A stretch of DNA of 64,000 bases. Source: Vicinamibacterales bacterium. GTDB lineage: Bacteria; Acidobacteriota; Vicinamibacteria; Vicinamibacterales; UBA2999. The translations under genes and the position numbers were made by a program. The number at the start of each line of letters is the position of its first letter. Within the stretch, counting starts at the first letter, position 1. Where the stretch lies: NCBI GenBank assembly GCA_041394685.1, contig JAWKHU010000034.1, positions 150,827 through 214,826 on the forward strand, written 5' to 3'. The notes under the pieces are model-generated. The model was not told the origin of the DNA and did no database searches. It worked only from the letters and a program-made list of their open reading frames with translations. Shown here in pieces: positions 1 to 64,000 of the stretch.

Positions 1-2413
1 GGCGAGCAGGTCGGCCGCCCGCTTGCGCTGCTGCCAGAGCGGCGCGCGGGCGCCGGGACGCCGACGCGGGAGCAGCAGGGCGCGGCCGGCGGCTTCGCGA
101 AAGCGCGCGGCAAAGAGTGCGGTGGAGCCCAGTTGCCGCACCACGAGCCCTTCGACCTCGTCGGGATCCGGGATGAAGCGGGCCGTGTCGGGCGGCTGGT
201 CGCCCTCCGGCACACGCACCACGAACCCGTCGTCGCTCCACATGACCTCGGCGTCCAGTCCGTGCTCGTCTCGCAGCTGGGCGGTGACGGCCATGGCCCA
301 CGGCGCGTGGACGCGGCTGCCGAACGGCGAGAGGACCGAGATGCGCCAGTCGCCGAGCTCGTCGGCGGTGCGCTCGACGAGAATCGTCCGATCGTCCGGG
401 ACGGCATTGGCCGCCCGCTGCTGATCCTCGAGATACTGCAGGAGGTTCTCCGCGGCGGTGCGATCCAGACCATGGCCGGATGAGAGGCGCTCGGCGGCCT
501 CGTCCGGGTCCGCCGCGCGCAGCTCGCGCGTCAGCTTTCCGATGGCGATGCCGAGCTCGATTGGGCGGCCCGGGCCTTCACCCTTCCAGAACGGCATCTT
601 GCCGGGCTCACCGGGGGCTGGCGACACGACGACGCGGTCGTGCGTGATCTGTTCGATGCGCCACGTGGACGCGCCGAGCAGGAAGGTTTCTCCCGCGCGC
701 GCCTCGAACACCATCTCCTCGTCGAGCTCGCCGACGCGCGCCTGATCGCGTTCGGCGCCGGCCAGGAACACCCCGTAGAGGCCGCGGTCGGGAATCGTGC
801 CCGCATTCGCGATGGCCACGCGCTTGGCGCCCTGGCGGGCGGTGACGGTGCCGTTCACGCGATCCAGGTCACGCGGGGGCGCAGCTCGCGAACTCGTCCG
901 ACGGGTAGCGCCCGGACAGCATGTCGAGCAGCCCCTCGAACACACGCCGGCTCAACTCCGCATAGGGGGCCGCGCCGCCGACCAGCGCGAAGAGCTCGTC
1001 CACCGTCCAGCGATCCATCGACGCGACGGCCACGACCTGCTGTGCCAGCACGTCCAGCGGGTTGCGCGGGTAGCGCGTGGGCTCCACCTGCCCGCGCTGC
1101 ATCGCGCCGGTGACGGCGGCGGCGGCGCGGGTCGCCGCGAACTTCGGGAAGATGACGCCCTCGCTCACCTCGTCGATGCGATGTCCCGACCGACCGATGC
1201 GCTGGAGCCCGCTGGCCACCGACGGCGGCGCCTCGATCTGGACGACGAGATCGATCGCGCCCATGTCGATGCCGAGCTCGAGCGAGGAGGTGGCGACGAG
1301 GCCCTTCAACCGGCCGGCCTTCAGCAGGTCCTCGATCTCGGTCCGCTGCGCGCCGCCGCGGCGACCCGTGGTGCGCCCGCACCAGCGATTCGCCCGCCAG
1401 CTCGTTCAACGCGCCGGCGAGGCGCTCCGCGAGTCGGCGGCTGTTGACGAAGAGCAGCGTCGAGCGGTGCGACCGCACCAGGTCGAGGAGACGGGGATAG
1501 ATGGACGTCCAGATGGTGTGGACGGGCGAGGCCTGCGCGGCCGGACCGCTCGGCTGCTCTACCAGGGTGCCGACCTTGGCCATGTCGGCCATGGGCACTT
1601 CGACGGTGACCGAGAGGCGCTTCGGCTCTCGCGCATCGACCACCGTGACAGGCCGGAACGACACCTCGGCGTCCGCAGCCGAAATTCTTCGTGCAGGACC
1701 CGGTCGGCGCCAGGCGCCTGGCGGCCGCGCCCCCGTCCCTTTCGTCCGGGTGCCGCCCCGCCGAGGAAGTGCGAGACCTCGTCGAGCGTGCGCTGGGTGG
1801 CTGACAACCCGATGCGCTGCACGCGTCGCCCCGCCAGCTGCTCCAGCCGCTCGAGCGAGAGCGCCAGGTGGGCCCCCCGCTTGGTGGCGACGAGCGCGTG
1901 GATCTCGTCCACGATGACGGTCTCGACCGTGCGGAGGCGGTCCCGCGCGTTGGAGGTGAGGAGCAGGAAGAGCGACTCCGGGGTGGTGATGAGGATGTCG
2001 GCCGGATCGCGTTGAAAACGCACACGTTCCGCCGCGGGGGTGTCGCCCGTGCGGATGGCGACCGACGGCACGTGCACCGGCTCACCCGTGCGGGCGGCGA
2101 CGTTGGCGATGCCGGCCAGCGGCGCGCGCAGGTTGCGCTCCACGTCCACGGCGAGCGCCTTGAGCGGCGAGATGTAGAGCACGCGACAGCGGCCCTGCGC
2201 CTCCGGCACCGGCTCGAACATGAGGCGGTCGAGGCACCAGAGGAAGGCGGTGAGCGTCTTGCCCGTGCCCGTCGGCGCGAGGATGACGGTGGAGTCGCCG
2301 CGGGCGATGACGGGCCAGCCCTCCCGCTGCGGCCGCGTGGGGCGCTCGAACACCCCGTCGAACCACTGCTGCACGGCCGGGTGGAACCGGAACCCCTTTC
2401 GCGACGCCGCCAT
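1..2413 (-). CDS. lhr: Lhr-family DEAD/DEAH-box ATP-dependent helicase. The N-terminus is complete and the C-terminus runs off the window. The frame is broken at least 3 times (about 860-890 and about 1310-1560).
   Basis: ORF 1559..2413(-) has 'APTGTGKT' and 'VDEIH'. ORF 869..1309(-) has 'QRIGRSGH'. My own minus-strand translation of 1..860 reads '...GELDEEMVFEARAGETFLLGASTWRIEQITHDRVVVSPAPGEPGKMPFWKGEG...', typical of the Lhr C-terminal region. Confidence 0.85.
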
Positions 2414-2420
2414 ACACCGC

Positions 2421-2426
2421 TATAAT
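2421..2426 (+). promoter_or_regulatory. Perfect TATAAT hexamer 9 nt upstream of ATG 2436; possible -10 box of a leaderless transcript
   Basis: 'cgcTATAATgaatgattcATG' stands out in an otherwise GC-rich context. The -35 position (ttcgcg) is weak. Confidence 0.3.
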
Positions 2427-2435
2427 GAATGATTC

Positions 2436-2693
2436 ATGGGTGACGCTGCTGAAGGACTGATCGACGCCGATGCGCGCTTGCAGGAGCGCATGGAAGAACT
2501 GGAAGAGAGCCGCAAGGCCGCGCGCGATCGCCGGCCTCGGGTAGACCCCGAGCGCCAGCGTGCGACCGAGTCGCTGCGCCTGGCGAAGACCGAGCTCGAG
2601 CGCCAGTTCGAAGCCACCGTGCATCCCGCACGTCGCGAGCAGATCCAGCAGGCCGTGGCGGAGATCGATCGCCGCCTCGCCTCGATGGCCTGA
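2436..2693 (+). CDS. Hypothetical small charged coiled-coil protein (85 aa)
   Basis: Intact ORF, divergent from lhr, with an E/R/Q/L-rich heptad-like sequence. No family recognised. Confidence 0.45.
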   Translation: MGDAAEGLIDADARLQERMEELEESRKAARDRRPRVDPERQRATESLRLAKTELERQFEATVHPARREQIQQAVAEIDRRLASMA

Positions 2694-2729
2694 GACCCGT
2701 CCGCCGGCTTCACGCCGGCGACGCCCTGC

Positions 2730-5575
2730 TCAGCTCATCGCCTGCCGGAGTGCTGCTGCCATCGCCTCTGCCGTGTCCGGCCGGCTGGCTGGTGCGTAGG
2801 CGAGGGCGCGCTGCAGGACCGCCGCGACGCCCGCGGGCAATCCCGCGGTGTCGAGCGCGCGCGTGGTATCCGCCTGCCTGATCGCCACGTCCACGAACGA
2901 TCCGCCGCCAAACGGCAGGCGCCCCGTCAGCAGCTCGAACCCCATCACACCCAGGCTGTAGACGTCCGCGCGGGCGTCCACCCCTTCGCCACGCAGCTGC
3001 TCTGGCGCCATATAGGCGGGCGTGCCGACCACCGTCCCCGAGACGGTCAGCGTCCCGTCAGCCGCGCCCGGCGCCATCAGCTTGGCGACGCCGAAGTCCA
3101 GCACCTTCGGGCGCTCGTCCACTCCGGTCAGCACCACGTTCTCCGGCTTCAGATCCCGGTGCAGCACCTGCGCACGGTGCGCGGCGGCCACCGCGTCGGC
3201 CAGGCGCGTCAGCAGCCGCACGCCGGACTCCAGGGGTAGCGGCCCCTCGGTCAGGCGCGAGCGCAGGCCGGTGCCGAGCACCAGCTCCATCACGAGATAG
3301 GCGGAGCCATCCGGCAGCGACCCGTAGTCGAAGACCGTCACGATCGACGGATGCTGGAGACGCGCCGCGAGCTGCGCCTCGCGTCGGAATCGCTCCTGCG
3401 AGTCGGTCGACTGCACGAGCTCGCCTCGTACCACCTTGACGGCGACGTCGCGGTCGAGGCGCAGGTCGCGCGCCCGGTACACCGCGCCCATGCCGCCGCG
3501 CCCGAGCAGCGCGTCCACGCGGTACTTGCCGTCAACCGTCGTGCCGACGTGCAGCCCCCCGCCGGACCACGAGGCGATCGTGGCCGCCTGGCCCACGTCG
3601 TGCACCGGCGTTGACGCCGCCTGCCGCCGCAGCCGCCACAGATCCGCGGCCAGTCCCATCTGGCGAGCGCGATGCCTCCGAGCAGCACGCGGTCTTCCTT
3701 GCTGAACGGTTCCTCCGAGCGCTTGGGGCCGAGGGCGACGATGCCCACGAGGGGCGGTCCGTGCCGCTGCCGGCGAGGACCGGCAGCAGCGCGGCGCCAG
3801 TGGCGGCGAGCCACTCGCGGTCGGACGCCGGCAGCCGTGCGATGGGCGAGCGGTCGTCCTCCAGCGTCACTTCCAGCGGCTCGTCCGACCAGCGCAGCAG
3901 TTGCGCCAGTCCGCCCGTGGACGTCAGCGCCAGCCTCTGGCCCCGTGGTGCGGACGGTCATGAAGGCGCCCTGTTCGTTGTCGGCCAGCACGGCGGCCCA
4001 TTCGGGGTGCAGCGCCGTGTCGAGATCGTCGAGGACCCGCGGACCAGCGCTCGCGGGTCGGCTTCCGCGGGCACGCGGCTGGCCAGGGCCAGCAGGATGC
4101 CGCGCGCGTCCGTGCTCCGTGCGGAAGAAGCGCCGGTCGGCCACTGGCGCGCACGCTCGCCGCTTGCGCAGGCTGACGTGAGGAGAGCAGGAGCGGTGAC
4201 GTAGAAGAGCGGCTGTCCGCTCACGATGGCGGCCAGCGGTTGGTCGCGGCCTGCAGGGCGAGAAATGGCGAGCAGCACGCCGGGCAGCGCCATCAGGATC
4301 GCGAGCGTTCGGCGTGCCAGCGCGTATTGCAGGCCCTGGCGCAGTGCGGTGCGCGGGCTGAGCGCGCGGCGGACCGCTACCGACCAGGCCAGCCCCACCG
4401 CCGAGAGCAGCACGAGCAGGTAGGAACATCGCGACGGGCCACGGCCAGCGGAGCGGCGTCTCGACGAGGGCTCCGGCGACCGGCGGCACCGTGAGCAGGG
4501 TGTAGGCGGCCACCGCCGGGCACGGCCGTGATCACCATGGTCTCGAGGCGGCGCCGCTCGGCCGCATCGGGGTTCCGCTTGTAGCGCCGCACGCCGTCCG
4601 GCCACGATGCCGTTGGTCGTGAGGCCGACGCCGAAGCAGGCCGAACACCCACGGGCGTTCGGCCACCCACGACACCAGGCCGCCGGCCACGCCGGCCGAC
4701 CAGGAATGCCGAGGCGGCCAGGCCGATGGCCGCCAGCGGCGCTGGGGCGACGCACAGCGCCGTCGGCACCCATGGCCGGTGGTCCAGCCACTCCGCCCGG
4801 CGGGGCACGTGCAGGACGGCGAGGGCGATGATCGGGAACGACAGCGGCAAGGGCCAGCCACGTGAAGCCGAGCAGCAGGGGGACAGCAGTCCGACGCGCC
4901 GTTCCGCGCCCAGCAGCAGCCCCGCGTCGGTGACGCCCATCAACAGGAATGCCGCCGTCAGCAGCGTGGCGGCGCGTCCGCAGGCGCCGAGGGCGATGAC
5001 CAGCAGCGCGGCCAGCGTGTAGAAGAGGTGCTTGGCCAGCGGGCCGAGGTGATATTCCCGCAGCCAGAGGCCGATGGTGGCGGCGTCGAGCGACCACACC
5101 GGCGGACGATCGACCACGACGCGCCGCCCTGGCTGCCCGGCCTCGTCGTCCACGTGGAGGACGAGGGGACCGGTCGGCGACAGCGCATACATCCGGCGCC
5201 AGAGGTCGAGGGCGTCACTCGAGCGTGCCGGCAGCGTGTCGCCGAACTCCACGCGATGGCCGGTGTCGTCCTCGACGGCGCGCACGTGATCGCCCGGGCT
5301 CAATCCCGCCCGTGCCGCCGCGCCGCCGGGCTGGATGCGCACCGATCGTCACCGGCGTGCCGAGCGAGGTCCGCGGATCGAAGGCAGGCTCGGCGCGCTG
5401 ATGGCCGACGGCTCCGCCAGCGCCGCCATGACGGCGCCGCCCGACAGCACGAAGCCGCCGCCCGCCGGCCAGAGGCGCGGCCGCAGGACGACGGCCGGAG
5501 CACGAAGGCCATCACCGACAGCGCGGCCACGAGCACCGTGGCGCCGCGCAGGACCGTGCGCGTCACAAAGGCCAC
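2730..5575 (-). CDS. Large membrane sensor protein with a C-terminal Hanks-type Ser/Thr kinase domain (TM - PDZ-like - multi-TM - GAF-like - kinase); many frame breaks
   Basis: ORF 2730..3659(-) carries 'GRGGMGAVYRA', 'AVKV', 'HRDLKPENVVL', 'DFG' and 'GTPAYMAPE'. Upstream frames give 'MAFVTRTVLRGATVLVAALSVMAF', the PDZ-like 'GGAAARAGLSPGDHVRAVEDD', TM helices, and a GAF-like end 'GPKRSEEPFSKEDRVLLGGIAL' that abuts 'MGLAADLWRLRRQ'. Confidence 0.7.
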
Positions 5576-6948
5576 TCCGGCACGCCCAGCTCCGAGAGCA
5601 GTCGGCGCGCCGTGATCGTGCCGTCGCCGGTGAGGTGCGGCGGCATCGGCGGCTCGGGCGCGGGCCGCGTCGAGGCGTCAGCGATGAGCTGCGTGTAGGC
5701 ATCGGCCATGGCGGGCAAGGGTGTGACGGGCCTGCCAGCGCGCGCGCCGCGCGCCCGAGCGCGAGGCGCCTCGCCGGGTCTGCGGCCAGGACCGCGAGCG
5801 CCACCGGAACCTCCGCGGGCCTCATCCACCGGATCGATGGCGACGCCGATCAGGTCGCCGGGCGCGTCCGCCAACAGGCCGTCACCCTCGACGCGCAGGA
5901 CCGGCACGTCGCGCAGCTGCGCGAGCGCGGTGATGAGCGTCGGGCGGCCCGCGGCCAGGCACCGGAGCCACGAGGCCGAGGTCTCGCCATTGGACAGCCA
6001 GCGCAGGCACCAGCAGATGTCGGCGGCAGCCAGGTGCGCGGGGAGCACCTCGTCTGGCACGTAGCCCGTGAGGTGGACGCGGTCGTGCAGTGCCAGGCGC
6101 GCGACGTCGGCCGCGACGTCGTAGTGCGGTGCGGGTGGTCCGACGAGCAGCACGTGGAGCCCCTGATGTCCCCCCGCGGCCACGGCCTCGAGCAGCTGCG
6201 GGATGCGCTTCTCGGGTGACGCCGCCGTAGGCTTCGACGACGCAGGCGGTCTCGGGGATACCGTGACGGGCCCGCACGGCGCGGGCCGCGTCTTCGGGCG
6301 GATCGCCCCGGCCCAGGGATCAGCCACGCCCATCTCGATGGCGGCCACCGCCGCGCCGGGGTAGTGCTGCCGGAGGCCGGCGGCCAGGATGGCGTTGTGC
6401 ACGGCCGTCAGCCGCGCGCGGCGCAGGACGAGGGCCACGAGCGGCCACAGGCGGTAGAGCGAGCCGCCGAGCGCGGCGGCAAAGAGAAGCCCGAGCGCTG
6501 GCGGCGCCTCCGGATGATTCGCCCGCACCTCGGCCAGATAGTCGTCGAGCCGCGGCTCGAGCCGCCGGAGCAGCCAGAGCGCCCGCGCCTGGTGCACCTG
6601 GGCATCGTGGAGGACGACGAGGCCGGGGTAGCGGAAGAGGTAGGCCCACATGTAGTCGTGGGCGTCCGAGTTGCCGAGCTGGTAGACGATGAGGTCGTAG
6701 GGGTCGCGGCGATGCTGCCAGACGAAGTCGTGGGCCGACTGGAGACGGGCGGGGGCCGGAGGTGCCGGTCGAGACACAGACTGATCTACGGAGGGCGTGG
6801 TGCCGGCGGATGCAGGAGTGGTTCGCGGGGCGTCTACGTAGAGGTCAACCGACCGAAAACGCGGGACCAGCAGCGGCACGAGCTCATCGCTATAAGCCGC
6901 AATCCCCGTCGTCGCGGGCGGCAGCGGGCTGAACCAGGCCAGGCGCAT
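5563..6948 (-). CDS. Glycosyltransferase, GT1/GT4-like (461 aa as given, with an internal compensated double frameshift at about 6200-6290)
   Basis: The N-terminus 'MRLAWFSPLPPATTGIAAYSDELVPLL' is typical. The alternative frame 5882..6277 supplies the expected 'RARHGIPETACVVEAYGGVT' just before 'EKRIPQLLEAV'. Confidence 0.7.
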   Translation of the reverse strand: MRLAWFSPLPPATTGIAAYSDELVPLLVPRFRSVDLYVDAPRTTPASAGTTPSVDQSVSRPAPPAPARLQSAHDFVWQHRRDPYDLIVYQLGNSDAHDYMWAYLFRYPGLVVLHDAQVHQARALWLLRRLEPRLDDYLAEVRANHPEAPPALGLLFAAALGGSLYRLWPLVALVLRRARLTAVHNAILAAGLRQHYPGAAVAAIEMGVADPWAGAIRPKTRPAPCGPVTVSPRPPASSKPTAASPEKRIPQLLEAVAAGGHQGLHVLLVGPPAPHYDVAADVARLALHDRVHLTGYVPDEVLPAHLAAADICWCLRWLSNGETSASWLRCLAAGRPTLITALAQLRDVPVLRVEGDGLLADAPGDLIGVAIDPVDEARGGSGGARGPGRRPGEAPRARARGARAGRPVTPLPAMADAYTQLIADASTRPAPEPPMPPHLTGDGTITARRLLSELGVPEWPL

Positions 6949-7015
6949 GCCGCTTCATTGTGCCGCAGAGCCCAGCCGGCCCGGCACCCGCCCGCTCCCG
7001 GCCTTCCCTATCCCC

Positions 7016-7109
7016 CCATCTGCGCCATCTGCGCCATCCGCGGCCCCTGCGCTATCTGCGCCATCTGCGGCCCCTGCGTCATCTGCGGGGCCGTGATACC
7101 ATCTCTGCG
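7016..7109. repeat. 9-bp tandem microsatellite (CCATCTGCG-like, about 8 full units plus partial units) upstream of nuoA
   Basis: ccatctgcg ccatctgcg ccatccgcg gcccctgcg ctatctgcg ccatctgcg gcccctgcg tcatctgcg, read directly. Confidence 0.9.
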
Positions 7110-7177
7110 TTTGTTCATTCCTTCACAAGCACGCCCGTGCGCGCTTGTCACATTGGGTTATTGAGGCGATTGAGCAC

Positions 7178-7595
7178 ATGGAAGGTTGGGCCGGCGTTGC
7201 GCTGATGGTGCTGCTGGGGGCCACGGTCGGCCTCGGCGGGCTCGTCATTTCCGGGCTTGTCGGGCCCAAGAATCCCACCCCCGAAAAGGAAGCGGCCTAC
7301 GAGTGCGGCATGCCGCCGGTGGGCGACGCGCGCGAGCGGCAGTCGGTGAAGTTCTACCTGATTGCCATGATCTTCCTGCTGTTCGACATCGAGGTCGCCT
7401 TCCTGTATCCCTGGGCCATGGCGATGCGCGAGCTGTCGTGGACGGGGCTCCTGCAGATCACCGTGTTCTTCGCCATCCTGGTGGTCGGCTACGTGTATAT
7501 CTGGCGGAAGGGGGTCCTCGACTGGGGCCCCGAGTCGGATCCCGACTACAAGCACGCCCCGCCGCCCGGACCGGCTGTCGTGAAGAGGTATCGCT

Positions 7596-7612
<17 letters not shown>
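7178..7612 (+). CDS. nuoA: NADH-quinone oxidoreductase subunit A
   Basis: '[19 protein letters not shown]...[23 protein letters not shown]'. ATG 7178 is preferred over the TTG at 7145 in the ORF track. Confidence 0.9.
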
Positions 7613-8089
<477 letters not shown>

Positions 8090-8093
<4 letters not shown>

Positions 8094-8650
8094 GCGCGGC
8101 CGACCTGATTGCGGCCCTGGGCGCGGTGGTGCCGGGCGCCGAGTACGAGGCCCTGGAGGCCGTTGACTCCGACGTCACGCCCGTCCTGCTCGTGCCGGCG
8201 GCGCACCTGTTCGAGACGTGCCGTGCGCTGCAGTCCGCGCCGGGGCTCGAGTTTCGTGCGTTCTCGGACGTGACGGCCACCGATTACTACCCGCAGCGCG
8301 AGCCGCGATTCGAGATCGTGTATCACCTCGTGTCGCCGCACCGGCGCGCGCGCGTGCGCCTGAAGGTGCGCGTGGGCAAGGACGAACCGATGGCCTCGGT
8401 GACGCCCATCTGGGCCGGGGCGGCGTGGATGGAGCGCGAGGTGTACGACCTCTTCGGGATCGTGTTCGAGGGACATCCCGACCTGCGGCGCCTGATGATG
8501 CCCGACGACTGGGAGGGGCATCCGCTGCGGAAGGACTACCCGGTGCAGCTGCGGAAGGACGCGACGACCTACATGCCGCTGCAGGTGTCGGAGGAGGAGT
8601 TCCGGGCCAATCTCGAGCGCGACCGGCAGATACGGCCGCGCCCGCACTGA
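8090..8650 (+). CDS. nuoC: NADH-quinone oxidoreductase subunit C
   Basis: ATG 8090 overlaps the nuoB TGA. 'FEIVYHLVS...RVRLKV...[33 protein letters not shown]'. Confidence 0.9.
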
Positions 8651-8655
8651 CGCCG

Positions 8656-9228
8656 ATGGACGGCCCCGCGCGCGCGGCGGCGGGCCTGCTCCGGCAGGCC
8701 GCGAGCGTGCACGAGGCCGCGGCCGAGGTGTGTGCGGAACCGATTGCGGCCGCCGCCGCACTGGTGAGCCGGGCGCTGGCGGCCGGCGGGCATGTGCTGG
8801 CGTTCGGCAACGGCGGCAGCGCCGCCGACGCGCAGCACTTCGTCGCGGAGCTGGTCGGACGGTTCGACGCGCGGCGCAACCGGCGGGCGCTGGCGGCCGT
8901 GGCGCTGGCGTCGGACCCGAGCGTGATGACGGCACTGGCCAACGACCTGGGGTTCGACCAGGTCTTCGCGCGCCAGGTCGAAGCGCTCGGGAGGCCGGGC
9001 GACGTGGCGCTGGGGCTCACGACCAGCGGCCGCTCGCCGAACGTGCTGGCCGCGCTGACCGCCGCGCGGGCGCGCGGGATGGCGACGGTGGCGCTGACCG
9101 GGCGCGCGGGCGTCCCGGTGGCGGTGGATGTGCACGTGGCGGTGCCGGACGATCGGACGCCGCGGGTGCAGGAGGTGCACGGCACGCTGTTGCACGTCCT
9201 GTGTGAGTTGGTCGAGGAAGGACTGTAG
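8656..9228 (+). CDS. gmhA: SIS-domain D-sedoheptulose-7-phosphate isomerase (GmhA-like) embedded in the nuo operon
   Basis: 'FGNGGSAADAQHFVAELVGRF...ALASDPSVMTALANDLGFDQVFARQVEALGRPGDVALGLTTSGRSPNVLAALTAARARGMATVALTG'. Confidence 0.8.
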   Translation: MDGPARAAAGLLRQAASVHEAAAEVCAEPIAAAAALVSRALAAGGHVLAFGNGGSAADAQHFVAELVGRFDARRNRRALAAVALASDPSVMTALANDLGFDQVFARQVEALGRPGDVALGLTTSGRSPNVLAALTAARARGMATVALTGRAGVPVAVDVHVAVPDDRTPRVQEVHGTLLHVLCELVEEGL

Positions 9229-9235
9229 AGGATGG

Positions 9236-9338
9236 ACACCACGACGTCACGGACGTCGCGGAGGCCTGGCGGACGGGATGGGGCTGAATCCCCCCGTTGC
9301 CCGTCGTGCCCTTCGCGCTCCGTCGTGCCCTTCGTGGT
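9236..9338. repeat. Short inverted/direct repeat block of the CACGA(A/C)G(G) / CCCTTCGTG family between gmhA and nuoD
   Basis: 'caccacgacgtcacggacgtcgcggagg' is followed by 'cgtcgtgcccttcgcgctccgtcgtgcccttcgtgg'. Confidence 0.6.
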
Positions 9339-9353
9339 TTCCTGTGACGTCTG

Positions 9354-10535
9354 ATGGCTGAACTGCGCACCGAAACCATGACGGTGAACATGGGGCCCCA
9401 GCATCCCAGCACGCACGGCGTGCTGCGGCTCGTGCTGGAGCTCGATGGCGAAACCGTCGTCTCCGTCAGCCCCACCATCGGCTTCCTGCACACCGGCATC
9501 GAGAAGACGGCCGAGCAGAAGAAGTGGCAGCAGGTGATCCCGCTCGTCGAGCGCATGGACTACCTGGGCGCCCAGTCGAACAGCCTGGCGTTCTGCCTCT
9601 CGGTGGAGAAGCTGCTGGGCATCACGACGCCCGACCGCGTCACCGCCATCCGCGTGCTGATCGCCGAGCTGCAGCGCATCAGCAGCCACCTGGTGTGGTT
9701 CGGCACCCACGCCATGGAAATCGGCGCGGTGACCGGCATGCTCTACGCCTTCCGCGAGCGCGAGATTCTGATGAATCTCAACGAGATGCTCGCCGGCTTC
9801 CGGTTCTTCCCCAGCTACATCCGCGTCGGCGGCCTGCGCGACGACATCCCGCGCGGCTTCAAGGAAGCCGTCACGGCGTTCCTCGATCGCTTCCCCGGCA
9901 AGCTCGACGAGTACGAGACGCTGATCACCAAGAACCCGATCTGGCTGGAGCGCACGCGCGGCGTCGGCGTCATCACGCTCGACGACTGCTACCAGTGGGG
10001 GCTGTTCGGGCCCATCTCGCGCGCGGCCGGCGGCGACTACGACGTCCGCCGCGCCTTCCCGTACCTGGACTACGAAACCTACGACTTCGACGTCATCGGC
10101 GCCAGCAACGGCGACGTCTACGACCGCTATCTCGTGCGCGTGGCCGAGATGCGCGAGAGCGCCAAGATCTGCCGGCAGGCGCTCGAGCGGATCACGCCGG
10201 TGGGGGAGTGGGCGGTGAACGACCGCCGCATCGTGCCGCCGCCGAAGGACGAGGTGTACACGGAGATGGAAGCGCTCATCCAGCACTTCCTGATCTACTC
10301 GCAGGGGTTCACGGTGCCGCCCGGCGACGCCTACGTGCCGGTCGAGGGGCCGCGCGGCGAGCACGGCTGCTACGTCGTGTCGGACGGCAGCAACCGGCCG
10401 TGGCGCGTGCACATGCGCTCGCCCGGCCTCATGGCCTGCCAGGCCCTGCACAAGTTCATCGTCGGGGGCATGATCGCGGACGTCATCGCGGTCATCGGTT
10501 CGCTCGACGTCGTGATGGGGGACGTGGATCGATGA
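9354..10535 (+). CDS. nuoD: NADH-quinone oxidoreductase subunit D
   Basis: 'MTVNMGPQHPSTHGVLRLVLELDGE...' Intact 393-aa ORF. Confidence 0.95.
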   Translation: MAELRTETMTVNMGPQHPSTHGVLRLVLELDGETVVSVSPTIGFLHTGIEKTAEQKKWQQVIPLVERMDYLGAQSNSLAFCLSVEKLLGITTPDRVTAIRVLIAELQRISSHLVWFGTHAMEIGAVTGMLYAFREREILMNLNEMLAGFRFFPSYIRVGGLRDDIPRGFKEAVTAFLDRFPGKLDEYETLITKNPIWLERTRGVGVITLDDCYQWGLFGPISRAAGGDYDVRRAFPYLDYETYDFDVIGASNGDVYDRYLVRVAEMRESAKICRQALERITPVGEWAVNDRRIVPPPKDEVYTEMEALIQHFLIYSQGFTVPPGDAYVPVEGPRGEHGCYVVSDGSNRPWRVHMRSPGLMACQALHKFIVGGMIADVIAVIGSLDVVMGDVDR

Positions 10536-12493
10536 GTTTCCATCCCGCCATGCCGTACGGCACGGAGCAGTGGCACCGCTCGCAGCGGGTCACGCTGCCC
10601 GAGGGGCCGGAGTTCGTGTTCACGCCGGAGAACCGGCAGCGGTTCGAGGACTTCGCCGCACACTACGAGCCCGGGCAGCGGCGCTCCGCCGTGCTCCATG
10701 CGCTGTACCTGGCGCAGGAACAGCAGGGCTACATCACCGCCAACGCGGCGCGTCACGTGGCCGAGGTCGTCGGCTGCACCACCGCCGACGTCGAGGACGT
10801 GGTGTCCTACTACGTGATGTTCCACCGCACGCCGGTGGGTACCTTCGTGCTGCAGGTCTGCACCACGCTCTCCTGCGCCCTCGCCGGCGCCGAGCGGGTC
10901 GTCGAGGAACTGGAGCAGAAGCTCGGCATCAAGCGCGGGGAGACGGACCCGACCGGCATGTTCACCATCATGCCGATGGAGTGCCTGGGCGCGTGCGACA
11001 AGGCGCCCGTGGTGATGGTCAACAACGACCACTGGCACGAGTGCCAGACGCCGGACGGCACCGGCGCCCTCGTGGACCGCATCAAGGCCGACGGGCTGAA
11101 GGCCCTCTCCGGCTGCCACCTCGACATCGAGCACCTGCCCGAGAGCGCGTACGCGGGCAAGACCACGACGCCGGTGAAGCCGAAGGCCGTGCCCGACTAC
11201 GAGCCGGTGCTCACCAAGTACGCCTTCACCAAGGGCGGCAACACGCTGGAGCACTACCAGCAGCACCAGCAGGGCTACGAGGGCTTGAAGAAGGCGCTGG
11301 CCATGGCGCCCGAGGCCGTCATCGAAGAGGTGAAGAAGTCGGGCCTGCGCGGCCGCGGCGGCGCCGGCTTCCCGACGGGCCTCAAGTGGCAGTTCGTGGA
11401 CAAGAAGTCGCCCAAGCCGAAGTACATCGTCTGCAACGCCGACGAGAGCGAGCCCGGCACCTTCAAGGACCATCTCCTCATGGAGCGCAACCCCCACCTG
11501 CTGGTGGAGGGGTGCCTGATCGGCTGCTACGCCATCGGCTCGAAGGCCGCCTACATCTACATCCGCGGCGAGTTCTACCACCTGTTCCCCGTCCTGCAGA
11601 AGGCAATCGACGATGCGCGCGCGGCGGGCCTGGTGGGAACCAACATCCTGGGCAGCGGCTTCGACTGCGAGGTCTACCTGCACCGCGGCGCCGGCGCATA
11701 CGAGGCGGGCGAGGAGACGGCGCTGCTCGAATCGCTCGAAGGCAAGCGCGCGCAGCCGCGCTACAAGCCTCCCTTCCCGGCGGTGGCCGGCGCGTGGGGC
11801 TGCCCGACGGCGGTCAACAACGTCGAGACGCTCTGCAACGTGCCGCTCGTGATGACGCGCGGCTCGGAGTGGTATGCGGCGCTCGGGCCCGAGAAGAACG
11901 GCGGCCCGAAGCTCTTCTGCGTCAGCGGCCACGTGAAGAACCCGGGCGTCTTCGAGGCGCCGATGAAGGTGACGCTCAAGGAGCTCATCTTCGACTACGC
12001 GGGCGGCGTGCGCGACGGCCATACGCTCAAGGGCGTCATTCCCGGCGGCTCGTCGGTGCCGATCCTCATGCCCGACCAGCTCGACATCCCGGCCAGCTTC
12101 GACGATGTGCAGAAGGCGGGGTCGCTGCTGGGCTCGGCCGCCATCATGGCCTTCGACGAGACCACCGACATCGTCTGGCTGGCGGAGAACCTGCTGCACT
12201 TCTACATGCACGAGTCGTGCGGCAAGTGCACGCCGTGCCGCGAGGGCACGCACTGGCTCTACCGGCTGCTGCAGCGCATGCTGGGCGGGCAGGGCACGGC
12301 GCGGGACATCGCGCTGCTCCAGAGCGTGGCGTCCCAGATCAACGGCAAGACCCTGTGCGCCTTCGGCGACGCGGCCGCCACCCCGGTGCTGACCACGCTC
12401 AAGTGGTTCCGGTCCGAGTTCGAGGCCTACGCGAAGGGTGACGTGCCCGCGCCGGCCGACTACCGCGCTCGCCAGCCCGTGGAGACGCACTGA
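10532..12493 (+). CDS. nuoEF: Fused NADH-quinone oxidoreductase subunits E and F in a single ORF
   Basis: One open frame. The NuoE part has 'VCTTLSCALAG...MECLGACDKAPVVMVN'. A linker of about 30 aa follows ('LDIEHLPESAYAGKTTTPVKPKAVPDYEP'). The NuoF part has 'GLRGRGGAGFPTGLKW', 'EPGTFKD' and 'ESCGKCTPCREG'. Confidence 0.85.
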   Translation: MSFHPAMPYGTEQWHRSQRVTLPEGPEFVFTPENRQRFEDFAAHYEPGQRRSAVLHALYLAQEQQGYITANAARHVAEVVGCTTADVEDVVSYYVMFHRTPVGTFVLQVCTTLSCALAGAERVVEELEQKLGIKRGETDPTGMFTIMPMECLGACDKAPVVMVNNDHWHECQTPDGTGALVDRIKADGLKALSGCHLDIEHLPESAYAGKTTTPVKPKAVPDYEPVLTKYAFTKGGNTLEHYQQHQQGYEGLKKALAMAPEAVIEEVKKSGLRGRGGAGFPTGLKWQFVDKKSPKPKYIVCNADESEPGTFKDHLLMERNPHLLVEGCLIGCYAIGSKAAYIYIRGEFYHLFPVLQKAIDDARAAGLVGTNILGSGFDCEVYLHRGAGAYEAGEETALLESLEGKRAQPRYKPPFPAVAGAWGCPTAVNNVETLCNVPLVMTRGSEWYAALGPEKNGGPKLFCVSGHVKNPGVFEAPMKVTLKELIFDYAGGVRDGHTLKGVIPGGSSVPILMPDQLDIPASFDDVQKAGSLLGSAAIMAFDETTDIVWLAENLLHFYMHESCGKCTPCREGTHWLYRLLQRMLGGQGTARDIALLQSVASQINGKTLCAFGDAAATPVLTTLKWFRSEFEAYAKGDVPAPADYRARQPVETH

Positions 12494-12494
12494 G

Positions 12495-13544
12495 ATGAGC
12501 GCCGTCCTCGACTGGCTCACGGCCCCGCAGACGATCTTCTTCTTCGGCGTGGCCATGGTCGTCTTCATGGGGCTGCAGATCTCCGCAGCCGTCTTCGTGT
12601 ACGCCGAGCGCAAGGTGTCGGCGTTCATGCAGCAGCGCTACGGCCCCTACCTGGTCGGACCGAAGGGGCTCCTCCAGCCCATCGCCGACATCGTCAAGCT
12701 GGTCTTCAAGGAAGAGCTGAAGCCGAAAGCCGCCGACACGCTGCTCTTCGCGGCGGCCCCGGTGATCTCGGCGGTGGCGGCGTTCGCGGCGTTCGCGCCG
12801 GTGCCCTTCGGCGGGTCCACGACCTTCTTCGGCCTGCTGCCGGAGCCCATGCCGCTGCAGGTGGCGGACATCAACGTCGCCGTGCTGGTGATCTTCGCCG
12901 TCACCTCGATGGGCGTCTACGGCATCGTGCTGGCGGGATGGGCGAGCAACTCCAAGTACTCGCTGCTCGGGGGCCTGCGCAGCTCCACGCAGATGATCAG
13001 CTACGAGCTGGCGTACGGCATGGCGCTGGCCACGGTGGTGATGATTGCCGGGTCGCTGTCGCTGCGCGAGATCGTGGACAGCCAGGCGGGCTACTGGTTC
13101 GGGTTCATCCCCCGGTACTACGCCTTCCTCAACCCGATCAGCTTCTTCGTCTTCACGGTGGCGGGCATCGCCGAAACCAACCGCGCGCCCTTCGACTTCC
13201 CGGAAGCGGAGCAGGAGCTGGTGGCCGGCTATCACACCGAGTACAGCTCGATGCGCTTCGCGCTGTTCTTCCTGGCCGAGTACATCAACATGGTCACGGT
13301 CGCGGCCGTGGCGACGAACCTGTACCTGGGCGGCTGGCACGGCCCGTTCCTGCCGGACTACCTGGGCTGGGTGTGGTTCCTCGTCAAGCTGTCGGCGCTC
13401 TGTTTCGGCTACCTGTGGATCCGGTGGACGCTGCCGCGGTTCCGCTACGACCAGCTCATGTCGTTCGGCTGGAAGGTGCTGCTGCCGCTGGCGACCGTCA
13501 ACCTGCTCCTGAGCGCGGCGGGGGTGCTCTACTTTGGGCTTTGA
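12495..13544 (+). CDS. nuoH: NADH-quinone oxidoreductase subunit H
   Basis: 'AERKVSAFMQQRYGPYLVGPKGLLQPIADIVKLVFKEE' and 'ETNRAPFDFPEAEQELVAGYHTEYS'. It starts 2 nt after the nuoEF stop. Confidence 0.95.
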   Translation: MSAVLDWLTAPQTIFFFGVAMVVFMGLQISAAVFVYAERKVSAFMQQRYGPYLVGPKGLLQPIADIVKLVFKEELKPKAADTLLFAAAPVISAVAAFAAFAPVPFGGSTTFFGLLPEPMPLQVADINVAVLVIFAVTSMGVYGIVLAGWASNSKYSLLGGLRSSTQMISYELAYGMALATVVMIAGSLSLREIVDSQAGYWFGFIPRYYAFLNPISFFVFTVAGIAETNRAPFDFPEAEQELVAGYHTEYSSMRFALFFLAEYINMVTVAAVATNLYLGGWHGPFLPDYLGWVWFLVKLSALCFGYLWIRWTLPRFRYDQLMSFGWKVLLPLATVNLLLSAAGVLYFGL

Positions 13545-14061
13545 TCAGCTGATGTTCTACGTGTTCGGCGCCGTGGCGGTGCTGGGGTCGCTGCTGGTGA
13601 TCGGCCAGCGGAACCCGATCTACAGCGTGCTGGCGCTGATCGTGGCCTTCTTCGGCCTCTCGGGCCTCTACGTGCTGCTCGAGTCGCCGTTCGTCGCCGT
13701 GGTGCAGATCATCATCTACGCCGGCGCGATCATGGTGCTCTTCCTCTTCGTCGTCATGCTGCTCAACGTGCCGCGCGAGGATGCCGCCGAGTGGGACCGC
13801 ACGCACCCGTTCTACCGGCCCTGGCCGCTGCGCATCGGCGCGGTGCTCGCGCTGTTGATGGCGCTGCAGCTCGGGTGGGCGCTGTCGCGCACGCCGGGGC
13901 TGGGGCTGGGCGTGGCCGAGCAGCGGCCGGCCGTGGCCTCGGTGGCCGAGCTGGGCCGCGTGCTGTTCACCGACTACATGTTCGCCTTCGAGGTCACCTC
14001 CATCCTCATCATCATCGCCATGGTGGGCGCCGTGGCGCTGGCGCGGAAGCGGGAGAACTGA
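13534..14061 (+). CDS. nuoJ: NADH-quinone oxidoreductase subunit J
   Basis: '[51 protein letters not shown]'. It overlaps the nuoH end, leaving no room for nuoI. Confidence 0.9.
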
Positions 14062-14065
14062 CGCG

Positions 14066-14365
14066 ATGCCGATTGGCTACTACCTCGTGCTGTCGGGCCT
14101 GCTCTTCTCGATCGGCTCGGCCGGCGTCTTCCTGCGCCGCAACGTCATCACGCTGCTCCTCTCCGTCGAGATCATGCTGAACGCGGTCAACCTGGCGTTC
14201 GTGGCCTTCGGCCGCCAGTTCGGCACCGTTGACGGGCAGATCATCACCTTCTTCGTCATGACCGTCGCCGCCGCAGAAGCCGCGGTGGGCCTGGCACTGG
14301 TCATCGCCCTGTTCCGCCATCGGGAGTCGCTGAACCCCGAGGCCTTCACGTCCCTGAAGTGGTAA
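14066..14365 (+). CDS. nuoK: NADH-quinone oxidoreductase subunit K
   Basis: '[21 protein letters not shown]...[19 protein letters not shown]'. Confidence 0.95.
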
Positions 14366-14512
14366 CGCAGATGTCGCAGACGACACCGATGTGGAGGACG
14401 TGTTGACAGCGCTGGCAGCCGTGGACTCCCGACTTCCGATCGCGACCCCTGCCGCACCTGCAGCGCAGGAGGCCGACGCCCGACTCTCGACTCACGACTC
14501 CCGGGGGACCCG

Positions 14513-16674
14513 GTGCTAGCGCTCATCGCCCTGCTGCCGTTCGCCGGCTTTCTCGTCAACGCCACGATGGGCAGACGCCTGCCCAAGAGCGTGTCGGGCG
14601 GGCTGGCCTGTGCCGTCATGGTGCTGTCGTTCCTCGTCGCCCTGACGCAGGTGGCCGCGCTCTTCGGCATGCCGCCCGAGAGCCGCCAGATTTCCCAGCT
14701 GCTCTTCAACTGGTTCTCCGTCGGCACCTTCTCGGTGGACCTGGCGTTCCGCCTCGACGCGCTGTCGGCGGTGATGGTGCTGGTCATCACCGGCATCGGG
14801 TCGCTGATTCACATCTACTCGACCTCGTACATGCACGAGGAGACGGACCCCGAGTACGCCCGCTACTTCTCGTACCTGAACCTGTTCGTGTTCTTCATGC
14901 TCCTGCTCGTGCTCGGCTCGAACGTCCTGGTGATGTTCGTGGGCTGGGAGGGCGTGGGCCTCTGCTCCTACCTGCTGATTGGCTACTACTACGCGAAGCA
15001 GTCGGCGTCCGACGCGGCGAAGAAGGCGTTCGTGGTCAACCGGGTGGGCGACTACGCCTTCATCCTCGGGACACTGTTGACGGTGGTCACAGTCGGGTCG
15101 CTGGACTTCGTGACGATCGCGCAGACCGTGCGCGACATGCCCACCGAAGTCACGTTCGGCACGCTGTCGATCATCACGCTGCTGCTCTTCATCGGCGCCA
15201 CCGGCAAGTCCGCGCAGATTCCGCTCTACGTCTGGCTGCCCGACGCCATGGAGGGCCCGACCCCCGTCTCCGCCCTCATCCACGCGGCGACGATGGTGAC
15301 GGCGGGCGTGTACATGATCGGGCGCAACGCCGTGCTCTTCGAGCACGCCCCCATCACGCTGCAGGTGATTGCGGTGGTGGGCGCCGCCACGGCGCTCTTT
15401 GCCGGCACCATCGGCCTGGTCCAGAACGACATCAAGCGCGTGCTGGCGTATCGACCGTCTCGCAGCTCGGCTACATGTTCCTGGCCATGGGCGTGGGCGC
15501 CTTCGGCGCCGGCATCTTCCACCTCTACACACACGCGTTCTTCAAGGCCTGCCTCTTCCTCGGCTCCGGCGCCGTCATTCACGCGCTGCACGGAGAGCAG
15601 GACATCCGGAACATGGGCGGCCTCAAGAAGCACCTGCCGATCACTTACTGGACGTTCCTGGTGGCGTCGCTCGCCATTGCGGGCGTCCCGTTCCTGGCGG
15701 GCTTCTTCTCGAAGGACGAGATCCTGTTCGAGACCTTCAACCATGGCCACCAGGTGCTGTGGGTGGTCGGCGTGGTCACCTCGCTCCTGACCGCCACCTA
15801 CATGTTCCGGCTCGTGTTCCTCACCTTCCACGGGGAGGAGCGCTTCCATGACGTGCTGGCGCATGCGGGCGGGCACGGCGGCCACGGTGCGCACGGCGCG
15901 CAGGCGCACGGGCACGGCGGGCACGATCACGTGCACCTTCACGATGCGCCGCCGGCCATGGCCACCGCGCTCATCGCCCTCGCCATCGGATCGGTGCTGG
16001 CCGGCTACATCGGCGTGCCGCACGCGCTCGCGGGCTCCAATCGTCTGGGCACCTGGCTCGAACCCGCCCTGACGGCCAACAACTGCGGCGCCCCGGTCAC
16101 CACCGGCGCCCTTGCCGGCATCGCCATGGAGAACTGCGCGCCCGGTGAGGAGCCCGTGCGGGCCATGCTCACCGAGGAGCCGGCGGCCAGCCAGGCCGAG
16201 CCGGCATCGCTCGCCGTGCAGCCCGCCGAACCGGCCGAGGCCGAGGCGCACGGGGAAGAAGCGGGCGAGGCGCACGGCGAGAACACGGCGCTCGAGCTGA
16301 CGCTGATGGTGGTGTCGTCGCTCATCGCGCTCGCCGGCATCGGGCTGGCGGCGTTTCTCTGGCTGAGGAACCGGCAGATTCCGGCGCAGATGGCGGCGCA
16401 GTTTCCCGGCCTCCATCGCCTGCTGCTGAACAAGTACTACGTCGACGAGGTGTACGACGCCGCCATCGTGCAGCCGGTGAAGACGGTGTCCGCCGTCGGG
16501 CTCTGGAAGGGCATGGACGTGGCCGTCGTCGACGGCGTCGTCAACGGCGCCGGCTACGTGGTCGGCGGGCTGGCCGCCGGGCTGCGGCTGCTGCAGACAG
16601 GGTCGGTGAAGACATATGCGGCCGGGACCTTCATGGGCGTGGTGCTCATCCTCGCCTTCTACCTCTGGAGATAG
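14513..16674 (+). CDS. nuoL: NADH-quinone oxidoreductase subunit L (one frameshift near 15451; His/Gly-rich and acidic insertions at 15.85-16.3 kb)
   Basis: ORF 14513..15790 reads well up to 'KRVLAY'. ORF 15475..16674 then continues '[32 protein letters not shown]'. The expected 'STVSQLGY' is restored by a 1-nt correction. Confidence 0.9.
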
Positions 16675-16680
16675 CGCGCA

Positions 16681-18336
16681 GTGACCGGCCTCCCGATGCT
16701 CTCGCTCGCCATCCTCCTCCCCGTGCTCGGGGCCATCGTGCTGCTCTTCGTGAGCAACCGCGACGGCTCGAAGGACGGCCTCATCCGCACCATCACCTTC
16801 GGGGTGTCGCTGGTGACCTTTGCCGTCACCCGGGCCTCTGGGCCGGGTTCGACACCGCGCCGGCCGCCGAGTCGTTCCAGTTCGTCGAGCGCCACCCCTG
16901 GATTCCGACCTTCGGCATCGAGTACTACCTGGGCATCGACGGCCTCAGCCTGATGCTCATCGTGCTGACGGGCTTCCTGACGCCGATTGCGCTCCTGACG
17001 TCCTGGGAGAGCATCGAGAGCCGCGTGAAGGAGTTCTCCATCTTCATGCTGGTCCTCGAGGCCGCCATGATCGGCGTCTTCTGTTCGCTCGACCTCTTCC
17101 TCTTCTACGTCTTCTGGGACATCCTGCTCATCCCGATGTACTTCCTCATCGGGATCTGGGGCTACGACCAGCGCATCTACGCCGCGGTCAAGTTCATCCT
17201 CTACACGATGGCCGGCAGCGTGCTGATGCTGGTGGCCATCATCGGCCTCTCGTGGATGAACCACGCGGCCACGGGTGAATACAGCTTCGACCTGCTCAGG
17301 CTCTACGCGCTCGACATCCCGTTCAACACGCAGTACTGGTTCTTCCTCGCCTTTGCCATCGCCTTTGCGATCAAGGTGCCGCTGTTCCCGTTCCACACGT
17401 GGCTGCCCGATGCGCACGTGCAGGCGCCCACGCCGGGGTCCGTCATCCTGGCGGGCGTGCTGCTGAAGATGGGCGGCTACGGGCTCATCCGGTTCGCGTT
17501 CCCGCTCTTCCCTGAGGCGGGCGCCTACTTCGCCCCGCTCATCGCCGTCCTGTCGGTCATCGCCATCGTGTACGGCGCGCTGGTGGCGATGGTGCAGCCG
17601 GACATGAAGAAGCTGGTGGCCTACTCCTCGGTCAGCCACATGGGCTTCGTCGTGCTCGGCATCGCCTCGCTCAATCTCCAGGGCGTGCAGGGCGCCTCAT
17701 GCCCAGATGCTGGCGCACGGCGTCAGCACGGGCGGGCTCTTCGCGCTGGTGGGCATGATGTCCGACCGCCGCCACACGCGCCTCATCAGCGAGTACGGCG
17801 GCATCAAGAGCGTCATGCCGCGCCTGACGGCCGCGTTCCTCATCATCACGCTGTCCTCGGTGGGCCTGCCCGGCATGAACGGCTTCATCGGCGAGTTCCT
17901 CATCATGCTGGGTGCGTTCACGTGGAACCCCTGGTATGTCGTCGGCGCCGGGCTCGGCGTCATCCTCTCCGCGGTCTACATGCTCTGGATGGTGCAGCGC
18001 GTGTTCTACGGCCCCGTCACCAACGACCACAACGCCCACCTGCCGGACCTGTCGGTCCGCGAGTGGGCCATCATCGGCCCGCTGGCCGCCATGGCCATCG
18101 TGATGGGCGTCTTTCCCAACGTGTTCCTCAAGCCCATGGAGCCGGCCGTGGACCGCATCGTGCAGCGCGTGATCGCGCACCAGCCTGCCTCCGCACGCGC
18201 GAACGATGGCGTGCTACGGCAGGCAGGCCCTGACGCACGCGTGAACGATGGCGTGCTGCGGCAGGTAGGCCCGGACGCCCGCGCGAATGGCGTGCCACGG
18301 CAGGCCGAGACCCTGACGAAGGCGGGGGACAACTGA
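16681..18336 (+). CDS. nuoM: NADH-quinone oxidoreductase subunit M (frameshifts near 16832 and 17697)
   Basis: Three consecutive frames (16681.., 16953.., 17707..) together give a complete NuoM: '...[18 protein letters not shown]', '[33 protein letters not shown]' and '[13 protein letters not shown]'. Confidence 0.9.
18193..18309 (+). repeat. 42-bp in-frame tandem repeat (about 2.8 copies) in the nuoM 3' end
   Basis: It encodes '[14 protein letters not shown] / [14 protein letters not shown] / [11 protein letters not shown]'. Confidence 0.85.
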
Positions 18337-18338
18337 TC

Positions 18339-19777
18339 ATGTTCAGCAACTCCTTCGACGCGGTCATTCCCGTCATCTGCGTGACGCTGGCGGGGCTCGT
18401 GGTGATGCTCGCCGAATCCTTCCGGCGCAAGGACGAGCGCATGCCGCTCGGCGGCCTCGCCATCATCGGCCTGGTCGGGGCGGCCGCGGCCACCATCCTG
18501 CTCTGGAATCGCAACGCCACCAGCTTCGGTGTCGTCACCGCCGACAACTTCGCGCTCTTCGTCAACATGGTCATCATCGTGGTGGGCATTCTCACCGTGG
18601 TGGTGTCTTCCCAGACCGTCGAGCGCGACGGCCTGCCGGCCGGCGAGTACTACGCCACCCTCCTCTTCGCCATCGTCGGCATGATGCTGATGGCGCAGGC
18701 CACCGACCTGCTGCTGGTCTTCCTCGCGCTCGAGACGATGTCGATTGCGGTGTACGTCCTCACCGGACTCCGGCGTGACCAGTTGCAGAGCACCGAGGCG
18801 GCGTTCAAGTACTTCCTGCTCGGCGCCTTTGCCAGCTCGTTCTTCCTGTACGGCGTGGCCTTCATCTACGGCGTGACCGGCTCGACCGGCCTGGACCGCG
18901 TCGGCTCGGCGATTGCGGCCCAGTCGATGAGCGGCAACTTCATGATCCTGCTGGGCGTGGGCCTCATGCTGGTCGGCTTCGCCTTCAAGATCGCCGCGGT
19001 GCCGTTCCACATGTGGTCGCCCGACGCCTACGAGGGCGCGCCCACGGTCATCACCGGCTTCATGTCCACGGGCGTCAAGGCCGCGGCCATTGCGGCCTTC
19101 GCGCGCGTGTTCCTCTCGGCCCTCGAGCCGATGATCACCGACTGGGCGCCGGTGGTGTGGGCCATTGCCGCCGCCACGATGGTGGTGGGCACGGTGGTCG
19201 GTGTCGCGCAGACCAGCCTCAAGCGCATGCTGGCCTACTCGAGCATCGCGCACGGTGGCTACCTGCTGCTGGGCATCCTCGCCGGTAACGACGTCGGCAA
19301 GGCCGCCATCCTCTACTACCTGGCCGCCTACGCGCTGACCAACCTGGGTGCCTTCGGCATCATGGCGCTCCTCGGCTCGCGCGAGCGCGCCAACGACGAC
19401 CTGCGCGACTACGCCGGCCTCGCCAAGTCGCACCCGGCGCTGGCGGCGCTCATGACGTTCTTCCTGCTGTCGCTCGGCGGGTTCCCGCCGACCGCGGGCT
19501 TCATCGCCAAGTGGTACGTCTTCAGCGCGGCGGTGGGCGCCGGCTACTACGGTCTCGCCATCATCGGCGTGCTCTCGAGCGTTGTCTCGGTGTTCTTCTA
19601 CCTCCGCATCGTGGTGATGATGTACATGTCCGAGCGCGACGCCCGCCCGGTGCCAGGCCCGATCGCGGGCGTGGCCATGGCCGGCACGGCCGTGTCGCTC
19701 GCCGGCGTGCTCTACCTCGGCGTGCTCCCCGCACGTGCGTCGACTGGGCGCAGGCGTCCGTGTCGACGATCTTCTAG
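18339..19777 (+). CDS. nuoN: NADH-quinone oxidoreductase subunit N (frameshift near 19737; true stop TAG at 19775..19777)
   Basis: 'FKIAAVPFHMWSPDAYEGAPTVITGFMSTGVKAAA'. The natural C-terminus '...VDWAQASVSTIF*' lies in the frame of ORF 19511..19777. Confidence 0.9.
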
Positions 19778-19858
19778 TCACGAAGGACACGAAGGGGAAG
19801 CACGAAGGGCACGAAGGGAAGGCACGAAGAGCACGAAGGGGCACGGAGGCACGAAGAG
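19778..19858 (+). repeat. CACGAAGGG-type 9-nt microsatellite starting at the first base after the nuoN stop
   Basis: 'tcacgaaggacacgaaggggaagcacgaagggcacgaagggaaggcacgaagagcacgaaggggcacggaggcacgaagagg'. Confidence 0.9.
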
Positions 19859-19937
19859 GTGCCCGGGGGACGAGGCGGTCTGTGAGCAGACCCGATGCCG
19901 TGTCCCGCGGAAGCCCAGAGTCTTCCTCCTGCTGACG

Positions 19938-20119
19938 CGTTCTTCGTGCTCCTCGGGGTCTCCGCACTCTACGTGACGCCGTTCCCCATGCCTTCCGCGC
20001 TCTACGCGCTCTTCGTGCCCTCCGCGTTCTCCATGCCCTTCGTGCTCTCCGTGTTCTCTGTGTTCTCCGTGTCCTCCGTGTCCTTCGTGTTTTCCGTCCC
20101 CTTCGTGCCCTTCGTGCCT
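19938..20119 (+). repeat. Inverted-orientation (CCCTTCGTG-type) microsatellite array ending 2 nt before the symporter ATG
   Basis: '...ctcttcgtgccctccgcgttctccatgcccttcgtgctctccgtgttctctgtgttctccgtgtcctccgtgtccttcgtgttttccgtccccttcgtgcccttcgtgcc'. Confidence 0.9.
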
Positions 20120-20121
20120 CG

Positions 20122-21416
20122 ATGACGCTCACGATTCGGGTCCTGGCCGGGCTGGTCGCTGGCTTCCTGCTGGGCCTCGCGCTTGCGGGGCCGGCGGCTC
20201 CGGCGTCCACGCTCGTGGTCGGCATCCTGGCGCCAGTCGGCGAAATCTTCGTCAACCTCATTCGCATGACCGTGATTCCGCTCCTGGCCTCGATGCTGGT
20301 GGCCGGCATTGGCGGCATGCCGCGCGCGGGCGGGCTGGGGCGGACCGGGCTGCGCGGGCTGGCGATCTCGGTCGCGCTGCTGACGATGGCGGCGGCGGTG
20401 AGCGTGGTGGTGGCGCAGCCGGTGCTGGCGCGGCTCGACATCGATCCGTCGGCGGCGCAGGCGCTCCGCGCCCAGAGCGGCGTGACGGGTGCGGACGCTG
20501 CGGCGGCGGCCCCAACCCTCGGGAGCTGGCTCGTGGAACTGGTCCCGGTGAACGTGGTGCAGGCGGCCGCGGACGGAGCGGTGCTGCCCGTGATTCTGTT
20601 CTCGGTGCTGTTCGGGTGGTCGCTCAACCGGATCGAGCCTGGACGGCACGAGGCCGTGCTGCGGGTGGTGGAGGGCGTTGCCGAGACCATGCAGCGCCTC
20701 GTGGTCGGCGTCTGGCGCTGGCGCCGATCGGCGTCTTCGCGCTGGCGGTGCCTCTGGCCGCCCGCCTCGGCTGGCGGCTGCCGGCGCCGTGCTGGCCTAC
20801 GTCGGCCTCGTGGTGGTGCTCACCGTTATCGCGATCGCCGCGGTGCTCTACCCGCTCGGCGTGCTCGTCGGTCGCATGCGCCCGGCCGCCTTCGTCGCCT
20901 ACTGCGCGCCGGCGCGAGGCCATCGCCTTCGCCTCCCGGTCGTCGCTGGCCTCGCTGCCGGCCATGGTGGCCAGCGCCGAGCGCGCGGGCCTGCCGCCGA
21001 GCGCCTCACGCGTCGTGATGCCGTTCGCCATGGCGGTGTTCCACTTCGGCGCCGCCATAGCCCAGGCGGTCGGCGTGGTGTTCCTCGCACGCCTGTTCGG
21101 CGTCCAGCTGTCGCCGTCTCAACTCGCGTCCATCGTGGCGGCGGTGGTTCTCGCCTCGTATGCCGTGCCCGGCATTCCGGGCGGCAGCATCATCGGGATG
21201 GTGCCGGTGCTGATGGCGGCCGGCCTGCCGGTGGACGGCGTCGGCATCCTGCTGGCGGTGGACACCATCCCGGACATGTTCCGGACGACGGCGAACATCA
21301 CGGGGGCGATGACCCTGACGGCGATCCTGGGGCACGGAGAACACGGAGAACACGAAGGGCACGAAGGGCACGGAGGGCACGAAGGGCACGCAGGGCACGC
21401 AGGGCACGAAGGGTAG
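20122..21416 (+). CDS. Dicarboxylate/amino acid:cation symporter (DAACS/GltP-DctA family); frameshifts at about 20700-20920; His/Glu/Gly tail encoded by the microsatellite
   Basis: 'VGEIFVNLIRMTVIPLLASMLVAGI', 'SSLASLPAMVASAERAGLP', 'YAVPGIPGGSIIGM' and 'LAVDTIPDMFRTTANITGAMT'. The tail is 'GHGEHGEHEGHEGHGGHEGHAGHAGHEG'. Confidence 0.85.
21332..21413 (+). repeat. CACGAAGGG-type 9-nt microsatellite (7 GGG tracts spaced by 6 nt) forming the symporter 3' end
   Basis: 'gggcacgaagggcacggagggcacgaagggcacgcagggcacgcagggcacgaaggg'. Confidence 0.9.
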
Positions 21417-21432
21417 GAGGCTATCCTCACTT

Positions 21433-21497
21433 CCAAGCCCCAAGCCCCAAGCCCCAAGCCCCAAGCCCCAAGCCCCAAGCCCCAGGTCCCAGGTCCC
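21433..21497. repeat. 7-nt microsatellite CCAAGCC x7 followed by CCAGGTC x2, abutting the intI stop codon
   Basis: Read directly. The minus strand is (CTTGGGG)n. Confidence 0.9.
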
Positions 21498-22465
21498 TTA
21501 CAACCGATCTGCCGGGCTCCGCACCCCGAGGCCGCCGCGGCTCAGCACGTGGGTATAGATCATCGTCGTGCTGACGTCGGCGTGGCCCAGCAGTTCCTGA
21601 ACGGTGCGGATGTCGTATCCATCCTCGAGCAGGTGTGTGGCGAACGAATGGCGCAGCGTGTGACAGCTCGCACGCTTGGTGATGCCGCAGGCCCTTACGG
21701 CCGCGGTGACGGCGCGCTGGATGACGGTTTCGTGGAGATGGAAGCGGCTCGGCGGGCCCCAGCGCGGGTCCCGGCAGATGCGGGCAGCCGGGAAGACGAA
21801 TTGCCACGGCCACGACGAAGCGGCGTTGGGATACTTGGCGGTCAGCGCATCGGGAAGCACCACGCGCCCGAATCCTTGCGCGAGGTCGGCGTCGTGCAGA
21901 CGACGGGTCTCGTCGAGCTGTCGTCGCAGGGCCGTCACGACCGACGCGGGAAGCATCGTGACGCGGTCCTTGCGGCCCTTCCCCTGGCGCACGATGAGTT
22001 CCAGCCGCTCCAGGTCCACGTCCTTGACGCGCAACGACAGGCCTTCGAGTAGACGCAGGCCGCTGCCGTAGAGCAGCGATGCCACAGGTGCGAGACCCCC
22101 TCCAGGTGCTCGAGGAGCCGGCGGACCTCTGGCGGGTCAGCACGACGGGCAGGCGCGGGGGTGTGCGCACGCGCGTGAGTGCCGGCAGGTCTCCCAGTGG
22201 ACGGCCGAGGACGTGTTCGTAGAGGAACACGAGTGCGCACAGCGCCTGGTTCTGTGTGGACGCGCTGACCTGCCCCCGCACGGCCAGCGCGGACAGAAAG
22301 GCCGACACCTCGGCGCCACCGAGGCGGTCGGGGTGCTGCAGCCGGTGGAACACGACAAAGCGACGTGTCCAGTGCGCTGTAGGCCTCCTCGGTCCGGGGG
22401 CTGAAGTGCCGAACGCGACAGGCCCGGCGCACCCGGTCGAGCAGTCGTGGCCGTTCCCCCGACAT
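21498..22465 (-). CDS. intI: Integron integrase IntI (tyrosine recombinase); at least 2 frame breaks in the N-terminal half (about 22090-22380)
   Basis: ORF 21498..22085(-) has '[16 protein letters not shown]' and the IntI-specific insertion '[50 protein letters not shown]'. It also has '[40 protein letters not shown]...GVRSPADRL', close to the IntI1 pattern. The N-terminus is '[29 protein letters not shown]'. Confidence 0.92.
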
Positions 22466-22639
22466 CGCGGCCGGACCGCCCCATCCGCCTTCTTGTCGCC
22501 GTCATCCTGGTCCATGGCGAACCAGCGAGCCAGTTCCGTGCCAGCGCCGCTTTCAGCCGGCGCGGCCCTGCAGGAGCATCAGATGCCAAGAACGTTTCGG
22601 AATATGCCACCTGACCGTCTTCGGCCAACGCATCACTTG

Positions 22640-22822
22640 CAGAACCCGTTAGCCTGACAGGAGAGTCCGCGTTGACCCTGGCGCTGAACAGAACGGTCTC
22701 ATACGGGCGTCGAAGAGGTTTGCGGGAGTGTCCGCCCTTGAGGAAGAAGAAGGCTGACCGCCGATGCGGCGGGATCGGTTCTGGATGGGGTAGGCTACAG
22801 GCGGTCTAGTAATCTGTTAGCC
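22640..22822 (+). other. attI region. The predicted crossover core is GTTAGCC at 22816..22822; a second GTTAGCC at 22647..22653 may be an IntI-binding direct repeat.
   Basis: 'taatctGTTAGCCagacaaga' matches the 'GTTAGCCagaca' junctions seen after attC2 and attC6. The first cassette ATG is 10 nt downstream. Confidence 0.6.
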
Positions 22823-22831
22823 AGACAAGAC

Positions 22832-23176
22832 ATGGTGAAAGCTGAACTGAGACGAATTCACAGCCCAGACTTGTCGGAACCCGATCTGCCCCCCGATCCG
22901 ACAGATTGTGTGGTTCTGGTTCAGGCCCTCATCGGCCCGAAGGACGGCAGCGGCGAGGAGTCATTTGACTTTGAGGTCGTCGCACCATTGAGCGCCAGCA
23001 GTCCCGGTCGTGGTCGAGTGGTGGTTGAACGCTTCGACTGGCCCAGTGTCCGGACTCACATCACAGAACGCCTCGCTTCCGCGCAGGGCCACTCTTGGTC
23101 CGACGTGGCTCGGCAGCTCGACCAACACTGGTGTTGGGAGTTCGCGGACTACCGGGAGTTCGGAGCCAACGGTTGA
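22832..23176 (+). CDS. Cassette 1: Imm8-like immunity protein (114 aa)
   Basis: 'AELRRIHSPDLSEPDLPPDPTDCVVLVQALIGPKDGSGEESFDFEVV...WSDVARQLDQHWCWEFADY' matches my memory of the Imm8 (PF15586) pattern (HSPD..., IGP..G.EGEESFD..V, WEFEDY). Confidence 0.55.
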   Translation: MVKAELRRIHSPDLSEPDLPPDPTDCVVLVQALIGPKDGSGEESFDFEVVAPLSASSPGRGRVVVERFDWPSVRTHITERLASAQGHSWSDVARQLDQHWCWEFADYREFGANG

Positions 23177-23213
23177 TCTCGCTGTCCTGCCTAGCGAGCA
23201 TCCGGGCACAGCT

Positions 23214-23302
23214 GGCTAGCCAGCGCATGCAGCCGACGGCGGTCAGGCGCTGTGGCATCATGCGGGCATCCGACCGCCGCGGCTGATGCGCGGGCGTTAG
23301 GC
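23214..23302 (+). repeat. attC 1 (89 bp)
   Basis: R'' GGCTAGC ... 'cagcgcatgcagccgacggcgg' ... 'ccgccgcggctgatgcgcg' ... R' GTTAGGC. Confidence 0.85.
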
Positions 23303-23313
23303 AGACCCAATCA

Positions 23314-23739
23314 ATGAGCCCGTCGACGGCTGAAGAGCGGCTACGTGCTGGGTTGCGGCATTGTTCAGAGATGTCGAAGGCATTGTCTGAGCTTCAAGAG
23401 CGAGTCGACGATGCGTCGTCTCTTCGTCCGGCCATCCGCGCAGTTGGCGCCATCCTTGGTTGGTTCGATCTCGAGTTGTTTCGGCCCATCGAGCGTGAGC
23501 ATCCAGAACTCGTCGGGTGGTCGACTGCGGACCGCGACTGGTCGCCGGAGTCCGCGCCGGCCCCAACCCTGACGGACGCGTTCGATGCGTGTGAGCGGGC
23601 CGTGGCCAACAGCCTTGGTGTGGCGAAGTTCGTCGTAGGCGAGGCGGGCCTGTCTCTGCGGGCGCGTGCTGAACTCGAGCGCCTCGTTGCACAGTGCCAG
23701 AGTGCAGGCCGTGCTGCTCGTCGCAATGGGGCTGCCTAA
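23314..23739 (+). CDS. Cassette 2: hypothetical helical protein (141 aa)
   Basis: Intact ORF. Its stop TAA is supplied by the attC R'' core (GCCTAAC). Confidence 0.55.
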   Translation: MSPSTAEERLRAGLRHCSEMSKALSELQERVDDASSLRPAIRAVGAILGWFDLELFRPIEREHPELVGWSTADRDWSPESAPAPTLTDAFDACERAVANSLGVAKFVVGEAGLSLRARAELERLVAQCQSAGRAARRNGAA

Positions 23740-23820
23740 CCAGCGCATGCAGCCGGCGGCGGTCAGCACCGTGGCATCATTGGATATCGACGCGCCGCGG
23801 CTGATGCGCGGTCGTTAGCC
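23734..23820 (+). repeat. attC 2 (87 bp)
   Basis: R'' GCCTAAC ... R' GTTAGCC. The arms are nearly identical to attC1, attC4 and attC5. Confidence 0.9.
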
Positions 23821-23839
23821 AGACAGACTGAGACGCAGA

Positions 23840-24421
23840 ATGAATGTCCGCCAGGCACCAGCAGTGTCAATAGAGTCCGTTAGGGAAGTGGCGCGCATTC
23901 TGTGGCCCCGGTTCATCGAGTTCGACGGATTGATGTGGGTCGATCTACCCGGGTGTAGGCCGAGACGTGGTGCGGCGACACCGAACCCGACTACAGGCAT
24001 GGACCGAACCGGCATCGAAGCCTTCGCCAGCCATATCCATCTCTTGGATCTGTTTGCGCACGACCGACGCGTGTTTGACAGACGAACGCTGCTTTACGAC
24101 CGGAGCCATCGTCACTTCCGTACGGCTGAACAGTTGGGTCAGACGGTGGCGCAGACGTGGTGCGCGCGGCTTCGGAGTGACTATCCTGGCCAACACTTCC
24201 GCGTCTACTACACCCGCGACGACGATCCGGCCGTTCGTTTTCACCGCGTGTACGCTGGCGAGCCAGTGTGGATGGAGGATCCCACGCCTGCCCCATCGAC
24301 TCGAGTCGTGCGCGCCGTCTGGGATACGCATCGGCTGGCTAACCAGCGCTTGCAGCCGGCGGCGTCGAACAACCGTGCCACTCAGACAGGCAAGCCGCCG
24401 CGGCTGAAGCGCAGTCGTTAG
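23840..24421 (+). CDS. Cassette 3: hypothetical protein (193 aa as given; the last ~25 aa read through the attC)
   Basis: Intact ORF filling the cassette. No family recognised. Confidence 0.5.
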   Translation: MNVRQAPAVSIESVREVARILWPRFIEFDGLMWVDLPGCRPRRGAATPNPTTGMDRTGIEAFASHIHLLDLFAHDRRVFDRRTLLYDRSHRHFRTAEQLGQTVAQTWCARLRSDYPGQHFRVYYTRDDDPAVRFHRVYAGEPVWMEDPTPAPSTRVVRAVWDTHRLANQRLQPAASNNRATQTGKPPRLKRSR

Positions 24422-24423
24422 CC
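24337..24423 (+). repeat. attC 3 (87 bp)
   Basis: R'' GGCTAAC ... R' GTTAGCC. Confidence 0.85.
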
Positions 24424-24435
24424 GGACAAACCGGA

Positions 24436-25167
24436 ATGCCGAACAAGCGCCTCGAACGTTGGTACCTCGAGCAGCTGAAGAGTGAGCTTCCGGACTTTCC
24501 GACCGGCGAGGTGGAACCCGGAGAGTCGCCAGACTTCGTGGTCCGAGAACCCGAAGGCTCGGTCGGAATTGAGATCACCGTCTTTCACCGGGCACCTGCC
24601 CACGGAGAACGGCCCCACCAAGAGCTTCAGAGTCTCAAAGATGGCGTCGTCGACCTCGCGCGCCGAATGCACCACGAGAGCGGTGGGCCGGCACTATACG
24701 TGACGGTCTTCTTCCACGAGCCCATCGCCTTCAACAAGCGGAGCGCTCAGTCAGTAGCCGCTGCAATCGCAGGGGCGGTATCACAGACAGCCGTACCATC
24801 ATCAATCGGCGATGGCTCTCGCAGCGTTGCGTGGGACCATCTGCCGGATGGCGTTGTGGCGATCACGATCTATGCCAGTGTAGACGGCGCCGATCGGCTC
24901 TGGTCCGCCGACGCCGGCGGCTGGGTGGCCCCAGTCACGGCGAACGAGATCGACGTGGTGCTGCGCGGAAAGCAGTCAATGTTGACGATCGCCAGGACGA
25001 AGTGCCGACGTGTCTGGCTCGTGGTCGTAAACGACGTCTTTTCGAGAGCAGCACCCGTGGAGCTCAGCGACGAAGCGAGGCATCATCTCTACCCGTACGG
25101 GTTCAATCGGGTGTTCTGGCTCGATGCGCATGCTCCCGCGATCACGGAACTTAAGCGAGCCGGCTAA
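24436..25167 (+). CDS. Cassette 4: hypothetical protein (243 aa) with a possible PD-(D/E)xK nuclease-like N-terminal core
   Basis: 'GESPDFVVREPEGSVGIEITVF' (D ... E-x-T in beta-strand context). The stop TAA lies in the attC R'' core. Confidence 0.5.
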   Translation: MPNKRLERWYLEQLKSELPDFPTGEVEPGESPDFVVREPEGSVGIEITVFHRAPAHGERPHQELQSLKDGVVDLARRMHHESGGPALYVTVFFHEPIAFNKRSAQSVAAAIAGAVSQTAVPSSIGDGSRSVAWDHLPDGVVAITIYASVDGADRLWSADAGGWVAPVTANEIDVVLRGKQSMLTIARTKCRRVWLVVVNDVFSRAAPVELSDEARHHLYPYGFNRVFWLDAHAPAITELKRAG

Positions 25168-25250
25168 CCAGCGGTTGCAGCCGACGGCGGTTGGGCACTG
25201 TGGCATCATGCGGGGCAGCAACCGCCGCGGCTGAACCGCGGTCGTTAGAC
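25162..25250 (+). repeat. attC 4 (89 bp)
   Basis: R'' GGCTAAC ... R' GTTAGAC. Confidence 0.9.
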
Positions 25251-25257
25251 GGACTCC

Positions 25258-25828
25258 ATGTCACGCGATCGCGAACACGTCGTGTGTTGCCTGTGTGGCT
25301 CTGCGTGTGAGATGCGTCGGCCGTCGTGCTCAGCGTATCAAGCAGGCCCGCGGACGAAGGCTCCCAGCATCTCTGGGTGCATTCAACGTGTCTGAGAAAC
25401 CACTTGGCAATCGACGCACCCCTCCTTTCGGAACTGAAAGACAATCACGACGTCTCACCACTTGGGCCGGGGCTGATCGAGCGTCTCGCGGCGTGCGTGC
25501 GCGCCTTGTCCGAGGCCTCTGAGGCCTGTCGACAAGCCCAAGAGCGTCCACGATACGAGGCACGCCTTGCCGGCGCTGCTCGAATGTTCGAGGCGCTCCG
25601 GCGCGACTCGACGTGTGCGAGCCTGATTCCGCTACTCGAGACAGAACAGCGAGCACTTGGTTGGGGTGCTTCAGTGAAGCTGCAGGCGCGAACGTCGAAC
25701 GGGCGTTCAGCGACTTCGCTGCGGCGGCGAGGCGACTCGCCGTCTCACCAGCGCATGCAGCCGACGGCGGTCGGGCGTTGTGGCATCATGCGGGCAGTCG
25801 ACCGCCGCGGCTGATGCGCGGTCGTTAG
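25258..25828 (+). CDS. Cassette 5: hypothetical protein, possibly with an N-terminal Cys/His zinc-finger; needs frame corrections (about 25320 and about 25660)
   Basis: ATG 25258 gives 'MSRDREHVVCCLCGSACEMRRPS', joining ORF 25326.. '...SQHLWVHSTCLRNHL' (C-x2-C ... H-x2-C). The tail is uncertain. Confidence 0.35.
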
Positions 25829-25830
25829 CC
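25742..25830 (+). repeat. attC 5 (89 bp; degenerate R'')
   Basis: R'' GTCTCAC ... 'cagcgcatgcagccgacggcgg' ... R' GTTAGCC. Confidence 0.8.
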
Positions 25831-25885
25831 AGAGCTGAGTCAGGAATTCAATCCTTTCGGCTGGCGGGTCGACGGTTCCGAACTC

Positions 25886-26233
25886 TTGGCCCGGCCCGCG
25901 GTGCGTGCCAGTCAGACCCTCGACGACCTCGCGGTCCTTGTGCTGCTCGCGATCTGCAGTTGCATCTGCGTCCCGGCCTCGCTCCGGATCGTGGCGGACG
26001 CTACGGCTCCCGGCGACGACCGGGGCGTCTCGTGCATGTGGGGACGTGGCCCGGTCAGTTGGGGCGCGTTCGGCGGCGCGCCTTGGGCGCGGCGGCCGTG
26101 GAGCCGGCGTGAGCGGTCCGGGCCGGCCATCACCCCGGTGCGCCTCGCAGACGGCGCGCCATGGTCCGGGCTCATCGACCGGGGGTGCGTGTTCCGGACA
26201 GCCGGTCGGCGATCGCCGCGTCCGGCTGGCTAA
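25886..26233 (+). CDS. Cassette 6: uncertain ORF (115 aa)
   Basis: This is the only frame whose stop is the TAA of the attC R'' core, as in cassettes 2, 4, 8 and 11b. The N-terminal part 'TLDDLAVLVLLAICSCICV' is TM-like, but the rest is compositionally poor and frame errors are likely. Confidence 0.25.
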   Translation: MARPAVRASQTLDDLAVLVLLAICSCICVPASLRIVADATAPGDDRGVSCMWGRGPVSWGAFGGAPWARRPWSRRERSGPAITPVRLADGAPWSGLIDRGCVFRTAGRRSPRPAG

Positions 26234-26382
26234 CCAGACGCTGCAGCTGACCATCGGCACCGCCATCATCAAGCCCGGTGTCATCATCGTGGTTCCGCGG
26301 GCAGTCGGCGGGCGTATTATCGGAGGCGCTTGCTCCCAGCGTGCTCTTGGTGCCGCTGGCAGCTGAGCGCTGGTCGTTAGCC
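26228..26382 (+). repeat. attC 6 (155 bp, long variable loop)
   Basis: R'' GGCTAAC 'cagacgctgcagctg' ... 'cagctgagcgctggtc' R' GTTAGCC. Confidence 0.8.
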
Positions 26383-26422
26383 AGACAGAGAATCGGCGTG
26401 GCGCCAACAACGAGGTCGTGAG

Positions 26423-26953
26423 TTGAAGCACCGGGAGTGGCACGCGGAGGTGAAGCGCCTATTGAAGATGTCGGCCGAGAAGCCTGAGGCCGCGTCGCGC
26501 CGCTTGCGCCGATTGGCTGGTGCCGTAGAGCGTGAAATCAAGCACGGTCTGCATGACTGGCACGTTACGCAGACTCTCCACCTGGCAAGTCTCGCCGAAG
26601 CCGCAATGGGAAATCACACAGCCGCGGCCGTCACCCTGGCGCGGGTGGCCGAGCACCAGAAGAGCTCCTTGGACTATGAGGTCAGGGCGTACGTGTCGGC
26701 CTGTGCTGCGGCGGCCCTTGAGTACGCGAAGGCTGGCGACATGGAAAAGGCTGTGACCATGGTGCGGGAAGCTAGGCCATGGGGAAGGCGACTTCAACCG
26801 CCCGACCATCTCTTGAAGTCTGCATCGAGACTGATCCGAGGCTGGCATAGTGGCGACCAAGGGCTGGCCAACCAGCGCGTGAAGCCGACGGCGGCCGGGC
26901 AGCGGGACAGGGCCCGGGCAGCGAGGCGCCGCGGCTTACGCGCAAGTCGTTAG
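26423..26953 (+). CDS. Cassette 7: hypothetical all-helical (TPR-like) protein; TTG start preceded by GAGG
   Basis: ORF 26423..26953. Its C-terminal ~28 aa read through the attC. Confidence 0.45.
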   Translation: MKHREWHAEVKRLLKMSAEKPEAASRRLRRLAGAVEREIKHGLHDWHVTQTLHLASLAEAAMGNHTAAAVTLARVAEHQKSSLDYEVRAYVSACAAAALEYAKAGDMEKAVTMVREARPWGRRLQPPDHLLKSASRLIRGWHSGDQGLANQRVKPTAAGQRDRARAARRRGLRASR

Positions 26954-26955
26954 GC
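26866..26955 (+). repeat. attC 7 (90 bp)
   Basis: R'' GGCCAAC ... R' GTTAGGC. Confidence 0.8.
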
Positions 26956-26978
26956 AGACTCATTAGCGCGAGCGCATC

Positions 26979-27311
26979 ATGGATCAGCCGGACATCCGGG
27001 ATGCCCGTGCCAAAGCGGCCAAGATCGCAGCGGCGGTCTTGGCAAGGCAGCTCAGTCCAGTACTGGGCGCCGTCGACTTGAACAGGCTGCGCTTTTCGGT
27101 GGACGTGCCGACCGACGACCCAGACTTTGAAACGTTCATCCTTATCGACTCGGAGTGCGATGGCCTGCCAATCGGGTCGGTTCGGCAGTACTGGTCTCCC
27201 GAGGCGCTTACCCGAAAAGAACCTGAGGTCGCGCATGCCGAGCGTTGGGCAATGGACGCTGGCGCCGAAGCCTTCAGGAATGTGCTGGAGCGCTTTGGGC
27301 CCGCTGCCTAA
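26979..27311 (+). CDS. Cassette 8: hypothetical protein (110 aa)
   Basis: Intact ORF with its stop TAA in the attC R'' core. Confidence 0.5.
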   Translation: MDQPDIRDARAKAAKIAAAVLARQLSPVLGAVDLNRLRFSVDVPTDDPDFETFILIDSECDGLPIGSVRQYWSPEALTRKEPEVAHAERWAMDAGAEAFRNVLERFGPAA

Positions 27312-27412
27312 CAAGCCGCTGCACCTGACGGCAACGGGGCCCGCTCGCGCGTGCCCCTGCGCTCGGTGGTGTCGTGACTCGCGCTGCCGCAGGTGAGCGG
27401 CAGCCGTTAGGC
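27306..27412 (+). repeat. attC 8 (107 bp)
   Basis: R'' GCCTAAC 'aagccgctgcacctgacgg' ... 'ccgcaggtgagcggcagcc' R' GTTAGGC. Confidence 0.85.
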
Positions 27413-27439
27413 CGGATCAAGATTAGTCGGGTCAATCGA

Positions 27440-27796
27440 ATGAAGTGGATAGAGCGGGTGTTCGGACGCCGCAGGCGCATCGTTGATATGACGGCCGAAG
27501 AAGTTGCCGCGACCATCGAGAACTTTATCGAAGGCCGTGGCGGACCTTGGGAATGGGACGACTTTCTGTCCTTCCAGATCACGGACCCGCAACTCGAGTC
27601 TATTCGGGAACGCTGCAACGGACTGTCGGAAGAGTGTCCCCCTGGTATGGGTGGCGGCTATTGTGGGCTCGAAGGCGTTGACGTCATGCGCGTGTTCGTT
27701 CGGGAACTCAGGGAACGTGCGGCCAAACAAACCGCTGTACCTGACGGCACCGGGTCGCGCTCGGTGCAATCCGTGCCGCGCGCATGCCGCAGGTGA
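27440..27796 (+). CDS. Cassette 9: hypothetical small protein
   Basis: ATG 27440 gives 'MKWIERVF...EEVAATIENFIEGRGGPWEWDDFLSFQITDPQLESIRERC...'. The tail reads into the attC. Confidence 0.5.
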   Translation: MKWIERVFGRRRRIVDMTAEEVAATIENFIEGRGGPWEWDDFLSFQITDPQLESIRERCNGLSEECPPGMGGGYCGLEGVDVMRVFVRELRERAAKQTAVPDGTGSRSVQSVPRACRR

Positions 27797-27813
27797 GCGG
27801 CACTCCGTTGGGC
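27722..27813 (+). repeat. attC 9 (92 bp; same arm subtype as attC 8)
   Basis: R'' GCCAAAC 'aaaccgctgtacctgacgg' ... 'ccgcaggtgagcggcactcc' R' GTTGGGC. Confidence 0.85.
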
Positions 27814-27831
27814 TGCGAACTGGAGCAAGCC

Positions 27832-28362
27832 ATGATGAAGATCCCTAGGATGCGAATACCGGTGTTCGTCTCGGCTCCCAGTCCGGACAATCTCAGTCCC
27901 TCTCAAGAGCAGAGCGCGGCCATCATCCAGAAGCTTGTAACGCGGTACAAACTGGAATGGCGCGCGTTGGGACGAAGCGACTATCCCAATAGCCTTCCTC
28001 TGAAGGAGGTCCTGAGGATGGTCAAGCATTGTTCGGGAGGGATCATTCTTGGCTTCGAGCAGTTTCGAGCGCCCAACGGGAGTTCAAACCGGGCAGCCCG
28101 AACGCAAAGACTGCAACGTCCGCAGTGTCCTTCCCGACTCCGTGGAATCAGCTCGAAGCAGGCATCCTTTTCAGTAGCGGTTTGCCGATGGTGATCTTCA
28201 GAGAGGCCGGTATCGCAGGTTGGGTGTTTGATGTGGGGACGTCAGAGGTGTTCATCCACCAGATGCCGAACTCTGCGATGGCACCTCAAGCCTTGGACGA
28301 TCTGGATTCCCGTCTTCCAGAACTGGGTGGCTCGTGTCCGGACTCACTACTATGGCGAGTGA
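27832..28362 (+). CDS. Cassette 10 gene A: TIR-like / nucleoside 2-deoxyribosyltransferase-like protein (about 175 aa after two frame corrections, near 28085 and 28305)
   Basis: 'MMKIPRMRIPVFVSAPSPDNLSPSQ...VKHCSGGIILGFEQF' is followed, after a shift, by 'FPTPWNQLEAGILFSSGLPMVIFREAG' (N-x3-E-x-G motif). A further shift gives '...WIPVFQNWVARVRTHYYGE*'. Confidence 0.45.
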
Positions 28363-28651
28363 CTACTGTCCCCAACCGCTTTCCACCGACCACATCCAGT
28401 TGGATGACGACCTGTTGAAGCTTGTCGAGCGACTGGCAGAACACGCGCACGACATCTGGGCACTGCAGAGAATCAACGATGGATGGCGCTTCGGGCCGGA
28501 GAGGTGCGACAACACGAAGCGTCACCCCTGTTTTGGTCCCGCACTCGAAACTGCCCGAATCAGAGAAGTCATGCGATCGCAATGCGGTTGTTGGCACGAT
28601 CCGGGCAGCACTCGCTTTGGGTTTTGTAGGTACGAAGTGTTGCTCCGATGA
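28352..28651 (+). CDS. Cassette 10 gene B: RyR-domain protein (frameshift near 28530; 3' end uncertain, 28651 or 28727)
   Basis: ATG 28352 overlaps the gene A stop (ATGGCGAGTGA). 'LVERLAEHAHDIWALQRINDGWRFGPERCDNTKRHPC' is followed, in the shifted frame, by 'LVPHSKLPESEKSCDRNAVVGTIRAALALGF'. Together these match the RyR (PF02026) consensus as I remember it. Confidence 0.6.
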   Translation: MASDYCPQPLSTDHIQLDDDLLKLVERLAEHAHDIWALQRINDGWRFGPERCDNTKRHPCFGPALETARIREVMRSQCGCWHDPGSTRFGFCRYEVLLR

Positions 28652-28653
28652 AG

Positions 28654-28718
28654 CAGCCCAACAGGGCGCTGCAGCCGACGGCTGCGCGGCGCGGCTGAGC
28701 GCTGACGTCGGTCGTTCG
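28654..28718 (+). repeat. attC 10 (65 bp, short)
   Basis: R'' GCCCAAC 'agggcgctgcagccgacgg' ... 'gcggctgagcgc...gtcggtc' R' GTTCGAC. Confidence 0.75.
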
Positions 28719-28769
28719 ACGGACTAATCGACCACACTGAAGATCAGCTAAGGCAACTGAGGAACTGAC

Positions 28770-29245
28770 GTGAGGCCTCGCTATCTTTGCCAGGACTGCC
28801 TGTTCCTGGGTGCCCCGGCGAAGCGTCTGGTGGGGTCTCCTGCCCTGGAATTGGTCCTCTGGCTCGTCTGGTGGTTCCGGGCGCGGCGTATGCGTGGTGG
28901 CGTCGTCGGGGAGTGATCTTGCTGTGCGACAGGTGTGGCGGTCCGCGCGTCGTGCCGGAGGTCAGCCCCGAGCAGAGATCGACGATTGCCGCGCACCCCA
29001 GACTGCCAGACGAAGTAGTGGGGAAGGCCACGGTATTCTGGCGCGTCTTCTGGGCCATGCCGGTGGCGAGCGGCGTTGGTGTCGTAGCGTTGTTCGTTCT
29101 GTCGGCGTTGGTTCCAACGGTTCGGGCCCAGCCCTGGTTCGGCTGGCTCGTTTACGGTGTCGCGGCGCCAATCGTTGGGCACGGGTTGTGGTTGGCGGCG
29201 CACTTGGTGTCCTCGGTGGTTAGAAGGCTCCGTGCGCGCCTCTGA
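28770..29245 (+). CDS. Cassette 11 gene a: membrane protein with a split zinc-ribbon (CxxC - TM - CxxC) and two further TM helices; GTG start; frameshift near 28870
   Basis: 'VRPRYLCQDCLFLGAPAKRLVGSPALELVLWLVWW' is followed, after a shift, by 'VPGAAYAWWRRRGVILLCDRCGGPRVVP...', then the hydrophobic 'VFWAMPVASGVGVVALFVLSALV' and 'FGWLVYGVAAPIVGHGLWLAAHLV'. Confidence 0.5.
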
Positions 29246-29400
29246 TGGGGCCGTCGAATCCGGCGTTGGAACCGATGTCCTTGGCCGCCGGCAGGTGCTC
29301 GCGCAGCGGTAGAATCGTGACGCCGCGCGGCGCGGCTCAACGCCAACCGGAGGCGGACATGTGAGCGAGACTGCAACTGGCTGAGTTCCAGCGCTCTGGC

Positions 29401-29775
29401 ATGACGCGTGATGGCGAGCAGATGTGGAAGCGCATAGTCGCAGCTGGGATCAGCGTGGCCGTCAGCACTGGGTTCTTGGTCTTGGGTGGGGCGGTTGCCA
29501 TGGACCCGGAATCGTGGTTCGTGCTGACCTTCGGCGTCGCACTACTGGCGTACTCATGTGGTTCTCTCGCAGTCCTGGGAGCGGCGTGGTATGCACCGGG
29601 CGGGTGGAGTCGGTGGGCAGCCTACCTAGCCTCGGGAGTCTCGGTGCTCTGGTCTCTCGGCTCATTCGATCACGGATTCATGAGCGGGCTAGAGGTTGTC
29701 TCGGCACTCAGATGCTCCGGTGCCTCCGCCCTGAACTGGGCATCCATACGATGGATCGAGCGAACCACCGCCTAA
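29401..29775 (+). CDS. Cassette 11 gene b: small 4-TM membrane protein (124 aa)
   Basis: Four hydrophobic segments. The stop TAA lies in the attC R'' core. Confidence 0.55.
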   Translation: MTRDGEQMWKRIVAAGISVAVSTGFLVLGGAVAMDPESWFVLTFGVALLAYSCGSLAVLGAAWYAPGGWSRWAAYLASGVSVLWSLGSFDHGFMSGLEVVSALRCSGASALNWASIRWIERTTA

Positions 29776-29844
29776 CAAGCGATTGCAGCCGACGGAGGCC
29801 CGGTAGATCCTGAGCGCGCCGCGGCTGAACCGCGGTCGTTGGAC
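29770..29844 (+). repeat. attC 11 (75 bp)
   Basis: R'' GCCTAAC 'aagcgattgcagccgacgg' ... 'ccgcggctgaaccgcggtc' R' GTTGGAC. Confidence 0.85.
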
Positions 29845-29852
29845 GGCTTGCG

Positions 29853-30315
29853 ATGACCGAGTGTGAGTTCGCGAAACGAATCGATGGGCGCTTTCCGTAC
29901 GAAGACCTGGAGCAACGGGCTCTCCTCGCCAGGTTGAGCTGCGCCATTTCACCCAATGCGGCCTTCATGCTTATTCACGAACTCGCCAGGCCTGGTCGTG
30001 GAGTGGTGGCGCCCCTGCAGAATCAATCGCAGTCTTGGACGCTGTAGCCGCGAGACTCGAACATCCACTAGCGATGTCTGTCTTCGCGCCTTGCGAGAAA
30101 AATGATCCAGGGGAGAGACCGCGACGGTGGACGAAGCGCTCGACCTGATGGGCGCCGTAGCATCCTATCGCGGACAGCATGCCGCGCTGGCTATCGCGGC
30201 TATGTCCTGCGATGATCCGGATGGTCGCGCAACGGACGCGGACGAACGCATCTCGCGCAAGCTGGGACGCCGCCTAGCACCCGCTTGCAGGCGACGGCGC
30301 GCGGTGGCATCCTGA
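29853..30315 (+). CDS. Cassette 12: hypothetical protein, split over three frames
   Basis: 'MTECEFAKRIDGRFPYEDLEQRALLARLSCAISPNAAFMLIHELARPG', then '...AESIAVLDAVAARLEHPLAMSVFAPCEKNDPGE', then '...VDEALDLMGAVASYRGQHAALAIAAMSCDDPDGRATDADERISRKLG'. Confidence 0.35.
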
Positions 30316-30343
30316 GCGCAGCGGCTGAACCGCGTCCTTTGGC
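30272..30343 (+). repeat. attC 12 (72 bp; mutated R' core)
   Basis: R'' GCCTAGC 'acccgcttgcaggcgacgg' ... 'gcggctgaaccgcgtc' then CTTTGGC in place of GTTGGAC. Confidence 0.6.
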
Positions 30344-30359
30344 GGACCGATCACGCGCC

Positions 30360-30877
30360 ATGGCATCATCCGACCCGTTGCAGATCGATCGCGCGCGGCT
30401 ACACAGCCGCGATCGCCATACTCCTGGGTCTCTTCGCGTGCGGCGCCCCTCCGGATGCGGAATACGAGTATCTGATCGCCCAGTTCGGTCGTGCCGAGTC
30501 CGTGCGGCCCACGTCACACGGTCCGGCGCGGGGCGAATGGAGGGTCGACGTCGCCGACCTGTTCTGGAACAAACCCGATAACCCTGATGTTGGTCGTCAG
30601 GGTGGCAGGACAGGTAGGACGCGAGGTCACGGTCCGCTACTCAGACGAAGCGGAGCCGCGCCAGTTGTCGGAACGCATCGAAGGCAGGACGCCAATCGAG
30701 GTCCGTTCGGGCCAATCGATTCTCTACGTCTATTCGAAGGACGGGCGGTCGGGAACCCACCACCTCCTGGCGTATGATCTGGAGAGGACGGTGCGCACGA
30801 ATCGGCAGGTCGAACCATCAGCCGTCTCGCTGAAGAATCCAGAAGACGGCGGGAGAGTTCAGCGGAGTAGCCAATGA
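30360..30877 (+). CDS. Cassette 13 gene a: predicted lipoprotein (frameshifts near 30400 and 30585)
   Basis: ATG 30360, then, after a shift, 'TAAIAILLGLFACGAPPDAEYEYLIAQFGRAESV...' (lipobox LFAC). ORF 30491..30877 supplies the tail '...VTVRYSDEAEPRQLSERIEGRTPIEVRSGQSILYVYSKDG'. Confidence 0.45.
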
Positions 30878-31212
30878 ACCGACGCAGAACCATCCGGATC
30901 GTATCGGCCGTCATCGTCGGAGCGGCGCTGTGGGTCGTGAGCGGGACCGTCTCAGTCAGACATCGTACTGTCACCGGAACCGTCACGGAGTTCCGCCCAG
31001 GCGACTGGCTCGCGATCAGGAACGATCAGTTCATGCTGTTTCCCCTCGCGCTGCATGGCGAGACACGATACGAGAGCCAGGACGGCCGTGCCATCGCAGC
31101 CCCTTCGACCGTCGAGGCTGGCGCCCTCGCGACCGTGTGGTATCGCGATCTCGGTGAACGACGACCGCGGGTGGGCCGAGTGCGTCTGGGCGATGAGGGG
31201 CGCGCACCCTGA
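30874..31212 (+). CDS. Cassette 13 gene b: N-terminally membrane-anchored small protein (112 aa)
   Basis: ATGA overlap with gene a. 'RRTIRIVSAVIVGAALWVVSG' is a TM anchor, followed by a beta-rich domain. Confidence 0.55.
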   Translation: MNRRRTIRIVSAVIVGAALWVVSGTVSVRHRTVTGTVTEFRPGDWLAIRNDQFMLFPLALHGETRYESQDGRAIAAPSTVEAGALATVWYRDLGERRPRVGRVRLGDEGRAP

Positions 31213-31244
31213 TGGGGCGAGCGGCTGCAGCGCGGTCGTTGGAA
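31153..31244 (+). repeat. attC 13 (92 bp, divergent), the last recognisable attC
   Basis: The left arm 'GGTGAACgacgaccgcgggtgggccg' pairs with the right arm 'cggctgcagcgcggtcGTTGGAA'. Confidence 0.6.
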
Positions 31245-31261
31245 GGCACGTCGAACATCAG

Positions 31262-31939
31262 ATGACAGGATGCATGGTGACAATCCGACGGACTTCCCGT
31301 AAAACCCCAACTCGGCGACGTCATGCCCTGCAGTTTCTCGTTGTGCTGCTGCGGTCCAACCCATTGATCTGGCGGCGCATTCACGTGCCAGGACGACTAT
31401 TCCTTCTGGGACTTGCACGTCGCAATCCAGGACGCCATGGGTTGGCAGGACTGCCATCTGCACGAGTTTCGGGTCGTCCGCGGCGCAGCCAGTGAACAGC
31501 AAGCCATTGGCATTCCGGACGACGACTTCCCCGATGAGCGGCCGCTTCTCCCAGGCTGGCAGGTTCCGATTCACGACTTCTTCAACTGGGACACGCTCTC
31601 TTCATCGCCGCCTGCCCGATACGTACATGATTTCGGCGACGAGTGGCAGGCACCTGGTCACGCTCGAGGACATTTCTCCGCGCGGCTCCGCCAAGCTGCC
31701 CCGCTGCACGGCGGGCGAGCGAGCGTGTCCTCCGGAGGATTGTGGCGGTGTGGACGGGTTCCAGTGCCTTCATCGAGGCCGTGTCGAACCCCGAGCATCC
31801 CGACCACAGAACAATGTGCGACTGGCGCGGTGGCGAATACGATCCTGAACTGTTCGACCCCAGCCGCGTGGTGTCAACGACCCGAAGAAGCGATGGAAAC
31901 GAGCATTCGGGCGATAGTCCGTTCAACAACGATCGATGA
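31262..31939 (+). CDS. pRiA4b ORF-3-like (PF07929-type) protein; at least 3 frame breaks. It is either the terminal cassette without an intact attC or the first non-integron gene.
   Basis: 'LQFLVVLLRSNPLIWRRIHVPG', then after a shift 'DYSFWDLHVAIQDAMGWQDCHLHEFRV...YVHDFGDEWQ', then 'HLVTLEDI...PRCTAGERACPPEDCGGVDGFQ', then 'FIEAVSNPEHPDH...YDPELFDP'. Confidence 0.7.
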
Positions 31940-32148
31940 CGGGACGGGAGAGATGGCCGTGCCCGTATCCACATTGTCGAGCCCTCCCTTGAACAGAGCG
32001 AGACCATTCCCGCGCAAACAGCCCTGAGCGGATCGTGACGGACTATATTCTCCTCGTGCACGACGACGGAGCCCGGGATGGGGAGTCGTCGAGATTCGGG
32101 AGCTGCCGCTTGGTTGATCCCGGACAGGGTGTCAACCAGGAGACGTCA

Positions 32149-32527
32149 ATGGCTCGTCACATCATCTTCACGCCGAACGCCCCCACGCCCCCGCCCTCCT
32201 ACAGCCAGGCGGTCAAGGCGGGGGCTTGATCTTCGTCTCGGGAACGGCCCCGGTCGATCCGGCAACCGGTGCCATGGCGGGCACGACGATTCAGGAGCAG
32301 ACGCGGCAGTGCCTGGTCAACATCCAGGCCATCGTGGAGGCCGCGGGCAGCTCGCTGGACAGGCTGGTCAGCGCAACCGTCATCCTGGCCGACGAGGACG
32401 ACTTTGCGGGCATGAACGAGGAGTGGCTGCGGTGGTTTCCGTCCGACCCGCCCGCCAGGCAGGGCGCGAAGCTGCCCGCGCGAATCCCGGCCTGAAGGTG
32501 TCCATCGCAGCCGTCGCGGAAGCCTGA
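32149..32527 (+). CDS. ridA: RidA/YjgF family reactive-intermediate deaminase (two frame breaks, near 32225 and 32490)
   Basis: 'MARHIIFTPNAPTPPPSYSQAVKAG', then 'IFVSGTAPVDPATGAMAGTTIQEQTRQCLVNIQAIVEAAGSSLDRLVSATVIL', then 'GLKVSIAAVAEA*'. Confidence 0.8.
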
Positions 32528-32573
32528 CGCCGCGATAGGCGCTACAATTGGCGTCCTCCCCAGGAGCACCGCC

Positions 32574-32765
32574 ATGCGCCGAACCATGACCGCGTTGTCC
32601 GTTGCCGGCGCCGGGTTGTTCGCCAGCGTCGCCGGCCAGGCGATCTGGCGTCAATCGCCGGACGAGATCTGGGCCGGCTGCGCCGTCGTCGGCGTCCTGC
32701 TCGGCGCGGCCATCGGGTTCGAGTCGAGCATTTCGCGTCTGCTGGCCCGTGTGATGCACACCTGA
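32574..32765 (+). CDS. Hypothetical small 2-TM membrane protein (63 aa)
   Basis: Intact ORF with two hydrophobic segments. Confidence 0.4.
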   Translation: MRRTMTALSVAGAGLFASVAGQAIWRQSPDEIWAGCAVVGVLLGAAIGFESSISRLLARVMHT

Positions 32766-32778
32766 TTCCTCTGAAAAG

Positions 32779-33360
32779 ATGCCCACGACCTCACGCGTCA
32801 CCATCCACATGGTGGCCAGCCTTGACGGGTTCATCGCGCGCAAGGACGGGCGCGTGGACTGGCTCGAAACCGCCGACGAGTTCCCGGGCGGCGTGACGCT
32901 CTCTCCGGAAACCATCAAGGGCTACCTGGACTCCATCGACTGCTACGTGATGGGCTCGCGCACGTATGAGACGGCGCTGGACTTCGACGCCAGGGGGCTC
33001 GGCTGGGTGTACGGCGACAAGCCCACGTTCGTGCTCACCAGCCGCCAGTTGCCGAAGCCGCGTGCGTCGGTCGAGTTCCATGCGGGAGACCTCACCGCCT
33101 TCTTCGACGAGCGGCTGCGGCCCACCTACGGCAGCATCTGGGTCGTGGGTGGTGGTGCGCTGGCCGGTGCGTGCCTTCGGCTTGCACTGGCCGACGAGGT
33201 GCGCTTCTCGATCGTGCCCATCGTGATCGGTGATGGCATCCCGTTCTTCAGCGGGCTCGACCGGGACGTCCCTCTGCACCTGGCCGAGGTCACGGCCTAT
33301 CGCAGCGGCATGGTGGCCCTCCGCCACGAGGTCCGCAAGGGCACCGCGGCCTCCGGCTGA
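32779..33360 (+). CDS. Dihydrofolate reductase family protein (RibD C-terminal domain type)
   Basis: 'RVTIHMVASLDGFIARKDGRVDWL...CYVMGSRTYE...IWVVGGGALAGACLRLALADEVRFSIVPIVIGDGIPFF'. Confidence 0.8.
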   Translation: MPTTSRVTIHMVASLDGFIARKDGRVDWLETADEFPGGVTLSPETIKGYLDSIDCYVMGSRTYETALDFDARGLGWVYGDKPTFVLTSRQLPKPRASVEFHAGDLTAFFDERLRPTYGSIWVVGGGALAGACLRLALADEVRFSIVPIVIGDGIPFFSGLDRDVPLHLAEVTAYRSGMVALRHEVRKGTAASG

Positions 33361-33369
33361 CGCACACGC

Positions 33370-33885
33370 ATGCTGCCGCGCCGCCCGTTCCAGCGGAACC
33401 GGTACCTCACGGGCCGCCTGCTGAGCGCCGAAGACTTCCAGCGCGAGCAGGACTACGTCGTGAACAAGGGGCGGCTTCACAACCGCTACCTGCACGGCTG
33501 GGGTGTGGTTGATGGTCTGCGGGTGTCGGCCGACGGGAATTCGGTGGTGGTGACGCCGGGCCTGGCCATCGACTGCCAGGGCAACGACGTCCTGCTTCCC
33601 GAGCCCGTGCGGCTGACGTGGTCGCGCAAGGCGGGCCGCTGTTTCGTCACCATCCGGTACGCCGAGACCCCCACCGGTGCCACGCCATCACCGGGCGGGT
33701 CCACGGAGCCGGCCATCATCCGCGAGGATGCGCTCGTGGAAATCTGTTCCTCGAACCCGCTTCATCGTCACGCGCGTCCGGGCATGCCGGGGTGTGGAAC
33801 CCCTCACGCCATCGCCCTGGCCACCCTTGGCCTTCGCCAGGGGCGCCGCTCGGTTGCTGCGCTGCGGGTCCGCCTGCCACGCTAG
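33370..33885 (+). CDS. Hypothetical protein (171 aa)
   Basis: Intact ORF 'RNRYLTGRLLSAEDFQREQDYVVNKGRLHNRYLHGWGVVDGLRV'. The family is not named with confidence. Confidence 0.45.
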   Translation: MLPRRPFQRNRYLTGRLLSAEDFQREQDYVVNKGRLHNRYLHGWGVVDGLRVSADGNSVVVTPGLAIDCQGNDVLLPEPVRLTWSRKAGRCFVTIRYAETPTGATPSPGGSTEPAIIREDALVEICSSNPLHRHARPGMPGCGTPHAIALATLGLRQGRRSVAALRVRLPR

Positions 33886-33919
33886 CGCGGCCGCTGGCGG
33901 GTGCTATCCTGCCCCTCGT

Positions 33920-34321
33920 ATGAAGAAGAGCATCGTGCCAGAGGGGATGACGGCGTCGCAAATGATCGACGGCCGCATCGCCGAGCTCGGCGACTGGAGA
34001 GGGAAGACCCTGGCCCACCTGAGACGACTGATCCGGGCCGCCGATCCAAACGTCGTCGAGGAGTGGAAGTGGAACGTGCCCGTGTGGTCGCACGACGGCG
34101 TCATCTGCACCGGCGAGACCTACAAGGCCGCGGTGAAGCTGACCTTCGCGAAGGGGGCGTCGGTGAAGGACCCGTCGACGCTCTTCAACTCGAGCCTCGA
34201 GGGCAACACCCGGCGCGCCATCGACGTGCGACAAGACGAAGAGATCGACGAAGCGGCGTTCAAGGCGCTCGTGCGAGAGGCAGTCTCCGTCAATCGCTCC
34301 TCGAAGAAGAGCAAAGCGTAG
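33920..34321 (+). CDS. DUF1801 (YdhG-like) domain protein
   Basis: 'IDGRIAELGDWRGKTLAHLRRLIRAADPNVVEEWKWNVPVWSHDGVICTGETYKAAVKLTFAKGASV'. Confidence 0.7.
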   Translation: MKKSIVPEGMTASQMIDGRIAELGDWRGKTLAHLRRLIRAADPNVVEEWKWNVPVWSHDGVICTGETYKAAVKLTFAKGASVKDPSTLFNSSLEGNTRRAIDVRQDEEIDEAAFKALVREAVSVNRSSKKSKA

Positions 34322-34384
34322 GACGCCCTGCGGGCGCGGGAACCGCTCGAGCACCGACGCCATCACCGGGACGAGGAGGTAGTC

Positions 34385-34870
34385 ATGAGATCAGCCGTCG
34401 CGCTCGTTGTCGTGACCGTTGCGGTGATGTGCCTGCCGGTATCGGCGAAGGGCATTACCACTCGCATCGTGATGACCCGGCTGTCCACCGGACAGGTCAC
34501 CGTGCTCAGCGAAGCCCGGCTCCTGGAGCAGTTCGACGTCTGGTCCGGACCGGGTACGAGCGACACGTCGGCCACCAGCTTCATCGTGGACTGGGCGGCG
34601 GGGGCGATGGACGCGCCGGGTGACCCATCCGAGCGGCTGGAGGTGCGCTTCCTCGTGCGGCGCAGCGGGTCTCGGGCCGAAGAACTGGCGTACGTCGTCT
34701 ACTACGTACCCGGATCCGAGGCGACGCCGGCCGCCGTGTACCTGCCAGGCCGGGGCGACGAGCACTTCACGGGCAACGTGCGCTCGATCCTGCGGGGACC
34801 CGGATTCGAAGGCCGTTGGTTCCGGGCCAGCGACGCCTGGCGCCGGGCGGCGTCCGACGCGCTCCACTGA
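34385..34870 (+). CDS. Hypothetical secreted protein (signal peptide)
   Basis: 'MRSAVALVVVTVAVMCLPVSAKG'. Intact ORF with a GGAGG Shine-Dalgarno upstream. Confidence 0.5.
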   Translation: MRSAVALVVVTVAVMCLPVSAKGITTRIVMTRLSTGQVTVLSEARLLEQFDVWSGPGTSDTSATSFIVDWAAGAMDAPGDPSERLEVRFLVRRSGSRAEELAYVVYYVPGSEATPAAVYLPGRGDEHFTGNVRSILRGPGFEGRWFRASDAWRRAASDALH

Positions 34871-34885
34871 ACCGGGCGCCCCGGG

Positions 34886-36218
34886 TCAGTCTGCGGCGTG
34901 ATCCTGTCCGGCCGTACCCATCGAGACGTCCGCCAGTCCCGAACGCACCATGTAGCCGTACAGCACCACCCCCGGCACGGCGAGCGCCGTCGTCAACAGG
35001 TAGAAGTTGACGTACCCCATGGCCTCGATCAGCGAGCCCGAGGTCGTGCCCGTTAGAAATCGGCCGGCGATGCTGGCCAGGGCCGTCAGCAGCGCGTACT
35101 GCGTGGCCGTGAACCGCAGGTTGCAGAGCGCCGACAGGTAGGCGACGACGGTGACGCCGCCGATGCCGCTGGCGAAGTTCTCGAAGCCGATGGCGCCGGC
35201 CATGCCGAGGTTGCTGTGGCCGTAGGCGGCCAGCGCCGCGAAGCTGAAGTTGGACACCGCCATCAGCACGAGGCTGACGAAGACGGAGCGCTTCATGCCA
35301 ATCGCCGAGTAGAGGGCGCCGCCCACGAACACGCCGGCCAGCAGGGTGGCGAAGCCCACGCCCACGTCGTAGAACGCGATCTCGTCGTTGGAGAACCCGA
35401 GGTCTTCGAACAGCAGCCGCAGCGTGAGGTTGGCCAGCGTGTCGCCGATCTTGTGGATCAGGACGAAGAACAGCACCACGAGCGCTCCCCGGCGCTGCAG
35501 GAACTCCACGAGGGGGCTGAAGTAGGCGACCACGGCCTGGCCCACGCCGGCGGTTGGCGCGGGCGCCCGGCGACGCGCCGGCTCTCCCATGACCACGCCG
35601 ACGGCCATGGCCGGAAGCGCGAAGAGCGCACACGTGGTGTAGGCCGCGGCCCAGCCTGCACGGGCCGCAATCACCAGCGCCAGCGCGCCCGCAGACGCCG
35701 CCCCGATTCGCCAGCCGTACTGCGACATGCCGGAACCGACGCCGAGCTGACGCGGCTCCAGCAGCTCGATGCGGTAGGCGTCGATGACGATGTCGAAGGT
35801 GGCGCCGGCGATGCCGACGAGGATGGCGGCCGTGGCGACGGTAGGCAGCGCGGCGGTCGGATCGACGCTTCCGAGAAAGGCGACGGCGGCCATGACGAGC
35901 AGGCCCACGAACCACAGCCACGACCGGCGCTGGCCGAAGCGCCCGAGGAACGGCAGGCGCACCGTGTCCACCAGCGGCGCCCACAGGAACTTGAAATTGT
36001 AGGCGAGAAGGTGAGCGCAAAGGCCGTGACGGCGCTCTTGCGGATGCCGTATGCTGGGCCAGGCGCGTGGTCAGCGTGGCGCCGATCATGGCGAACGCGA
36101 ACCCGGACGAGACGCCGAGGAAGGCGGCGGCCAGGGGCGGCCTCGACGTAGGGGCGAGACACCCTGAGGCAGGCGGTCGCGCCAGCCGGCTGGCGCGACG
36201 GCGCCTGGTGCGGTCCAT
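34886..36218 (-). CDS. ampG: AmpG-family muropeptide MFS transporter (frame breaks in the 5' ~250 nt)
   Basis: 'LPFLGRFGQRRSWLW...ATFDIVIDAYRIELLEPRQLGVGSGMSQYGWRIG' in ORF 34886..35971(-). Upstream frames supply 'FLGVSSGFAFAMIGATLTTRLA' and 'GIRKSAVTAFALTF'. Confidence 0.8.
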
Positions 36219-36288
36219 GGCCCATTACTGTAGCGCGAGAGCGTGGGGCCCTGTGGCGTATGCTGTCGCCAGCGGCAGCGCTCATGCC

Positions 36289-36870
36289 ATGAAGACGCAG
36301 TGCACACGGCCACCAGCACTCGACGGCTTCATCGCCACCGAGGACGACTCGCTCGACTGGCTCTTTCAGCTCGGCGACATCAACGAGACGAGCTATCCGG
36401 CGTTCATCAAGCAGGTCGGCGCGCTGGCCATGGGGGCGGCAACCTACGAATGGATGCTCCGGCACGTCGTGAAGCCGGATGGCAGCGGCGAGTGGCCCTA
36501 CGACCAGCCCGTCTGGGTGTTCACGCACCGGACGCTGCCGGGCGTGGCGCAGGCGGACATCCGTTTCGTGCAGGGCGATGTCGCGCCCGTCCACGCGGCG
36601 ATGGCGTCAGCCGCACACGGCCGCAACGTCTGGATCGTCGGCGGCGGCGAGCTGGTGGGCCGCTTCCACGACGCGGGCCTGCTGGACGAGATCATCGTGC
36701 AGGTCGGCTCGGTGACGCTCGGCCGCGGCAAGCCGCTCCTGCCGCGCCGCATCGCCTTCCCGCCGCTGGTGCTGACATCGGTGGCACAGATGGGGAAGGG
36801 CTTCGCCGAGCTGCGCTACGACATCCCCCGCGCCTCCCGAGAAGACAGACCGCGAACGGTTCCGACCTGA
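36289..36870 (+). CDS. Dihydrofolate reductase family protein (second paralogue; the first codons may be affected by an indel)
   Basis: 'LDGFIATEDDSLDWLFQ...ALAMGAATYEWML...VWIVGGGELVGRFHDAGLLDEIIVQVGSVTLGRGKPLLP'. Confidence 0.75.
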   Translation: MKTQCTRPPALDGFIATEDDSLDWLFQLGDINETSYPAFIKQVGALAMGAATYEWMLRHVVKPDGSGEWPYDQPVWVFTHRTLPGVAQADIRFVQGDVAPVHAAMASAAHGRNVWIVGGGELVGRFHDAGLLDEIIVQVGSVTLGRGKPLLPRRIAFPPLVLTSVAQMGKGFAELRYDIPRASREDRPRTVPT

Positions 36871-36888
36871 GCGCCCGGTCCCGTATTT

Positions 36889-36968
36889 CTGCCTTGAGCC
36901 TTTTGCCTTGAGCCTTTTGCCTTGAGCCTTTTGCCTTTTGCCTTGTGCCTCCTGCCTTCTGCCTTCTG
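36889..36968. repeat. 7/14-nt microsatellite (TGCCTTGAGCCTTT x3, then TGCCTTN units) downstream of the DHFR-family gene
   Basis: Read directly. It is the reverse-complement type of the AAGGCA repeat at 48350..48412. Confidence 0.9.
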
Positions 36969-37008
36969 AATTCCGCGTTCCGCCTTCCCCCTTGATACCG
37001 TGGTCCGC

Positions 37009-37483
37009 ATGGACATCCGCCCGGCAACGCGGGACGAGCTCGATCAGCTCGCCACGCTCTGGTTCGACGGCTGGCACGATGGGCACGCCGCGGTTCTGCC
37101 CGCCGAGCTGGCGCGCCGGCGGACGTGGGCGAGGTTTCCGCCAGCGTCTCGACGCCGGGTTCGACGCGATTCGTGTCTCCGGTCCGCCCGGACGCCCGGA
37201 GGGTTTCTCGATGGTCGCCGGGGACGAGCTCTACCAGCTCTACGTCGCGGCGTGCGCCCGTGGCGGGGCACGGCCGCGCGCCTGCTCCGAGGAGGCGAGG
37301 CTCGCATGTCGGCGGCCGGTGTCGGCTGGCCTGGCCTGGCCTGTGCCATCGGGAACGACCGCGCCGCCCGCTTCTACAGGAAAGCACGGCTGGCGCCGGG
37401 CTGGTGTGGTGGTCAGCGTGCTGCCAACCGAGGAGGGTCCGTTTCCAATCGAGGTGTGGCAGTGCGAGAAGCCGCTGGCGTGA
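37009..37483 (+). CDS. GNAT family N-acetyltransferase (about 2 frame breaks)
   Basis: 'MDIRPATRDELDQLATLWFDGWHDGHAAVLP', then 'ELYQLYVAACARG', then 'AIGNDRAARFYRK', then 'HGWRRAGVVVSVLPTEEGPFPIEVWQCEKPLA'. Confidence 0.7.
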
Positions 37484-37581
37484 CGGCCTCTTCGAGCGGA
37501 TAGGATGTAGGGACCGTGATGTCCGCGCGCTCTCACCCCCGCATGTGTCGCCAGCCGCCGGCCCGTCGCGTAAGCGCGACG

Positions 37582-38136
37582 ATGACCGGGCTGGTGCGGG
37601 CCCCGTGGCTGGTCGCCGCCGTGTGCGTCGGTGCGGCGGGCGTGGGCTGCTCGGACTCGCAGAACCCGGTGACGCCCACTCCGGGCGTGGCCGCGTGGGC
37701 ACCAGGCCCGTACGTCTTCAGCGTCACGCTTGGCGCCGCCTGCACCGGCACGGTCCCGGCGGGCACCCGCATCGCCTCGCTGGTGACGCTGAGCCGCGAC
37801 GGCAGTGCCTGGTGCTGCGTCCCCGCGCGACGGGCGATGGGGACATCGAGATCCGGCTCTTCGAGGGCGTGACGGGCGGGCTGGCCACGATCGCGGCCAC
37901 GGGATCCGCGCGCGGGACGGCCATCGACACCAGTCTCGCTGGCGGTGCCGTTCGTGGTGCGCTTCGCGGGAGACACGACGCCGATGGCCGCCGTGAGCGG
38001 CTCCATCGAGACCGCACACGTGCCGGGCCGCGCCAACGCCTCGGGCGAGGCGCGCGGTACGATCGCCGTCACGACACCCACAGGCACGTCCACGTGCACG
38101 CAGGTGCCCTGGCAGGTCCAGGCGCCCTCGAGCTGA
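37582..38136 (+). CDS. Hypothetical lipoprotein (frame breaks)
   Basis: Lipobox 'AAVCVGAAGVGCSDS'. The continuation is found in the frames of ORFs 37125..38144 and 37945..38136. Confidence 0.4.
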
Positions 38137-38140
38137 ACGC

Positions 38141-39101
38141 ATGAAAGCCATCGTCCAGGACGCCTACGGCTCACCCGATGTGCTGCGACTGGACGAGGTG
38201 CCGACACCGGTCCCCGGCGAGGGTGACGTGCTGGTGCGGACCCGGGCGGCGGCGCTGGACCCTGGCGTCTGGCACCTCATGGCGGGCCGTCCGTATCTCA
38301 TCCGGGTCATGGGCATGGGATTCCGGCGGCCGAAGACGCGAGTCCGCGGCAGCGACGGCTGGTGTCGTCGAGGCCGTTGGCGCGGCCGTCACGTCGGTCG
38401 CGCCCGGCGACGCCGTGTTCGGCGCATGCGGCGGGGCGTTCGCCGAGTTCGTGTGCGGGCCCGCCGATCGCTTCGTCCGCAAGCCAGAGGCGCTGAGCTT
38501 CGAGCACGCCGCCACGCTCGCCACGTCAGGCCTCACGGCTGTACAGCGCTGCGCGCAAGGCGGAGGTCAGGGCCGGCCACCAGGTGCTCGTCATCGGCGC
38601 GGCCGGCGGCGTCGGCGGGTTCAGCGTGCAGCTGGCGCGGGCGCAGGCGCCACCGTCACCGGTGTCTGCAGCACGGGCAAGATCGACCTCGTCCGCGCCC
38701 TCGGCGCCGAGGACGTCATCGACTACACGCGCACGGGGATTGCCGACGGCGGGCGGCGCTGGGACGTGATCGTGGACACGGCCGGCGCTAACCGGCCGCT
38801 CTCGGAACTGCGGCGCGCGTTGGCCCCGCGGAGGCTTCGCTCGTCCTCGTGGGCGGCGAGCTCGGTGGCGCTGGCTCGGGGGCCTCGAGCGGCACCTTGG
38901 CGCGCTGATCCTGTCGCCGCTGGTCGGGCAGCGGCTGCTGCGTTCTTCGCATCGGGAAGCCACGCCGACCTGGAGCACCTCGCGCAGATGGCACAGAGCG
39001 GTCGGCTGCGCGCGACCATCGATCGCACCTACGCGCTGGCCGATGTGCCGGGCGCCATCCGGTACTGCACGAGGGCCACGCCGCAGGGAAAGTCGTCATA
39101 A
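38141..39101 (+). CDS. Zinc-type/MDR-family NAD(P)-dependent oxidoreductase (quinone oxidoreductase-like); several frame breaks
   Basis: 'MKAIVQDAYGSPDVLRLDEVPTPVPGEGDVLVRTRAAALDPGVWHLMAGRPYLIRV', then 'AGVVEAVGAAVTSVAPGDAVFG...', then 'VLVIGAAGGVGGFSVQLAR'. Confidence 0.75.
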
Positions 39102-39168
39102 CGGTGGCATAGTCCCGCGCTGAGGGCTGCACGCAAGCCCGCAGCCGGCCTATGCTAGACGCCGGCGT

Positions 39169-40257
39169 ATGAGACGCAGCTTCCACAAGGCCCATCCCGC
39201 CGCCGGGTCCCGTCCCGGCACCCTCGTCATCCCCCCGGGCTCCCCTCCGCCCCGCATCTCGGTCATGCGCTACAGCGCGGAGTCGATCGAGGAGTGGTCG
39301 CTGGCGGGCCCGGACGAACTGCCGCGCGAGTTCCCCGAGGGGACCGTGACGTGGGTGGACGTGCAGGGATACGGCGACGAGGCGGCCGTCCGTGCCATCG
39401 GGGCGCATTTCGAGCTCTCGCCGCTCGCCCTGGAAGACGCCATCAACGCCCCGCAGCGGCCCAAGAGCGAAATCTATTCCGGCTACCACCTGGTGATCTC
39501 GCGGGTGCCCATTGTCGACGGTCAGCACCTGCGCATGCCGCAGGTGTGCTTCGTCGTGGGCGAGCGCGTGCTGGTCAGCTTCCAGGAGCGGCCGCTGGGC
39601 CTGTTCGACCCGGTGCGGGAGCGCCTGCGGCTCCGCGTGGGCCCCATGCGGCGCGCGGGCTCCGACTACCTGTGCTACGCGCTGATCGACACGATGGTGG
39701 ACCGCTACTACCCGGTCGTGGAGGCGCTGTCGAACGAGCTCGACGACATCGAGGACTCGCTGCTCGAGGACGCCGAGTCGGACGTGCTGGCGCGCCTCCG
39801 CACCGTCCGGCGCCGACTGGTGCTGGTGCGGCGCATCGGCGCGCCGCAGCGCGAGATGGTGGCCAGCCTGCAACGCGACCCGTCGCAGTGGGTGAGCCCG
39901 CAGGTACGCGAGTACCTGCGCGACACCCAGGATCACATCTCGCAGATCGTCGAGCTGATCGAGGCCTCACGCGAGATGGCCACGGCGCTGGCCGACGAGC
40001 TGCTGTCGCTGGTGGGGCAGAAGACGAACGAGATCATGAAGGTGCTGACGCTGATGGCCAGCATCTTCATCCCGCTCACGTTCATCGCCGGCATCTACGG
40101 GATGAACTTCGAGAACATGCCCGAGTTGCACGAGCCGCGCGGCTACTTCTTCGTGCTGGCCGTGATGGCGGTGGTCGCCGGCGGCATGCTCTGGTACTTC
40201 TATCGGCGCGGCTGGATGGGGCGTCCGCCCCGCTCACGGTCCGACGCCGCCACCTGA
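39169..40257 (+). CDS. corA: Magnesium/cobalt transporter CorA
   Basis: Intact 362-aa ORF with 'LTLMASIFIPLTFIAGIYGMNFENMPEL'. Confidence 0.9.
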   Translation: MRRSFHKAHPAAGSRPGTLVIPPGSPPPRISVMRYSAESIEEWSLAGPDELPREFPEGTVTWVDVQGYGDEAAVRAIGAHFELSPLALEDAINAPQRPKSEIYSGYHLVISRVPIVDGQHLRMPQVCFVVGERVLVSFQERPLGLFDPVRERLRLRVGPMRRAGSDYLCYALIDTMVDRYYPVVEALSNELDDIEDSLLEDAESDVLARLRTVRRRLVLVRRIGAPQREMVASLQRDPSQWVSPQVREYLRDTQDHISQIVELIEASREMATALADELLSLVGQKTNEIMKVLTLMASIFIPLTFIAGIYGMNFENMPELHEPRGYFFVLAVMAVVAGGMLWYFYRRGWMGRPPRSRSDAAT

Positions 40258-40261
40258 CGCC

Positions 40262-40756
40262 TCAGTAGCGCAGGCGCAGCAGGCGCGGCTGCGGCCCGCG
40301 CGACACCACCAGCAGGTTGTCGTACTCGTCGTCTCCGATCTCGATCGCCGGCTGCTCGGAGAGCGCAGCAGCCAATTCGGGGACGGTGTTGGAGTGGCCC
40401 ACGACCAGGGCGTGGCCCTTCACCGCGCGCAGCCGGGCGAGCAGCGCGGGGGTGTCATCGGCCTGCATCACCACCGGCACCAGTCCGAGGGCCTTGGCCA
40501 GCGGGGCGGCCGTCTGCTGCGTCCGCTTGTACTGCGTCACGAAGATGGCGGTGATTCCGGCGTCCTTCAGCATGGCGGCCAGACGCGTGGCCCGCGCGTG
40601 TCCGGCCGCGCTCAGGTCCGGATCCGCGGCCATCGTCGGCGAGCCGCCAGCGCTGGTGTCGGCCCGCTCGGCGTGGCGCACGAGGACGACGGACTGCGCC
40701 GTCGAGGGCAGGGAGGCCGACAGCAGCAGGGACAGGGCGAGGACGACGCGTGACAT
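40262..40756 (-). CDS. Histidine phosphatase family protein (SixA-like), secreted
   Basis: 'MSRVVLALSLLLSASLPSTAQSVVLVRHAERAD...VVGHSNTVPEL'. Confidence 0.75.
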   Translation of the reverse strand: MSRVVLALSLLLSASLPSTAQSVVLVRHAERADTSAGGSPTMAADPDLSAAGHARATRLAAMLKDAGITAIFVTQYKRTQQTAAPLAKALGLVPVVMQADDTPALLARLRAVKGHALVVGHSNTVPELAAALSEQPAIEIGDDEYDNLLVVSRGPQPRLLRLRY

Positions 40757-40785
40757 GGTGACTCCAGGAAAAGGACGCGCGGCGG

Positions 40786-42057
40786 CTACCACGCTGTCAT
40801 GGCGGTCTCGAAGAGCTGCGAGAGGTCCTCGGGCCCGGCCGGGCGCGGCGACAGCTTCGTCACCCGGTGCTGGGGCAGCGTGCCCTCGACGAGTGCGGGC
40901 CATCCGCCGTCGTGTAGCCCACGGCGGCCAGGCCGTTGGGCACCTGCAGCCGCTGCATGTACCGGGTGATCCGCTCGGCGGGATCGCCCCGGCGTCATCG
41001 GGCCGCCGGCCGGACACGTCCGCGCCGAGCGCGGCCGCCGCTTCCAGGTGACGTGCCGGGCTGGAGGGGGCCGTGAAGCGGAACACGGCCGGCGCGTTCA
41101 GGATCACCGACATCCCGTGCGGCACGATGGGGTGGTCCACGGCGTAGCCGGGAGCGCGGAAGGTCCGGACGTGCCCGGACACCGGGTACGACATGCCGTG
41201 CGGCAGGTGCACCCCCGCATTGCCGAACCCCACGCCCGCATAGGAGGCCGCCAGAATCATGCTGGCGCGCGCCTCGTCGTCGTCGGGATCCTCCACGGCG
41301 CGGACGAGGAAGCGAGCGACCAGGCGAAGCGCCTCCATCGACCACACGTCGCTGATGGGGTTGGAGCCCTGGTAGGCGGGCCGCAGCGCCGGGCGCTCCG
41401 GTCGCGGCCGTCCCGTGAAGGGGATGGCGGTGAACGATTCGATGGCGTGGCTGAGGATGTCCAGCCCGCTCGACGCGGCCACCTGCGGCGGCATGGTGCG
41501 CGTGTTTCCGGGATCCAGCAGGCCGAGCGTCGGCGAGCCGCCTGTTGGCGATGCCGGTCTTGGCGTGCATGCGGGTCAGGTCGAAGATGCTGACCCCGGT
41601 GGTCTCGCTGCCGGTCCCCGCCGTCGTCGGGACGGCGATGGGGCTTGAGCGGGCCGGGCACCGGCAAGCCCTTGCCGATGGGCGGGTTCACGTAGTCCAG
41701 GAAGTCCGCGGGCGGGTAGGTGCTGTACAGGTTCACGGCTTTGGCCGTGTCCATCGCGGAGCCGCCGCCCACCGCCACGATGGCGTCGAAGGTATCGGTG
41801 CCCGCGAAGGCGATGGCCTCGAGCAGCGACTCGTCGGTCGGTTCCACGCGCACGCGATCGAACACCGCGAAGGGCACGTGGTGGTCGTCCAGCGATTCGA
41901 GCACCGTTGCCACCGGCGGGAGCCGTGCCACGGTTGGATCCGTGATGACCAGCGCGCGCCGGATGCCGAGCTCCGCCAGGTCGGCGCCCACCTCGCGCGT
42001 CACGCCGGCGCCAAAGCGCACGGCCGATGCGGCCATCTCGAATGCGAAGTCGTTCAC
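40786..42057 (-). CDS. Iron-containing alcohol dehydrogenase / hydroxyacid-oxoacid transhydrogenase-like protein (several frame breaks)
   Basis: 'FDAIVAVGGGSAMDTAKAVNLY', 'MHAKTGIANRRL', 'DILSHAIESFTA', 'GVHLPHGMSYPVSG' and the tail 'LPQHRVTKLSPRPAGPEDLSQLFETAMTAW'. Confidence 0.8.
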
Positions 42058-43716
42058 TTTCCGTATCCAGGGCCGCGGACGACCTGTCCGGGCTTTGCGC
42101 CGGTGTGCTCGCCGTTCTCCAGCACCTGGGTGCCGTTGACCCAGACGTGCACCATGCCGGTGGCGTACTGGTGCGGGTTCTCGTAGGTGGCGCGATCGGC
42201 AATGGTCGCCGCGTCGAAGGCCACGACGTCCGCGAACATACCGGGCGCCAGGCGCCCGCGGTCCGTGATGCGGAGCGTCGCCGCCGGGAACGAGGTGAGG
42301 CGGCGGATGGCGTCTTCGAGCGTGGCCGCCTTCTCGTCACGTACGTACTTGCCCAGCAGCCGCGCGAAGTTGCCGTAGGCACGCGGGTGCGTGCTCTGCT
42401 TCAGGAACACGCCTTCGGCGGCCATGGAGGCGGCGTCGGATCCGAAGGCCACCCACGGCAGGCCGACCTGCCGTTTCGTGTTCTCCTCCGACATGAGGAA
42501 GTAGACGACCTGCACGCGGCTGCCGTCCTCGACGACGAGGTCCATGGCGGTTTCCTCGGGCGAGGTGCCCCGATCCGTGGCGACCTCGTCGAGCGTCTTG
42601 CCGATCAGGCCCCGGAGCGCGGTGTTGCGGAAGCCGACCAGCAGCGTGCCCTTCGGGCCCGCGGCCATGAACATGTTCTCCCACTCGTCAGTGGGCGTCA
42701 GCATCTCCTTCCGCACCCGCGCCCGAATCGACGGGTCCTTGAGCCGCGTCGCCCATTCCTGGTAGCCGCCCTCCTGCACCCACGGCGGCATCGCGGCGTC
42801 GAGCCCATCGAGCCGGCCGTGTAGGTGTCATGTCGGCCGTGATCTCCAGACCCTCGGCGCGTGCGGCCTCGACGCGGGCGATGACATCATCGAGCTTCGG
42901 CCAGTTGGCCTCGCCGGCCGCCTTGAGGTGATAGATCTCGGCGCGGAGGTTGCCCTCCCTTGCAATTGTCACGAGCTCGTCCACGGCCTGCGGGAGCTGG
43001 TTGCCTTCGCTCCGCATGTGCGAGATAGTCATGCCGCCGTGCTCGGAGGCGACCTTCGCCAGCTCCACGAGCTCGTCGGTCTTCGCATAGAAGCCCGGCG
43101 CGTAGATGAGGGCCGAGGACACGCCCATCGCACCCTCGCCATCGCGGTGCGGACGTCGCCCGCATGCGATCGAGTTCCTCGGGCGTCGGCGCGCGGTCGG
43201 CGTAGCCAATCTCGTTGACGCGGACGGTCGCAGCTCCGACGAAGGACGCCACGTTGGGCGTGATGCCGCGCGCGACCAGCCAGTCCAGGTACTCGCCCAG
43301 GGTGGTCCACCCGATCTCGAACCGGATGTCGCTCTGGCGGGCACTGGAATCCGCCTTCATGCGGTCGTTCATCGGGCCCATCGAGCCCTCGCCGAACACC
43401 TCGAGCGTCACGCCCTGCTTGATCTCGCCCATCGACCGGCCGTCGGCGATGAGCGACGTCTCGGAGTGGCTCAGCATGTTGATGAAACCGGGCGCGACGG
43501 TGAGCCCCTGCGCAGTCACCTCCGTCGTGGCGGTCGCGTTGCCCAGTTCGCCGATGGCCGCGATGCGCTGGCCGGCGATGGCCACGTCGGCCGCCGTGGC
43601 GGGCACACCCGTCCCGTCCACGACCGTGCCGTTCCGATGATGACGTCGTAGTGGGGCGGGCTCGAGCAGCCGGCCAGCACCACGAGCCACGCACCGAGGG
43701 CAATCCGCACACGCAT
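42054..43716 (-). CDS. N-acyl-D-amino-acid deacylase (D-aminoacylase) family amidohydrolase with a lipoprotein signal (frame breaks)
   Basis: 'MRVRIALGAWLVVLAGCS', 'GFINMLSHSETSLIADGRSMGEIKQGVTLEVFGEG' and the C-terminal ORF 42054..42791(-) 'FGSDAASMAAEGVFLKQSTHPRAYGNFARLLGKYVRDE'. Confidence 0.8.
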
Positions 43717-43788
43717 CGGGGAACCTCCAGCCCAGCGAGCCGCGCCTGCGGGCGTGAGCTTATCACCCTGCCGCGCACGCGGCGGCGC

Positions 43789-45155
43789 TCAGTCGGACCA
43801 GGACGTGAGCTGGGCTTCGAGGCTGGCGCGCGCCGGCCCGTGGACCGTCGCAGATCGAGGACGACGCGGTCGTCCACGATGCGGGCGATGACAGGAACGG
43901 GCAGCGCACGGAGCCGCGCGTCGAGTCCGGCAGCCGTGAGGCCCGGGCGTGCGATCGCGAGCAGCGTCGTCGGCAGCGGGACGCCGGGCGCGCTGCCCGC
44001 CGCCGACCGCGGAGGTGCCGGGCGCGAGCGAGACGTTCCAGCCCGCGTTCGCCAGCGTGTCGCCGAGAGCGCGGGCGGCGTCGCCGATGGCGGCCGCGTC
44101 GAGCGCGAGCATCGCGCGGACGGGATGGTGGAGCCGGCCCTGCCGGCGAGGTACTCGAGGAGCGTGGCCTCGAGCGCCGCGTAGGTGAGCTTGTCCACCC
44201 GGAACGCGCGCATCAGCGGGTGGCAGCAGCTGATCGACCAGGGCGCGGCGGCCGGCGGATGCCGGCCTGCGGACCCCCGAGCAGCTTGTCGCCGCTGAAG
44301 CACACCAGGTCCACGCCGGCCGGCCAGCGAGGCGCGCACGCTCGGCTCGTCGCCGAGACCGGAGTCGAGGTTACCGCTGCCCAGGTCCTCGACCACCGGG
44401 ATGTCCAGCCGGCGGCCGGCCTGCACGAGATCGTCGAGGCCCGGACGCTCGGTGAATCCCTCCACCCTGAAGTTGGACGGGTGGACGCGCAGGATGAGCG
44501 CGGTCTTCGGTCCCGCGGCCGCGGCGTAGTCGGCCACGCGGGTCCGGTTCGTCGTGCCCACCTCGCGCAGGACGGCGCCGGACTGCGCCATCACGTCCGG
44601 CACCCGGAACCCGCCGCCGATTTCCACGAGCTCCCCGCGCGAGATGATCACCTCGCGGCCGCGGGCCAGCGCCGCCAGCAGCAGCAGCGTCGCGGCGGCG
44701 TTGTTGTTGACGACGATTGCCGCCTCCGCGCCGGTGAGCTGCGTGAGGAGTGGCTCGGCATGCACCGTGCGGGAGCCGCGTGTGCCGGCGTGGACGTCGA
44801 ACTCGAGGTTGGTGTATCCGCGGGCGGCCTCGGCGAGCCGGGCGATGGCGGGCTCGGCCAGCGGCGCGCGTCCCAGGTTGGTGTGGAGGATGACGCCGGT
44901 GGCGTTGATGACCGGCCTGAGCGACCCCGCGAAGCGGTGCCGGAGCGCCTCCCCGGCCGCGCGCTCGATGGCCGCGGCTGCCTCGTCGGGTGTGGTGTCG
45001 CCGGGTGCACCCGCCTGCAACCGCGCGCGCACGGCGGCCGCGGCGGCCCGGACGGCGTCCCGGACGGCCTCCGCGCCGTACTGCCCTTCGAGTGCCTGAA
45101 TGCCGCTCCGCTTCGTCAGGCGATCGATCGACGGGATGACGCGCGGCGAGGCCAT
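43789..45155 (-). CDS. selA: L-seryl-tRNA(Sec) selenium transferase (frame breaks in the 3' third)
   Basis: 'MASPRVIPSIDRL...LRPVINATGVILHTNLGRAPLA...YTNLEFDVHAGTRGSR...AAIVVNNNAAATLL...REVIISRGELVEIGGGFRVPDVM...LILRVHPSNFRVEGFT'. Confidence 0.85.
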
Positions 45156-45233
45156 GGGCGCCGATCGTATCGCGGAAGACCGGGGCCCCGGCGCCTTCCC
45201 GATCCCACGGAACCCTGTTACGATCTCCGGGCC

Positions 45234-45602
45234 ATGTCCGGCCGAACGACCCGCCCCCTCGAACGCTTCTGGCCCTACGTCGACAAGCCGGAGGAGCCGA
45301 CGGCCGAGGAACTGGCGGCGCTGGACCCCGACCTGCACGCGGCGCTCTTCGGTCCGCGCACGCTTCCGTTCTCGGTCACGCTCGTCTTCGGCGCCTTCGA
45401 TGGGCCCGACTACGCGCGGGCACTGGAGATGGCGCGTGCCGCGGCCGAATACCGGACCGTGGGGGAGGGCGATCGGCTGCGCCACCGTGCGCGGTTCTTC
45501 CCGGGCGACGCGCTCAAGATGCGCGATCTCTACGAGGTCATCGGCGGGCAGCCCACGTGCGACGTGCTCATCGACGACCGGCCGCTTCCGTCACGCCCGT
45601 GA
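45234..45602 (+). CDS. Hypothetical protein (122 aa)
   Basis: In-frame ATG within ORF 44220..45602: 'MSGRTTRPLERFWPYVDKPEEPTAEELAALDPDLHAALFG...'. Confidence 0.4.
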   Translation: MSGRTTRPLERFWPYVDKPEEPTAEELAALDPDLHAALFGPRTLPFSVTLVFGAFDGPDYARALEMARAAAEYRTVGEGDRLRHRARFFPGDALKMRDLYEVIGGQPTCDVLIDDRPLPSRP

Positions 45603-45647
45603 CCTGTGGCTCCCCTCATCTGGTTCCTGCTGCTGCCGTGAGGGCCG

Positions 45648-46286
45648 ATGCCGCCACCGAAATCAGAGTTCGACCGGGAGTTCCAGTTGCTCGAAGCCGA
45701 GTTGAGGCGGCTCGAGGGCGACTACAACCAGTACTTCGCCGGGCGGCTGCCGAGGCCTCCCTGGGAACAACGGACCCGCGTGGACCAGATGATGAAGCGG
45801 TACGACCGCATGCACATCCAGAACACGGGGGACCGCTTCCGCTTCCAGACGCTGCAATCGCGCTGGGCGAAGTTCGCCGAGTTGTGGGACCGGCAGATGA
45901 ACGCCATGGAAACGGGGCGTCGTCCCGGCATGCGCGCCTCGCGCGCGCCCATGCCGCCGCCGCGGCCCCCGTCGCCGGCACCCGACGAGGCGCCGTCCCG
46001 CGACCGTGTCCAGGCGCCGCCGCCGGCGGAGCCGTCACGCCCCTCGCCGGGGCAGATGCGGCTGACCGATCCGGGCGCGCAGGAGGACCGGGTCCAGGCG
46101 CTCTACGAGCAGGTGTCGCGGGCGAGGAAGGACGCGGGCGAGAAGCCCGTGGAGTACGCGCGCTTCACCGAGCTCGTCCGGGCCCAGGTGCGCAAGCACG
46201 GGACCGGCGGCAAGGAAGTGGCGTTTCAGGTGGATGTGAAGAACGGGAAGGTGACGCTGTCGGCGAAGGCGAGCGAGAAGGACTGA
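45648..46286 (+). CDS. Conserved hypothetical protein with a central Pro-rich linker (212 aa)
   Basis: Intact ORF 'FQLLEAELRRLEGDYNQYFAGRLPRPPWEQRTRVDQMMKRYDRMHIQNTGDRFRFQTLQSRWAKF'. Confidence 0.5.
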   Translation: MPPPKSEFDREFQLLEAELRRLEGDYNQYFAGRLPRPPWEQRTRVDQMMKRYDRMHIQNTGDRFRFQTLQSRWAKFAELWDRQMNAMETGRRPGMRASRAPMPPPRPPSPAPDEAPSRDRVQAPPPAEPSRPSPGQMRLTDPGAQEDRVQALYEQVSRARKDAGEKPVEYARFTELVRAQVRKHGTGGKEVAFQVDVKNGKVTLSAKASEKD

Positions 46287-46344
46287 CGGGGGGCGTAAGC
46301 GGCTGGCGCCAGGTGCGGCCCGGCGCCAGCTGGTCGAAAGCGGC

Positions 46345-46548
46345 TCAGACGCGGGTGACGTTGCCCGCCTGCGGGCCCTTCGGCCCGTCGACGATTTCAA
46401 ACTCCACCGGCTGGCCCTCCTCGAGGGAGCGGAAGCCAGAGCCCTGGATCGCCGAGTAGTGCACGAAGACGTCGCTCCCGCCCTCGCGCTCGATGAAGCC
46501 ATAGCCCTTGGCGTTGTTGAACCACTTGACCTTGCCTGTGATACGCAT
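46345..46548 (-). CDS. cspA: Cold-shock protein (CspA family, 67 aa)
   Basis: '[64 protein letters not shown]'. Confidence 0.95.
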
Positions 46549-46626
46549 CGTTCTTCTTCCTGGTGCGGTGGACGTGCCACCGTGTCGCCTTCCCACCCCG
46601 CAGCCGCCGGCCACGGACTGGGGCAC

Positions 46627-46653
46627 AAAAAAAAGCCGCACTGCGCGGCTTTT
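46627..46653 (-). terminator. Terminator-like hairpin (stem AGCCGC/GCGGCT extended by A/T runs) with a T8 tail on the minus strand, located in the csp leader / csp-purH divergent spacer
   Basis: 'acaaaaaaaagccgcactgcgcggcttttcc'. Confidence 0.5.
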
Positions 46654-46729
46654 CCGGGTCCGGTAACCTGGACCGCAGCGGCATTCTCCAGTTCCGTTAC
46701 ATTTGGTGTCAATCGTCAACAAAGGGATC

Positions 46730-48341
46730 ATGAAACGCGCCATTCTCAGTGTGTCCGATAAGACCGGCCTGCTGGAGTTCGCCCGCGGCCTGGCTGCCCG
46801 GGATTACCAACTGGTCTCCACCGGCGGCACCGCCCGCACCCTGGCCGAGGCCGGGTTGGCGGTGGTCAACGTCTCCGACGTGACCGGATTCCCCGAGATG
46901 ATGGACGGCCGGGTCAAGACACTGCACCCGCTCGTCCACGGCGGCATCCTCGCCCGGCGGGACCATCCAGAGGACCTCGCGGCCGCCGCAGCCCACGGGA
47001 TCGGCCTGGTGGATCTCGTGGTCGTCAACCTCTATCCCTTCGTCCAGACCGCCGCACGCGGAGACGTGGGCTTCGACGCGCTGATCGAGCAGATCGACAT
47101 CGGCGGTCCGAGCCTCGTGCGCGCGGCTGCCAAGAACTTCCGCGATGTGCTCGTCGTCGTGTCACCTGCCGACTACCCAGCCGTTCTCGCGGCGATCGAC
47201 GCCGACGACGGGCCCTCGGCGGCGTTCCGCTTCGACCTGGCGCGGCGTGCCTTCGCCCACACCGGCGCCTACGACAGCGCCATCGCCTCCACCCTCGAGG
47301 AGGTGACGGCCGACGACGCGGGGTTCCGGCGCGATCCGGCGAACCCGCCGTTCGCCCCCGCTACCGTGCGGCTGTCGGCGACCAAGATCCGGGACCTGCG
47401 CTACGGGGAGAACCCGCACCAGCCGGCGGCCTGGTATGCGCTCGACGCCGCGGCGGGCCTCGGCGCGCCCACGGTGCACCAGGGCAAGGAGCTGTCCTAC
47501 ACGAACCTCCTCGACCTCGACGCCGCGGCGCGCATCGTGCTGGAGTTCGACGAACCGGCGGCCTCCGTCATCAAGCACACCAATCCGTGCGGCACGGCCA
47601 CGGGCGCCACTATCGCCGAGGCCTACGTCCGGGCGCGCGAGGCCGACGCGCTGGCCGCCTTCGGCGGCATCGTCGGGCTCAACCGGCCGATCGACGTGGA
47701 CACGGCGAAGGCAATCGTGTCCACCTTCATCGAAGCCGTCGTCGCGCCGGACGTGGACGAGCTCGCGCTGCCGATTCTGGCGACCAAGGCCAACCTGCGC
47801 GTCGTGACCGCCGACTTCGCGTCGGTGGAGGGGCCGTCGGCGCCTCTGGCGCTCGCCCGCGAGTGGCGGTCCGTGCTGGGCGCGCTGCTCCTGCAGGAGC
47901 GCGATCGCGTGCCCGAAGCCCGCACGTCCTGGCCCGCCGACACCCTGCGCGTTGTCACCAGGCGCGAGCCGACCGCGGAGGAGTGGCAGGCGCTGCGCTT
48001 CGCGTGGCGCGTCATGGCGCACGTGAAGTCGAACACGGTGATCTTCACCGACGCGGTGAAGACGCTGGCGATCGGCGCAGGGCAGATGAGCCGCGTGGAC
48101 GCCGTCAAGGTGGCCACGGCCAAGGCCGGCGCCTGGAGCGGACCGCCTGCGCTGCTGAAGGGGAGCGTGGCCGCGTCGGATGCGTTCTTCCCGTTCCGCG
48201 ACGGCCTCGACGCCGTCGCCGCGGCCGGCGCCACCGCCGTGGTGCAGCCCGGCGGCTCGGTGCGCGACGCGGAAGTCATCGCCCGCCGACGAGCACGGGC
48301 TCGCCATGGTGTTCACGGGGCGGCGGCACTTCAGGCATTGA
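46730..48341 (+). CDS. purH: Bifunctional AICAR formyltransferase / IMP cyclohydrolase (frameshift near 48285)
   Basis: '[21 protein letters not shown]...STGGTARTL...[15 protein letters not shown]'. The natural end '[18 protein letters not shown]' lies in a shifted frame. Confidence 0.92.
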
Positions 48342-48349
48342 GGGGGACG

Positions 48350-48412
48350 AAGGTAACAGGCGCAAGGCACAAGGCAAAAGGCACAAGGCAAAAAAGCAAG
48401 TCGCGAAGACAA
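48350..48412. repeat. 7-nt microsatellite (AAGGCAN units) immediately after the purH stop
   Basis: 'acaggcgcaaggcacaaggcaaaaggcacaaggcaaaaaagcaag'. Confidence 0.85.
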
Positions 48413-48507
48413 AGCATAGACATTCCCTAGACATGGTTTGACACCGCTGCCGGCGGTGCGGAGCACGCTCTCCTTCCAGTTCTGCTCGTCCCCGAAGGAG
48501 AATCCCC

Positions 48508-51433
48508 ATGGCGTTTGGCGCGCGGCTCTCATCCTTGCTTCGAGTCTTGTCTTCACGCTGAGCAGCACGGCTGTCGCACAGCAGCGTGGCGTGGTCTCGG
48601 GGCGTGTGTTCGATCCGGCGGGCCTGACCCTGCCCGGCGCGACGGTCGTGGTGACCAACGAAGCCACCGGCTTCACGCGCGAGGCGGTCACGGCCGAGAA
48701 CGGCGCCTACTGGTGCCCAATCTCGAGCCGGGCACCTACGCGGTCACGGTGACGATGACGGGATCGGGACCGCATCGCGCACGGCCTCCAGCTCCTCCCC
48801 GGCGCCACCGTCACGCTCGAGCTCAAGATGCAGGTGGCCGCGTCGAGGAGAACCTCGTCGTCACCGCCGAGTCACCGCTGGTCGAGCGGTCGAGCAACCA
48901 GATTGGCGGCAGCCTGTCGAGGCGCGAGATCGAGGAAGTCCCCCTCGAACTTCCGCAACTTCACCGGGCTGACGCAGCTCATCCCCGGCATGACGCCCAA
49001 CCCGGCGCAGTCGACCTTCGAAGGCGGCGGTGGTGGCCAACGGGTCGCCGTCCCAGCAGAACGTCTGCCTGCTCGACGGCATACAACAACGACGATCGCC
49101 CTCGGCGGCAGCCAGGACGCGGTGCGCGTGGTGCTCGACAACATCGAGGGGCCCAGGTGCTGGCCAACCAGTACAGCGCGAGTGCGGCAGCGGCGCCGGC
49201 GCCATCATCAACATGGTGACGCGTGGCGGCACCAACGCCCTTCGCGGCCGCGCCTACTCGTACTTCCGCGACGATGCGCTGAACTCGCGCGCCATCTTCC
49301 TGCCTGACGACCAGCCCAAGCCGCCCGAGCGCACGCTGCAGGCCGGCTTCGGCCTCGGGGGCCCGATCGTCCGGAACCGCGCGCACTTTTACTTCACCTA
49401 CGAGCGGGACAACGAAGACCTGGCCGGCCAGAAGAACTTCCCGGCTGCGGCGGCGCCACTGGCCGTCGACCAGGTCGGGTTCTTCACCGTGCGCGCCAAC
49501 AACTACTTCGCACGCGGCGACCTCCAGCTCGACGACCGCAACTTCCTCTCAACGTGCGCTGGCTGCTCGAGACCGCCGCGTCGCGCGGGGAGGGCTTCAA
49601 CACCAACAACGAGACGCCGGATGCGCGCGTCTGGGAGAGCGACTGGGATCACCTCATCAGCGGGACCTACACCAGCGTGCTCACCGACCGGCTGTCCAGC
49701 GTCACGCGCTTCGGCCGCATCGGCGAGAGCTGACCACGGCGCCCGAGGGCTTCTTCAACGACAGCGGCGAGGCGGTCGGCTTCGACGGCCGCGATCCGTT
49801 CTCGATCGGCCAGAGAAACGTCCACCCCAGCTACATCACGGGCACGGGCGGCAGCGGCCCGACCACCGTGATCCGCACCTGGGTGCTCGACCAGGCGTTC
49901 AGCTACTTCGTGCCCCAGCTGCTGGGTGGCGAGCACACGTTCAAGTTCGGCGGCGGCGTCAGCCTCAACAACATGGATCCGCGGTCGACGTTCGACTCCG
50001 GCACCTTCCAGTTCCGCACCGACGCGCCCTACAACCCCGCTGATCCGTCCACCTACCTGTTCCAGTTCGACGTGACCGTCGGCCCGCAGGACCGTACGGC
50101 TATGCGGTGACGTCCAAGGACGTCCGGCGCTACGCCTTCGTCGAGGACAAGTGGAGCGCGGCCGGTAACCTCACCCTGACCCTGGGCCTGCGCTGGGACA
50201 ACCATCGCCAGACGCCGAACCACGACACGGCGTTCGCGCCTCGCGCGGGGTTCGCGTGGGACGTGTTCGGCTCCGGCCGCACCGTCGTCCGCGGCGGCGT
50301 CGGCAAGTTCTACGCGTATGTGCCCGTCGTGCACGACCTCACGCTCAAGCAGAGCGCCGTGCGCACGCTCTTCCCCAGCATCTCGGTCAACGCGGCGAAC
50401 CCGCTGGCCAGCGTGATCCTGGCGCCGGATCTGATCACGGACACGCAGGGCAACCTCGGCGTGGCACAGCTGTCGCCGGCCGGGCAGGCGGCGCTCAACC
50501 TGCTGCGCGATCAGGTGATTGCCGGGTCCGCGTTCAACCGCAATCCGCGCATCGACAGCCCGGACCGCCGGATGCCGCATACGTGGTCCTGGAGCGCCGG
50601 TGTCAGCCAGGAGCTCTTCCGGCAGATGGCCCTGTCGGTGGACTACGTCGCCAATGCCTCGCGCGACCAGCTCGGCGTCGTCGACATCAACGAACCCGTC
50701 AACGGTGTCCGGCCCGGCGTGGCGGTCTTCGACCCGAACGGGACGCTCATCCCGGCTGAAGCGCGTGACGTCAACTTCCTGCGCGTGCTGCAGTCGCAGA
50801 CCAACCCGCTCTTCAACGGCGACTACAAGTCGCTCCAGGTGTCGCTGGTGAAGCGCATGGCCAACCGGTGGAGCGGCCGCGTCGCCTACACGGTCCAGCG
50901 CAGCAACTACGTCGGCACCGGCAACCCGGACGCCCGCCGCGTGTGGCTCGACAACGACATTCGTGCCGACTACGGCCGGTTCCAGTTCAACCGCACGCAC
51001 GTGTTCGCCGGCAGCGCCAGCGTCAACCCCTGGCGGTCGCTGACCATTGCCACGGTGATCAGCGCCATCAGCGGCGCGCCCATCAACGAGACGGTCGGTC
51101 GTGACGTCAACGGCGACCTCGACAACAACGATCGTCCCATCGCGGGCGTGGACGACCTGAACATGGCCATCCGCTCGCCACTGGACAGCCAGGGTCGCGC
51201 GGTCATCTTCGGGCTCGACGGCCCCGGCTCGTTCACCGTGGACCTCTCGGCCCGCTACCAGCTCCCGCTGGGCGGACGGCTCGAGAGCCTGGACCTGTTC
51301 TTCGACGTGTTCAACATCTTCAATCGGCTCAACGAGGTGGCGCCCACCGGCAACCGCCAGTCGCCCAACTTCCTGGTGGCGACCTCGGCGAACTTCCCGC
51401 GCCAGTCGCAGATTGGCCTGCGCCTCCTTCTGA
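48508..51433 (+). CDS. TonB-dependent receptor-like outer-membrane protein with an N-terminal CarboxypepD_reg domain (many frame breaks)
   Basis: GAAGGAG Shine-Dalgarno then ATG 48508. Signal 'ALILASSLVFTLSSTAVAQQ', 'GVVSGRVFDPAGLTLPGATVVVTNEATGFTREAVTAENGAY', beta-barrel segments in ORFs 49030.. and 50107.., and a terminal 'QIGLRL(S/L)F*' after a 1-nt correction. Confidence 0.75.
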
Positions 51434-51448
51434 GGAGGGACCGATGGT

Positions 51449-52380
51449 ATGACACGCGTGCTTCGCGGCGGTGGTGACGGCGCTCCTGGCAAGCGCCGTT
51501 CCGGCCTTGGCCCAGATGGAACTGGGCGTCATCAGGGGCGGGTGGTCGATCAGGACAGGAAGCCGATCGACGGGGTCACGATCCGCCTCGTGAACATCGA
51601 TCGCGGGCGCGAGGTGACGCTGAAGACGGACAAGGACGGCCGCTTCTATCGCCGCGCCCTCCAGGCCGTCGAGTACAGATGACCGTCGAGCGCGACGGCT
51701 ACCAGTCGATCAGCGACACCATCAAGCTCGTCGCCGGCACGGATCGGGACTTCGACTTCACGCTGGCGAAAGCCGCCGCCGGGCTCGAAGGAGCTCAGGC
51801 CGGCGTCGAGGCCTTCAACGCCGGCCGCTTCCAGGATGCGGCCGGGCAGTTCGAAGCCGCCATCGCGCAGTCGCCGTCCGTCCCCGCGCTGCACGTGAAC
51901 CTCGCCATGGCCTACCTCCGGTTGAACCGGCTGCCCGACGCGGTGGCCAGCCTGGAGAAAGCGGCCTCGCTCGGCTCCAACGATCCCGCGGTCCAGTACC
52001 AGCTCGGCAGCGCCTACGTGGACATGCAGGAGTACGACAAGGCGGCGGCCGCACTGGAGAAAGGGCTCGCGAAGGCCCCCGACCTTGGCACCGATGTCCT
52101 CGCGCGGCAGGCGGCGTCCACACTGGGCGCCGTGTACTTCGCGCAGGGGAAGGTGGCCGACGCCGAACGCCAGTTCCAGCGCGTGCTGGCCGCCAGTGCC
52201 GGTGACGCCGGCGCGACGCTGGGGATGGCCAAGGTCCACTTCAGCAAGGGCGAGGTGGACCAGGCGCTGAAGCTGTTCGAGCAGGTGGCCGCGCAGCACC
52301 CGGGTACGCCGGAGGCAACGCAGGCGGCCACGTTCATCAAGGAACTTCGCAAGGACCCTGCGGAAGGAGGCCGGCCGTGA
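51449..52380 (+). CDS. Secreted CarboxypepD_reg-like domain plus TPR repeat protein (frame breaks in the first ~240 nt)
   Basis: Signal 'FAAVVTALLASAVPALAQ', 'RVVDQDRKPIDGVTIRLVNIDRGREVTLKTDKDGRFY', then ORF 51679..52380 with TPR-like repeats. Confidence 0.65.
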
Positions 52381-53498
52381 GCAAGCACCTGGGAATCGCC
52401 TGTGTATCCGTGGCCCTGCTGGCGGCGGGCGTCGTCATCGCGCAGGAAAAGGGCGGGGGCGACGAGACCGGGCCCTACCAGCTCGTCGAAGGCTGGCCGA
52501 AGAACTACTGCGGCGACGGCTTCGTCATCGGGTCCACGGCCGGCATCTGGGCCGAGAGTCCGGATCGCGTCTACATCTTCAATCGCGGCTGCCTGCCGGC
52601 CGTGTCCGACAGCCGCGGGGCGGCCGAGAGCTTCATCCCGGCCCGCAATGCCTCCGGCTTCGACATGTCGCAGAAGGACCCCGCGCGTCATCCGCGCTGG
52701 GACCACGTCTTCAACGTCGTGGACGGGCAGGGCAACCTGATCGAGTCGTGGGATCAGCACAACGACAAGTTCGTCCGCCCCCACCGCGTGCTCGTCAACC
52801 CCTACGACAGCGATCGCCACGTCTGGCTCGTTGACGACGGTGCGCACGCCATCTACAAGTTCACGCGTGACGGCAAGCAGCTGGTGATGACGGTGGGCAC
52901 CCCGAAGCAGCCGGGCGACGACGAGACGCACTTCAACCGGCCGACGGACATCGCCTGGCTGCCGGACGGGACGTTCTTCGTCAGCGACGGCTACGTCAAC
53001 ACGCGGGTCGTCAAGTTCGACAAGGACGGCAAGTTCCTCATGACGTGGGGACAGAAGGGCAACGAGCCCAACGAGACGCGCCCGGGCTACATGAACACCG
53101 TGCACGCCATCGCCATCGACGCGAAGCGCCGCCTCTACATCAGCGACCGCTCGAACTCGCGCATCCAGGTGTTCGACGAGAACGGCAAGTTCCTCGACGC
53201 GTGGCCCAACGTGCGGCGGCCCTACTCGCTGCTGCTGACCGAGGACCAGTACCTGTGGGTGGCCGACGGCACGACTCAGAAGTTCACGAAGTTCGACCTG
53301 ACCGGCCGGCTCCTGTACTCGTGGGGCACGTTCGGCGCGTTCCCGGGCGGCTTCTGGGGCGTCCATCAGTTCCACACCGACAGCGACGGCCACCTCTACA
53401 CCGCGGACGTCCACGTCGGGCGGCCGCAGAAGTTCCGCCCGAAGCCGGGTGCCGATCCGGCGCACCTCATCGGCCGCTACATGTCGGCGACGCACTGA
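52377..53498 (+). CDS. NHL-repeat beta-propeller protein (peptidyl-alpha-hydroxyglycine lyase-like), secreted
   Basis: Intact 373 aa with 'FNRPTDIAWLPDGTFFVSDGYVNTRVVKFDKDGKFL', 'HAIAIDAKRRLYISDRSNSRIQVFDENGKFL' and 'GVHQFHTDSDGHLYTADV'. Confidence 0.75.
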   Translation: MSKHLGIACVSVALLAAGVVIAQEKGGGDETGPYQLVEGWPKNYCGDGFVIGSTAGIWAESPDRVYIFNRGCLPAVSDSRGAAESFIPARNASGFDMSQKDPARHPRWDHVFNVVDGQGNLIESWDQHNDKFVRPHRVLVNPYDSDRHVWLVDDGAHAIYKFTRDGKQLVMTVGTPKQPGDDETHFNRPTDIAWLPDGTFFVSDGYVNTRVVKFDKDGKFLMTWGQKGNEPNETRPGYMNTVHAIAIDAKRRLYISDRSNSRIQVFDENGKFLDAWPNVRRPYSLLLTEDQYLWVADGTTQKFTKFDLTGRLLYSWGTFGAFPGGFWGVHQFHTDSDGHLYTADVHVGRPQKFRPKPGADPAHLIGRYMSATH

Positions 53499-53635
53499 CA
53501 GGGCGTGCCGTCCCGCCGAGTGGGGCGGCACCGTCGTCCACCGATCGGACCCCCCGTTGTCACGCGCGCGGGCAGCGCGCCACCGCCCGGTGCGGCGGAC
53601 CGGTCACGTGAGTTGATGGGGTAGAGGAGCCCGCC

Positions 53636-54907
53636 ATGCGCCTACCGTCGAGGCTGATGCTCGTGCTGCCGGCCACCCTGGCCGCCGCCGTCCTGTCGTT
53701 GTCGAGCTGTGGCGCGCCTCCCGCAGAGGCACCAGGTGCGGAGGCGCGGCCGGCCGCTGCCCCGCCGGCCGAGAAGGGGGGCCAGGAGGAGTTCGGGCCG
53801 TACGAGGTGGTGGCCGACTGGCCGCAGCCGCTCCCAGACGGTGCCGACGGCGTCACCCACGAGGGCTGGACCTGGGGATCCGTCGGTGCGGTGTTCGCCG
53901 AGTCTCCGGACCGCGTCTGGATCGCGCAGCGCGGCGAGCTGCCGCTGCCCGCCCGCGCGGAGCCCTGGACGCCCTACGCCCTCCTCTCACCGTCGCGCGG
54001 CAACGCCACCGGCAACGACGATGGGCTGAGCGCGACGTGCGAGCCGACCGCCAAACGCGGATGGGAGCGCCGCTATCACCACGTCATCTTCGCCGTCGAT
54101 CGCGACGGCCGCATGGTGGAGTCGTGGCCCCAGCACGATGCGCTCTTCGATATGCGATGCGGGCGCGGTCCCCACAAGATCAAGATGAGCCCCTACGATC
54201 CCGACCGCCACATCTGGGTGTTCGACGACCAGCTGCACGTCATCCACAAGTTCACCCACGACGGCGAACTGGTCATGACCCTCGGCACCAGGGGCGAGCG
54301 GGGCCGCGACGGCGGCCGGCTGTTCGACCGGCCGACCGACATCGCGTGGCTGCCCGACGGGACGTTCTTCATCAGCGACGGCTACGGTGGCACGCGCGTG
54401 GCGAAGTTCGACAAGGACGGGACCTTCATCATGGACTGGGGGACGCCGCCCGTCGATGCCGCCAATCCCGGGCCCAACGAATGGAACACGGTGCACAGCA
54501 TCGCGATCAGCGACGACCGGCGCCTGTTCGTCGTGGACCGCGGGCATCGCCGGATCCAGGTGTTCGACGAGAACGGCAAGTTCCTCGACATGTGGAGCAC
54601 CGGCGTGCGGTCGTCGCCGTACGCGCACTACATCTCGACCGACCAGTACCTGTGGGTGGCGGACGGGGGCACGATGCGCATGCTCAAATACGACCTCGAC
54701 GGCCACTTCCTCTACGGCTGGGGCGGGCCGGGCGGCCAGCCGGGCCAGTTCAACGGTCCGCACTCGCTGACGGTGGACCAGGAGAGCAACCTCTACGTGG
54801 CCGAGGTGTTCGGGGGGCGCGTGCAGAAGTTCCGCCCGAAGCCCGGCGCCGATCCCGCGAAGCTCATGGGGCCGGAACCGCGCTACACCTCCGGAGCGAC
54901 GCGTTGA
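53636..54907 (+). CDS. NHL-repeat beta-propeller protein, tandem paralogue
   Basis: Intact 423 aa with 'FDRPTDIAWLPDGTFFISDGYGGTRVAKFDKDGTFI', 'HSIAISDDRRLFVVDRGHRRIQVFDENGKFL' and the same C-terminal 'VQKFRPKPGADPAKL'. Confidence 0.75.
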   Translation: MRLPSRLMLVLPATLAAAVLSLSSCGAPPAEAPGAEARPAAAPPAEKGGQEEFGPYEVVADWPQPLPDGADGVTHEGWTWGSVGAVFAESPDRVWIAQRGELPLPARAEPWTPYALLSPSRGNATGNDDGLSATCEPTAKRGWERRYHHVIFAVDRDGRMVESWPQHDALFDMRCGRGPHKIKMSPYDPDRHIWVFDDQLHVIHKFTHDGELVMTLGTRGERGRDGGRLFDRPTDIAWLPDGTFFISDGYGGTRVAKFDKDGTFIMDWGTPPVDAANPGPNEWNTVHSIAISDDRRLFVVDRGHRRIQVFDENGKFLDMWSTGVRSSPYAHYISTDQYLWVADGGTMRMLKYDLDGHFLYGWGGPGGQPGQFNGPHSLTVDQESNLYVAEVFGGRVQKFRPKPGADPAKLMGPEPRYTSGATR

Positions 54908-54997
54908 GGAACGGACCGTACGCTCGCGCTGGCGCGGCCGGCGAGCCTTGACACACCCGCGCGCGCGGGCGTAACGTCCGCCTGCCCACGTCCTGCC

Positions 54998-56663
54998 ATG
55001 CGGATCTCGCGCTTCTTCCGGCGACCGCAACCGATGGTCCTGGCCATCGTGGCCACCATCGGCGCCACGGGACTGGTCCTCTACCTGCAGCACCGCTCGA
55101 TCACGGCGCTCAGGTCGCAGACCGAGGTGATCCTCCGGCAGGTCAGCAACAATGCGGCCGCGGAGATTGCGGTCGAGCTGCGCCGGGTCATGGACGGCCC
55201 GGTCTTCGACACGCTCACCGCGGTCAACCACCCGGAACTGCGCGAGGGCCGGCTCGACCTCGTGGCCGACCACTACGCCAAGGGGCTCGTCGCCTACCCG
55301 CACGTCGATCGCTTCTTCGTCTGGAACGAGGACACCGAGCGCCGCTCGCCGGGGGAGGCGGTCTTCTTCGGGCGGAGCGGGCAGTTCGCGCGCGATCCCG
55401 CTCTCGGCCGCGCCATCATGGCCCTGGCGCGCAAGTATCGGCCGACACAGCACATCTACGTCGCGGCCGAAGGGCTGGGCGACGAGGGGCAATACCAGGC
55501 GTTCCTGCGCCTGTTCTGGACCGACGCGCGGCGCGTCGAGTACTTCGCCGTGCTGGGGTTCGTCGTCGATCGGACGGCGCTGCAGGGGCGGCTGTTCGAC
55601 GAGGCCGGCGTCGCGAGGCTCGAGGCGCTGCTCGCGCGCCAGGAGGGCGACGTGCCGCTGCAGTTCCGCGTCACCGACGAGACCGGCGCCGTCGTCTGCG
55701 ACACGCTGTCCGAGGAGGCCGTCCGCAGCACCACCCCGGTGGACATGCTCTTCTATCCGGTCAACGACATCCGCTCGCGCCTGGCGGCGGGCGTTGACCC
55801 GCGGCAGTGGACCATCGAGGTCGGCGCGCCGCTGCTGGGCGGCACCTTCGCGGGGGTGAGCGGGGGATATGGCCCGACGCTGCTGTCGGTGGTGCTGATG
55901 ATGGTGGCCCTCGCGCTGACGCTGCAGGCGAGCCGCCGTGCCGCGGACCTGGCACGGATGCAGGCGGACTTCGTCTCGCACGTCTCGCACCAGCTCAAGA
56001 CGCCGCTCTCGCTGCTCAGCACGGCGGCGGAGACGCTGCACCTGGACCGCGTCCGCTCGCCGGAGAAGTTCGCCTCCTACCTGGAGACGATCCGCACCGA
56101 GGTGTCGCGCCTGTCGATGCTGGTGCAGCGCGTGCTGGAGTTCTCCAGGCTGCAGCAGCGCAGCTTCGAGTTCGAGGCGGTGGACCTGCCGGCCCGGCCC
56201 GGGAGACGGTGGCGGCCTTCGCGCGCGGCCTGCCGGACCGGCGCTTCCGCTTCACCGGCGGCGGCGCCGGCCCCGTGATCGTGTGCGCCGATCCAGCGGC
56301 GCTGGAGCAGGCGCTCGCCAACCTGCTGGACAACGCCGTCAAGTGCTCCGAGGCTGACACCGAGGTCGTCGTCCGGACGTTCGCGGACCTGCGGACCGCG
56401 ACCATGGAGGTCGTCGATCGCGGTGCGGGCATCGACCCGGCAGACCAGGCGCGCGTGTTCGACCGGTTCTATCGCGGCACGGCAGGCACGTGCCGGCCGG
56501 GCTTCAGGCTCGGTCTCACCATCGTTCGCGACCTGATCCAGGCGCGGGGCGTGGTCGAACTGCAGAGCGTGCGCGGCATCGGCACGACGTTCCGGATCAG
56601 GCTGCCGCGCAGCCGGCCGAACGGGCGCCGGCGCGCGCCGACATCCGGGAGGACGTCGCATGA
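54998..56663 (+). CDS. Sensor histidine kinase (frameshift near 56190 and another near 56600)
   Basis: H-box 'FVSHVSHQLKTPLSLL', N-box 'ALANLLDNAVKCS', 'VVDRGAGIDPADQARVFDRFYRG' and 'GLGLTIVRDLIQ'-like 'RLGLTIVRDL'. TGA 56661..56663 is reached after a 1-nt correction. Confidence 0.75.
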
Positions 56664-57362
56664 TTCGCGAGGTGGTGCGTCACGATCGGTGCGGCACGTC
56701 ATGGTCATCGAGGACGAGCCGCAGATGCGGTCGATGCTCATCGACAACCTCGAGTTCGAGGGCTACAAGGTGACCGCGGTCTCGTCTGGCGAGGAAGCGC
56801 TCAGCGCCTTTGCGCGCGACGCCTTCGCGCTGCTGCTCGTGGACGTGATGCTGCCGGGCATGAGCGGCTTCGACGTGTGCCAGCGCCTGCGCGAGCGCGG
56901 CGCGGGCGTCCCGATCATCGTGCTGACGGCCAGGGCGCACGAGCGCGACCGCGTGCGGGGCCTCGACCTCGGGGCCGACGACTACGTGAGCAAGCCCTTC
57001 AGCGTGCGCGAGCTCCTCGCGCGCGTCCGCGCCAGTGCGCCGTGACGACCGCAGCCTGATGGAAGGCGACCAGTTCGCCTTCGGCGACGTGGTGGTCAAG
57101 CTGCGGCAGCGGCTGGTGACACGGCGCGGCCACCGGGTGGCGCTCTCGGCGAGAGAGTTCGAACTGCTGCGGTATCTCTTCGTACCGCAACGAAGTGGTC
57201 AGCCGCGAGCAGCTGCTGCGCGACGTCTGGGGCTACCACGAGCTGGCGATCACCCGGACCGTGGACAACTACATCGCCAAGCTGCGGAACCACCTCGAGC
57301 CCGGCCCCACGACCCCGCTTCATCGTCACCGTGCACGGCAGCGGTACCAGCTGCTCATCTGA
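56660..57362 (+). CDS. OmpR/PhoB-family response regulator (frame breaks)
   Basis: GGGAGGA Shine-Dalgarno, and ATG 56660 overlapping the kinase TGA. 'VMVIEDEPQMRSMLIDNLEFEGYKV...LLLVDVMLPGMSGFDVCQRLR...IIVLTARAHERDRVRGLDLGADDYVSKPFSVRELLARV'. The winged-helix part is 'LSAREFELLRYLF...REQLLRDVWGY...RTVDNYIAKLR'. Confidence 0.8.
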
Positions 57363-57382
57363 GCGCGGCAAGGCCCGGCACT

Positions 57383-58423
57383 CTAGCCGTTGCGCCCTCC
57401 GTGCTCTTCGTGCCCTTCGTGCCCTCCGTGCCCTTCGTGCACTTCGTGGCTCAGTTCGGCGGCGCTGACGGTCGCCGCGCCGAACCGGCCGACGACGATG
57501 CCGGCGGCGACGTTGGCGAGGCCGGCGGCCTCGGCGATCCCGGCCCCGGCGGCCATGGCGAGCGCCAGCGTGGCGATGACGGTGTCGCCCGCGCCGGTCA
57601 CGTCCGAGACCTCGCGCGCCGCGGCGGCAAGCGATCCCTCGCCATCCGCGTGGCTGAGCCACATGCCGCGCTCGCCGAGCGTGACGAGCACCCCCTCGAC
57701 GCCCGCGCGGCTCAGCAGCGACCGCGCGACCTCACGCGCATCGTCCACCGTGCGGATGCGGCGCCCGGCGGCGGCCTCCGCCTCCATCTGGTTGGGCGTG
57801 ACCAGGGTGGCGCCCCGGTAGAAGTCCAGGTGCGGCACCTTGGGATCCACGAGCAGGGGGATGCCGGCGTCGGTTGACCGGGCCACCAGGTGCGCCATGA
57901 CGCGCCGGGTGACGACGCCCTTCTGGTAGTCGGAGACGAGCAGGGCGCCCGCACCGTCGGTGTCCGTCCACCACCGCCATGATGGCGTCCTCGGCCTCGG
58001 TCCCGAGGTCCGCGTCCGTCTCGTAGTCGATGCGGGCCACCTGCTGGTTGCGCGTCGTGACGATGCGGGCCTTGGAGTGGTGCGGCGGTCGGGGACCGTG
58101 ACCAGGCCTGACGTCGAAGCCCGGCGGCCGTCATGGCCTCCGACAGCCGCGACGTCGTCGTCCTCGCCGACGACGCCCACGAGCGTGGCATGGCCGCCGA
58201 GCGCGGCGATGTTGTGGGCGACGTTGGCGGCGCCGCCGAGGCGGTAGTCGTCGTGGTCGTAGACAACGACCGGAACCGGGGCTTCCGGCGAGATGCGGCT
58301 GACGCGCCCGACGAGGAACCGATCGAGCATGACGTCGCCGATGACGAGGACGCGGCCGGCCGGGAACTGGCCGATCAGGCGGGTGGCGCGCGCCGGATCG
58401 AGCGCGGGCAGCGTCGGGCCCAT
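57383..58423 (-). CDS. hldA: D-glycero-beta-D-manno-heptose-7-phosphate kinase (RfaE domain I type, pfkB family); internal compensated frame breaks; His/Glu/Gly tail
   Basis: 'VLVIGDVMLDRFLVGRVSRISPEAPVPVV...RLGGAANVAHNIAALGG', 'LLVDPK', 'LVTPNQMEAE' and 'DVTGAGDTVIATLALAMAAG'. The tail is 'HEVHEGHGGHEGHEEHGG'. Confidence 0.8.
   Translation of the reverse strand: MGPTLPALDPARATRLIGQFPAGRVLVIGDVMLDRFLVGRVSRISPEAPVPVVVYDHDDYRLGGAANVAHNIAALGGHATLVGVVGEDDDVAAVGGHDGRRASTSGLVTVPDRRTTPRPASSRRATSRWPASTTRRTRTSGPRPRTPSWRWWTDTDGAGALLVSDYQKGVVTRRVMAHLVARSTDAGIPLLVDPKVPHLDFYRGATLVTPNQMEAEAAAGRRIRTVDDAREVARSLLSRAGVEGVLVTLGERGMWLSHADGEGSLAAAAREVSDVTGAGDTVIATLALAMAAGAGIAEAAGLANVAAGIVVGRFGAATVSAAELSHEVHEGHGGHEGHEEHGGRNG
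57394..57450. repeat. CCCTTCGTG-type 9-nt microsatellite. It is G-rich CACGAAGGG on the minus, sense strand of the heptose kinase gene and encodes its C-terminal tail.
   Basis: 'gccctccgtgctcttcgtgcccttcgtgccctccgtgcccttcgtgcacttcgtggc'. Confidence 0.9.
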
Positions 58424-59595
58424 CACGCCGGACGACGGTCGCGTGCCGCGGCGAACGGCAAGGTGACGAGCACGAGGAGCAGCATGAGGAACTCGGAGTC
58501 GCCGAAGTTGTATTCGGACATCCCGGCCGCGAGCATCGCGACCATGGCGCCCAGGCCGGCGGCCGCGAGCGGGCGGACGCCGCTGTACCGGCGCAGCCGC
58601 CAGAGCCCCCAGAGCGCCGCGCCGACGAAGGCGGTCCAGGCCGCCAGGGCGGGCAACCCGCGCTCGGCCGCGACCTGCATCGGCACGTTGTGCAGGTGCG
58701 GGTTGTGTGCCTGGACGGCGGCAGCGGTCCGATAGTCCGGGTAGAGCGGTCCGACCATGTCGGGACCGACGCCGGTGAGCGGATGGTCGCGCACCATGGC
58801 GACGCCGGCCTGCAGCATCGCGACACGGTCCCGGGTCGTCGGGTCGTTCATGTCGCCGATGGAGTTGACGCGGTCGGTGAGCTCCTGAGGCGCCACGACG
58901 AGCACGACGGCGGCGGCGAGCGGAATGAGCGCCGTGAGGCGGACGTCCTTGATGACGAAGAGCACGGCGGTGCCGGCGGCCGCGCCAATCCAGGCGCCGC
59001 GGGTCAGCGTGAGCGCGAGCGACACCAGCAGCGCCGGCAGCACCAGCGCGGCCCACAGCCGCTCGCGCGAGCCGTAGAGGAGGCGCGCGACGCTGGCGCA
59101 GATGACGAGCATCAGCGTGCCCGAGTAGGTCATCCAGTGCGAGAGGGTGCCCTGCGTGCGGCGGCCGAGATTGTCGTAGTTGAGCACGCCGTACTGCACG
59201 ATGCCGATGAAGGCACTCGCGGCGCCCACCGAGATGATGACGCTCAGGACCGTGTCAGCGCGTTCGCCCCGGGCGAAGTCGTAGACGATCGGGATGAGGA
59301 GCAGGAGGAACAGCTGCTTGCAGTCCACGACGCTGATGGCGGGGTCGGCGGAGAAGCCAGCCGACAGCAGCGTGAGGGCGGCATAGGCCGCGAGCGGCCA
59401 GAAGAACGCCGGCGCCTCGAGGCGTTCGGCGCGCGAGATGTGCAGCCCCAGCCAGCAGAGCGCCGCGACCGCCAGCAGGATCTGCGCGGCCGCGATGGAG
59501 AACTGCATCGTCGCGGCGACGCCCAGCAGGGCGCCGACGCCGGCCAGTTCCACGCGATCGCGCGGCAGGGACGCAGACAGGGGCACGGACACCAT
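58423..59595 (-). CDS. O-antigen ligase (Wzy_C/WaaL) family membrane protein
   Basis: Intact 390 aa, polytopic, with 'LTLTRGAWIGAAAGTAVLF' and 'AHNPHLHNVPMQVAAERGLP'. Its TGA overlaps the hldA ATG (TGATG). Confidence 0.8.
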   Translation of the reverse strand: MVSVPLSASLPRDRVELAGVGALLGVAATMQFSIAAAQILLAVAALCWLGLHISRAERLEAPAFFWPLAAYAALTLLSAGFSADPAISVVDCKQLFLLLLIPIVYDFARGERADTVLSVIISVGAASAFIGIVQYGVLNYDNLGRRTQGTLSHWMTYSGTLMLVICASVARLLYGSRERLWAALVLPALLVSLALTLTRGAWIGAAAGTAVLFVIKDVRLTALIPLAAAVVLVVAPQELTDRVNSIGDMNDPTTRDRVAMLQAGVAMVRDHPLTGVGPDMVGPLYPDYRTAAAVQAHNPHLHNVPMQVAAERGLPALAAWTAFVGAALWGLWRLRRYSGVRPLAAAGLGAMVAMLAAGMSEYNFGDSEFLMLLLVLVTLPFAAARDRRPA

Positions 59596-59658
59596 GGCCT
59601 CGGACGTTTCAGCTTATCGCAGCGCCCCCGCCCCGGGATCAGATCTTGGCGGGCGCCG

Positions 59659-60738
59659 TCACGGCCGGCCGCCGAGGGCCTGGCGGCAGGCGGCCAGGAC
59701 CATGGGGACGGTGATGTGGCCCAGGCACCGGAAGTCGCCGGGAACACAGGTGCGCTGGTGGCAGGGACGGCAGGGGAGCGGGCCCGCGTCCACCGCCACC
59801 GACGGGCACGCCGGGTCGCGCCACGGCAAGGATCGCTCGGGCAGCGTGGGGCCGAAGAGCGCGACGACAGGTGTGCGGGTCGTTGCCGCAATGTGCAGGG
59901 GACCGCTGTCGCCGCCGATGTAGAGGCGCGCGCTCGAGACCAGCGCCGCCAGCTCCTCCAGGTCGAACTCCCCGCACCGCACGATGCGCCGCCCCTCCGG
60001 GTCGTCGATGCGCGCCCGCGCGTCGCGCGCCACGCGCGAGGCGGCGTCGGCTTCGGACGGGCCGGACGTGATGACGACCGCCAGGGACGGGTCGTCGCGC
60101 GTCAGTTCGGCGGCGAGCTCGGCAAAGCGCTCTGCCGGCCAGCGGCGGAAGGGGTTGCCCGCGCTGACGTGCAGCACGGCCAGGGGCGTCCCGGGCGCCA
60201 CGCCGGCGTCCTCGAGCCGCTCGTCGACGCGCGCGACGGCGTCGGGCGCCAGGGGCATCTCGCACGGGTCTGCACGCAGGTCGGGCTCGCCGATGCCCAG
60301 CGGACGAATGAGGTCCCACTGGTTCAGCACCGAGTGCCGCGGAGGCACCAGCGACGGGGTCCACGGCACGCGCGTCGTGTAGGCCCATCGGCGGCCGGGG
60401 AGGTCGTAGCCGATTCGCATGGCGGCGCCGGAGGCGCGGGTCAGCCACGCCGCGCGCGGGCCGCCGTGCAGGTCGATGGCTACGTCGAACCGGCGCGCGC
60501 GCAGCCGGCGGGCGAGATCCCAGTCGTAGCGGAGGCGCGCCAGGCCGCGCGGCCGCTCGACGACGACGAGGTCGTCGATGGCGGTGTTGTGCCGGACGAC
60601 CGGGGCGGCAGCGGCTTCGACGAGATAGGTAAGGTGCGCCGACGGGAAGCGGCGCCTGAGCGCGCGCACGACCGGGGTGGTGAAGACCACGTCGCCGATC
60701 AGGCGCAGGCGGATCAGCAGGATGGCGCGGGGGCTCAG
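59659..60738 (-). CDS. Glycosyltransferase family 9 (LPS heptosyltransferase); the start codon is uncertain
   Basis: 'ILLIRLRLIGDVVFTTPVVRALRRRFPSAHLTYLVE...FDVAIDLHGGPRAAWL...LYIGGDSGPLHIAATTRTPVVALFGPT'. There is no ATG/GTG near the expected start, so 60738 is a placeholder. Confidence 0.75.
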   Translation of the reverse strand: MSPRAILLIRLRLIGDVVFTTPVVRALRRRFPSAHLTYLVEAAAAPVVRHNTAIDDLVVVERPRGLARLRYDWDLARRLRARRFDVAIDLHGGPRAAWLTRASGAAMRIGYDLPGRRWAYTTRVPWTPSLVPPRHSVLNQWDLIRPLGIGEPDLRADPCEMPLAPDAVARVDERLEDAGVAPGTPLAVLHVSAGNPFRRWPAERFAELAAELTRDDPSLAVVITSGPSEADAASRVARDARARIDDPEGRRIVRCGEFDLEELAALVSSARLYIGGDSGPLHIAATTRTPVVALFGPTLPERSLPWRDPACPSVAVDAGPLPCRPCHQRTCVPGDFRCLGHITVPMVLAACRQALGGRP

Positions 60739-60905
60739 GGCTCGACCGTGGCCTCGTCGATCAGCATCACCGGGATGTCGTCCTTGATCGGGTACACGCG
60801 GTGACAGGCATCGCACTTGAGCGCCGTGCCATCCTTCACGAGCCGCACCGGCGTCTTGCACGCCGGGCAGGCGAGGATTTCGAGCAGCTCCGGATCGACG
60901 GGCAT
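60735..60905 (-). CDS. Trm112/YcaR (UPF0434) family zinc-ribbon protein (56 aa)
   Basis: 'MPVDPELLEILACPACKTPVRLVKDGTALKCDACHRVYPIKDDIPVMLIDEA'. Confidence 0.85.
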   Translation of the reverse strand: MPVDPELLEILACPACKTPVRLVKDGTALKCDACHRVYPIKDDIPVMLIDEATVEP

Positions 60906-60949
60906 AATAAGGACTATACACCGCCGATTCCGCCGGTCAGAATCAAGGC

Positions 60950-62899
60950 ATGCGCCTGATAGCAACGACCGCGATCGCCGTGTTCCTCGTTGCCTGGCCC
61001 GCGGCGGCCCAGCCGCCCGCGGACCCGCAGGCCCAGGCCTACTACGAGTTCATGCTCGCCCGGCGGCTCGAGTCCGACGGTGACGCCGCCGGCGCATTGG
61101 CCGCGCTCACCCGGGCGCAGACACTGGACCCCGAAGCCGCCGACATCCCCGCCGAGATGGCGTCGGTGCACGCCCGCCAGAACGACGGCGCAGCCGCGAA
61201 GGCCGCGGCCGAGCGCGCGCTCGCGCTGGAGCCCGACAACGTCGAGGCCCACCGCATCCTCGGCCTCGTGTACTCGGCGTGGGCCGAGGGCGCGGGGGCG
61301 GCGCCCGCTGGCGAGACCCCGGACTCGCTGCGGGCCAAGGCCATCGAGCACCTCGAGGCCATCCGCGGCACGCCCGCCATGGCGACGGATCTCAGCCTGC
61401 AGATTGCGCTGGGCCGGCAGCTGCTGCGGACGGGCAAGACCGACGAAGCCGTCACCATCCTCGAGAACGTGGCCTCGCAGGCGCCCTACGTCGCGGAGCC
61501 GTTCGTGCTGCTCGCCGAGGCGCGCACGACGCAGGGCCGCGTGCAGGAGGCCGCCGAGGCGCTGGTGCAGGCCGCGCAGGTGAACCCGCGCTACTACGTG
61601 TCCCTGGCCGACCTGTACGAGCGGCTGGGCCGCAGGGCCGCGGCCGCGGGCGCCTACGCCCAGGCGCTCGACGGCATTCGCTCGCCGAGCCGCGATCTGC
61701 GCCTCCGCTACATCTCGGCGCTGCTGAACGTGCCGGACGGCATCGGCGCCTCGCGCGCGCGTGCGGCCATCGACGAGCTCCTCACCGACAGCCCGAACGA
61801 CACGCGTCTGCTCTACCTGAAGTCCACCGCCGCCCTGCAGCTGCACGACACCGCGACCGCCGAGGCCGCTGCCCGGCAGATTCTGGCGTCCAATCCCGGC
61901 AGCGTGGCCGGTCTCAGCGCCCTCGCGCGGACCCTCGCCGATCAATACCGCTACCGCGACGTGGTCGAGCTCCTGGCGCCGCTGGCGCGTGAGACGGCGG
62001 CGCGCGAGAAAGGCCGCGAGCCGGAAACCGCATCCGCGCTGTCGCAGCTCGGACTGGCCTACCAGCAACTGGGCGACTACGAGGAGGCGATCGCGGCATA
62101 CACTGCCGCGCGTACCGTCAGCGGCGACGAGGCCTACGACCTCTACATCGTCCAGGCGCTGATGTCGGCGCGGCAGTTCGACCGCGCGGCGGCGCTCGCG
62201 GAGACAGCACTGGCCGCCGACCCCACCGACGTGCGGATGGCGAGGCTGCGCGCCCAGGCCCTGGCGCGCGCGGGCCGGACCGCCGAGGCCATCACCTTTC
62301 TCGAAGGCGCGATCAAGGCGGAGTCCCGCAGCCCGCAGCTCGCGCTGGCGCTGGCCGACGCCTACGCCGCCGACAAGCGCTACGACGATGCGGTTCGCGT
62401 GATCGAGCAGGCCGAGACGGCGTTCGGCGAGGACGAGGCGTTCACGCTCAAGCTGGTCGGCCTGTACGAAGAGTCGGGCCGCCTGGCGGAGGCCGAGCGC
62501 GAGCTGCGTGCGCGCATCGAGGGCGACCCCCTTGACGCGCTGGCGCTCAACTACCTCGGGTACATGCTCGCCGACCGCACGCAGCGCTTCGACGAGGCCG
62601 TCGATCTGATCCAGCGCGCCCTGAAGGTCGAGCCCGACAACCCGTCGTATCTCGACAGCCTGGGATGGGCGCTCTACAAGCAGGGCAAGGTGGACGAGGC
62701 GGCCCAGCCGCTCGGCCGTGCCGCGGCCGCGCTGCCGGCCAACTCCGTGATCCAGGACCACCACGGCGACGTCCTGGCGCGGCAGGGCAAGTGGACCGAG
62801 GCCGCGTCCGCGTGGCAGCGCGCGCTCGACGGCGACGGCGAGTCGATCGACCGGAGCGAGGTCACCAAGAAGCTGCAGGATGCGCGCCGCCGCCGCTAG
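60950..62899 (+). CDS. Secreted TPR-repeat protein (649 aa)
   Basis: Signal 'IATTAIAVFLVAWPAAAQ', then many TPR-like A/L-rich repeats including '...NYLGYMLADR...PDNPSYLDSLGWALYKQGK'. Confidence 0.75.
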   Translation: MRLIATTAIAVFLVAWPAAAQPPADPQAQAYYEFMLARRLESDGDAAGALAALTRAQTLDPEAADIPAEMASVHARQNDGAAAKAAAERALALEPDNVEAHRILGLVYSAWAEGAGAAPAGETPDSLRAKAIEHLEAIRGTPAMATDLSLQIALGRQLLRTGKTDEAVTILENVASQAPYVAEPFVLLAEARTTQGRVQEAAEALVQAAQVNPRYYVSLADLYERLGRRAAAAGAYAQALDGIRSPSRDLRLRYISALLNVPDGIGASRARAAIDELLTDSPNDTRLLYLKSTAALQLHDTATAEAAARQILASNPGSVAGLSALARTLADQYRYRDVVELLAPLARETAAREKGREPETASALSQLGLAYQQLGDYEEAIAAYTAARTVSGDEAYDLYIVQALMSARQFDRAAALAETALAADPTDVRMARLRAQALARAGRTAEAITFLEGAIKAESRSPQLALALADAYAADKRYDDAVRVIEQAETAFGEDEAFTLKLVGLYEESGRLAEAERELRARIEGDPLDALALNYLGYMLADRTQRFDEAVDLIQRALKVEPDNPSYLDSLGWALYKQGKVDEAAQPLGRAAAALPANSVIQDHHGDVLARQGKWTEAASAWQRALDGDGESIDRSEVTKKLQDARRRR

Positions 62900-63674
62900 C
62901 CGAGCGGCCGGCGCCATCGTCGCCGCTGCGCTGTTCTCCGGCGCCTGTGCCGCCCGCCTGCCGCCGCGGCCGTCCGGTGCCGCCACCCCCGCTCCGGATG
63001 CACTGGAACTCTTCACCCGAGCCACCGCACACTGCGAGGGCCTGCGGACGATGACCTCCGAGCTCTCGCTGTCTGGGCATGCGGGCGACGAGCGCCTGCG
63101 CGGCCGCGTCATTGCCGGCCTCGAACGCGGCGGCCGTGCCCGGCTCGAGGGGGTCGCGCCGTTCGGGGCACCCATCTTCATCCTGGCCGCACGCGACGAG
63201 CGCGCGACGCTCCTGCTGCCGCGCGACCGACGGGTTCTGCAGGATGCCGCCGTCGGCGCCGTGATCGAGCGGCTGACGGGGCTGCCGCTCGGCGCCGACG
63301 ACCTGCGCGGCGTGCTGGCCGGGTGCCCCGGCGCGGGCGCGGCGCAGGAGGGGCGTTCGTGGCCTGGCGGCTGGCGGGCGGTCGGCATCGGCGATGGGCG
63401 CACGGCGTTCCTGCGCGAGCGCAGCGGCCAGTGGACGGTGGTGGCGGTCGATGCCGGCGCCTGGCGCGCCGACTACGCCACGGTCGTCAACGGCTACCCG
63501 CGCGAGGTGCGCCTCCGCACGACCGACGGCGCCGTGGACGTGATCGCCCGCGTGGCGCAGCTCGAGGTCAACACCGACATCGACGCGGCGGCGTTCGACG
63601 TCGAGGTGCCGCCCGGGACCGAGCCCATGACGCTCGACGAGCTCCGCTCGGTGGCGCCGCTGCGGACGCCATGA
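62880..63674 (+). CDS. LolB-like outer-membrane lipoprotein (DUF4292-type)
   Basis: Lipobox 'ALFSGAC', a size of about 260 aa, and a position immediately upstream of ispE with an ATGA overlap. Confidence 0.5.
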   Translation: MRAAAASRAAGAIVAAALFSGACAARLPPRPSGAATPAPDALELFTRATAHCEGLRTMTSELSLSGHAGDERLRGRVIAGLERGGRARLEGVAPFGAPIFILAARDERATLLLPRDRRVLQDAAVGAVIERLTGLPLGADDLRGVLAGCPGAGAAQEGRSWPGGWRAVGIGDGRTAFLRERSGQWTVVAVDAGAWRADYATVVNGYPREVRLRTTDGAVDVIARVAQLEVNTDIDAAAFDVEVPPGTEPMTLDELRSVAPLRTP

Positions 63675-64000
63675 CGCTGACACTTCCGGCCTGCGCCAAG
63701 GTGAACCTCGATCTGCGGGTGCTGGGCGTGCGCCCGGACGGGTATCACGACCTTCGCACGGTCTTTCAGTCCGTGGCGCTGGCCGACCAGGTCACGCTGG
63801 CCGAGTCGCGCGGCCCGCTGGTCCTCACGTGCGACGACCCGCGCGTGCCCACGGACCGCCGGAACCTGGCGTGGAAAGCGGCCTCGCTGCTGTGGCGGCT
63901 GGCGCGGCTGGGGCGCGGGGCGCCCCGGGGCGTCCGCATTCACCTGGCGAAGCGGATCCCGGCGGAGGCGGGCCTGGGCGGCGGCAGCGCGGACGCGGCG
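63671..64000 (+). CDS. ispE: 4-(cytidine 5'-diphospho)-2-C-methyl-D-erythritol kinase, 5' part (runs off the window)
   Basis: 'LPACAKVNLDLRVLGVRPDGYHDLRTVFQSVALADQV...NLAWKAA...IHLAKRIPAEAGLGGGSADAA'. Confidence 0.9.
   Translation, partial: MTLTLPACAKVNLDLRVLGVRPDGYHDLRTVFQSVALADQVTLAESRGPLVLTCDDPRVPTDRRNLAWKAASLLWRLARLGRGAPRGVRIHLAKRIPAEAGLGGGSADAA

Follow-up and report, generated by a model that had tools for sequence, protein, structure and literature searches.

Frame breaks throughout a Vicinamibacterales genome assembly almost certainly reflect consensus errors rather than gene decay

The frame breaks that interrupt many genes in the window, by which we mean the whole 64,000-nucleotide stretch of DNA analyzed here, are almost certainly small-indel consensus errors of the deposited assembly, a reading we infer from the assembled sequence rather than from reads. 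In the living organism, lhr, nuoL/M/N, purH, selA and the other affected genes are very probably intact. Sequence error as opposed to pseudogenisation was the explanation favored in the earlier note, and it is supported by the genome-wide spread of the breaks, their presence in valS, metG and the 23S rRNA, the dN/dS ratios, the rarity of nonsense changes and the relationship to assembly type. Indel frameshifts and spurious pseudogenes are documented for long-read and metagenome assemblies (PMC8103633, PMC11017572, 10.1101/2021.08.23.457338), and what we describe is a known kind of artefact with no new biology.

Frame breaks in the window

The interrupted frames are present in the deposited sequence at or a few bases from where the earlier note had placed them, including those in lhr (about 865-890), nuoL (15451), nuoM (16832 and 17701), nuoN (19737) and purH (48283). 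A codon-usage HMM detected about 46 points at which the reading frame switches on the same strand with no stop, and 17 of 51 gene-like units are broken. The resulting density of about 92 breaks per 100 kb of coding sequence compares with 2-7 in fragmented congener assemblies analyzed by the identical method, and chance is therefore no explanation for the breaks. When intact congener ORFs were used in tblastn, colinear matches jumped frame at lhr, nuoL, nuoM, the MFS transporter, the Fe-alcohol dehydrogenase, selA, the receptor, the gene at 51676 and the response regulator (Table 1). In nucleotide alignments each of these breaks, other than the third jump in lhr, is an indel private to the window within otherwise conserved sequence, as are the breaks at nuoN 19737 and purH 48283. 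Pfam profiles run on into the neighboring frame in lhr, the SDF symporter, intI, the MDR oxidoreductase, the Fe-alcohol dehydrogenase, selA, the receptor and the histidine kinase, and also cross frames in two integron cassette genes (RyR and PRiA4_ORF3). The GT1 gene matched residues 3-448 of a congener ORF (449 residues) in a single frame. The large Ser/Thr kinase is about 950 aa long in a congener.

Table 1. Frame breaks in the window, with the evidence for each (MSA, nucleotide alignment to congeners; HMM, codon-usage HMM).
Feature	Position (strand)	Break	Evidence
lhr helicase	864..890 (-)	Two private 1-nt deletions separated by about 25 nt ('GCGAT-CCAGG' and 'AGCTC-GCGAA', five congeners compared); WH_Lhr domain divided, profile positions 87-168 and 2-76 in different frames	tblastn frame jump 864-875, MSA, Pfam
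lhr	1351..1362 (-)	Private 1-nt insertion	tblastn, MSA
lhr	1658..1682 (-)	Third frame jump, seen at protein level	tblastn (ORFs of three congeners), HMM (switch at 1674)
Large Ser/Thr kinase	3662..4700 (-)	At least three frames, about 8 switches; 957-aa ORF of congener G001 matches 5495-4515 (frame -3), 4419-3757 (-2) and 3662-2739 (-3)	Congener ORF match, HMM; Pkinase domain found
nuo genes 5' of nuoL	7160..14359 (+)	Zero frame breaks in a clean 7.2 kb; only natural boundaries, stop within 0-19 nt	HMM
nuoL	15451 (+)	Private 1-nt deletion of a non-repeated base, 'GCGTA-TCGAC' vs 'GCGTACTCGAC'	tblastn, alignment
nuoM	16830..16836 (+)	1-nt deletion	tblastn, alignment
nuoM	17699..17704 (+)	1-nt insertion with adjacent substitutions, 'TCATGCCCAG' vs 'TCGTA-CCAG'	tblastn, alignment
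nuoN	19737 (+)	1-nt deletion 12 codons ahead of the usual stop; open frame lengthened to 19976	alignment
Sodium:dicarboxylate symporter	20712..20914 (+)	About 3-4 switches; SDF profile positions 1-175 and 248-383 in different frames	HMM, Pfam
intI	22080..22129 (-)	Break separates the SAM-like N-domain from the catalytic domain; Phage_int_SAM_4 and Phage_integrase in different frames	Pfam
Integron cassette gene, RyR domain	28422..28648 (+)	Split over two overlapping frames; RyR profile 1-59 in one ORF, 44-87 in another	Pfam
Integron cassette gene, PRiA4_ORF3-like	31325..31500 (+)	Split near 31412; PRiA4_ORF3 profile 2-30 (weak, E 0.0096) and 31-100 in different frames	Pfam
MFS transporter ('ampG' in the earlier note)	36007..36053 (-)	1-nt deletion and 2-nt insertion, 43 nt apart	tblastn (frame jumps at 36007, 36050), Pfam, MSA
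Two genes including MDR-type oxidoreductase	37131..38646 (+)	About 6 switches; ADH_N_2, ADH_N and ADH_zinc_N pieces (weak) in three frames	HMM, Pfam
Fe-alcohol dehydrogenase	40892..41642 (-)	About 4 switches, one a 2-nt deletion at 41535	tblastn, Pfam, MSA
Amidohydrolase (previously 'D-aminoacylase')	42812..43151 (-)	Two switches, 42812 and 43151; one piece is the Amidohydro_3 profile end (positions 383-471), other pieces without Pfam match	Break from HMM only
selA	43985..44322 (-)	About 4 switches, one a 1-nt insertion at 44322; SelA profile 1-200 and 236-261 in different frames	tblastn (frame jump at about 44323), Pfam, MSA
purH	48283..48284 (+)	2-nt deletion inside GCCGCCGCC repeat, swapping out the conserved C-terminal end; open frame then reaches 48430; both domains 5' of the break intact (Pfam)	MSA vs five congeners
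TonB-dependent-receptor-like outer membrane protein	48707..50095 (+)	At least 8 switches, three resolved: 2-nt insertion at 49550, 1-nt deletions at 49728 and 50095	tblastn (frame jumps at 49548, 49726, 50085), HMM, Pfam, MSA
CarboxypepD_reg-TPR protein	51676..51678 (+)	1-nt deletion 'GTAC-AGATG'	tblastn, Pfam, MSA
Histidine kinase	56186..56190 (+)	Frame switch ahead of HATPase_c domain; next old-frame stop 88 nt off	HMM, Pfam
Response regulator	57035..57183 (+)	Two private 2-nt deletions, 57035 and 57182	tblastn, Pfam, MSA
Minus-strand gene	57965..58076 (-)	Two more switches	HMM only

Size and sequence context of the indels

Alignment to congeners resolved 19 of the breaks in the window: 14 are deletions, ten of 1 nt and four of 2 nt, and five are insertions, three of 1 nt and two of 2 nt. 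Substitutions often adjoin the indels. The earlier description of the breaks as single-base holds for 13 of the 19 and fails for the other six, which involve 2 nt. The association with homopolymers that had been drawn from the window is modest: among precisely placed 1-nt indels genome-wide, 8 of 39 fall in runs of four or more, which is an enrichment over the about 3-6% of bases found in such runs, and 18 of 39 fall at a non-repeated base. Around the sites called by the HMM, a run of four or more lies within 15 nt on either side in 20% of cases vs a background of 15%. Compared with congener G017, the window's genome is 9-fold poorer in runs of at least eight bases. The homopolymer bias here is below that of classic nanopore error profiles, which we counted against the artefact reading.

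In the same alignments that contain 27 frameshifts, only 1-2 nonsense changes were credible, with stops judged by eye. Other in-frame "stops" were discounted as upstream non-coding sequence or spurious frames, including antisense ORFs of high-GC comparators. As two deletions abut 'TCGAC', methylation-motif error was considered and rejected, since the motif is absent from the genome-wide k-mer enrichment at 1,670 sites. Only rare words containing A/T were enriched around these sites, the best being AATGC (4-fold, n=27).

Break load across the genome and the genus

Genome-wide, the HMM covered 5.41 Mb of coding sequence and found between 1,735 (strict) and 3,313 (loose) same-strand switches that lack a stop, or about one per 1.6-3 kb coding. 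The loose count corresponds to about 61 per 100 kb coding, with about 34% of gene-like units broken, and under strict criteria the contigs of 50 kb or more (n=38) have a median of 32 per 100 kb. With the same detector under loose criteria, fragmented congener assemblies (G001, G003, G015 and G017) have 1.9-6.6 breaks per 100 kb, and a further one, G016, has zero in the 6.6 kb scanned. Congener assemblies with few contigs (G009, G012 and G013) have 12-220 per 100 kb. Retraining the HMM on each of four genomes gave the same picture. Across the genus, break load follows assembly type, as judged by a proxy in which contig number stands in for sequencing platform.

The breaks are distributed in patches, with an index of dispersion of 2.8 in 5-kb bins and 249 empty bins vs 75 expected, and one 61-kb contig (C64) has no break under strict criteria. 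Within the window, break-rich patches lie at 1-5.5, 15.4-22, 36-38.8, 40.8-45.2, 48.3-51.7 and 56.2-58.1 kb, and clean ones at 5.8-15.4, 51.7-56.2 and 58.4-64 kb. A G+C-dependent polishing failure was rejected, as break density and local G+C gave a Spearman coefficient of 0.02. The bin (6.26 Mb, N50 154 kb, contamination 0.8%) has an estimated completeness of only 75%. Frameshift errors are reported to depress such estimates (PMC8103633) and probably account for part of the low value. Another part of the shortfall is sequence that is truly missing, because rpoB, searched for as an essential-gene test, is absent from the assembly altogether. Completeness is also an imperfect proxy, given that G013 scores 95% and still has many breaks.

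Essential genes, rRNA and relatives

In place of rpoB, we used valS and metG, which are single-copy essential genes. Each occupies a single frame in congeners, whereas here valS falls into three open frames (275, 165 and 116 aa) and metG into two (459 and 281 aa). In the 23S rRNA of the window's genome, whose gene is on contig C51, comparison at positions on which four congeners agree gave 24 private indel events and 66 private substitutions, and the congener sequences have 0-8 private indel columns. The Rfam score of this 23S rRNA is 2642 bits vs 2848-2898 in congeners, which is 200-250 bits lower, and the affected stretches include 'CAACGGATAAAAGG' and 'GAAGCCCCGGTAAACGG', which we take to be universally conserved.

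The HMM coding signal carries on in the new frame past a break. The earlier note had suggested dN/dS across broken genes as a check, and against congeners the ratio was 0.22 in unbroken genes and, in broken ones, 0.24 before and 0.20 after the break, so that constraint after the break resembles that of unbroken genes, although the measure is insensitive to events much younger than the comparator divergence (dS about 0.65). Comparison with close relatives, also suggested there, showed that the indels are private to the window and that relatives keep one frame. The nearest comparators have only about 80-85% DNA identity, so an individual break is not provable as an error. In a metagenome scan (best protein identity 84%), where relatives were used only to show read-through, 49 of 49 with enough flank read through both nuoM break sites in one frame.

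Recoding would require the genome to be truly frameshifted, with its proteins restored by programmed ribosomal frameshifting or by slippage during transcription, and we regard this as vanishingly improbable. Some breaks do adjoin short runs, which is nothing specific, and the k-mers around the 1,670 sites, at most 4-fold enriched, offer no common slippery motif. Neither the split architecture nor the shift site is conserved, as the same proteins are encoded in one open frame in congeners and in all 49 metagenome relatives. In addition, the shifts go in both directions, include 2-nt indels and affect rRNA, each of which argues against recoding.

Genuine, very recent mass pseudogenisation, for example in a hypermutator or in a lineage that has begun reductive evolution, with the indels fixed in the population, would agree with breaks that are truly present in the record, and dN/dS would be blind to events so young. 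True decay, as in recently host-restricted bacteria such as Mycobacterium leprae and Sodalis, interrupts many genes, leaves essential genes and rRNA intact, adds nonsense changes and deletions to the frameshifts and relaxes selection. None of these last three features applies here. Contrary to what pseudogenisation predicts, valS, metG and the 23S rRNA are not spared; nonsense changes and larger deletions are not in excess; and relaxed selection after breaks was not seen by dN/dS, within its insensitivity to very recent events. The coding signal still covers 86% of the 6.26-Mb genome, contig C64 in the same bin is free of strict-criteria breaks, and break density follows assembly contiguity in unrelated congeners. 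We judge about 3,300 breaks, affecting a third of gene-like units as well as valS and metG, together with 24 private 23S indels, to be incompatible with a living cell, and we give this explanation hardly any credence. A broader version, in which all or a large part of the indels are real and mark a free-living soil acidobacterium at the onset of genome-wide decay or hypermutation, or in which the patches are local hypermutation tracts, is very unlikely.

The earlier note had also argued from complex I, whose loss together with purH and selA it considered implausible. This argument is weaker than it appeared, since congeners have a second nuo cluster and contig C3 of the window's genome has part of one. 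The case for consensus error rests instead on the evidence given above, which is stronger.

The integron integrase and its cassettes

Congeners offer no counterpart of intI or the cassettes for comparison, and for this reason an error in intI is indistinguishable from a true pseudogene. The intactness of intI and of the integron cassettes is undecidable from the deposited record, and the warning that the functional status of intI could not be judged was well placed. Decay is common among the integrases and cassette genes of chromosomal integrons. This, together with the lack of a counterpart to polarise the indels, leaves room for a mixed explanation, in which artefact predominates and a sizeable minority of the window breaks, with intI, cassette genes and accessory genes as candidates, are true inactivations. 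We consider it very unlikely. At 0.6-0.9 detectable errors per kb, error alone predicts 1-2 breaks in a 1-kb gene, and the breaks in intI, the cassettes and the accessory genes are in no way distinct from those in nuoL/M/N.

Probable origin and consequences

The proposed consensus errors are small indels, 1-3 nt long and for the most part deletions, with substitutions among them. The contigs most likely come from long reads with a high error rate, sequenced to a low and uneven depth and not effectively polished, which would explain why the errors remained; local depth or partial polishing may be what causes the patchiness. Indel-induced frameshifts, described as "truncated ORFs," are known from nanopore metagenome-assembled genomes, where the effect is stronger at low depth (PMC8103633), and proovframe was developed to correct long-read frameshifts (bioRxiv 10.1101/2021.08.23.457338). 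The likeness extends to small indels that split ORFs genome-wide with homologous sequence resuming in the adjacent frame, a higher number of predicted fragments and a reduced completeness estimate. It does not extend to the spectrum, as homopolymers account for only about a fifth of the precisely placed 1-nt indels and 2-nt indels make up a third of the breaks resolved in the window. Cooley and Wright (2024; PMC11017572) found that spurious pseudogenes mark poor assembly, with a load that varies with assembler, platform and coverage rather than with biology. Similarly, congeners in the present genus differ 10- to 30-fold by assembly type. The proxy they emphasized was internal stops, whereas frameshifts dominate here and credible stops are rare.

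All gene calls, "pseudogenes," odd C-terminal extensions such as those of nuoN and purH, and "fusions" in this genome need frame-aware reading. The few-contig species representatives G009, G012 and G013 carry the same problem, and gene-presence or "decay" counts across the group are therefore biased by assembly type. A 23S check combined with a codon-usage HMM and congener controls provides a read-free way to spot such assemblies.

Frame breaks in the window and across the genome

An earlier note, working from sequence alone, held that many genes in the window are frame-broken. Intact congener ORFs were placed on the window by tblastn, with colinear matches that change frame scored as breaks, and local multiple alignments showed each of these to be an indel private to the window in otherwise conserved flanking DNA. 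Most of the claimed breaks were borne out by these frame jumps, by the private indels and by Pfam profiles that cross frames (Table). GT1 aligned in a single frame with nearly all of a 449-residue congener ORF (residues 3-448).

Table. Frame breaks in genes of the window (window coordinates)
Gene	Position	Observation	Method
lhr	864-875, 1351-1362, 1658-1682	frame jumps; WH_Lhr positions 87-168 and 2-76 in different frames	tblastn; Pfam
nuoL	15451	frame jump	tblastn
nuoM	16830-16836, 17699-17704	frame jumps	tblastn
nuoN	19737	break	multiple alignment
MFS transporter	36007, 36050	frame jumps	tblastn
Fe-ADH	41535	frame jump; profile passes from frame to frame	tblastn; Pfam
selA	about 44323	frame jump; profile positions 1-200 and 236-261 in different frames	tblastn; Pfam
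purH	48283	break	multiple alignment
TonB-type receptor	49548, 49726, 50085	frame jumps; profile passes from frame to frame	tblastn; Pfam
CarboxypepD_reg-TPR protein	51676	frame jump	tblastn
Response regulator	57035, 57182	frame jumps	tblastn
SDF symporter		profile positions 1-175 and 248-383 in different frames	Pfam
intI		catalytic domain and SAM-like N-domain in different frames	Pfam
MDR oxidoreductase		profile passes from frame to frame	Pfam
Histidine kinase		profile passes from frame to frame	Pfam
Integron cassette gene with RyR domain		split	Pfam
PRiA4_ORF3-like integron cassette gene		split; first piece a weak match	Pfam
Amidohydrolase		broken by HMM only; one piece fits the end of the Amidohydro_3 profile, other pieces match nothing	HMM; Pfam
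"Kinase"		protein of about 950 aa needing at least 3 frames	congener ORF comparison

Breaks were counted with a seven-state codon-usage HMM (six frames plus non-coding, stops forbidden in coding states) trained on the long ORFs of G000, the genome that contains the window; counted events were same-strand frame switches without a nearby stop of the old frame. For nuoL and nuoM, the HMM break positions differ from those of tblastn by no more than three bases. It found about 46 breaks in the window, where 17 of 51 gene-like units are broken, and across G000, where 34% of units are broken, 1,735 under strict and 3,313 under loose criteria, the latter equal to 61 per 100 kb coding. Congeners with fragmented assemblies gave 4.8 (G017, 331 kb coding tested), 1.9 (G015, 54 kb), 3.0 (G001, 66 kb), 6.6 (G003, 46 kb) and 0 (G016, 6.6 kb) breaks per 100 kb coding, and retraining the HMM on each of four control genomes left the outcome unchanged. 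These low control densities indicate that roughly nine in ten G000 events are real frame breaks.

The window lies at C34:150827-214826 of the G000 bin, which comprises 150 contigs (6.26 Mb, 70.4% G+C, N50 154 kb), with an estimated completeness of 75% and contamination of 0.8%; the nearest comparator genomes belong to the same genus and are about 80-85% identical in DNA. No rpoB was found in the whole assembly, either as a Pfam PF00562 match or as a tblastn hit with congener RpoB, so part of the missing 25% is truly unassembled sequence and not the product of frameshifts alone.

Sequence error versus pseudogenisation

The earlier note read the breaks as most likely sequencing or assembly indels as opposed to pseudogenisation. 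We infer that they are almost certainly sequence errors, since six independent lines agree: 23S rRNA, essential genes, selection, nonsense changes, assembly type and the distribution of breaks. In the G000 23S gene (C51:78055-81030), 24 indel events and 66 substitutions are private, falling at columns that four congeners share unchanged; the congeners' own genes have 0-8 private indel columns, and the G000 gene has an Rfam score of 2642 bits versus 2848-2898 bits in theirs. Its deletions fall partly in stretches such as CAACGGATAAAAGG and GAAGCCCCGGTAAACGG, which we take to be universally conserved in 23S, and it is very unlikely that a working ribosome would tolerate such damage. Two single-copy essential genes, each in one frame in congeners, are also split: valS has three open frames (275, 165 and 116 aa) and metG two (459 and 281 aa). 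Both ileS and leuS are intact.

Gene decay was also weighed by selection. Against congeners, dN/dS was 0.20 in segments following a break, 0.24 in the first segment of broken genes and 0.22 for genes without breaks. This test is insensitive to events of very recent date; that some 3,300 such events happened at once is not credible. Alignments that held 27 frameshifts showed just one or two credible nonsense substitutions. Remaining apparent stops lay in spurious frames or upstream non-coding sequence.

All 49 nuoM relatives from metagenomes with enough flank read through both break sites in a single frame. The earlier argument from loss of complex I is weakened by possible redundancy, and essentiality is better shown by valS, metG and rRNA. 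Congeners have two or three nuo clusters, and complex I may be redundant in G000. Its 8.2-kb contig C3 holds part of a second cluster (about 71-687 and about 4783), with a nuoL-like stretch of 80% identity to nuoL in the window and a nuoD-like gene bearing its own 1-nt insertion.

Across the genus, break load tracks assembly type: the few-contig congeners G009 (10 contigs, 58% "complete"), G012 (20) and G013 (4) have 12-220 breaks per 100 kb, versus 0-7 in many-contig assemblies, so that gene-content comparisons across the genus are biased by assembly type. These three are species representatives with like breaks (loci L005, L079-L108 and L141-L146); in G009, rpoB and ileS are split and TGA stops lie within valS.

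The G000 breaks are very probably a well-described effect, residual indels of long-read assemblies and MAGs, with no biological novelty. Completeness of nanopore MAGs was about 85% before frameshift-aware correction and 94-95% after it, with the correction making the most difference at low coverage (PMC8103633). Counts of spurious pseudogenes vary with platform, assembler and coverage (PMC11017572), and proovframe is a dedicated correction tool (10.1101/2021.08.23.457338). The unusual extension of the open frames of nuoN and purH results from the same errors, and the G000 record does not allow a decision on whether intI, the cassette genes or indeed any gene of the window is intact.

Indel spectrum and sequence context

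The breaks had been described as single-base and often in short homopolymers, and both descriptions hold in part. Of 19 window breaks resolved against congeners, 14 are deletions (ten of 1 nt, four of 2 nt) and five are insertions (three of 1 nt, two of 2 nt), so that 13 are 1 nt and six are 2 nt; genome-wide, net shifts were -1 in 957 cases and +1 in 778. Substitutions directly adjoin several resolved breaks, as in nuoM, with TCATGCCCAG in place of 'TCGTA-CCAG'. Among 39 precisely placed 1-nt indels (coding and 23S), eight lie in runs of at least 4, which hold 3-6% of bases, an enrichment yet a minority of events, and 18 lie at a non-repeated base. A run of at least 4 occurs within 15 nt of 20% of 1,670 HMM sites versus 15% of background, and no outstanding sequence motif surrounds these sites. 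Runs of at least 8 are about nine-fold rarer in G000 than in G017, a weak hint of run compression. The purH break (48275-48290) is a 2-nt deletion within the GCCGCCGCC trinucleotide run; short tandem repeats as well as homopolymers seem error-prone in this assembly.

The intergenic spacer after nuoN (19772-20095) matches at least ten other G000 places on both strands (contigs C32, C35, C39, C48 and C55; 76-88% identity over 55-134 nt) and many in the congener G011; it belongs to a dispersed intergenic repeat family.

Patchiness of the breaks

Breaks are clustered, with an index of dispersion of 2.8 in 5-kb bins, 249 empty bins versus 75 expected and 35% of inter-break distances below 300 nt versus 16% expected; break density in G000 showed no relation to G+C. 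Patches of 2-8 kb would fit local fluctuation of long-read depth or partial polishing. Outside the window, contig C64 (61,041 nt) is the sole large contig without a strict-criteria break (zero in 55.7 kb coding versus about 18 expected), and its first 45 kb lack loose-criteria breaks as well. Its composition is like that of the other contigs, with 71.3% G+C and a tetranucleotide correlation to big contigs of 0.991, versus about 0.996 for others. C64 may be more deeply covered, for instance if it is a multicopy element or comes from a sister population of greater abundance; alternatively, it may stem from a different source and have been binned with G000.

Follow-up and report, generated by a model that had tools for sequence, protein, structure and literature searches.

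Tandem arrays of 7- to 9-nt units at gene borders of a Vicinamibacterales genome: placement beside stop codons and a polarity independent of G-quadruplex potential

The short tandem arrays in a 64,000-nucleotide stretch of a Vicinamibacterales genome (hereafter the window) behave as microsatellites produced by slippage or unequal exchange. They lie in non-coding DNA, often right past stop codons and most of all between convergent genes, and they follow an orientation rule that is independent of G-quadruplex (G4) potential, array-specific, and reproducible in other genomes. The best reading, to which we give a probability of about 0.58, is that the arrays are long simple-sequence repeats born of slippage, with place and orientation filtered by selection.

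RESULTS

Arrays of the window

TRF recovered all the arrays that an earlier note on this DNA had listed, each where the note had placed it, and their positions relative to stop codons were as claimed once assembly frameshifts had been corrected. The nuoN product ends ...DWAQASVSTIF, as it does in 19 relatives, with a TAG stop codon at 19775-19777. An array of about eight CACGAAGGG-type nonamers starts 1-2 nt past this stop (19779-19856, plus strand), with the purine/G-rich version on the nuoN sense strand; a search of this array for the canonical G3+N1-7 motif found none. About 14 copies of the inverted unit (CCCTTCGTG/CTCCGTGTT) follow at 19981-20118 (plus strand) and end 3 nt ahead of the symporter start codon (ATG, 20122), where the symporter sense strand is C/T-rich. 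This inverted array was given no emphasis in the earlier note. The whole 350-nt nuoN-symporter spacer (19770-20125, plus strand) is predicted to place both opposed arrays in one long hairpin, with the nuoN stop at one end and the symporter start at the other (−186.1 kcal/mol, z −9.1, with 0/100 shuffles as good).

At the other end of the symporter gene, (CACGRAGGG)9 at 21330-21413 (plus strand) forms an in-frame His/Glu/Gly tail of the GltP/DctA-type symporter ORF, which translates the array as ...ILGHGEHGEHEGHEGHGGHEGHAGHAGHEG and stops at TAG 21414-21416. Beyond it lie (CCAAGCC)7.4 at 21433-21484, read as (CTTGGGG)n on the minus strand, and (CCCAGGT)2.4 at 21481-21497. These CCCAGGT/CCAAGCC arrays adjoin the minus-strand stop codon (TAA, 21498-21500) of intI, which is an integron-integrase gene by its TIGR02249 match (292 bits).

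Six CACGAAGGG units (57394-57448, minus strand) stand at the end of the heptose-7-phosphate kinase gene. They replace its last ~6 codons, and the ORF therefore ends 9 nt past the array, with the tail SHEVHEGHGGHEGHEEHGGRNG, while congeners instead end ...ELRQRFPA. The true stop codon of purH is TGA at 48339-48341, and an array of AAGGCAC/AAGGCAA heptamers, purine-rich in sense, begins ~10 nt further on (48350-48412, plus strand; TRF, 48350-48393). A TTCTGCC/TGCCTTGAGCCTTT array (36887-36987, plus strand) lies 16 nt past the stop of the RibD_C (DHFR-like) gene; its sense strand is C/T-rich, an exception to the claim that the G-rich version is the sense version. Eight CCATCTGCG units (7016-7109, plus strand; TRF, 7016-7087) occupy the divergent spacer between a minus-strand glycosyltransferase gene and nuoA; no gene 3' end lies there. 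Arrays are also present within the nuo operon, in the nuoC-nuoD and nuoK-nuoL spacers. The former (9229-9353, plus strand; TRF array, 9243-9262) has CACGRMG-like units past the stop and CGTGCCCTT units ahead of the start and is predicted to fold as a single hairpin (−60.6 kcal/mol, z −2.4); the latter (14366-14502, plus strand; TRF array, 14481-14500) has CGCAGATGT/CGCAGACGA units past the stop and (CGACTCN)3 ahead of nuoL. A search of the window for known RNA families returned none above threshold.

Genome-wide census

We defined arrays as TRF repeats with a period of 7-9 and at least 3.5 copies, a cut-off that shorter runs escape. The genome contains 667 such arrays of 108 unit types, amounting to 0.6% of its length. 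Periods 7, 8, and 9 outweigh all other periods among its tandem repeats, and the pattern far exceeds chance expectation. Copy number per array has a median of 5.7-6.9 and a maximum of 46, and the arrays are head-to-tail runs within the 5-11-nt unit range of long simple-sequence repeats and longer than chance would give. The largest family, AATTCAG (= CTGAATT), comprises 105 arrays, and single units are found at 36-105 separate loci. The arrays of positions 19778-21497 are local members of a genome-wide population of ~670 arrays with 7-, 8-, and 9-nt units.

Gene ends were taken from our own coding model on this indel-rich assembly. Frameshifts limited an ORF-only gene caller to 76% of the genome; a 7-state frame-switching gene model took its place and called 91% of the genome coding. 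By this model, 609 of the 667 arrays are extragenic, at many dispersed and mostly non-coding loci, and 52 ORFs gain C-terminal tails from arrays.

Placement beside stop codons

The enrichment at gene 3' ends that the earlier note had expected is seen genome-wide: 13.2% of convergent junctions carry an array compared with 4.8% of divergent ones (odds ratio 3.0, p 1e-11), against 5.3% of tandem junctions and ~6% of all junctions. Stop codons peak sharply within 10 nt of array edges, and a stop lies at that distance on 197 of the 793 stop-facing sides. A "strict" association with stops did not hold up, since only 183/609 extragenic arrays here have an edge within 10 nt of one. In a better-assembled, 4-contig congener, 20/34 arrays are within 10 nt of a stop and 0/34 within 10 nt of a start; across both genomes, the share of arrays with an edge this close to a stop is 30-59%. 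The arrays lie at 3' ends and between housekeeping genes (nuo, purH, hldE), unlike phase-variation repeats, which occupy promoters or the 5' coding region of surface or variable genes, where changes in copy number switch expression.

Polarity and hairpins

The claim that arrays are G-rich in sense holds beside stop codons (195:62) and fails near starts, with their C-rich sense strand, which makes the rule positional and not a sense-strand G4 rule. In its wider form, the rule has the purine/G-rich strand point away from whichever gene is nearest, at either the 3' or the 5' end of that gene. When the inward or outward reading of the G-rich strand was scored by context, the rule was followed by 81-85% of convergent, 71-83% of divergent, 79-82% of tandem-5', and 63-64% of tandem-3' arrays. 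Individual families reach 27:2 (AAGGGCACG) and 28:4 (AAGGCAG), and the polarity is 23:7 in the 4-contig congener, which has 40 arrays in 400 kb. As a result of this orientation, opposed arrays make hairpins with the purine arm first: the purine-rich arm comes first (5') in 151 paired arrays versus 24, a count that is independent of gene calls. An inverted partner is present for 30% of arrays, and 70% are unpaired.

We rejected two general sources of polarity. A compositional skew of intergenic DNA was discarded on the grounds that GC skew is ~0 in non-repeat DNA past stops and ahead of starts, and an arm bias common to hairpins or terminators on the grounds that 339 non-array hairpins showed no significant bias (5' arm purine-rich in 56%, p 0.08; G-rich in 54%, p 0.16). 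Canonical hairpin-plus-T-tract terminators number only 14 in intergenic DNA, too few for an arm-bias test.

Comparison with relatives and other phyla

The units had been described as genome-specific; they also occur in congeners and in other families of Vicinamibacterales, and (CACGRAGGG)n is found in >100 species of many phyla. The context of 80 (CACGRAGGG)n loci of other phyla, surveyed with a crude ORF/GC3 rule, was noisy. In Actinobacteria (Streptomyces), the nonamer lies mostly within long ORFs, so its recurrence across phyla is partly coding; at ~15 other loci, an ORF ends 5-45 nt upstream. The only conclusion that we draw from this survey is that (CACGRAGGG)n is not specific to this genome.

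At the nuoN 3' end, a locus picked for having an array, some array is present in ~13/19 relatives, far above the ~14% baseline, with units that differ and are NAACTGA in one relative. At the hldE-purH junction, array presence, absence, and copy number vary across congeners; an array pair in some of them stands at the place taken in another by a canonical bidirectional terminator hairpin. Orthologous 3' ends of two congeners share arrays in 2/11 cases against a baseline of 11/81, no excess in a small sample; 80-aa protein tails used as queries gave too few orthologues between two congeners. Unit, copy number, and presence all differ at orthologous junctions of congeners. The arrays turn over fast and appear to be individually dispensable.

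DISCUSSION

Origin of the arrays

Units at the ends of an array are more degenerate than those in its middle. Polar growth, for example by the addition of repeats to broken 3' ends, would yield the symmetric polarity but was rejected for want of a gradient (1.28 vs 1.32 mismatches/unit). MITE- or RAYT-type mobility was likewise rejected: flanks are not shared among arrays, and the PF01797 (Y1 transposase) profile had no match in the genome, which is 75% complete by markers.

If the arrays are slippage-born repeats filtered by selection, place and orientation would be set by selection at the transcript level and not by the repeat-making process. DNA beside stop codons is probably the least constrained, and one orientation may be costly; a candidate cost is C-rich RNA right past a stop, and another is purine/SD-like or G4-prone RNA ahead of a start. 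In this genome, with almost no canonical terminators, the molecular outcome would be REP-like, structured RNA where genes end and begin, and such RNA may stabilise or insulate some transcripts. Slippage alone leaves the recurrence of units at 36-105 loci and across >100 species unexplained, and it likewise does not account for the same units in Geobacter metallireducens. A mechanism that spreads the units may be at work, or else selection for particular sequences, for instance through protein binding.

Alternative explanations

We propose only tentatively that long simple-sequence repeats at gene borders are polar in bacteria generally and that this polarity is selected, independent of G4, and common to Acidobacteriota, Xanthomonas, and cyanobacteria. 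It would then be a transcript-level device in lineages without canonical terminators, one that could either admit Rho to incoming transcripts or give outgoing transcripts a protective 3' structure, and unit recurrence across phyla would reflect function, not chance.

It is possible, though we think it doubtful, that the arrays are functional transcript-border elements whose placement and polarity are selected for and not merely tolerated. Paired arrays would be long hairpin terminators or 3'-end stabilisers, and the C/T-rich strand of single arrays would be a Rho loading site for transcripts entering the nearest gene. One rule, C/T-rich RNA on entering the nearest gene, fits all four contexts and shows least where the fewest incoming transcripts would be expected (tandem-3', 63%, vs 79-85% elsewhere), but polarity is lowest in the most C-rich units (AAGCCCC, ACGCCCC), and the purine-first order of a convergent pair would slow Rho loading, not speed it. 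Convergent junctions are enriched in arrays, yet most junctions of any kind have none. Giant hairpins span stop to start in a genome that has Rho and almost no canonical terminators; against this, no U-tract follows the hairpins, and most arrays have no inverted partner. The occurrence at hldE-purH of an array pair in some congeners and of a bidirectional terminator hairpin in another, and the varied arrays past nuoN in many relatives, would also fit, although orthologous sites seldom share arrays. Three results weaken the case for termination, stabilisation, or insulation as an obligatory function: arrays occur inside the nuo operon, they are missing at orthologous sites in several congeners, and array sharing between congeners in general shows no excess over its baseline.

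An unlikely explanation is that the units are binding sites of an abundant DNA- or RNA-binding protein, with arrays selected as multivalent sites. Such a protein would explain the dominance of a few unit families, but the placement rules are common to 108 different units, and no candidate protein is at hand. TCTCCGTGY and the MTYCTGA-like CTGAATT are described in G. metallireducens as opposite-strand pairs, and the NAACTGA units past nuoN in one relative are the unit of PMC4679880; orthologous sites, however, hold differing units. The recurrence of (CACGRAGGG)n in many phyla loses force through the Streptomyces copies, being partly coding.

The earlier note had suggested that sense-strand RNA or DNA G4s at 3' ends cause termination, stabilisation, or insulation, which we regard as very unlikely; G4s are not the organising principle of the arrays. 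The canonical G3+N1-7 motif is present, as the note had it, in both arrays named there, at 21351-21413 on the plus strand and 21433-21484 on the minus strand. The latter (G4Hunter −2.44) lies on the intI sense strand and is a strong candidate for G4 formation; the 21330-21413 array has seven GGG tracts, yet its G4Hunter maximum is only 1.12, and the nonamer arrays score no higher than that. Similar heptamers fold into G4s in vitro (PMC4692102), and a quarter of the canonical G4 motifs of the genome (190/758) lie within arrays, but only 175/667 arrays (26%) have such a motif. It is absent from the other 492, and a canonical G4 is impossible in the largest families (AATTCAG, AGATGGCGC, and AAGGCAG). 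Beside stops, G4-motif arrays lie in sense at 66:26, but non-G4 arrays are equally polar (125:39), and the best G4 units, GGGGCTT, GGGGCGT, and GGGGCATT, form the least polar families, with no polarity of their own. Near starts, the G-rich strand is antisense. Copy-number histograms are broad and show no preference for four units, G4-motif arrays included.

Although the assembly has many gene frameshifts and its marker completeness is only 75%, it is almost certain that the arrays are not mis-assembled or error-generated products of an indel-rich draft, a general explanation ruled out by the same unit at the same junctions in independent assemblies of other species, by equal array density in the 4-contig congener, and by arrays in public genomes of many phyla.

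Significance

Heptamers of Xanthomonas and Nostoc are already on record as following the rule of placement and orientation (PMC4692102). Should selection on transcripts underlie the orientation rule, it would offer an entry to the marking of gene borders in high-GC bacteria without canonical terminators, and it turns the 35-year-old question of the role of STRR-like repeats into a concrete, testable prediction. Should the arrays be merely tolerated microsatellites, they would still be useful as fast strain-typing markers in a little-studied soil lineage. For annotation, they carry a warning: arrays create false C-terminal tails, such as the His-rich symporter and the heptose kinase ends, and they sit where draft assemblies break or slip.

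Comparison with known systems

The G+C-rich hairpin right past a gene that characterises intrinsic terminators is formed by paired arrays only (30%). No T-run lies 3' of the hairpins at 20118 or 9338, and a terminator consensus scan found no terminator at arrays. REP, BIME, and REPIN elements of enterobacteria and pseudomonads are extragenic palindromes, often past stops and between convergent genes. REP elements form mRNA hairpins, occur within operons too, and stabilise upstream mRNA; their units are imperfect palindromes of 20-40 nt that are spread by RAYT (Y1) transposases. The units here differ in being non-palindromic tandem 7-9-mers with flanks that are not shared, and a Y1 transposase was not found in this genome.

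TAACTGA heptamers occur in marine Beggiatoaceae, Cyanobacteria, and Bacteroidetes, a few nucleotides upstream of start codons and in forward orientation (MacGregor 2015, PMC4679880). Both sets are intergenic heptamers with a strong rule of placement and orientation and no evident mobile element, but the arrays here adjoin stops, and 0/34 in the congener sample lie within 10 nt of a start. The 19981-20118 array here does end 3 nt ahead of the symporter ATG.

In the part of the Geobacter metallireducens report available to us, "global regulator binding sites" of classes 2 and 3 are paired tandem repeats, with three to five units of TCTCCGTS[Y] and MTYCTGA in opposite-strand pairs, in intergenic DNA that includes spacers within operons such as proBA; they were proposed, without test, as IHF/HU sites (Aklujkar et al. 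2009, PMC2700814). Two units here match these consensus sequences: CTGAATT, with its 105 arrays, and CTCCGTGTT, which occurs at 20020-20097 and is paired with the array at 19779-19856. The portion in question describes only 8-24 pairs of short arrays and gives no orientation statistics.

Long simple-sequence repeats with 5-11-nt units, as summarised in a later paper, are head-to-tail repeats with an intergenic bias and a scattered phylogeny (Mrazek et al. 2007, via PMC4679880). The arrays here resemble these and STRR sequences in their tandem ~7-nt units, many loci, intergenic bias, and scattered phylogenetic spread. The cyanobacterial STRR heptamers, which Mazel et al. are said to have described in 1990, are reportedly head-to-tail units of ~7 nt at many loci per genome. 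To our knowledge, the lineage of this genome is not covered by the surveys of Mrazek and Mazel, and a literature search on such repeats in this lineage found nothing. In contrast to those surveys, the present analysis puts numbers on the abutment to stop codons and on the purine-first rule for hairpins.

GGGAATC and GGGGA(C/T)T heptamers form hundreds of intergenic tandem arrays in Xanthomonas and Nostoc (Rehm et al. 2015, PMC4692102). They differ in length and sequence among close relatives, are under-represented between divergent ORFs, and occupy the coding strand when within 50 bp of a stop but the non-coding strand when upstream of a start (PMC4692102). In this genome, by contrast, the units are of ~108 types, with lengths of 7, 8, and 9 nt, and most of them lack G-tracts; a G3+ tract in every unit is not general, with 175/667 arrays matching four such tracts at N1-7 spacing. 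The four-unit preference of the Xanthomonas and Nostoc heptamers is missing at our cut-off of at least 3.5 copies, polarity is strongest in non-G4 units, and enrichment is at convergent junctions rather than at "aligned" ones. In both systems, nevertheless, the same rule applies: the G-rich strand has the nearest ORF on its 5' side, in whichever direction that ORF runs (PMC4692102), and few arrays lie between divergent ORFs.

Arrays in the window and their setting

All the arrays listed in the earlier note were recovered by Tandem Repeats Finder and seen again on reading the DNA. The nuoN stop it gave (TAG, 19775 to 19777, plus strand) is the real one, since NuoN ends in ...DWAQASVSTIF* in comparison with 19 relatives. 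Right after this stop stand about eight CACGAAGGG-type nonamers (19779 to 19856, plus strand), and between nuoN and the symporter gene lie about 14 copies of CCCTTCGTG/CTCCGTGTT, the reverse complement of the CACGAAGGG-type unit (19981 to 20118). The earlier note gave this inverted array, which ends 3 nt before the symporter start (20122), no emphasis. The symporter ORF reads into (CACGRAGGG)9 (21330 to 21413, plus strand) and stops at TAG 21414 to 21416. Sixteen nucleotides past this array and stop begin (CCAAGCC)7.4 and then (CCCAGGT)2.4, which extend to the TAA of a minus-strand gene, intI, encoding an integron integrase (TIGR02249, 292 bits). The real purH stop is TGA 48339 to 48341 (plus strand), with an AAGGCAC array about 10 nt further 3', and in the heptose kinase gene (hldE) of the source genome an array stands in place of the last six codons.

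At the end of a nuoM-like ORF (PF00361), directly upstream of the nuoN start, stand three copies of a 42-nt unit (18192 to 18318; 81% matches) that belongs to none of the 7- to 9-nt families. The frameshifted integrase gene occupies 21498 to 22515 on the minus strand. Upstream of it, about 9 kb of lower G+C (60 to 64%; 22500 to 31400) gives no coding signal when scored with the codon model of the host, yet it carries many small plus-strand ORFs and may be an integron cassette array.

Assembly quality and gene calling

The source assembly is a 6.26-Mb draft in 150 contigs with 70.4% G+C and 75% marker completeness. Frameshifts were found in nuoN, purH, the symporter gene, intI, hldE, and both rho copies (contigs C70 and C75). 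Within otherwise good window genes, frame switches occur at about 19745, 20700 to 20900, 22100, and 48283, with more such stretches at 3660 to 6740, 37570 to 39060, 43850 to 45130, and 48550 to 49550. The draft carries systematic indel errors, and its ORF-based annotation is unreliable. Because plain ORF calling left just 76% of the genome coding, genes were called with a trained codon model and a 7-state frame-switching Viterbi segmentation with arrays masked, giving 91% coding. Assembly artefact as the general source of the arrays was ruled out, since independent assemblies have the same arrays.

Arrays are enriched at gene 3' ends genome-wide

Among tandem repeats of at least 45 bp, periods 7, 9, and 8 were the commonest (197, 155, and 49 arrays). 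In total, 667 arrays of period 7 to 9 (at least 3.5 copies) fell into 108 canonical units and covered 39.6 kb. The units named in the earlier note include two large families, AAGGGCACG (36 arrays) and AAGCCCC (45 arrays); the largest is AATTCAG (105 arrays).

We found 332 arrays in co-directional, 199 in convergent, and 65 in divergent spacers, and 58 that were apparently intragenic. The enrichment at 3' ends proposed earlier is real: 13.2% of 1052 convergent junctions hold an array, versus 4.8% of 1058 divergent ones (odds ratio 3.0, p = 1e-11) and 5.3% of 2772 tandem ones. Distances from stop to array edge peak sharply at zero, with 197 of 793 stop-facing sides within 10 nt and 183 of 609 extragenic arrays having an edge that close, gene ends here being those of our own coding model on an error-rich draft. 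The pattern was repeated with plain ORF calls in 400 kb of a much better congener assembly (4 contigs), in which 20 of 34 extragenic arrays came to within 10 nt of a stop codon at one edge, none lay within 10 nt of a start codon, and arrays occupied 11/59 convergent versus 3/58 divergent junctions.

In 52 ORFs of the source genome the 3' end runs into an array (window examples, 21330 to 21416 and 57383 to 57450). Arrays of the CACGAAGGG family then encode tails rich in His, of the type (HEG/HGG)n or (TKG/TEG)n, and such tails may be translated as natural His-rich C termini.

One positional rule describes array orientation

The proposal that arrays are G-rich in the sense strand holds by adjoining stops (195 G-rich, 62 C-rich); it fails in co-directional spacers overall, where bias relative to transcription is absent (128:130), and by gene starts, where the sense strand in divergent spacers is C-rich (38:16). 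A single rule fits all contexts: the strand that leads outward from the closest gene boundary is G/purine-rich. This was so in 81 to 85% of cases in convergent and 71 to 83% in divergent spacers, and in tandem spacers in 63 to 64% on the stop-proximal and 79 to 82% on the start-proximal side. Polarity is very strong in some families, such as AAGGGCACG (27:2), AAGGCAG (28:4), and AGATGCCGC (11:1).

A test on inverted pairs, which is independent of gene calls, found that 177 of 596 arrays lie no more than 350 nt from an inverted array of the same unit (control, 13%), with the purine-rich arm 5' in 151 versus 24, pairs being counted from both arms. Polarity was 23:7 in the congener and 7:1 in a genome from a different family of the order, these relatives not being independent of one another. 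Non-repeat intergenic DNA has no skew, and 339 non-array hairpins had an arm bias of 54 to 56%, which is not significant; the polarity is therefore specific to arrays.

In the window, the nuoN stop is followed by a purine-rich array, a pyrimidine-rich array, and the symporter start, and the nuoC-nuoD and nuoK-nuoL spacers likewise have the purine-rich array first. The symporter gene ends with a purine-rich array, after which comes (CCAAGCC)n, G-rich for intI. The array 3' of the RibD_C gene (36887 to 36987) is an exception to the rule.

Predicted folding and G-quadruplex potential

The nuoN-symporter spacer is predicted to fold into a single stop-to-start hairpin (-186.1 kcal/mol, z = -9.1) and the nuoC-nuoD spacer into a smaller one (-60.6 kcal/mol, z = -2.4). 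Neither has a 3' U-tract, and a scan for consensus terminators gave no match at arrays. Canonical intrinsic terminators are rare in the source genome: in the intergenic DNA of its 6.26 Mb just 14 hairpins combine a perfect stem with a T-tract. Rho is encoded. Predicted starts are not preceded by a purine excess in the 15 nt on their 5' side, and the lineage may make little use of either canonical terminators or Shine-Dalgarno sites. That the arrays have a dedicated role as terminators, insulators, or Rho entry sites is possible, although less likely than not.

A G-quadruplex-based role is unlikely. The symporter-end and (CCAAGCC) arrays do match G3+N1-7, as claimed, and are the only two window arrays with the canonical motif: 21351 to 21413 has a G4Hunter maximum of 1.12, under the usual thresholds, and 21433 to 21484 (minus strand) is strong at -2.44. 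Genome-wide, the fourfold G3+N1-7 motif occurs in only 175 of 667 arrays; by stops, arrays with and without this capacity have the same polarity (66:26 and 125:39 G-rich in sense); the best quadruplex units are the least polar (GGGGCTT, 19:16; GGGGCGT, 13:9; GGGGCATT, 6:6); and copy numbers reveal no four-unit preference. Quadruplex potential is thus real for some arrays and does not organize their placement or orientation.

Turnover among relatives

A tandem array directly follows the nuoN stop in about 13 of 19 relatives, always purine-rich in sense and with differing units: two congeners retain remnants of CACGAAGGG and one has GGTGCTGCACGAGG, while GGCTAAGG with an inverted partner stands there in another family and NAACTGA in another. 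In congeners, the heptose kinase ends in ...ELRQRFPA*, convergent with purH. Five (G001, G006, G007, G017, and G018) carry a CACGAAGRR array 3' of the hldE stop and then, before the purH stop, either (CCCCAAG)n or an inverted copy of that CACGAAGRR array; G010 has a short AAGGCAR run, five further congeners have no array at this junction, and one has a canonical bidirectional terminator hairpin. In the source genome hldE and purH are 9 kb apart, with plus-strand genes between them (48400 to 57390), which suggests that a junction carrying arrays was the site of an insertion or rearrangement.

Arrays at orthologous 3' ends of the source genome and a congener are not generally conserved (shared, 2/11; baseline, 11/81). 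Arrays have no flanks in common and no degeneracy gradient, their ends are more degenerate than the middle, and the source genome has no Y1 transposase. Together with the variation in unit and presence, this is the behaviour of slippage-type repeats that are individually dispensable.

Interpretation and comparison with known systems

The earlier observation is confirmed and its interpretation partly supported. The arrays belong to a population of long simple-sequence repeats that spans the lineage and that slippage creates and renews; they persist mainly in unconstrained DNA directly 3' of stop codons, and their purine-strand-outward polarity yields purine-arm-first hairpins. Selection on transcripts would set their place and orientation, and they would behave like REP-type structured gene-border RNA.

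The units are not genome-specific as first supposed: at least 109 records contain (CACGRAGGG)n with three or more units, and among the matches listed are Vicinamibacteria, Gemmatimonadales, Chloroflexi, Planctomycetes, Verrucomicrobia, Gamma- and Betaproteobacteria, many Streptomyces, and one Methanocellaceae archaeon. By a crude analysis, actinobacterial matches lie mostly within long ORFs, and several further phyla have the end of an ORF 5 to 45 nt upstream of the G-rich strand. Nine loci from Streptomyces and other actinobacteria (L083, L091, L097, L098, L112, L118, L146, L152, and L157) have the repeat inside long high-GC3 ORFs; at these loci it is a coding repeat, whereas it is intergenic in Acidobacteriota, Planctomycetes, and Chloroflexi.

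Our literature search turned up nothing on repeats of this kind in Vicinamibacteria. TAACTGA arrays lie upstream of start codons (MacGregor 2015, PMC4679880), and that paper also summarizes the survey of long simple sequence repeats that Mrazek and colleagues made in 2007. Aklujkar et al. (2009, PMC2700814) annotated tandem repeats of TCTCCGTS[Y] and of MTYCTGA in Geobacter metallireducens, arranged as pairs on opposite strands, and these units are practically those of the source genome. The GGGAATC/GGGGAYT heptamer arrays of Xanthomonas and Nostoc differ between relatives, are scarce between divergent ORFs, and have the nearest ORF 5' of the G-rich strand, whatever the ORF orientation (Rehm et al. 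2015, PMC4692102); their rule of placement and orientation is the one found in the source genome.

Follow-up and report, generated by a model that had tools for sequence, protein, structure and literature searches.

The region downstream of the complex I (nuo) operon of a Vicinamibacterales bacterium (Acidobacteriota) raises the question of whether a minus-strand recombinase gene, and the string of small ORFs and imperfect palindromes that follows it, form an integron and, if so, of what kind. The stretch analyzed, referred to below as the window, is 64,000 nucleotides long. We conclude, with a probability of about 0.9, that the element is a sedentary chromosomal integron lying beside the 3' end of the nuo operon. 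The host is an uncultured soil or sludge acidobacterium, in agreement with an earlier note, made from the DNA letters alone, which had called the genome Acidobacteria-like. The integron features observed in that note are confirmed, with corrections, at the coordinates given below, while its interpretation of the element is partly supported: the core reading (intI, attI, 13 attC sites, and about 14 cassettes) came through each check that the note had suggested. Its placement of the element next to nuo and a symporter gene holds, both lying on the left. The gene platform and its flanks are as follows:

18339-19739, plus strand: nuoN, which closes the complex I operon and is the conserved left neighbor of the integron; product 91% identical to NuoN of relative L001 and 90% to that of L003.
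20122-21416, plus strand: sodium:dicarboxylate symporter gene, frameshifted, outside the integron; flanked by 9-bp tandem repeats and missing at this place in relatives.
21498-22465, minus strand: intI, integron integrase gene; reading frame continuous only after correction of three 1-nt indels, corrected product 322 aa.
22760-22822, plus strand: attI-like region with crossover core G/TTAGCC at 22816-22822, its putative function resting on position relative to intI and motif conservation.
32148-33360, plus strand: right flank with host-like codon use, consisting of a frameshifted RidA-like gene, a small ORF, and a RibD_C gene (32779-33360) 68% identical to an L001 gene beyond the array.

The recombinase was described earlier as integron-type, and the peptides quoted for it are found in ORF 21498-22085. 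This ORF encodes the C-terminal 195 aa and by itself scores 292 bits with the TIGR02249 model (cut-off 265). The frame-corrected protein scored 438.5 bits, versus 146.7 for XerC and 139.1 for XerD, which is above the cut-off of the IntI-specific model and below those of the XerC/D models. It matched VchIntIA (PDB 2A3V) over its full length (E = 2e-87), and was 54% identical to IntI1. Judged by these profile scores and the VchIntIA match, the protein groups with integron integrases and not with XerC/D. The 'KYPNA...WPWQ' segment aligned without gaps to the insertion of IntI1 and VchIntIA and is homologous to it, and catalytic residues R138, K163, H269, R272, H295, and Y304 are all present, in invariant alignment columns. 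GC3 is 0.83 for intI, 0.65-0.74 for the main cassette genes with a single ORF, and 0.88-0.97 for genes of the host.

The GTTAGCC core, which was noted earlier at 22816 ahead of a one-directional string of small ORFs, is located 350 bp upstream of the intI start codon (ATG 22465), with an imperfect inverted partner (GGTCTAGTAA) immediately upstream of it. A motif, TGGGGTA...GTCTA.TA...GTTAGCC.GAC, is common to the attI regions of the window and of relatives L001 and L002, and the sequences diverge past the core. Neither a sigma-70-like Pc promoter nor a LexA box was found in the intI-attI interval.

The array that begins at the core contains about 15 cassettes, 13 with an attC site and two cassette-sized units with attC right-arm remnants (31221-31244 and ca. 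32023-32045). All candidate cassette ORFs are on the plus strand, and in several cassettes the stop codon is inside the R'' box GCCTAAC. Scores in the list refer to two covariance models, R1, trained exclusively on 15 attC sites taken from clinical class 1 integrons, and R2, trained exclusively on attC sites of relatives; window sites were part of neither training set.

22817-23296, plus strand: cassette 1; ORF 22832-23176, Imm8 immunity-protein family (PF15586, 55.6 bits); attC1 23214-23302 (R1 23.6 bits, R2 52.2 bits).
23297-23814, plus strand: cassette 2; ORF 23314-23739, no family; attC2 23734-23820.
23815-24417, plus strand: cassette 3; ORF 23840-24421, uncharacterized family with 145 cluster representatives; attC3 24337-24423.
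24418-25244, plus strand: cassette 4; ORF 24436-25167, identical to MEZ5284331.1 (hypothetical protein, Vicinamibacterales MAG); attC4 25162-25250.
25245-25824, plus strand: cassette 5; ORF ca. 25326-25814; attC5 25742-25830 with R'' variant GTCTCAC (R2 48.3 bits, R1 only 11.5 bits).
25825-26376, plus strand: cassette 6; either 25886-26233 or 25905-26366 may be the coding frame; long attC6 26228-26382 (155 nt).
26377-26949, plus strand: cassette 7; ORF 26423-26953; attC7 26866-26955.
26950-27406, plus strand: cassette 8; ORF 26979-27311; attC8 27306-27412, best R1 match (32.1 bits; R2 56.6 bits).
27407-27807, plus strand: cassette 9; ORF 27440-27796; attC9 27722-27813.
27808-28714, plus strand: cassette 10; RyR-domain protein split by frameshift (27784-28194, 28334-28651, 28422-28727), PF02026 profile positions 1-59 and 44-87 being in two different frames; short attC10 28656-28720.
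28715-29348, plus strand: cassette 11; ORF 28787-29245, no curated family; degenerate attC11 29253-29354 (R2 18.2 bits, E = 0.054; R1 9.2 bits).
29349-29838, plus strand: cassette 12; ORF 29401-29775, no curated family; attC12 29770-29844.
29839-30337, plus strand: cassette 13; short ORFs 29853-30047 and 30127-30315; degenerate attC13 30272-30343 (R2 17.8 bits, E = 0.067); repeats D2 and D3.
30338-31238, plus strand: cassette-sized unit 14; ORFs 30491-30877 and 30874-31212; right-arm remnant 31221-31244 (GTTGGAA; right-arm pattern with two mismatches), left arm not found; repeats D3 and D4.
31239-32045, plus strand: cassette-sized unit 15; PRiA4_ORF3-like gene, with PF07929 profile positions 2-30, 31-100, 100-146, and 137-172 in four different ORFs; doubtful right-arm remnant ca. 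32023-32045, assessed by eye only.

The two models, used in place of that of IntegronFinder, gave significant matches at the attC sites listed earlier. When both strands of the 64 kb were searched with R1, the ten best matches were all within the array and on the plus strand (E = 1.5e-5 to 0.13): attC1 to attC4, attC6 to attC10 (the attC10 match ends at 28713, and we place its R', GTTCGAC, at 28714-28720), and attC12. Weak R1 matches corresponded to attC5 and to attC11 (29259-29354). R2 recovered 11 sites at 35-61 bits and the two degenerate ones at ca. 18 bits; 547 kb of sequence from related Vicinamibacterales yielded no match at E ≤ 1e-3. The earlier count of 13 sites is therefore borne out with R2, but two of the 13 are degenerate, the GTT core of R' having been lost in attC11 (CGGAGGC) and attC13 (CTTTGGC). 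From their sequences, 11 sites look recombination-competent, and recombination at attC11 and attC13 seems unlikely. Half-site consensus patterns occurred 7 and 8 times, exclusively in the array and on the plus strand, versus 0.01 expected. Sites attC1, attC4, and attC5 share 82-89% identity and represent a dominant, homogeneous attC family; attC8 and attC9 form a second subtype (repeat family D7).

The bottom strands of the sites fold with R/L boxes and extrahelical bases visible. In unconstrained folds, 11 of the 13 sites had one base bulging out at 16 nt and another at 23 nt, counted from the 3' end; these are the positions found in attC-aadA1, and the bulge at position 16 is also present in attC-cmlA5 and attC-blaIMP. 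With a fixed pairing register, 21 to 24 of 25 positions were paired in 8 of 12 sites, and compensatory changes (e.g., CG/GC and AT/TA/CG) were observed in the stems.

Most cassette proteins matched no curated family, and neither resistance genes nor toxin-antitoxin cassettes were detected among them. The view that nearly all cassettes are ORFans does not stand, however: cassettes 3 and 4, the two that were searched, have 145 and 38 homologues, respectively, belong to uncharacterized families of considerable size, and are thus not true ORFans. Homologues of cassette 4 (64% and 90% identical) occur in other arrays, where attC sites flank them immediately and the neighbors are different, which supports cassette mobility.

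The earlier description of the integron as complete is unproven, because three 1-nt indels interrupt intI, at ca. 22375 (+1, insertion), ca. 22129 (-1, deletion), and ca. 22085 (-1, deletion), splitting the gene over three reading frames; an intact integrase ORF was not confirmed. One could propose that intI is a true pseudogene and the array a frozen relic, in effect clustered attC sites next to a nonfunctional integrase. Consistent with such decay, the three indels fall within 0.97 kb (ca. 3 per kb; the nuo operon has at least ca. 0.3 per kb), cassettes 10 and 15 are frameshifted, distal attC sites are degenerate, and intI of relative L003 contains an in-frame premature stop; in sedentary integrons of Xanthomonas, disruption of intI by frameshifts or stops is frequent (bioRxiv 10.1101/2025.06.18.660453). 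However, 1-nt indels of the same kind, outside homopolymers, also break nuoL, nuoM, nuoN, the symporter gene (PF00375 profile positions 1-176 and 247-384 are in different frames), and the RidA gene, and L001 has uninterrupted nuoL, nuoM, and nuoN orthologues, whose products are ca. 88-91% identical to those of the window. If the indels are disregarded, no stop is found in the intI fragments, every catalytic residue is retained, and identity to intact homologues is 83-85% in the C-terminal part; 11 attC sites are well preserved. Assembly errors are thus a more likely source of the three intI indels than true inactivation, and we consider a decaying, inactive integron possible but rather unlikely.

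In favor of a recent insertion of a mobile integron carried by a transposon or plasmid, one could cite the cassette composition, which is unlike that of the host, the symporter gene between nuoN and intI, which has no match in any related locus, and the IS elements beside intI in the homologous integrons of L011 and L013. Yet the flanks seen in the window contain no transposase, resolvase, or plasmid gene, the source contig is reported to be 221 kb long, and intI lies near nuoN in three other contigs, directly adjoining it in L001 and L003 and 5.6 kb away in L040. Considering also the number of cassettes (ca. 15), the lack of resistance genes, and the predominance of one homogeneous attC family, we regard a recently inserted mobile integron as very improbable. 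Finally, the notion that the repeats are REP-/MITE-like intergenic palindromes or terminators and the recombinase an unrelated XerC/D-like or phage integrase can point to the abundance of stable hairpins in high-GC DNA and to a naive RYYYAAC...GTTRRRY plus hairpin search, whose candidates were as numerous outside the array as within it, but it is refuted computationally by R1 and R2, trained on attC sites of other organisms, by the IntI profile, and by the canonical bulge positions, as well as by the arrangement of the sites (one orientation, one per small ORF, starting at an attI-like core beside the integrase) and the lack of any Rfam family match in the window, and has a negligible probability.

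For the sedentary integron, we infer recombination activity, strand choice, and expression from a Pc promoter as follows. By the established mechanism, IntI would bind an attC hairpin, formed by the folded bottom strand, through the R/L boxes and two extrahelical bases. Recombination of the hairpin with double-stranded attI, cut at G/TT of GTTAGCC (22816), would insert a cassette, while recombination with another attC would excise one as a circle. A promoter located between intI and attI would drive transcription of the promoterless plus-strand cassettes, proximal ones being expressed best. Toward the distal end, the GTT core is missing from two sites and two units carry right-arm remnants, so the final cassettes are probably immobile.

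The element resembles class 1 integrons in its integrase, in the recognition of its attC sites by R1, which was built from class 1 sites only, in R/L box layout and bulge positions, and in having C as the first bulged base, as in attC-cmlA5 and attC-blaIMP. Unlike class 1 integrons, it is not associated with a Tn402-like transposon or plasmid, a 3' conserved segment, or resistance genes, contains ca. 15 cassettes rather than a few, and has largely paired spacers between R and L boxes. The V. cholerae superintegron contains about 180 cassettes. The window element shares with it an integrase homologous over its full length, extra segment included, and a sedentary array of similar repeated attC sites, but is far smaller, has no detected toxin-antitoxin cassettes, and has cassette codon use unlike that of its host. 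As in sedentary integrons of Xanthomonas, where intI is downstream of ilvD and often disrupted, the housekeeping locus is fixed within a clade, arrays are lineage-specific, and cassettes are mostly of unknown function; the phylum, the anchor (nuoN rather than ilvD), and the attC subtype differ, and locus conservation is seen in four contigs here versus hundreds of Xanthomonas genomes.

The lineage had been regarded as poorly characterized with respect to integrons. Acidobacterial chromosomal integrons as such are already in the literature: the available part of Ghaly et al. 2021 (PMC8352920) reports their collection and a taxon-specific attC covariance model, and our element agrees with those in phylum, in chromosomal attC arrays, and in having attC sites of apparently taxon-typical sequence and structure. 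Neither the nuoN linkage nor this Vicinamibacterales clade is described in that part. New here are the intI-nuoN linkage in three related contigs and a cassette content unlike that of the window in both readable arrays; no cassette protein called in L001 or L003, which share the locus, has a match in the window. The case for vertical inheritance rests on four contigs, because most of the 80 NuoN loci retrieved, including those of the closest GTDB relatives (85% identity), have no intI within 10 kb. The intI-nuoN platform seems to be vertically inherited within a small clade, with a complete replacement of cassettes from one related genome to another.

The window holds a chromosomal integron. 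All computationally testable integron-defining features were found, bar an uninterrupted intI frame; an identifiable Pc promoter was also missing. The array comprises 13 attC sites and two attC remnants, arranged as follows (window positions).

18339-19739: nuoN
21498-22465, minus strand: intI, the integrase gene
22816: attI-like GTTAGCC core, 350 bp from the intI start
After the core, to ca. 32045, plus strand: cassettes
31221-31244: attC right-arm remnant
ca. 32023-32045: attC right-arm remnant, doubtful

An intact intI frame could not be found in the window sequence. ORF 21498-22085 (minus strand), which contains the peptides quoted in the earlier note, passes TIGR02249, the NCBI integron-integrase model, on its own (292 bits versus a cut-off of 265), and intI residues 1-30 (from the ATG at 22465), ca. 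31-111, and ca. 112-126 lie in other frames. When the DNA was aligned with that of two relatives, the shifts were traced to three 1-nt indels, +1 at ca. 22375, -1 at ca. 22129, and -1 at ca. 22085. The frame-corrected protein (322 aa) scored 438.5 bits against TIGR02249 (cut-off 265), with profile positions 1-315 covered. It shares 54% identity with IntI1, and 70-78% with IntI proteins from soil metagenomes and Vicinamibacterales. Its catalytic residues R138, K163, H269, R272, H295, and Y304 fall in columns that are invariant with IntI1. The integron integrase VchIntIA (2A3V), to our knowledge the only one with a solved structure, was matched over its full length (E 2e-87), while XerA, XerC, and XerD gave 108 bits or less. 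The IntI-specific segment (...WPWQFVFP...RFHLHE) gave a gap-free alignment with IntI1 and VchIntIA, and a non-integron tyrosine recombinase had a gap at its place in the alignment. A XerC or XerD identity was rejected, as the protein stayed far below the cut-offs of both models (146.7 versus 335 bits and 139.1 versus 330 bits, respectively) and contains the IntI insertion. The proposal that the recombinase is an IntI, rather than a XerC/D or phage-type enzyme, is thus supported, as is homology of its 'KYPNA...WPWQ' segment to the IntI insertion. The claim that the integron is complete is unproven, since three 1-nt indels break the intI frame; this bears on whether the element is 'complete and active', not on its identity as an integron.

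The attC sites were searched for with two covariance models. The first, R1, was built from 15 attC sites of class 1 integrons on seven clinical plasmids (aadA1, aadA2, aadA5, aacA4, cmlA5, dfrA12, gcuF, blaIMP, aac(6')-IIa, blaOXA-1, catB3, arr-3, aac(3)-Ib, qacF, and dfrA14); when these were checked for canonical R-box/L-box pairing, 83.7% of cells were paired. A search of both strands of all 64 kb, with filters off, placed the 10 best matches (E 1.5e-5 to 0.13) on the plus strand between 23214 and 29844, at exactly the proposed attC sites. Two further proposed sites were matched weakly, and no match at E < 2 was observed on either strand of the 64 kb beyond the integron region. The second model, R2, was trained on 30 attC sites that R1 had found beside IntI homologues on other contigs, with window sequence excluded. 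It recognized 11 sites in the window at 35-61 bits and two degenerate sites (29253-29354 and 30272-30343) at ca. 18 bits. At E <= 1e-3, it produced 0 matches in 547 kb of control sequence of similar composition, taken around nuoN in 31 related Acidobacteriota MAGs; these 31 loci therefore hold no R2-detectable attC site. Half-site consensus patterns occurred seven and eight times, on the plus strand and within the array only (0.01 expected by chance). All 13 attC sites listed in the earlier note were thus recovered, through the 10 best R1 matches and the 11 strong and two weaker R2 matches.

A stray R2 match at 3820-3889 (minus strand, 22 bits) is a GTCGGACG...CGTCCGAC palindrome in coding DNA, without AAC/GTT cores, and was judged to be a false positive. 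A naive search for RYYYAAC...GTTRRRY combined with hairpin energy returned 15 candidates per strand, of which the majority lay outside the array, while most of the true sites went undetected; being uninformative in DNA of 70% GC, it was replaced by the covariance models. Rfam, at gathering thresholds, had no match in the window, and no tRNA or tmRNA genes were found there.

Unconstrained folding of bottom-strand DNA yielded long hairpins; in 11 of the 13 sites, single bases bulge out at exactly positions 16 and 23, counted from the 3' end, in agreement with the R/L boxes and extrahelical bases that had been predicted for them. The same positions are bulged in attC-aadA1, where they are G and T. 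Position 16 is C in attC-cmlA5 and attC-blaIMP, and also in the window sites wherever that bulge shows (10 of 13 folds); the corresponding top-strand base was G throughout the 12 sites counted. Bulged position 23 is T or C. A MAFFT alignment misplaced the right arms of long and short sites, and pairing was instead counted in a fixed register from both ends: in eight of 12 sites, 21-24 of the 25 positions are paired, with compensatory changes in several columns. The R' box is GTTAGCC, GTTAGGC, GTTAGAC, GTTGGGC, GTTCGAC, or GTTGGAC in 11 sites; attC11 (CGGAGGC) and attC13 (CTTTGGC) have no GTT. Sites attC1, attC4, and attC5 are 82-89% identical over 95 nt, and attC8 and attC9 form a second subtype. 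The bases 3' of the R' core are conserved across 23296-31244 (GTTAGCC-AGAC or -GGAC), and are the same at attI. The 'CAG' at this junction can pair with 'CTG' ahead of R''. Since the spacers between R and L boxes are largely paired as well, both stems exceed those of class 1 attC sites in length.

At the putative attI, the pattern TGGGGTA...GTCTA.TA...GTTAGCC.GAC is common to the window and L001, a related contig with intI near nuoN, and the two sequences part ways after the core. Such divergence is as would be expected at the junction of an attI with the first cassette. A second GTTAGCC, at 22648, was rejected as the attI core: it lies in a stretch missing from the aligned region of L001 and of L002, another contig compared here. 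This copy falls within 22623-22654, in the intI-attI interval, where R1 gave a short attC-like match (12 bits, E 1.1) that could be a remnant site or due to chance. No match to a σ70 consensus promoter (Pc) was found in 21900-23000, by a scan that does not cover the promoter rules of this phylum; candidate Pc signals amounted to weak -35-like hexamers only. Nothing convincing as a LexA box was seen in the intI-attI interval.

The array contains 15 cassette units of 401-907 bp. Every ORF is on the plus strand, and stop codons fall in or near R'', so the one-directional string of small ORFs, each with an attC-like 3' end, was seen as described earlier. By the classical rule of thumb, large sedentary arrays hold >20 cassettes; the present array is smaller. 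The attC sites are the sole direct repeats of the region, and we therefore conclude that no cassette is duplicated. Pfam domains were found in cassette 1 (Imm8), cassette 10 (RyR domain), and unit 15 (PRiA4_ORF3-like), and in no others; ten other cassette ORFs matched no family in Pfam, NCBIfam, or PADLOC, including no defence system. The statement that almost every cassette is an ORFan was too strong, as cluster-representative homologues number 145 for the protein of cassette 3 and 38 for that of cassette 4. The cassette 4 protein has the same sequence as MEZ5284331.1 (locus tag R2712_05885), which a Vicinamibacterales MAG encodes on a contig with a reported length of 221 kb; one cassette 4 homologue is annotated from a Nitrospiraceae MAG. 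Homologues with 64% and 90% identity reside in other arrays, with attC sites on their bounds and different neighbours, which indirectly suggests that cassette 4 moves as a unit.

The base composition of the array differs from that of its surroundings. G+C content is 0.63 in 21.4-32.1 kb versus 0.70-0.71 in the flanks, and GC3 is 0.65-0.74 in the main single-ORF cassette genes, 0.83 in intI, and 0.88-0.97 in host genes. A codon-position model, in which host genes have very high third-position G+C, labelled 22357-32291 as non-host-like throughout.

The window NuoN is 85% identical to those of the closest species-representative genomes, all Vicinamibacterales or Acidobacteriota MAGs. An intI gene adjoins nuoN in L001 and in a second metagenomic contig, L003 (nuo proteins ca. 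88-91% identical to those of the window), and lies 5.6 kb from nuoN in a third related contig, L040; no intI match was found at the other NuoN loci retrieved (80 surveyed, within 10 kb), and more distant IntI homologues are in other genomic contexts. A fixed chromosomal location, as in a sedentary integron, was thus observed, on four contigs only. The integron is flanked by housekeeping genes, without a transposon or plasmid backbone, and L001 has, past its array, a RibD_C gene with 68% identity to window positions 32779-33360. None of the L001 and L003 cassette proteins was matched in the window; cassette content varies at this locus, as the earlier note had anticipated. The shared intI-nuoN linkage and the lack of shared cassettes point to a small clade (four contigs) in which the platform keeps its place at nuoN and the cassettes turn over. 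Together with the cassette 4 homologues, the lack of shared cassettes at the same locus would be indirectly consistent with IntI-catalysed attI x attC and attC x attC recombination. In its behaviour, the window element resembles the sedentary chromosomal integrons known from Xanthomonas and Vibrio. In Xanthomonas, intI is located downstream of ilvD, and a fixed platform carries changing cassettes (bioRxiv 10.1101/2025.06.18.660453), whereas the anchor in the window is nuoN.

Several other features of the related loci were recorded. In L003, codon 44 of intI (9707-10651) is an in-frame stop (GPD*VAGF), and the gene was therefore called as two separate ORFs. In two other retrieved loci, L015 (10001-19100) and L016 (10001-19200), an attC array lies downstream of a 215-aa intI fragment in the same orientation, a layout inverted relative to the window; both also contain interspersed IS481-like (rve) transposases, and L015 has an IS110-type transposase in addition. 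In L011 (7535-9601) and L012 (1761-3827), an IS91-like Y2 transposase with its own tyrosine recombinase is directly upstream of an intact intI, whose product has 79% identity to the C-terminal 195 aa of the window IntI. This insertion sits between intI, located beside gyrA, and its cassette array. The window itself contains intergenic tandem arrays of 9-bp units (CACGAAGGG / CACGGAGGG and complements) and 7-bp units (CCAAGCC, TTCTGCC, AGGCACA).

7016-7087: intergenic tandem array
19779-20118: intergenic tandem array
21330-21491: intergenic tandem array
36887-36987: intergenic tandem array
48350-48393: intergenic tandem array
57394-57448: intergenic tandem array

Such arrays flank the symporter gene on both sides; the relatives have no symporter between nuoN and intI. 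A similar array is present in the related MAG locus L018 (955-1025).

Indels of 1 nt are not limited to intI. Only frameshifts confirmed by homologues or by split Pfam profiles were counted; GC3-based Viterbi/ORF segmentation was discarded as a census, since its noise precluded exact counts except in genes with homologues.

15450: nuoL, 1-nt indel
16835 and 17701: nuoM, 1-nt indels
19739: nuoN, 1-nt indel
20700-20910: dicarboxylate symporter gene, 1-nt indel(s)
28000-28560: RyR cassette gene, 1-nt indel(s)
31400-31700: PRiA4 cassette gene, 1-nt indel(s)
ca. 32225: RidA gene, 1-nt indel

None of the window indels falls in a homopolymer. Apart from the indels, the nuo genes are clean and show high conservation, and L001 has intact orthologues of nuoL, nuoM, and nuoN. 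We therefore think that most of the indels are errors of the deposited assembly. From this pattern, the assembly appears to be rich in erroneous indels, which cluster in 20-32.5 kb. Alternatively, the frameshifts in intI could be real and the gene truly inactivated. This appears rather unlikely, given that nuoL, nuoM, and nuoN carry indels of the same kind; it is retained because indel density is higher in intI (3 per kb) and in 20-32.5 kb (ca. 1 per kb) than in nuo (ca. 0.3 per kb), and because intI of L003 has a premature stop. The many 1-nt indels of the source sequence are a caveat for conclusions at gene level, such as those on integrase activity and on the products of the cassette ORFs.

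The earlier observation is sound and its interpretation was largely right, but its claim of novelty does not stand: chromosomal integrons of Acidobacteria have been documented, and a taxon-specific attC model built for them (PMC8352920). The mechanism of integrons, their parts, and their occurrence in the phylum are already described, and knowledge of integrons is unchanged by the window, whose integron standard tools such as IntegronFinder should flag. Vicinamibacterales are an abundant, essentially uncultured lineage of soil and sludge, from which the window provides a chromosomal integron at good resolution. Of the new findings, the most useful is that the platform is anchored at nuoN and restricted to one clade, and that its cassettes are fully replaced in the two relatives with readable arrays. 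Work on cassette turnover, or on the pool of cassettes in the environment, can draw on both the shared anchor and the cassette differences. As a tentative and, in our estimate, somewhat improbable scenario, the platform may have arrived beside nuoN a single time, in a Vicinamibacterales subclade, and have been passed on vertically thereafter; its cassettes would come from a pool of distinct composition (GC3 of ca. 0.7 versus ca. 0.9 in the host) common to soil phyla, and C, instead of the common G, as the first extrahelical bottom-strand base would reflect lineage-specific co-adaptation of IntI and attC. If single acquisition, a shared pool, and co-adaptation were all true, this locus would offer a natural setting in which cassette turnover, and the flow of cassettes across phyla, could readily be measured.

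Follow-up and report, generated by a model that had tools for sequence, protein, structure and literature searches.

A TIR/N-glycosidase-fold gene overlapping a stand-alone RyR gene in a Vicinamibacterales integron cassette, a candidate two-gene conflict module

The cassette and the state of its two genes

The window analysed here is the whole 64,000-nucleotide stretch of contig JAWKHU010000034.1 from a Vicinamibacterales bacterium. It carries an integron with 12 attC sites on the plus strand, detected by a covariance model (R1) built from the window's own attC sites. The intI domains are located at 21427-22515 on the strand opposite to the attC array, and attI adjoins the divergent intI. Counted from attI, the cassette studied here is the tenth, as numbered in the first-pass annotation, and is bounded by attC sites of 68 and 40 bits. 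It spans 27808-28714; the end given earlier, 28718, lies 4 nt too far, the G|TT recombination points being at 27807|27808 and 28714|28715. The lowest G+C of the window, already pointed out in that annotation, is found in the 500-nt bin 28001-28500 (0.572). A promoter scan of 27300-29000 revealed no sigma-70-like promoter in the cassette, as expected, integron cassettes being promoterless. Cassette 10 is thus attC-bounded, belongs to an array beside intI and lacks a promoter of its own, as an integron cassette should. The window-built attC model recognises just this integron and one Chloroflexia locus (L017), and two other loci (L005 and L013) appear attC-flanked by eye only. The cassette, gene and motif features listed below are not chance patterns.

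27716..27817, plus strand: attC of the preceding cassette (R1 68.2 bits, E 1.4e-12; attC alignment; direct-repeat family D10); crossover 27807|27808 is the start of cassette 10
27822..27825, plus strand: GGAG Shine-Dalgarno-like motif, 6 nt 5' of the gene A start codon, read from the sequence
27832..28362, plus strand: gene A, uncharacterised protein of predicted TIR/NDT fold, 176 aa once corrected (AlphaFold pLDDT 93.4; Foldseek)
28143..28163, plus strand: gene A signature W104-N105-Q-L-E108-A-G110 at the N-terminus of the third helix (conservation alignment and model)
28352..28362, plus strand: A/B overlap ATGGCGAGTGA, 11 nt, with the B start codon within the last codons and stop of A
28352..28727, plus strand: gene B, stand-alone RyR domain, 124 aa once corrected (PF02026); the ORF tail crosses the attC site
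28448-28450 (H33), 28457-28459 (W36), 28523-28525 (H58) and 28575-28577 (D75), plus strand: ligand/catalytic-type residues of gene B (spacing and alignment)
28650..28724, plus strand: attC of cassette 10 itself, a short variant (R1 40.3 bits, E 3.5e-6; attC alignment); crossover 28714|28715

Gene A is readable after the two 1-nt corrections proposed earlier, one G added in the GGG run 28078-28080 and one C removed from the CCC run 28309-28311. The corrected protein (176 aa) aligns without gaps to intact homologues of 174-176 aa. Gene B likewise needs one correction, which had been silently applied in the first-pass annotation (an extra T in the TTTT run 28531-28534). Relative to the intact relative L005, cassette 10 therefore carries three single-base indels. 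Furthermore, a near-invariant glycine of gene A is replaced by tryptophan (G130W; codon TGG, 28221-28223), and Y64 of gene B, a tyrosine in every other B sequence, is a histidine (Y64H). The copy is either inactive or mis-assembled, and it may be defective. The odds are about even that it is a dead relic in which frameshifts and substitutions of invariant residues have inactivated both genes, a matter that concerns this copy and not the family. The three indels and the two substitutions argue for decay, and Y64H is unlikely to be a single base-calling error, since its codon differs from L005 at two nucleotides. A split intI fits an inactive, decaying array, and the ORFs of most other cassettes fill their cassettes. 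On the other side, all three indels fall within homopolymers of 3-4 bases. A frameshift likewise divides a gene for a Nuo/Mrp-type membrane subunit (Proton_antipo_M domain; 16953-18336), and cassette 11 is probably frameshifted too, which makes homopolymer indel errors in the assembly a real possibility. The frame breaks in intI and the Proton_antipo_M gene were recognised from split Pfam domains, used in place of a GC3 frame plot that was too noisy at the 57-65% G+C of the array. Moreover, with a dS of 0.57 relative to L005, dN/dS is 0.06 in gene A and 0.12 in gene B, so that any decay of cassette 10 must be very recent.

Folds and conserved motifs of the two proteins

The family defined by gene A is large, with about 1,000 clusters at 50% identity, and profile searches placed it in no family of Pfam, NCBIfam, PADLOC or PHROG. 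No Pfam match was obtained at E<=1, including TIR, TIR_2 and ThsB_TIR, and none of the ThsB or TIR models of PADLOC matched. The family profile found nothing among PDB sequences even at E<=10. Alignment of this profile with a hand-made six-sequence TIR alignment gave an hhalign probability of 0.6%, which is weak negative evidence, because the TIR profile is shallow. A first AlphaFold model, calculated from 39 close homologues of 70-93% identity, was discarded (pLDDT 51.6). The model retained was based on a 57-sequence alignment reaching down to 27% identity and has a pLDDT of 93.4.

The best structural matches of this model are MilB, BcmB, DNPH1, NDT and ThsI (E 7e-5, TM 0.55-0.60). In the PDB, Foldseek ranked MilB (4OHR) first, with E 7.4e-5, TM 0.55/0.60 and an rmsd of about 6 Å; the CMP N-glycosidase BcmB, NDT, DNPH1, the SARM1 TIR, TIR-STING and SpbK were also matched. 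Enzymatic TIRs (SARM1, AbTir, SpbK, TIR-STING and the SPARTA TIR) and Raw are likewise fold-level matches. For SARM1, TIR-1, SpbK, TIR-STING and the SPARTA TIR, E ranged from 2e-4 to 4e-3 and TM was just 0.44-0.51. Against a viral structure library, gene A resembles viral NDT, CMP hydrolase and CAP12-TIR-like proteins. TM-scores of all fold matches are just 0.44-0.60. With respect to the NDT-like superfamily (PF05014; MilB/BcmB/DNPH1), gene A thus has moderate fold similarity and falls outside the sequence profiles of Pfam and NCBIfam; it also falls outside the TIR profiles (PF01582, PF13676 and PF08937). Judged by the model, gene A appears to be a relative of the TIR and NDT families at fold level only. 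The earlier suggestion of a TIR/NDT-like protein therefore holds for the predicted fold and the probable place of a conserved Glu, whereas the matches to TIR_2, DUF1863 and PF05014 anticipated with it are absent.

The conserved motif of gene A had been written as N-x3-E-x-G; the actual residues, W-N-Q-L-E-A-G, give N-x2-E-x-G. W104, N105 and E108 each reach a conservation of 90% or more across the 57-sequence alignment, and E108 lies in a helix formed by residues 103-114 of the model. The motif is retained in proteins in which the A domain is fused to others (P0126, P0136, P0203, P0213 and P0243). In the model it would sit where TIR/NDT-type enzymes have their catalytic Glu. NDT-like N-glycosidases share with gene A a Rossmann-like sheet and a conserved Glu that starts the helix after the central strand. 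They differ in having no sequence-profile similarity to it, in lacking its beta-hairpin insertion (around residues 77-100), and in a motif that we take to be of the G-T-x2-E type where gene A has W-N-x2-E. The Trp four residues before the conserved Glu presumably corresponds to that of the TIR catalytic motif W-x3-E.

Gene B, once corrected, matches the Pfam RyR family PF02026 with E 1.2e-28 and 99.6 bits (cutoff 27.4), covering profile positions 1-87 of 91. By this match, which bears out the first-pass prediction, gene B qualifies as a bona fide RyR domain. Animal RyR2 is matched with E 7e-54, its repeat 1 being about 50% identical, and the Bacteroides RyR-like proteins 6UAG/3NRT with E 3e-26. 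RyR domains were found in 190 of 50,697 phage records, and the best phage matches of gene B are 33-47% identical.

Ligand binding by RyR domains had been called predicted but not shown, a view outdated by two 2026 preprints that together report binding or cleavage of 2'/3'-cADPR and cADPR by phage RyR proteins (PMC13232231; 10.64898/2026.06.04.730250). The His/Trp/His/Asp residues of RyDEP (mycobacteriophage DyoEdafos gp78; PMC13232231) and RyR-Tad (Pectobacterium phage CB1 gp68; 10.64898/2026.06.04.730250) bind or cleave such signals, and in RyDEP they form the catalytic dyad. The pattern of gene B, H-x2-W followed by H at +22 and D at +17, equals H75/W78/H100/D117 of RyDEP and H129/W132/H154/D171 of RyR-Tad, and its four residues are invariant in an alignment of 22 A-linked B proteins. 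From this correspondence of spacing and motif, gene B seems to keep the ligand-binding-type residues of the phage proteins. It also shares with them PF02026 and a small size consistent with a dimer. Unlike the phage-encoded anti-defence loci of RyDEP and RyR-Tad, gene B resides in a chromosomal integron cassette and has its relatives in bacterial genomes. Its coupled TIR-like partner is absent from phages, and a sponge or hydrolase role for B is putative.

Conservation of the pair and genomic contexts

The overlap of gene B with the stop of gene A, noted in the first-pass annotation, is real, and the same arrangement (-11) was found in 20 of the 21 other A+B loci with both reading frames parsed. 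On this basis A and B are predicted to be translationally coupled. Gene A is followed by an RyR gene in at least four phyla, Proteobacteria, Acidobacteriota, Actinomycetota and Verrucomicrobiota (genomes of Variovorax, Bryobacteraceae, Actinoplanes, Actinomycetota, Verrucomicrobiia and Thermoanaerobaculaceae). The recurrence in other genomes proposed as a check is therefore borne out. Among metagenome loci whose A is at least 59% identical to that of the window, an RyR gene follows in 16 of 21, and an intact A stands without B in the other five. Considering also the dN/dS values given above, the pair and its overlap are kept across phyla under purifying selection. Close homologues of gene A are 70-93% identical across phyla, an unusual conservation for an immune gene. 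The RyR partner is typically about 96 aa and has no killing domain.

No PADLOC model matches A or B, and we found no description of the pair in the literature, in agreement with the earlier statement that it is not among the named defence systems. The four A+B loci with gene annotation show no recognisable defence island and no constant third gene. Neither a TIR gene nor a Thoeris generator was linked to the A+B loci examined, and apart from A itself these loci encode no killing effector. The pair forms a self-contained mobile unit, occurring in integron cassettes and low-G+C islands.

An intact A stands next to a missing or decayed B in L001, L008, L009, L011 (syntenic with L010) and L014, the last with a remnant of B. 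The persistence of an intact A without B in many genomes indicates that A works without B. Moreover, RyR is missing throughout a sister clade of A, in which about 50 loci had sufficient flanking sequence. These losses bear on the idea of a toxin-antitoxin cassette, in which B, a small antitoxin, would neutralise the constitutive toxicity of A as a NADase or nucleotide glycosidase, and the pair would help to stabilise the integron array. The overlapping, promoterless two-gene architecture with a second protein of about 96 aa would suit such a cassette. Integron arrays are known carriers of toxin-antitoxin cassettes, and small antitoxins are known to accompany some toxins that target NAD, as in RES-Xre and MbcTA. 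However, a type II toxin would not be expected to persist without its antitoxin, and deletion or decay of B beside an intact A, observed in at least five genomes and five metagenome loci, would be lethal with a true toxin. RyR domains, besides, are nucleotide binders and not known protein antitoxins. We therefore rejected this as the main reading and regard it as highly improbable.

The A domain and B-like RyR genes were also followed apart from each other. The A domain is fused to TIR_2, DUF4231/SLATT, CHAT, Trypsin_2 or pentapeptide repeats, and the domains fused to it match PADLOC effector models. A CHAT-like N-terminal domain bears either A or a TIR at the same position, so that A takes the place of a TIR behind a homologous domain. 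Sister-clade A genes are coupled to FRG (PADLOC PDC-S15) or SLATT proteins. A Halorubrum homologue adjoins two ThsB_TIR genes, and a Tunturiibacter homologue lies amid SIR2_2 and nSTAND-WD40 genes. For B-like RyR genes without A, four of six contexts have conflict-type neighbours (ThsB_TIR/TIR_2-ankyrin, TIR_2-STAND, DUF4062-STAND and TCAD9/TPR-S). The host RyR proteins of loci with TCAD9/TPR-S and TIR/DUF4062-STAND genes are 51-57% identical to B and directly adjoin TPR-S proteins and TIR-type STAND NTPases, a proximity of host RyR to TIR-type machinery like that proposed for A+B; these loci are large, multi-gene and devoid of the A family, whereas A+B forms a minimal unit of two genes. A-type domains and B-type RyR proteins thus each occur in TIR, SLATT, CHAT or TPR-S conflict contexts. 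Homologues of A were found in none of the 50,697 phage records and in only six plasmid records. The absence of A from phage records in which RyR is present argues for a cellular role of A rather than phage counter-defence.

Candidate roles in NAD-derived nucleotide signalling

Our preferred reading, to which we assign a probability of roughly 45%, is that cassette 10 represents a mobile, self-contained two-gene module that handles nucleotides derived from NAD (ADP-ribose-type) during conflict or abortive infection. Gene A would be a divergent TIR/N-glycosidase-fold enzyme whose Glu108, preceded four residues earlier by Trp104 as in TIR NADases, may act on NAD+ or a related nucleotide by cleavage or cyclisation. 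Gene B, a presumed dimeric RyR protein, would be produced in a fixed ratio to A through the 11-nt start/stop overlap. Its His-Trp-His-Asp pocket may bind, and perhaps hydrolyse, a cADPR/ADPR-type product. B could then gate, buffer or terminate the output of A, as a safety catch or threshold against self-intoxication, and a defence function of the pair is plausible. Several points stand against this reading: sequence profiles do not connect A with TIR or NDT proteins, the annotated A+B loci lie outside defence islands, A persists without B and is unusually conserved for an immune gene, and the window's copy is frameshifted and carries G130W and Y64H. Whether A is an effector, as first proposed, is uncertain, and its fusions and partners suit a sensor or regulator equally; a ligand-sensor role fits the fusions to effector domains as well as an enzymatic one.

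A related logic is that of Thoeris (types I-XI), in which a ThsB TIR generates a signal and an effector senses it. Like Thoeris, A+B combines two genes, a TIR-type fold and a putative recogniser of cADPR-type molecules, and relatives of the A domain are joined to, or lie next to, modules that Thoeris also uses (SLATT, caspase-like and TIR). Unlike Thoeris, A matches no TIR/ThsB profile or PADLOC model, and its partner is an RyR protein without a killing domain; the adjacent ThsB-type TIR and sensing effector of Thoeris were not found. In the text of a 2025 survey, RyR is not named as one of the 29 predicted types of Thoeris effector, and it goes unmentioned in Kaur et al. 2020 and in a jumbo-phage survey.

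A different role, which we consider rather unlikely, is that A and B remove TIR-derived immune signals, as a host off-switch or as counter-defence of a mobile element, in analogy to the stand-alone CARF ring nucleases of type III CRISPR. B, like RyDEP and RyR-Tad, would sequester or hydrolyse O-glycosidic 2'/3'-cADPR. A, a TIR/NDT-fold glycosidase or former sensor, would bind or hydrolyse N-glycosidic cADPR, N7-cADPR or His-ADPR, or process ADPR further. Sponge or glycosidase activity towards such signals is proven for phage RyR domains, and Raw is a TIR-fold protein that degrades rather than makes cADPR, being a cADPR-specific hydrolase (PMC13455253). The A domain takes a sensor-like position beside CHAT, trypsin and SLATT effector domains and, when encoded on its own, would therefore serve as a free sensor or sponge. 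In addition, A and B each occur alone, as two independent quenchers might, and the pair is self-contained and mobile. However, the rarity of A on plasmids and its absence from phages are unexpected for a counter-defence gene, and we down-weighted phage counter-defence for the latter reason. The strict overlap points to a complex of fixed stoichiometry and not to two sponges working independently, and no Thoeris or TIR generator lies near the A+B loci examined.

A further division of labour, in which B senses a cADPR-type signal from a TIR encoded elsewhere and switches on A, a MilB/NDT-like N-glycosidase that depletes NAD+ or nucleotides, seems improbable to us. It draws on the CMP N-glycosidases as top structural matches of A and on type VIII Thoeris, whose cADPR-activated effector ThsI is CMP-hydrolase-like, its TPR domain being thought the sensor (10.64898/2025.12.03.692087). 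The Halorubrum homologue of A occupies an effector-like place beside its two ThsB_TIR genes, RyR genes are recurrently paired with TPR-S proteins, and translational coupling suits a two-subunit enzyme. Yet an intact A without B means that activation by B cannot be obligatory, A+B loci have no linked TIR gene, and fusion to other effector domains is unusual for an effector.

A bolder reading is quite unlikely in our estimate. Here A, from a hitherto unrecognised TIR-like enzyme family, would make a cyclic-ADPR-type nucleotide and the host RyR protein would be its dedicated receptor or regulator, together a minimal bacterial immune-signalling unit. The pair would then parallel in prokaryotes the animal cADPR-ryanodine receptor axis, which might even have evolved from it; gene B is about 50% identical to RyR2 repeat 1. 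The A domain would be a new nucleotide-signalling module with SLATT, caspase-like, trypsin-like, TIR and FRG partners.

A role of RyR (Repeat12) domains as binders or glycosidases of cADPR-type signals was shown in mid-2026, only for phage counter-defence proteins, while bacteria themselves encode thousands of small RyR proteins. A subset of these is hard-wired, by a conserved 11-nt overlap in at least four phyla, to an unannotated family of predicted TIR/N-glycosidase fold. With the pair, the functions proposed for integron cassettes come to include a candidate conflict module. If it acts on NAD-derived nucleotides, it would bring a new enzyme or sensor family into TIR-type immunity and give RyR domains their first role on the host side, as buffers, sensors or terminators of signals. 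It would also offer a tractable 270-residue system for the original ligand of the animal RyR Repeat12 pocket.

An integron cassette with two overlapping genes

The window holds an integron. A covariance model trained on the window's own repeats located 12 attC sites in an array on the plus strand. Cassette 10, the tenth of the array, extends over 27808-28714 as delimited by the G/TT crossover points, and G+C at 28001-28500 (0.572) is the window minimum among 500-nt bins. No promoter-like site was found within 27300-29000, as expected of an integron cassette. The cassette carries A, a TIR/deoxyribosyltransferase-fold gene, and B, a RyR-domain gene, which overlap by 11 nt (ATGGCGAGTGA).

21427-22515, minus strand: integrase domains of intI
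27716-27817 and 28650-28724, plus strand: attC sites flanking cassette 10 (covariance model)
27832 (start) to 28360-28362 (stop codon), plus strand: gene A, with GGAG 6 nt upstream of the start
28352 (start), plus strand: gene B, beginning within the last codons of A

The attC at 26222-26386 is unusually long (165 nt) and was recovered by the model though it was outside the training set. Tandem repeats with 9-nt and 14-nt periods lie just outside the integrase gene and further downstream (20001-20116, 21321-21422, 21433-21502, and 36877-36988), that at 21321-21422 reading as the 20001-20116 type in reverse complement.

Neither A nor B is open in the uncorrected sequence. Nucleotide alignment with L005, an intact relative locus ~88% identical to cassette 10 across the aligned region, revealed exactly three single-base length differences, and their correction yields an A of 176 aa and a B of 124 aa. 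The two corrections in A stated by the first-pass annotation stand, but it had made the third, in B, silently.

28078-28080, gene A: one G missing from a run relative to L005
28309-28311, gene A: one extra C in a run relative to L005
28531-28534, gene B: one extra T in a run relative to L005

Several other genes in the window are interrupted as well. A housekeeping-type gene for a Nuo/Mrp-type membrane subunit (16953-18336, plus strand) is frameshifted near 17700, which suggests homopolymer errors of assembly. intI (21427-22628, minus strand) is divided between two frames.

16953-18233, plus strand: ORF matching Proton_antipo_M profile positions 1-201
17707-18336, plus strand: ORF matching Proton_antipo_M profile positions 205-288
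21427-22515, minus strand: ORF with the SAM-like domain of intI (Phage_int_SAM_4)
21498-22085, minus strand: ORF with the catalytic domain of intI (Phage_integrase, PF00589)

The split intI reflects either an indel introduced by assembly or true inactivation, a state seen in many sedentary integrons. Cassette 11 (28770-29245, plus strand) encodes a small CxxC...CxxC zinc-ribbon-like protein with a hydrophobic middle and no Pfam match; it is likewise seemingly split, between ORFs 28770-28916 and 28787-29245, and a further frameshift near 28880 is probable. Against assembly error, PurH and a second antiporter-type gene run uninterrupted through 1.6-1.7 kb of the window, and an ORF fills most cassettes of the array. 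Cassette 10 may instead be a recent pseudogene, its copy in the window being non-functional: the three indels fall within 0.9 kb, and they are accompanied by G130W in A and Y64H in B, both at positions (near-)invariant across all relatives, the Y64H codon differing from that of L005 at two nucleotides. Relative to L005 (dS 0.57), A has a dN/dS of 0.06 and B one of 0.12, values indicating that any decay is recent.

Fold of A and putative ligand residues of B

A gave zero matches at E<=1 in Pfam, NCBIfam, PADLOC, and PHROGs, and its family profile gave none among PDB sequences. By sequence it falls outside every described TIR or NDT family (Pfam search and profile comparison with a TIR alignment). 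A word-indexed search returned 1,398 homologues, the best 120 of which share 71-93% identity, measure 154-290 aa (mostly 170-178 aa), and are spread over very different phyla; an exhaustive profile search defined 1,020 clusters at 50% identity (E<=1e-3). The AlphaFold model from a diverse alignment is confident (pLDDT 93.4, pTM 0.88) and adopts a three-layer alpha/beta fold, ordered strand-helix-strand-helix-strand-hairpin-helix 103-114-two strands-long C-terminal helix. The best Foldseek matches in the PDB (E 7e-5 to 4e-3, TM 0.44-0.60) are the CMP N-glycosidases MilB and BcmB, the SARM1 TIR domain, nucleoside 2-deoxyribosyltransferases, DNPH1, TIR-STING, SpbK, and the TIR domain of SPARTA. 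A viral structure library yielded deoxyribosyltransferases, a CMP hydrolase, and a CAP12/Pycsar TIR-like protein. Over sequences down to 27% identity, the most conserved residues are F11, S13, Q24, P55, C66, G68, G73, W104, N105, E108, P118, G130, and F132. The motif W104-N-x2-E108-A-G opens helix 103-114, and in the model E108 appears to occupy the place of the catalytic Glu of TIR and NDT-type enzymes. TIR NADases carry a Trp four residues ahead of this Glu. The Foldseek matches and the WN-x2-E position thus support the TIR/deoxyribosyltransferase-like fold assigned to A in the first-pass annotation.

Corrected B matches Pfam RyR (PF02026) with 99.6 bits (E 1.2e-28), bearing out its earlier designation as a RyR domain. 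It shares ~50% identity with mammalian RyR2 repeat 1 and matches Bacteroides RyR-like crystal structures at E 3e-26. The biochemical function of the RyR domain comes from two 2026 preprints on phage anti-Thoeris proteins. RyDEP, a dimer, acts as an inverting glycosidase on 2'/3'-cADPR, whose ribose-ribose bond it opens; H75 and D117 are its catalytic dyad, W78 stacks on the adenine, and H100 contacts the phosphates. Further homologues in phages serve as sponges with nanomolar affinity (PMC13232231). RyR-Tad binds 3'cADPR (43 nM), 2'cADPR, and cADPR through H129/W132, H154, and D171 (10.64898/2026.06.04.730250). Residues H33, W36, H58, and D75 of B are spaced by 3, 22, and 17 residues, exactly as these ligand residues, and do not vary among the 22 A-linked B proteins extracted. 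Since the motif matches in both identity and spacing, B very probably binds ADPR-type nucleotides and possibly hydrolyses them.

Spread of the pair and alternative partners

The A+B pair is real. A is followed by RyR in MAGs of Variovorax, Bryobacteraceae, Actinomycetota, Verrucomicrobiia, and Thermoanaerobaculaceae, in Actinoplanes sp., and on one 750-kb and one 77-kb contig. Among 21 metagenome loci with an A sharing >=59% identity with that of the window, 16 have the pair too. The B ATG lies exactly 11 nt ahead of the end of the A stop codon in 20 of 21 parsed pairs. No constant third gene was found among annotated A+B loci; the flanks vary by locus, and the G+C of A is usually below that of its surroundings. 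A+B thus moves horizontally as a two-gene module complete in itself. It is carried as an integron cassette in the window, two further loci (L005 and L013) appear attC-flanked by eye, and an A-only locus (L017) has attC matches by covariance model.

The pairing is not obligatory. Intact A occurs without B in Tunturiibacter (L001), L008, L009, and L011, the last being syntenic with L010, where B is kept; L014 retains a decayed remnant of B. This repeated loss makes it very unlikely that A+B is a toxin-antitoxin pair. RyR is entirely missing from a sister clade of A, whose 59 loci (~50 of them with sufficient sequence downstream) carry an A 51-58% identical to the window's. There, the A stop overlaps the start of an FRG-domain gene (PF08867) in 8 loci, including L051 2697-3617, the FRG protein matching PADLOC defence candidate PDC-S15 (E 6e-39), and in 4 further loci A adjoins a two-TM SLATT_3+SLATT_1 membrane protein. 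The A family thus has several alternative partners. A homologues are absent from the 50,697 phage records searched, and plasmids gave only 6; RyR domains are present in 190 phage records.

The A domain is also fused to TIR_2, DUF4231/SLATT, CHAT, Trypsin_2, and pentapeptide repeats, and the TIR, CHAT, and trypsin domains of these fusions match PADLOC effector models. The CHAT-like N-terminal domain of the CHAT-A protein P0203 is 41-46% identical to the N-terminal domains of cyanobacterial plasmid proteins ending in TIR, one of them on a Calothrix plasmid (L107 2980-4083). A and TIR thus interchange at the same position, a clear-cut case of one domain replacing another. The sensor-like place of A in fusions, the proven activities of phage RyR proteins, and the existence of Raw, a TIR-fold cADPR hydrolase (PMC13455253), would suit a signal-quenching pair, which we consider unlikely. 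On the Halorubrum lacusprofundi plasmid pHLAC01 (L105 3392-5480), the A homologue WP_012660041.1 adjoins two ThsB_TIR genes, directly following one and opposite the second, with a cyclase-like gene downstream; the arrangement is Thoeris-like, with A in the effector or sensor place. In Tunturiibacter, A lies amid SIR2_2 and nSTAND-WD40 genes.

Small stand-alone RyR proteins abound in bacteria (at least 7,900 matches). Four of six B-like RyR genes examined without A adjoin ThsB_TIR/TIR_2-ankyrin, TIR_2-STAND, DUF4062-STAND, or TCAD9/TPR-S genes; of the remaining two, one neighbours a TrkA_N-RyR protein and one has unrelated surroundings. A recurrent arrangement in Planctomycetota/Pirellulales has a stand-alone RyR gene of ~96 aa ahead of a TCAD9/TPR-S protein, with TIR_2- or DUF4062-STAND-WD40 NTPases adjacent.

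L098-L100 4001-5603: RyR and TCAD9/TPR-S, 64 nt apart
L108 4001-6592: RyR and TCAD9/TPR-S, a few nt apart
L109 245-2836: RyR and TCAD9/TPR-S, a few nt apart

For type VIII Thoeris, TPR-S is the proposed cADPR sensor (10.64898/2025.12.03.692087). These loci look like a second, larger host system using RyR with TIR-type signalling. A reading of A+B as a RyR sensor with an A effector, together answering a TIR protein made in trans, would parallel type VIII Thoeris with its CMP-hydrolase effector, but seems quite improbable. In Pelotomaculum propionicicum (L111 3829-4294), a stand-alone RyR overlaps a 60-aa upstream ORF, which has no Pfam match, by 11 nt, the same length as in A+B pairs.

A model for A+B

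The evidence agrees on NAD-derived, ADPR-type nucleotide chemistry in a conflict-system setting and is compatible with several divisions of roles between A and B. In our preferred model (probability roughly 0.45), A would be a TIR-like enzyme, a glycosidase or cyclase, with NAD+ or a related nucleotide as its substrate, and B, made stoichiometrically with A, would bind or hydrolyse its product and so gate or limit A. This would account for the conserved gene overlap, the A/TIR interchange, the recurrence of host RyR genes beside TIR-type genes, the absence of A from phages, and, if B is an accessory regulator, the tolerated loss of B. Against any defence reading stand the unusually high conservation of A and four annotated A+B loci without defence-island context.

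PADLOC v2 and the literature searched yielded no account of the A family or of a bacterial TIR-like + RyR pair, and neither did the 2025 Thoeris survey, the component-modularity preprint, or the two RyR preprints; the RyDEP preprint text (PMC13232231) holds no 'TIR-like' or host-encoded terms. The copy in the window may not function. A+B, resting on an unannotated domain family, is best placed as a candidate among the TIR/NAD-derived nucleotide conflict systems.
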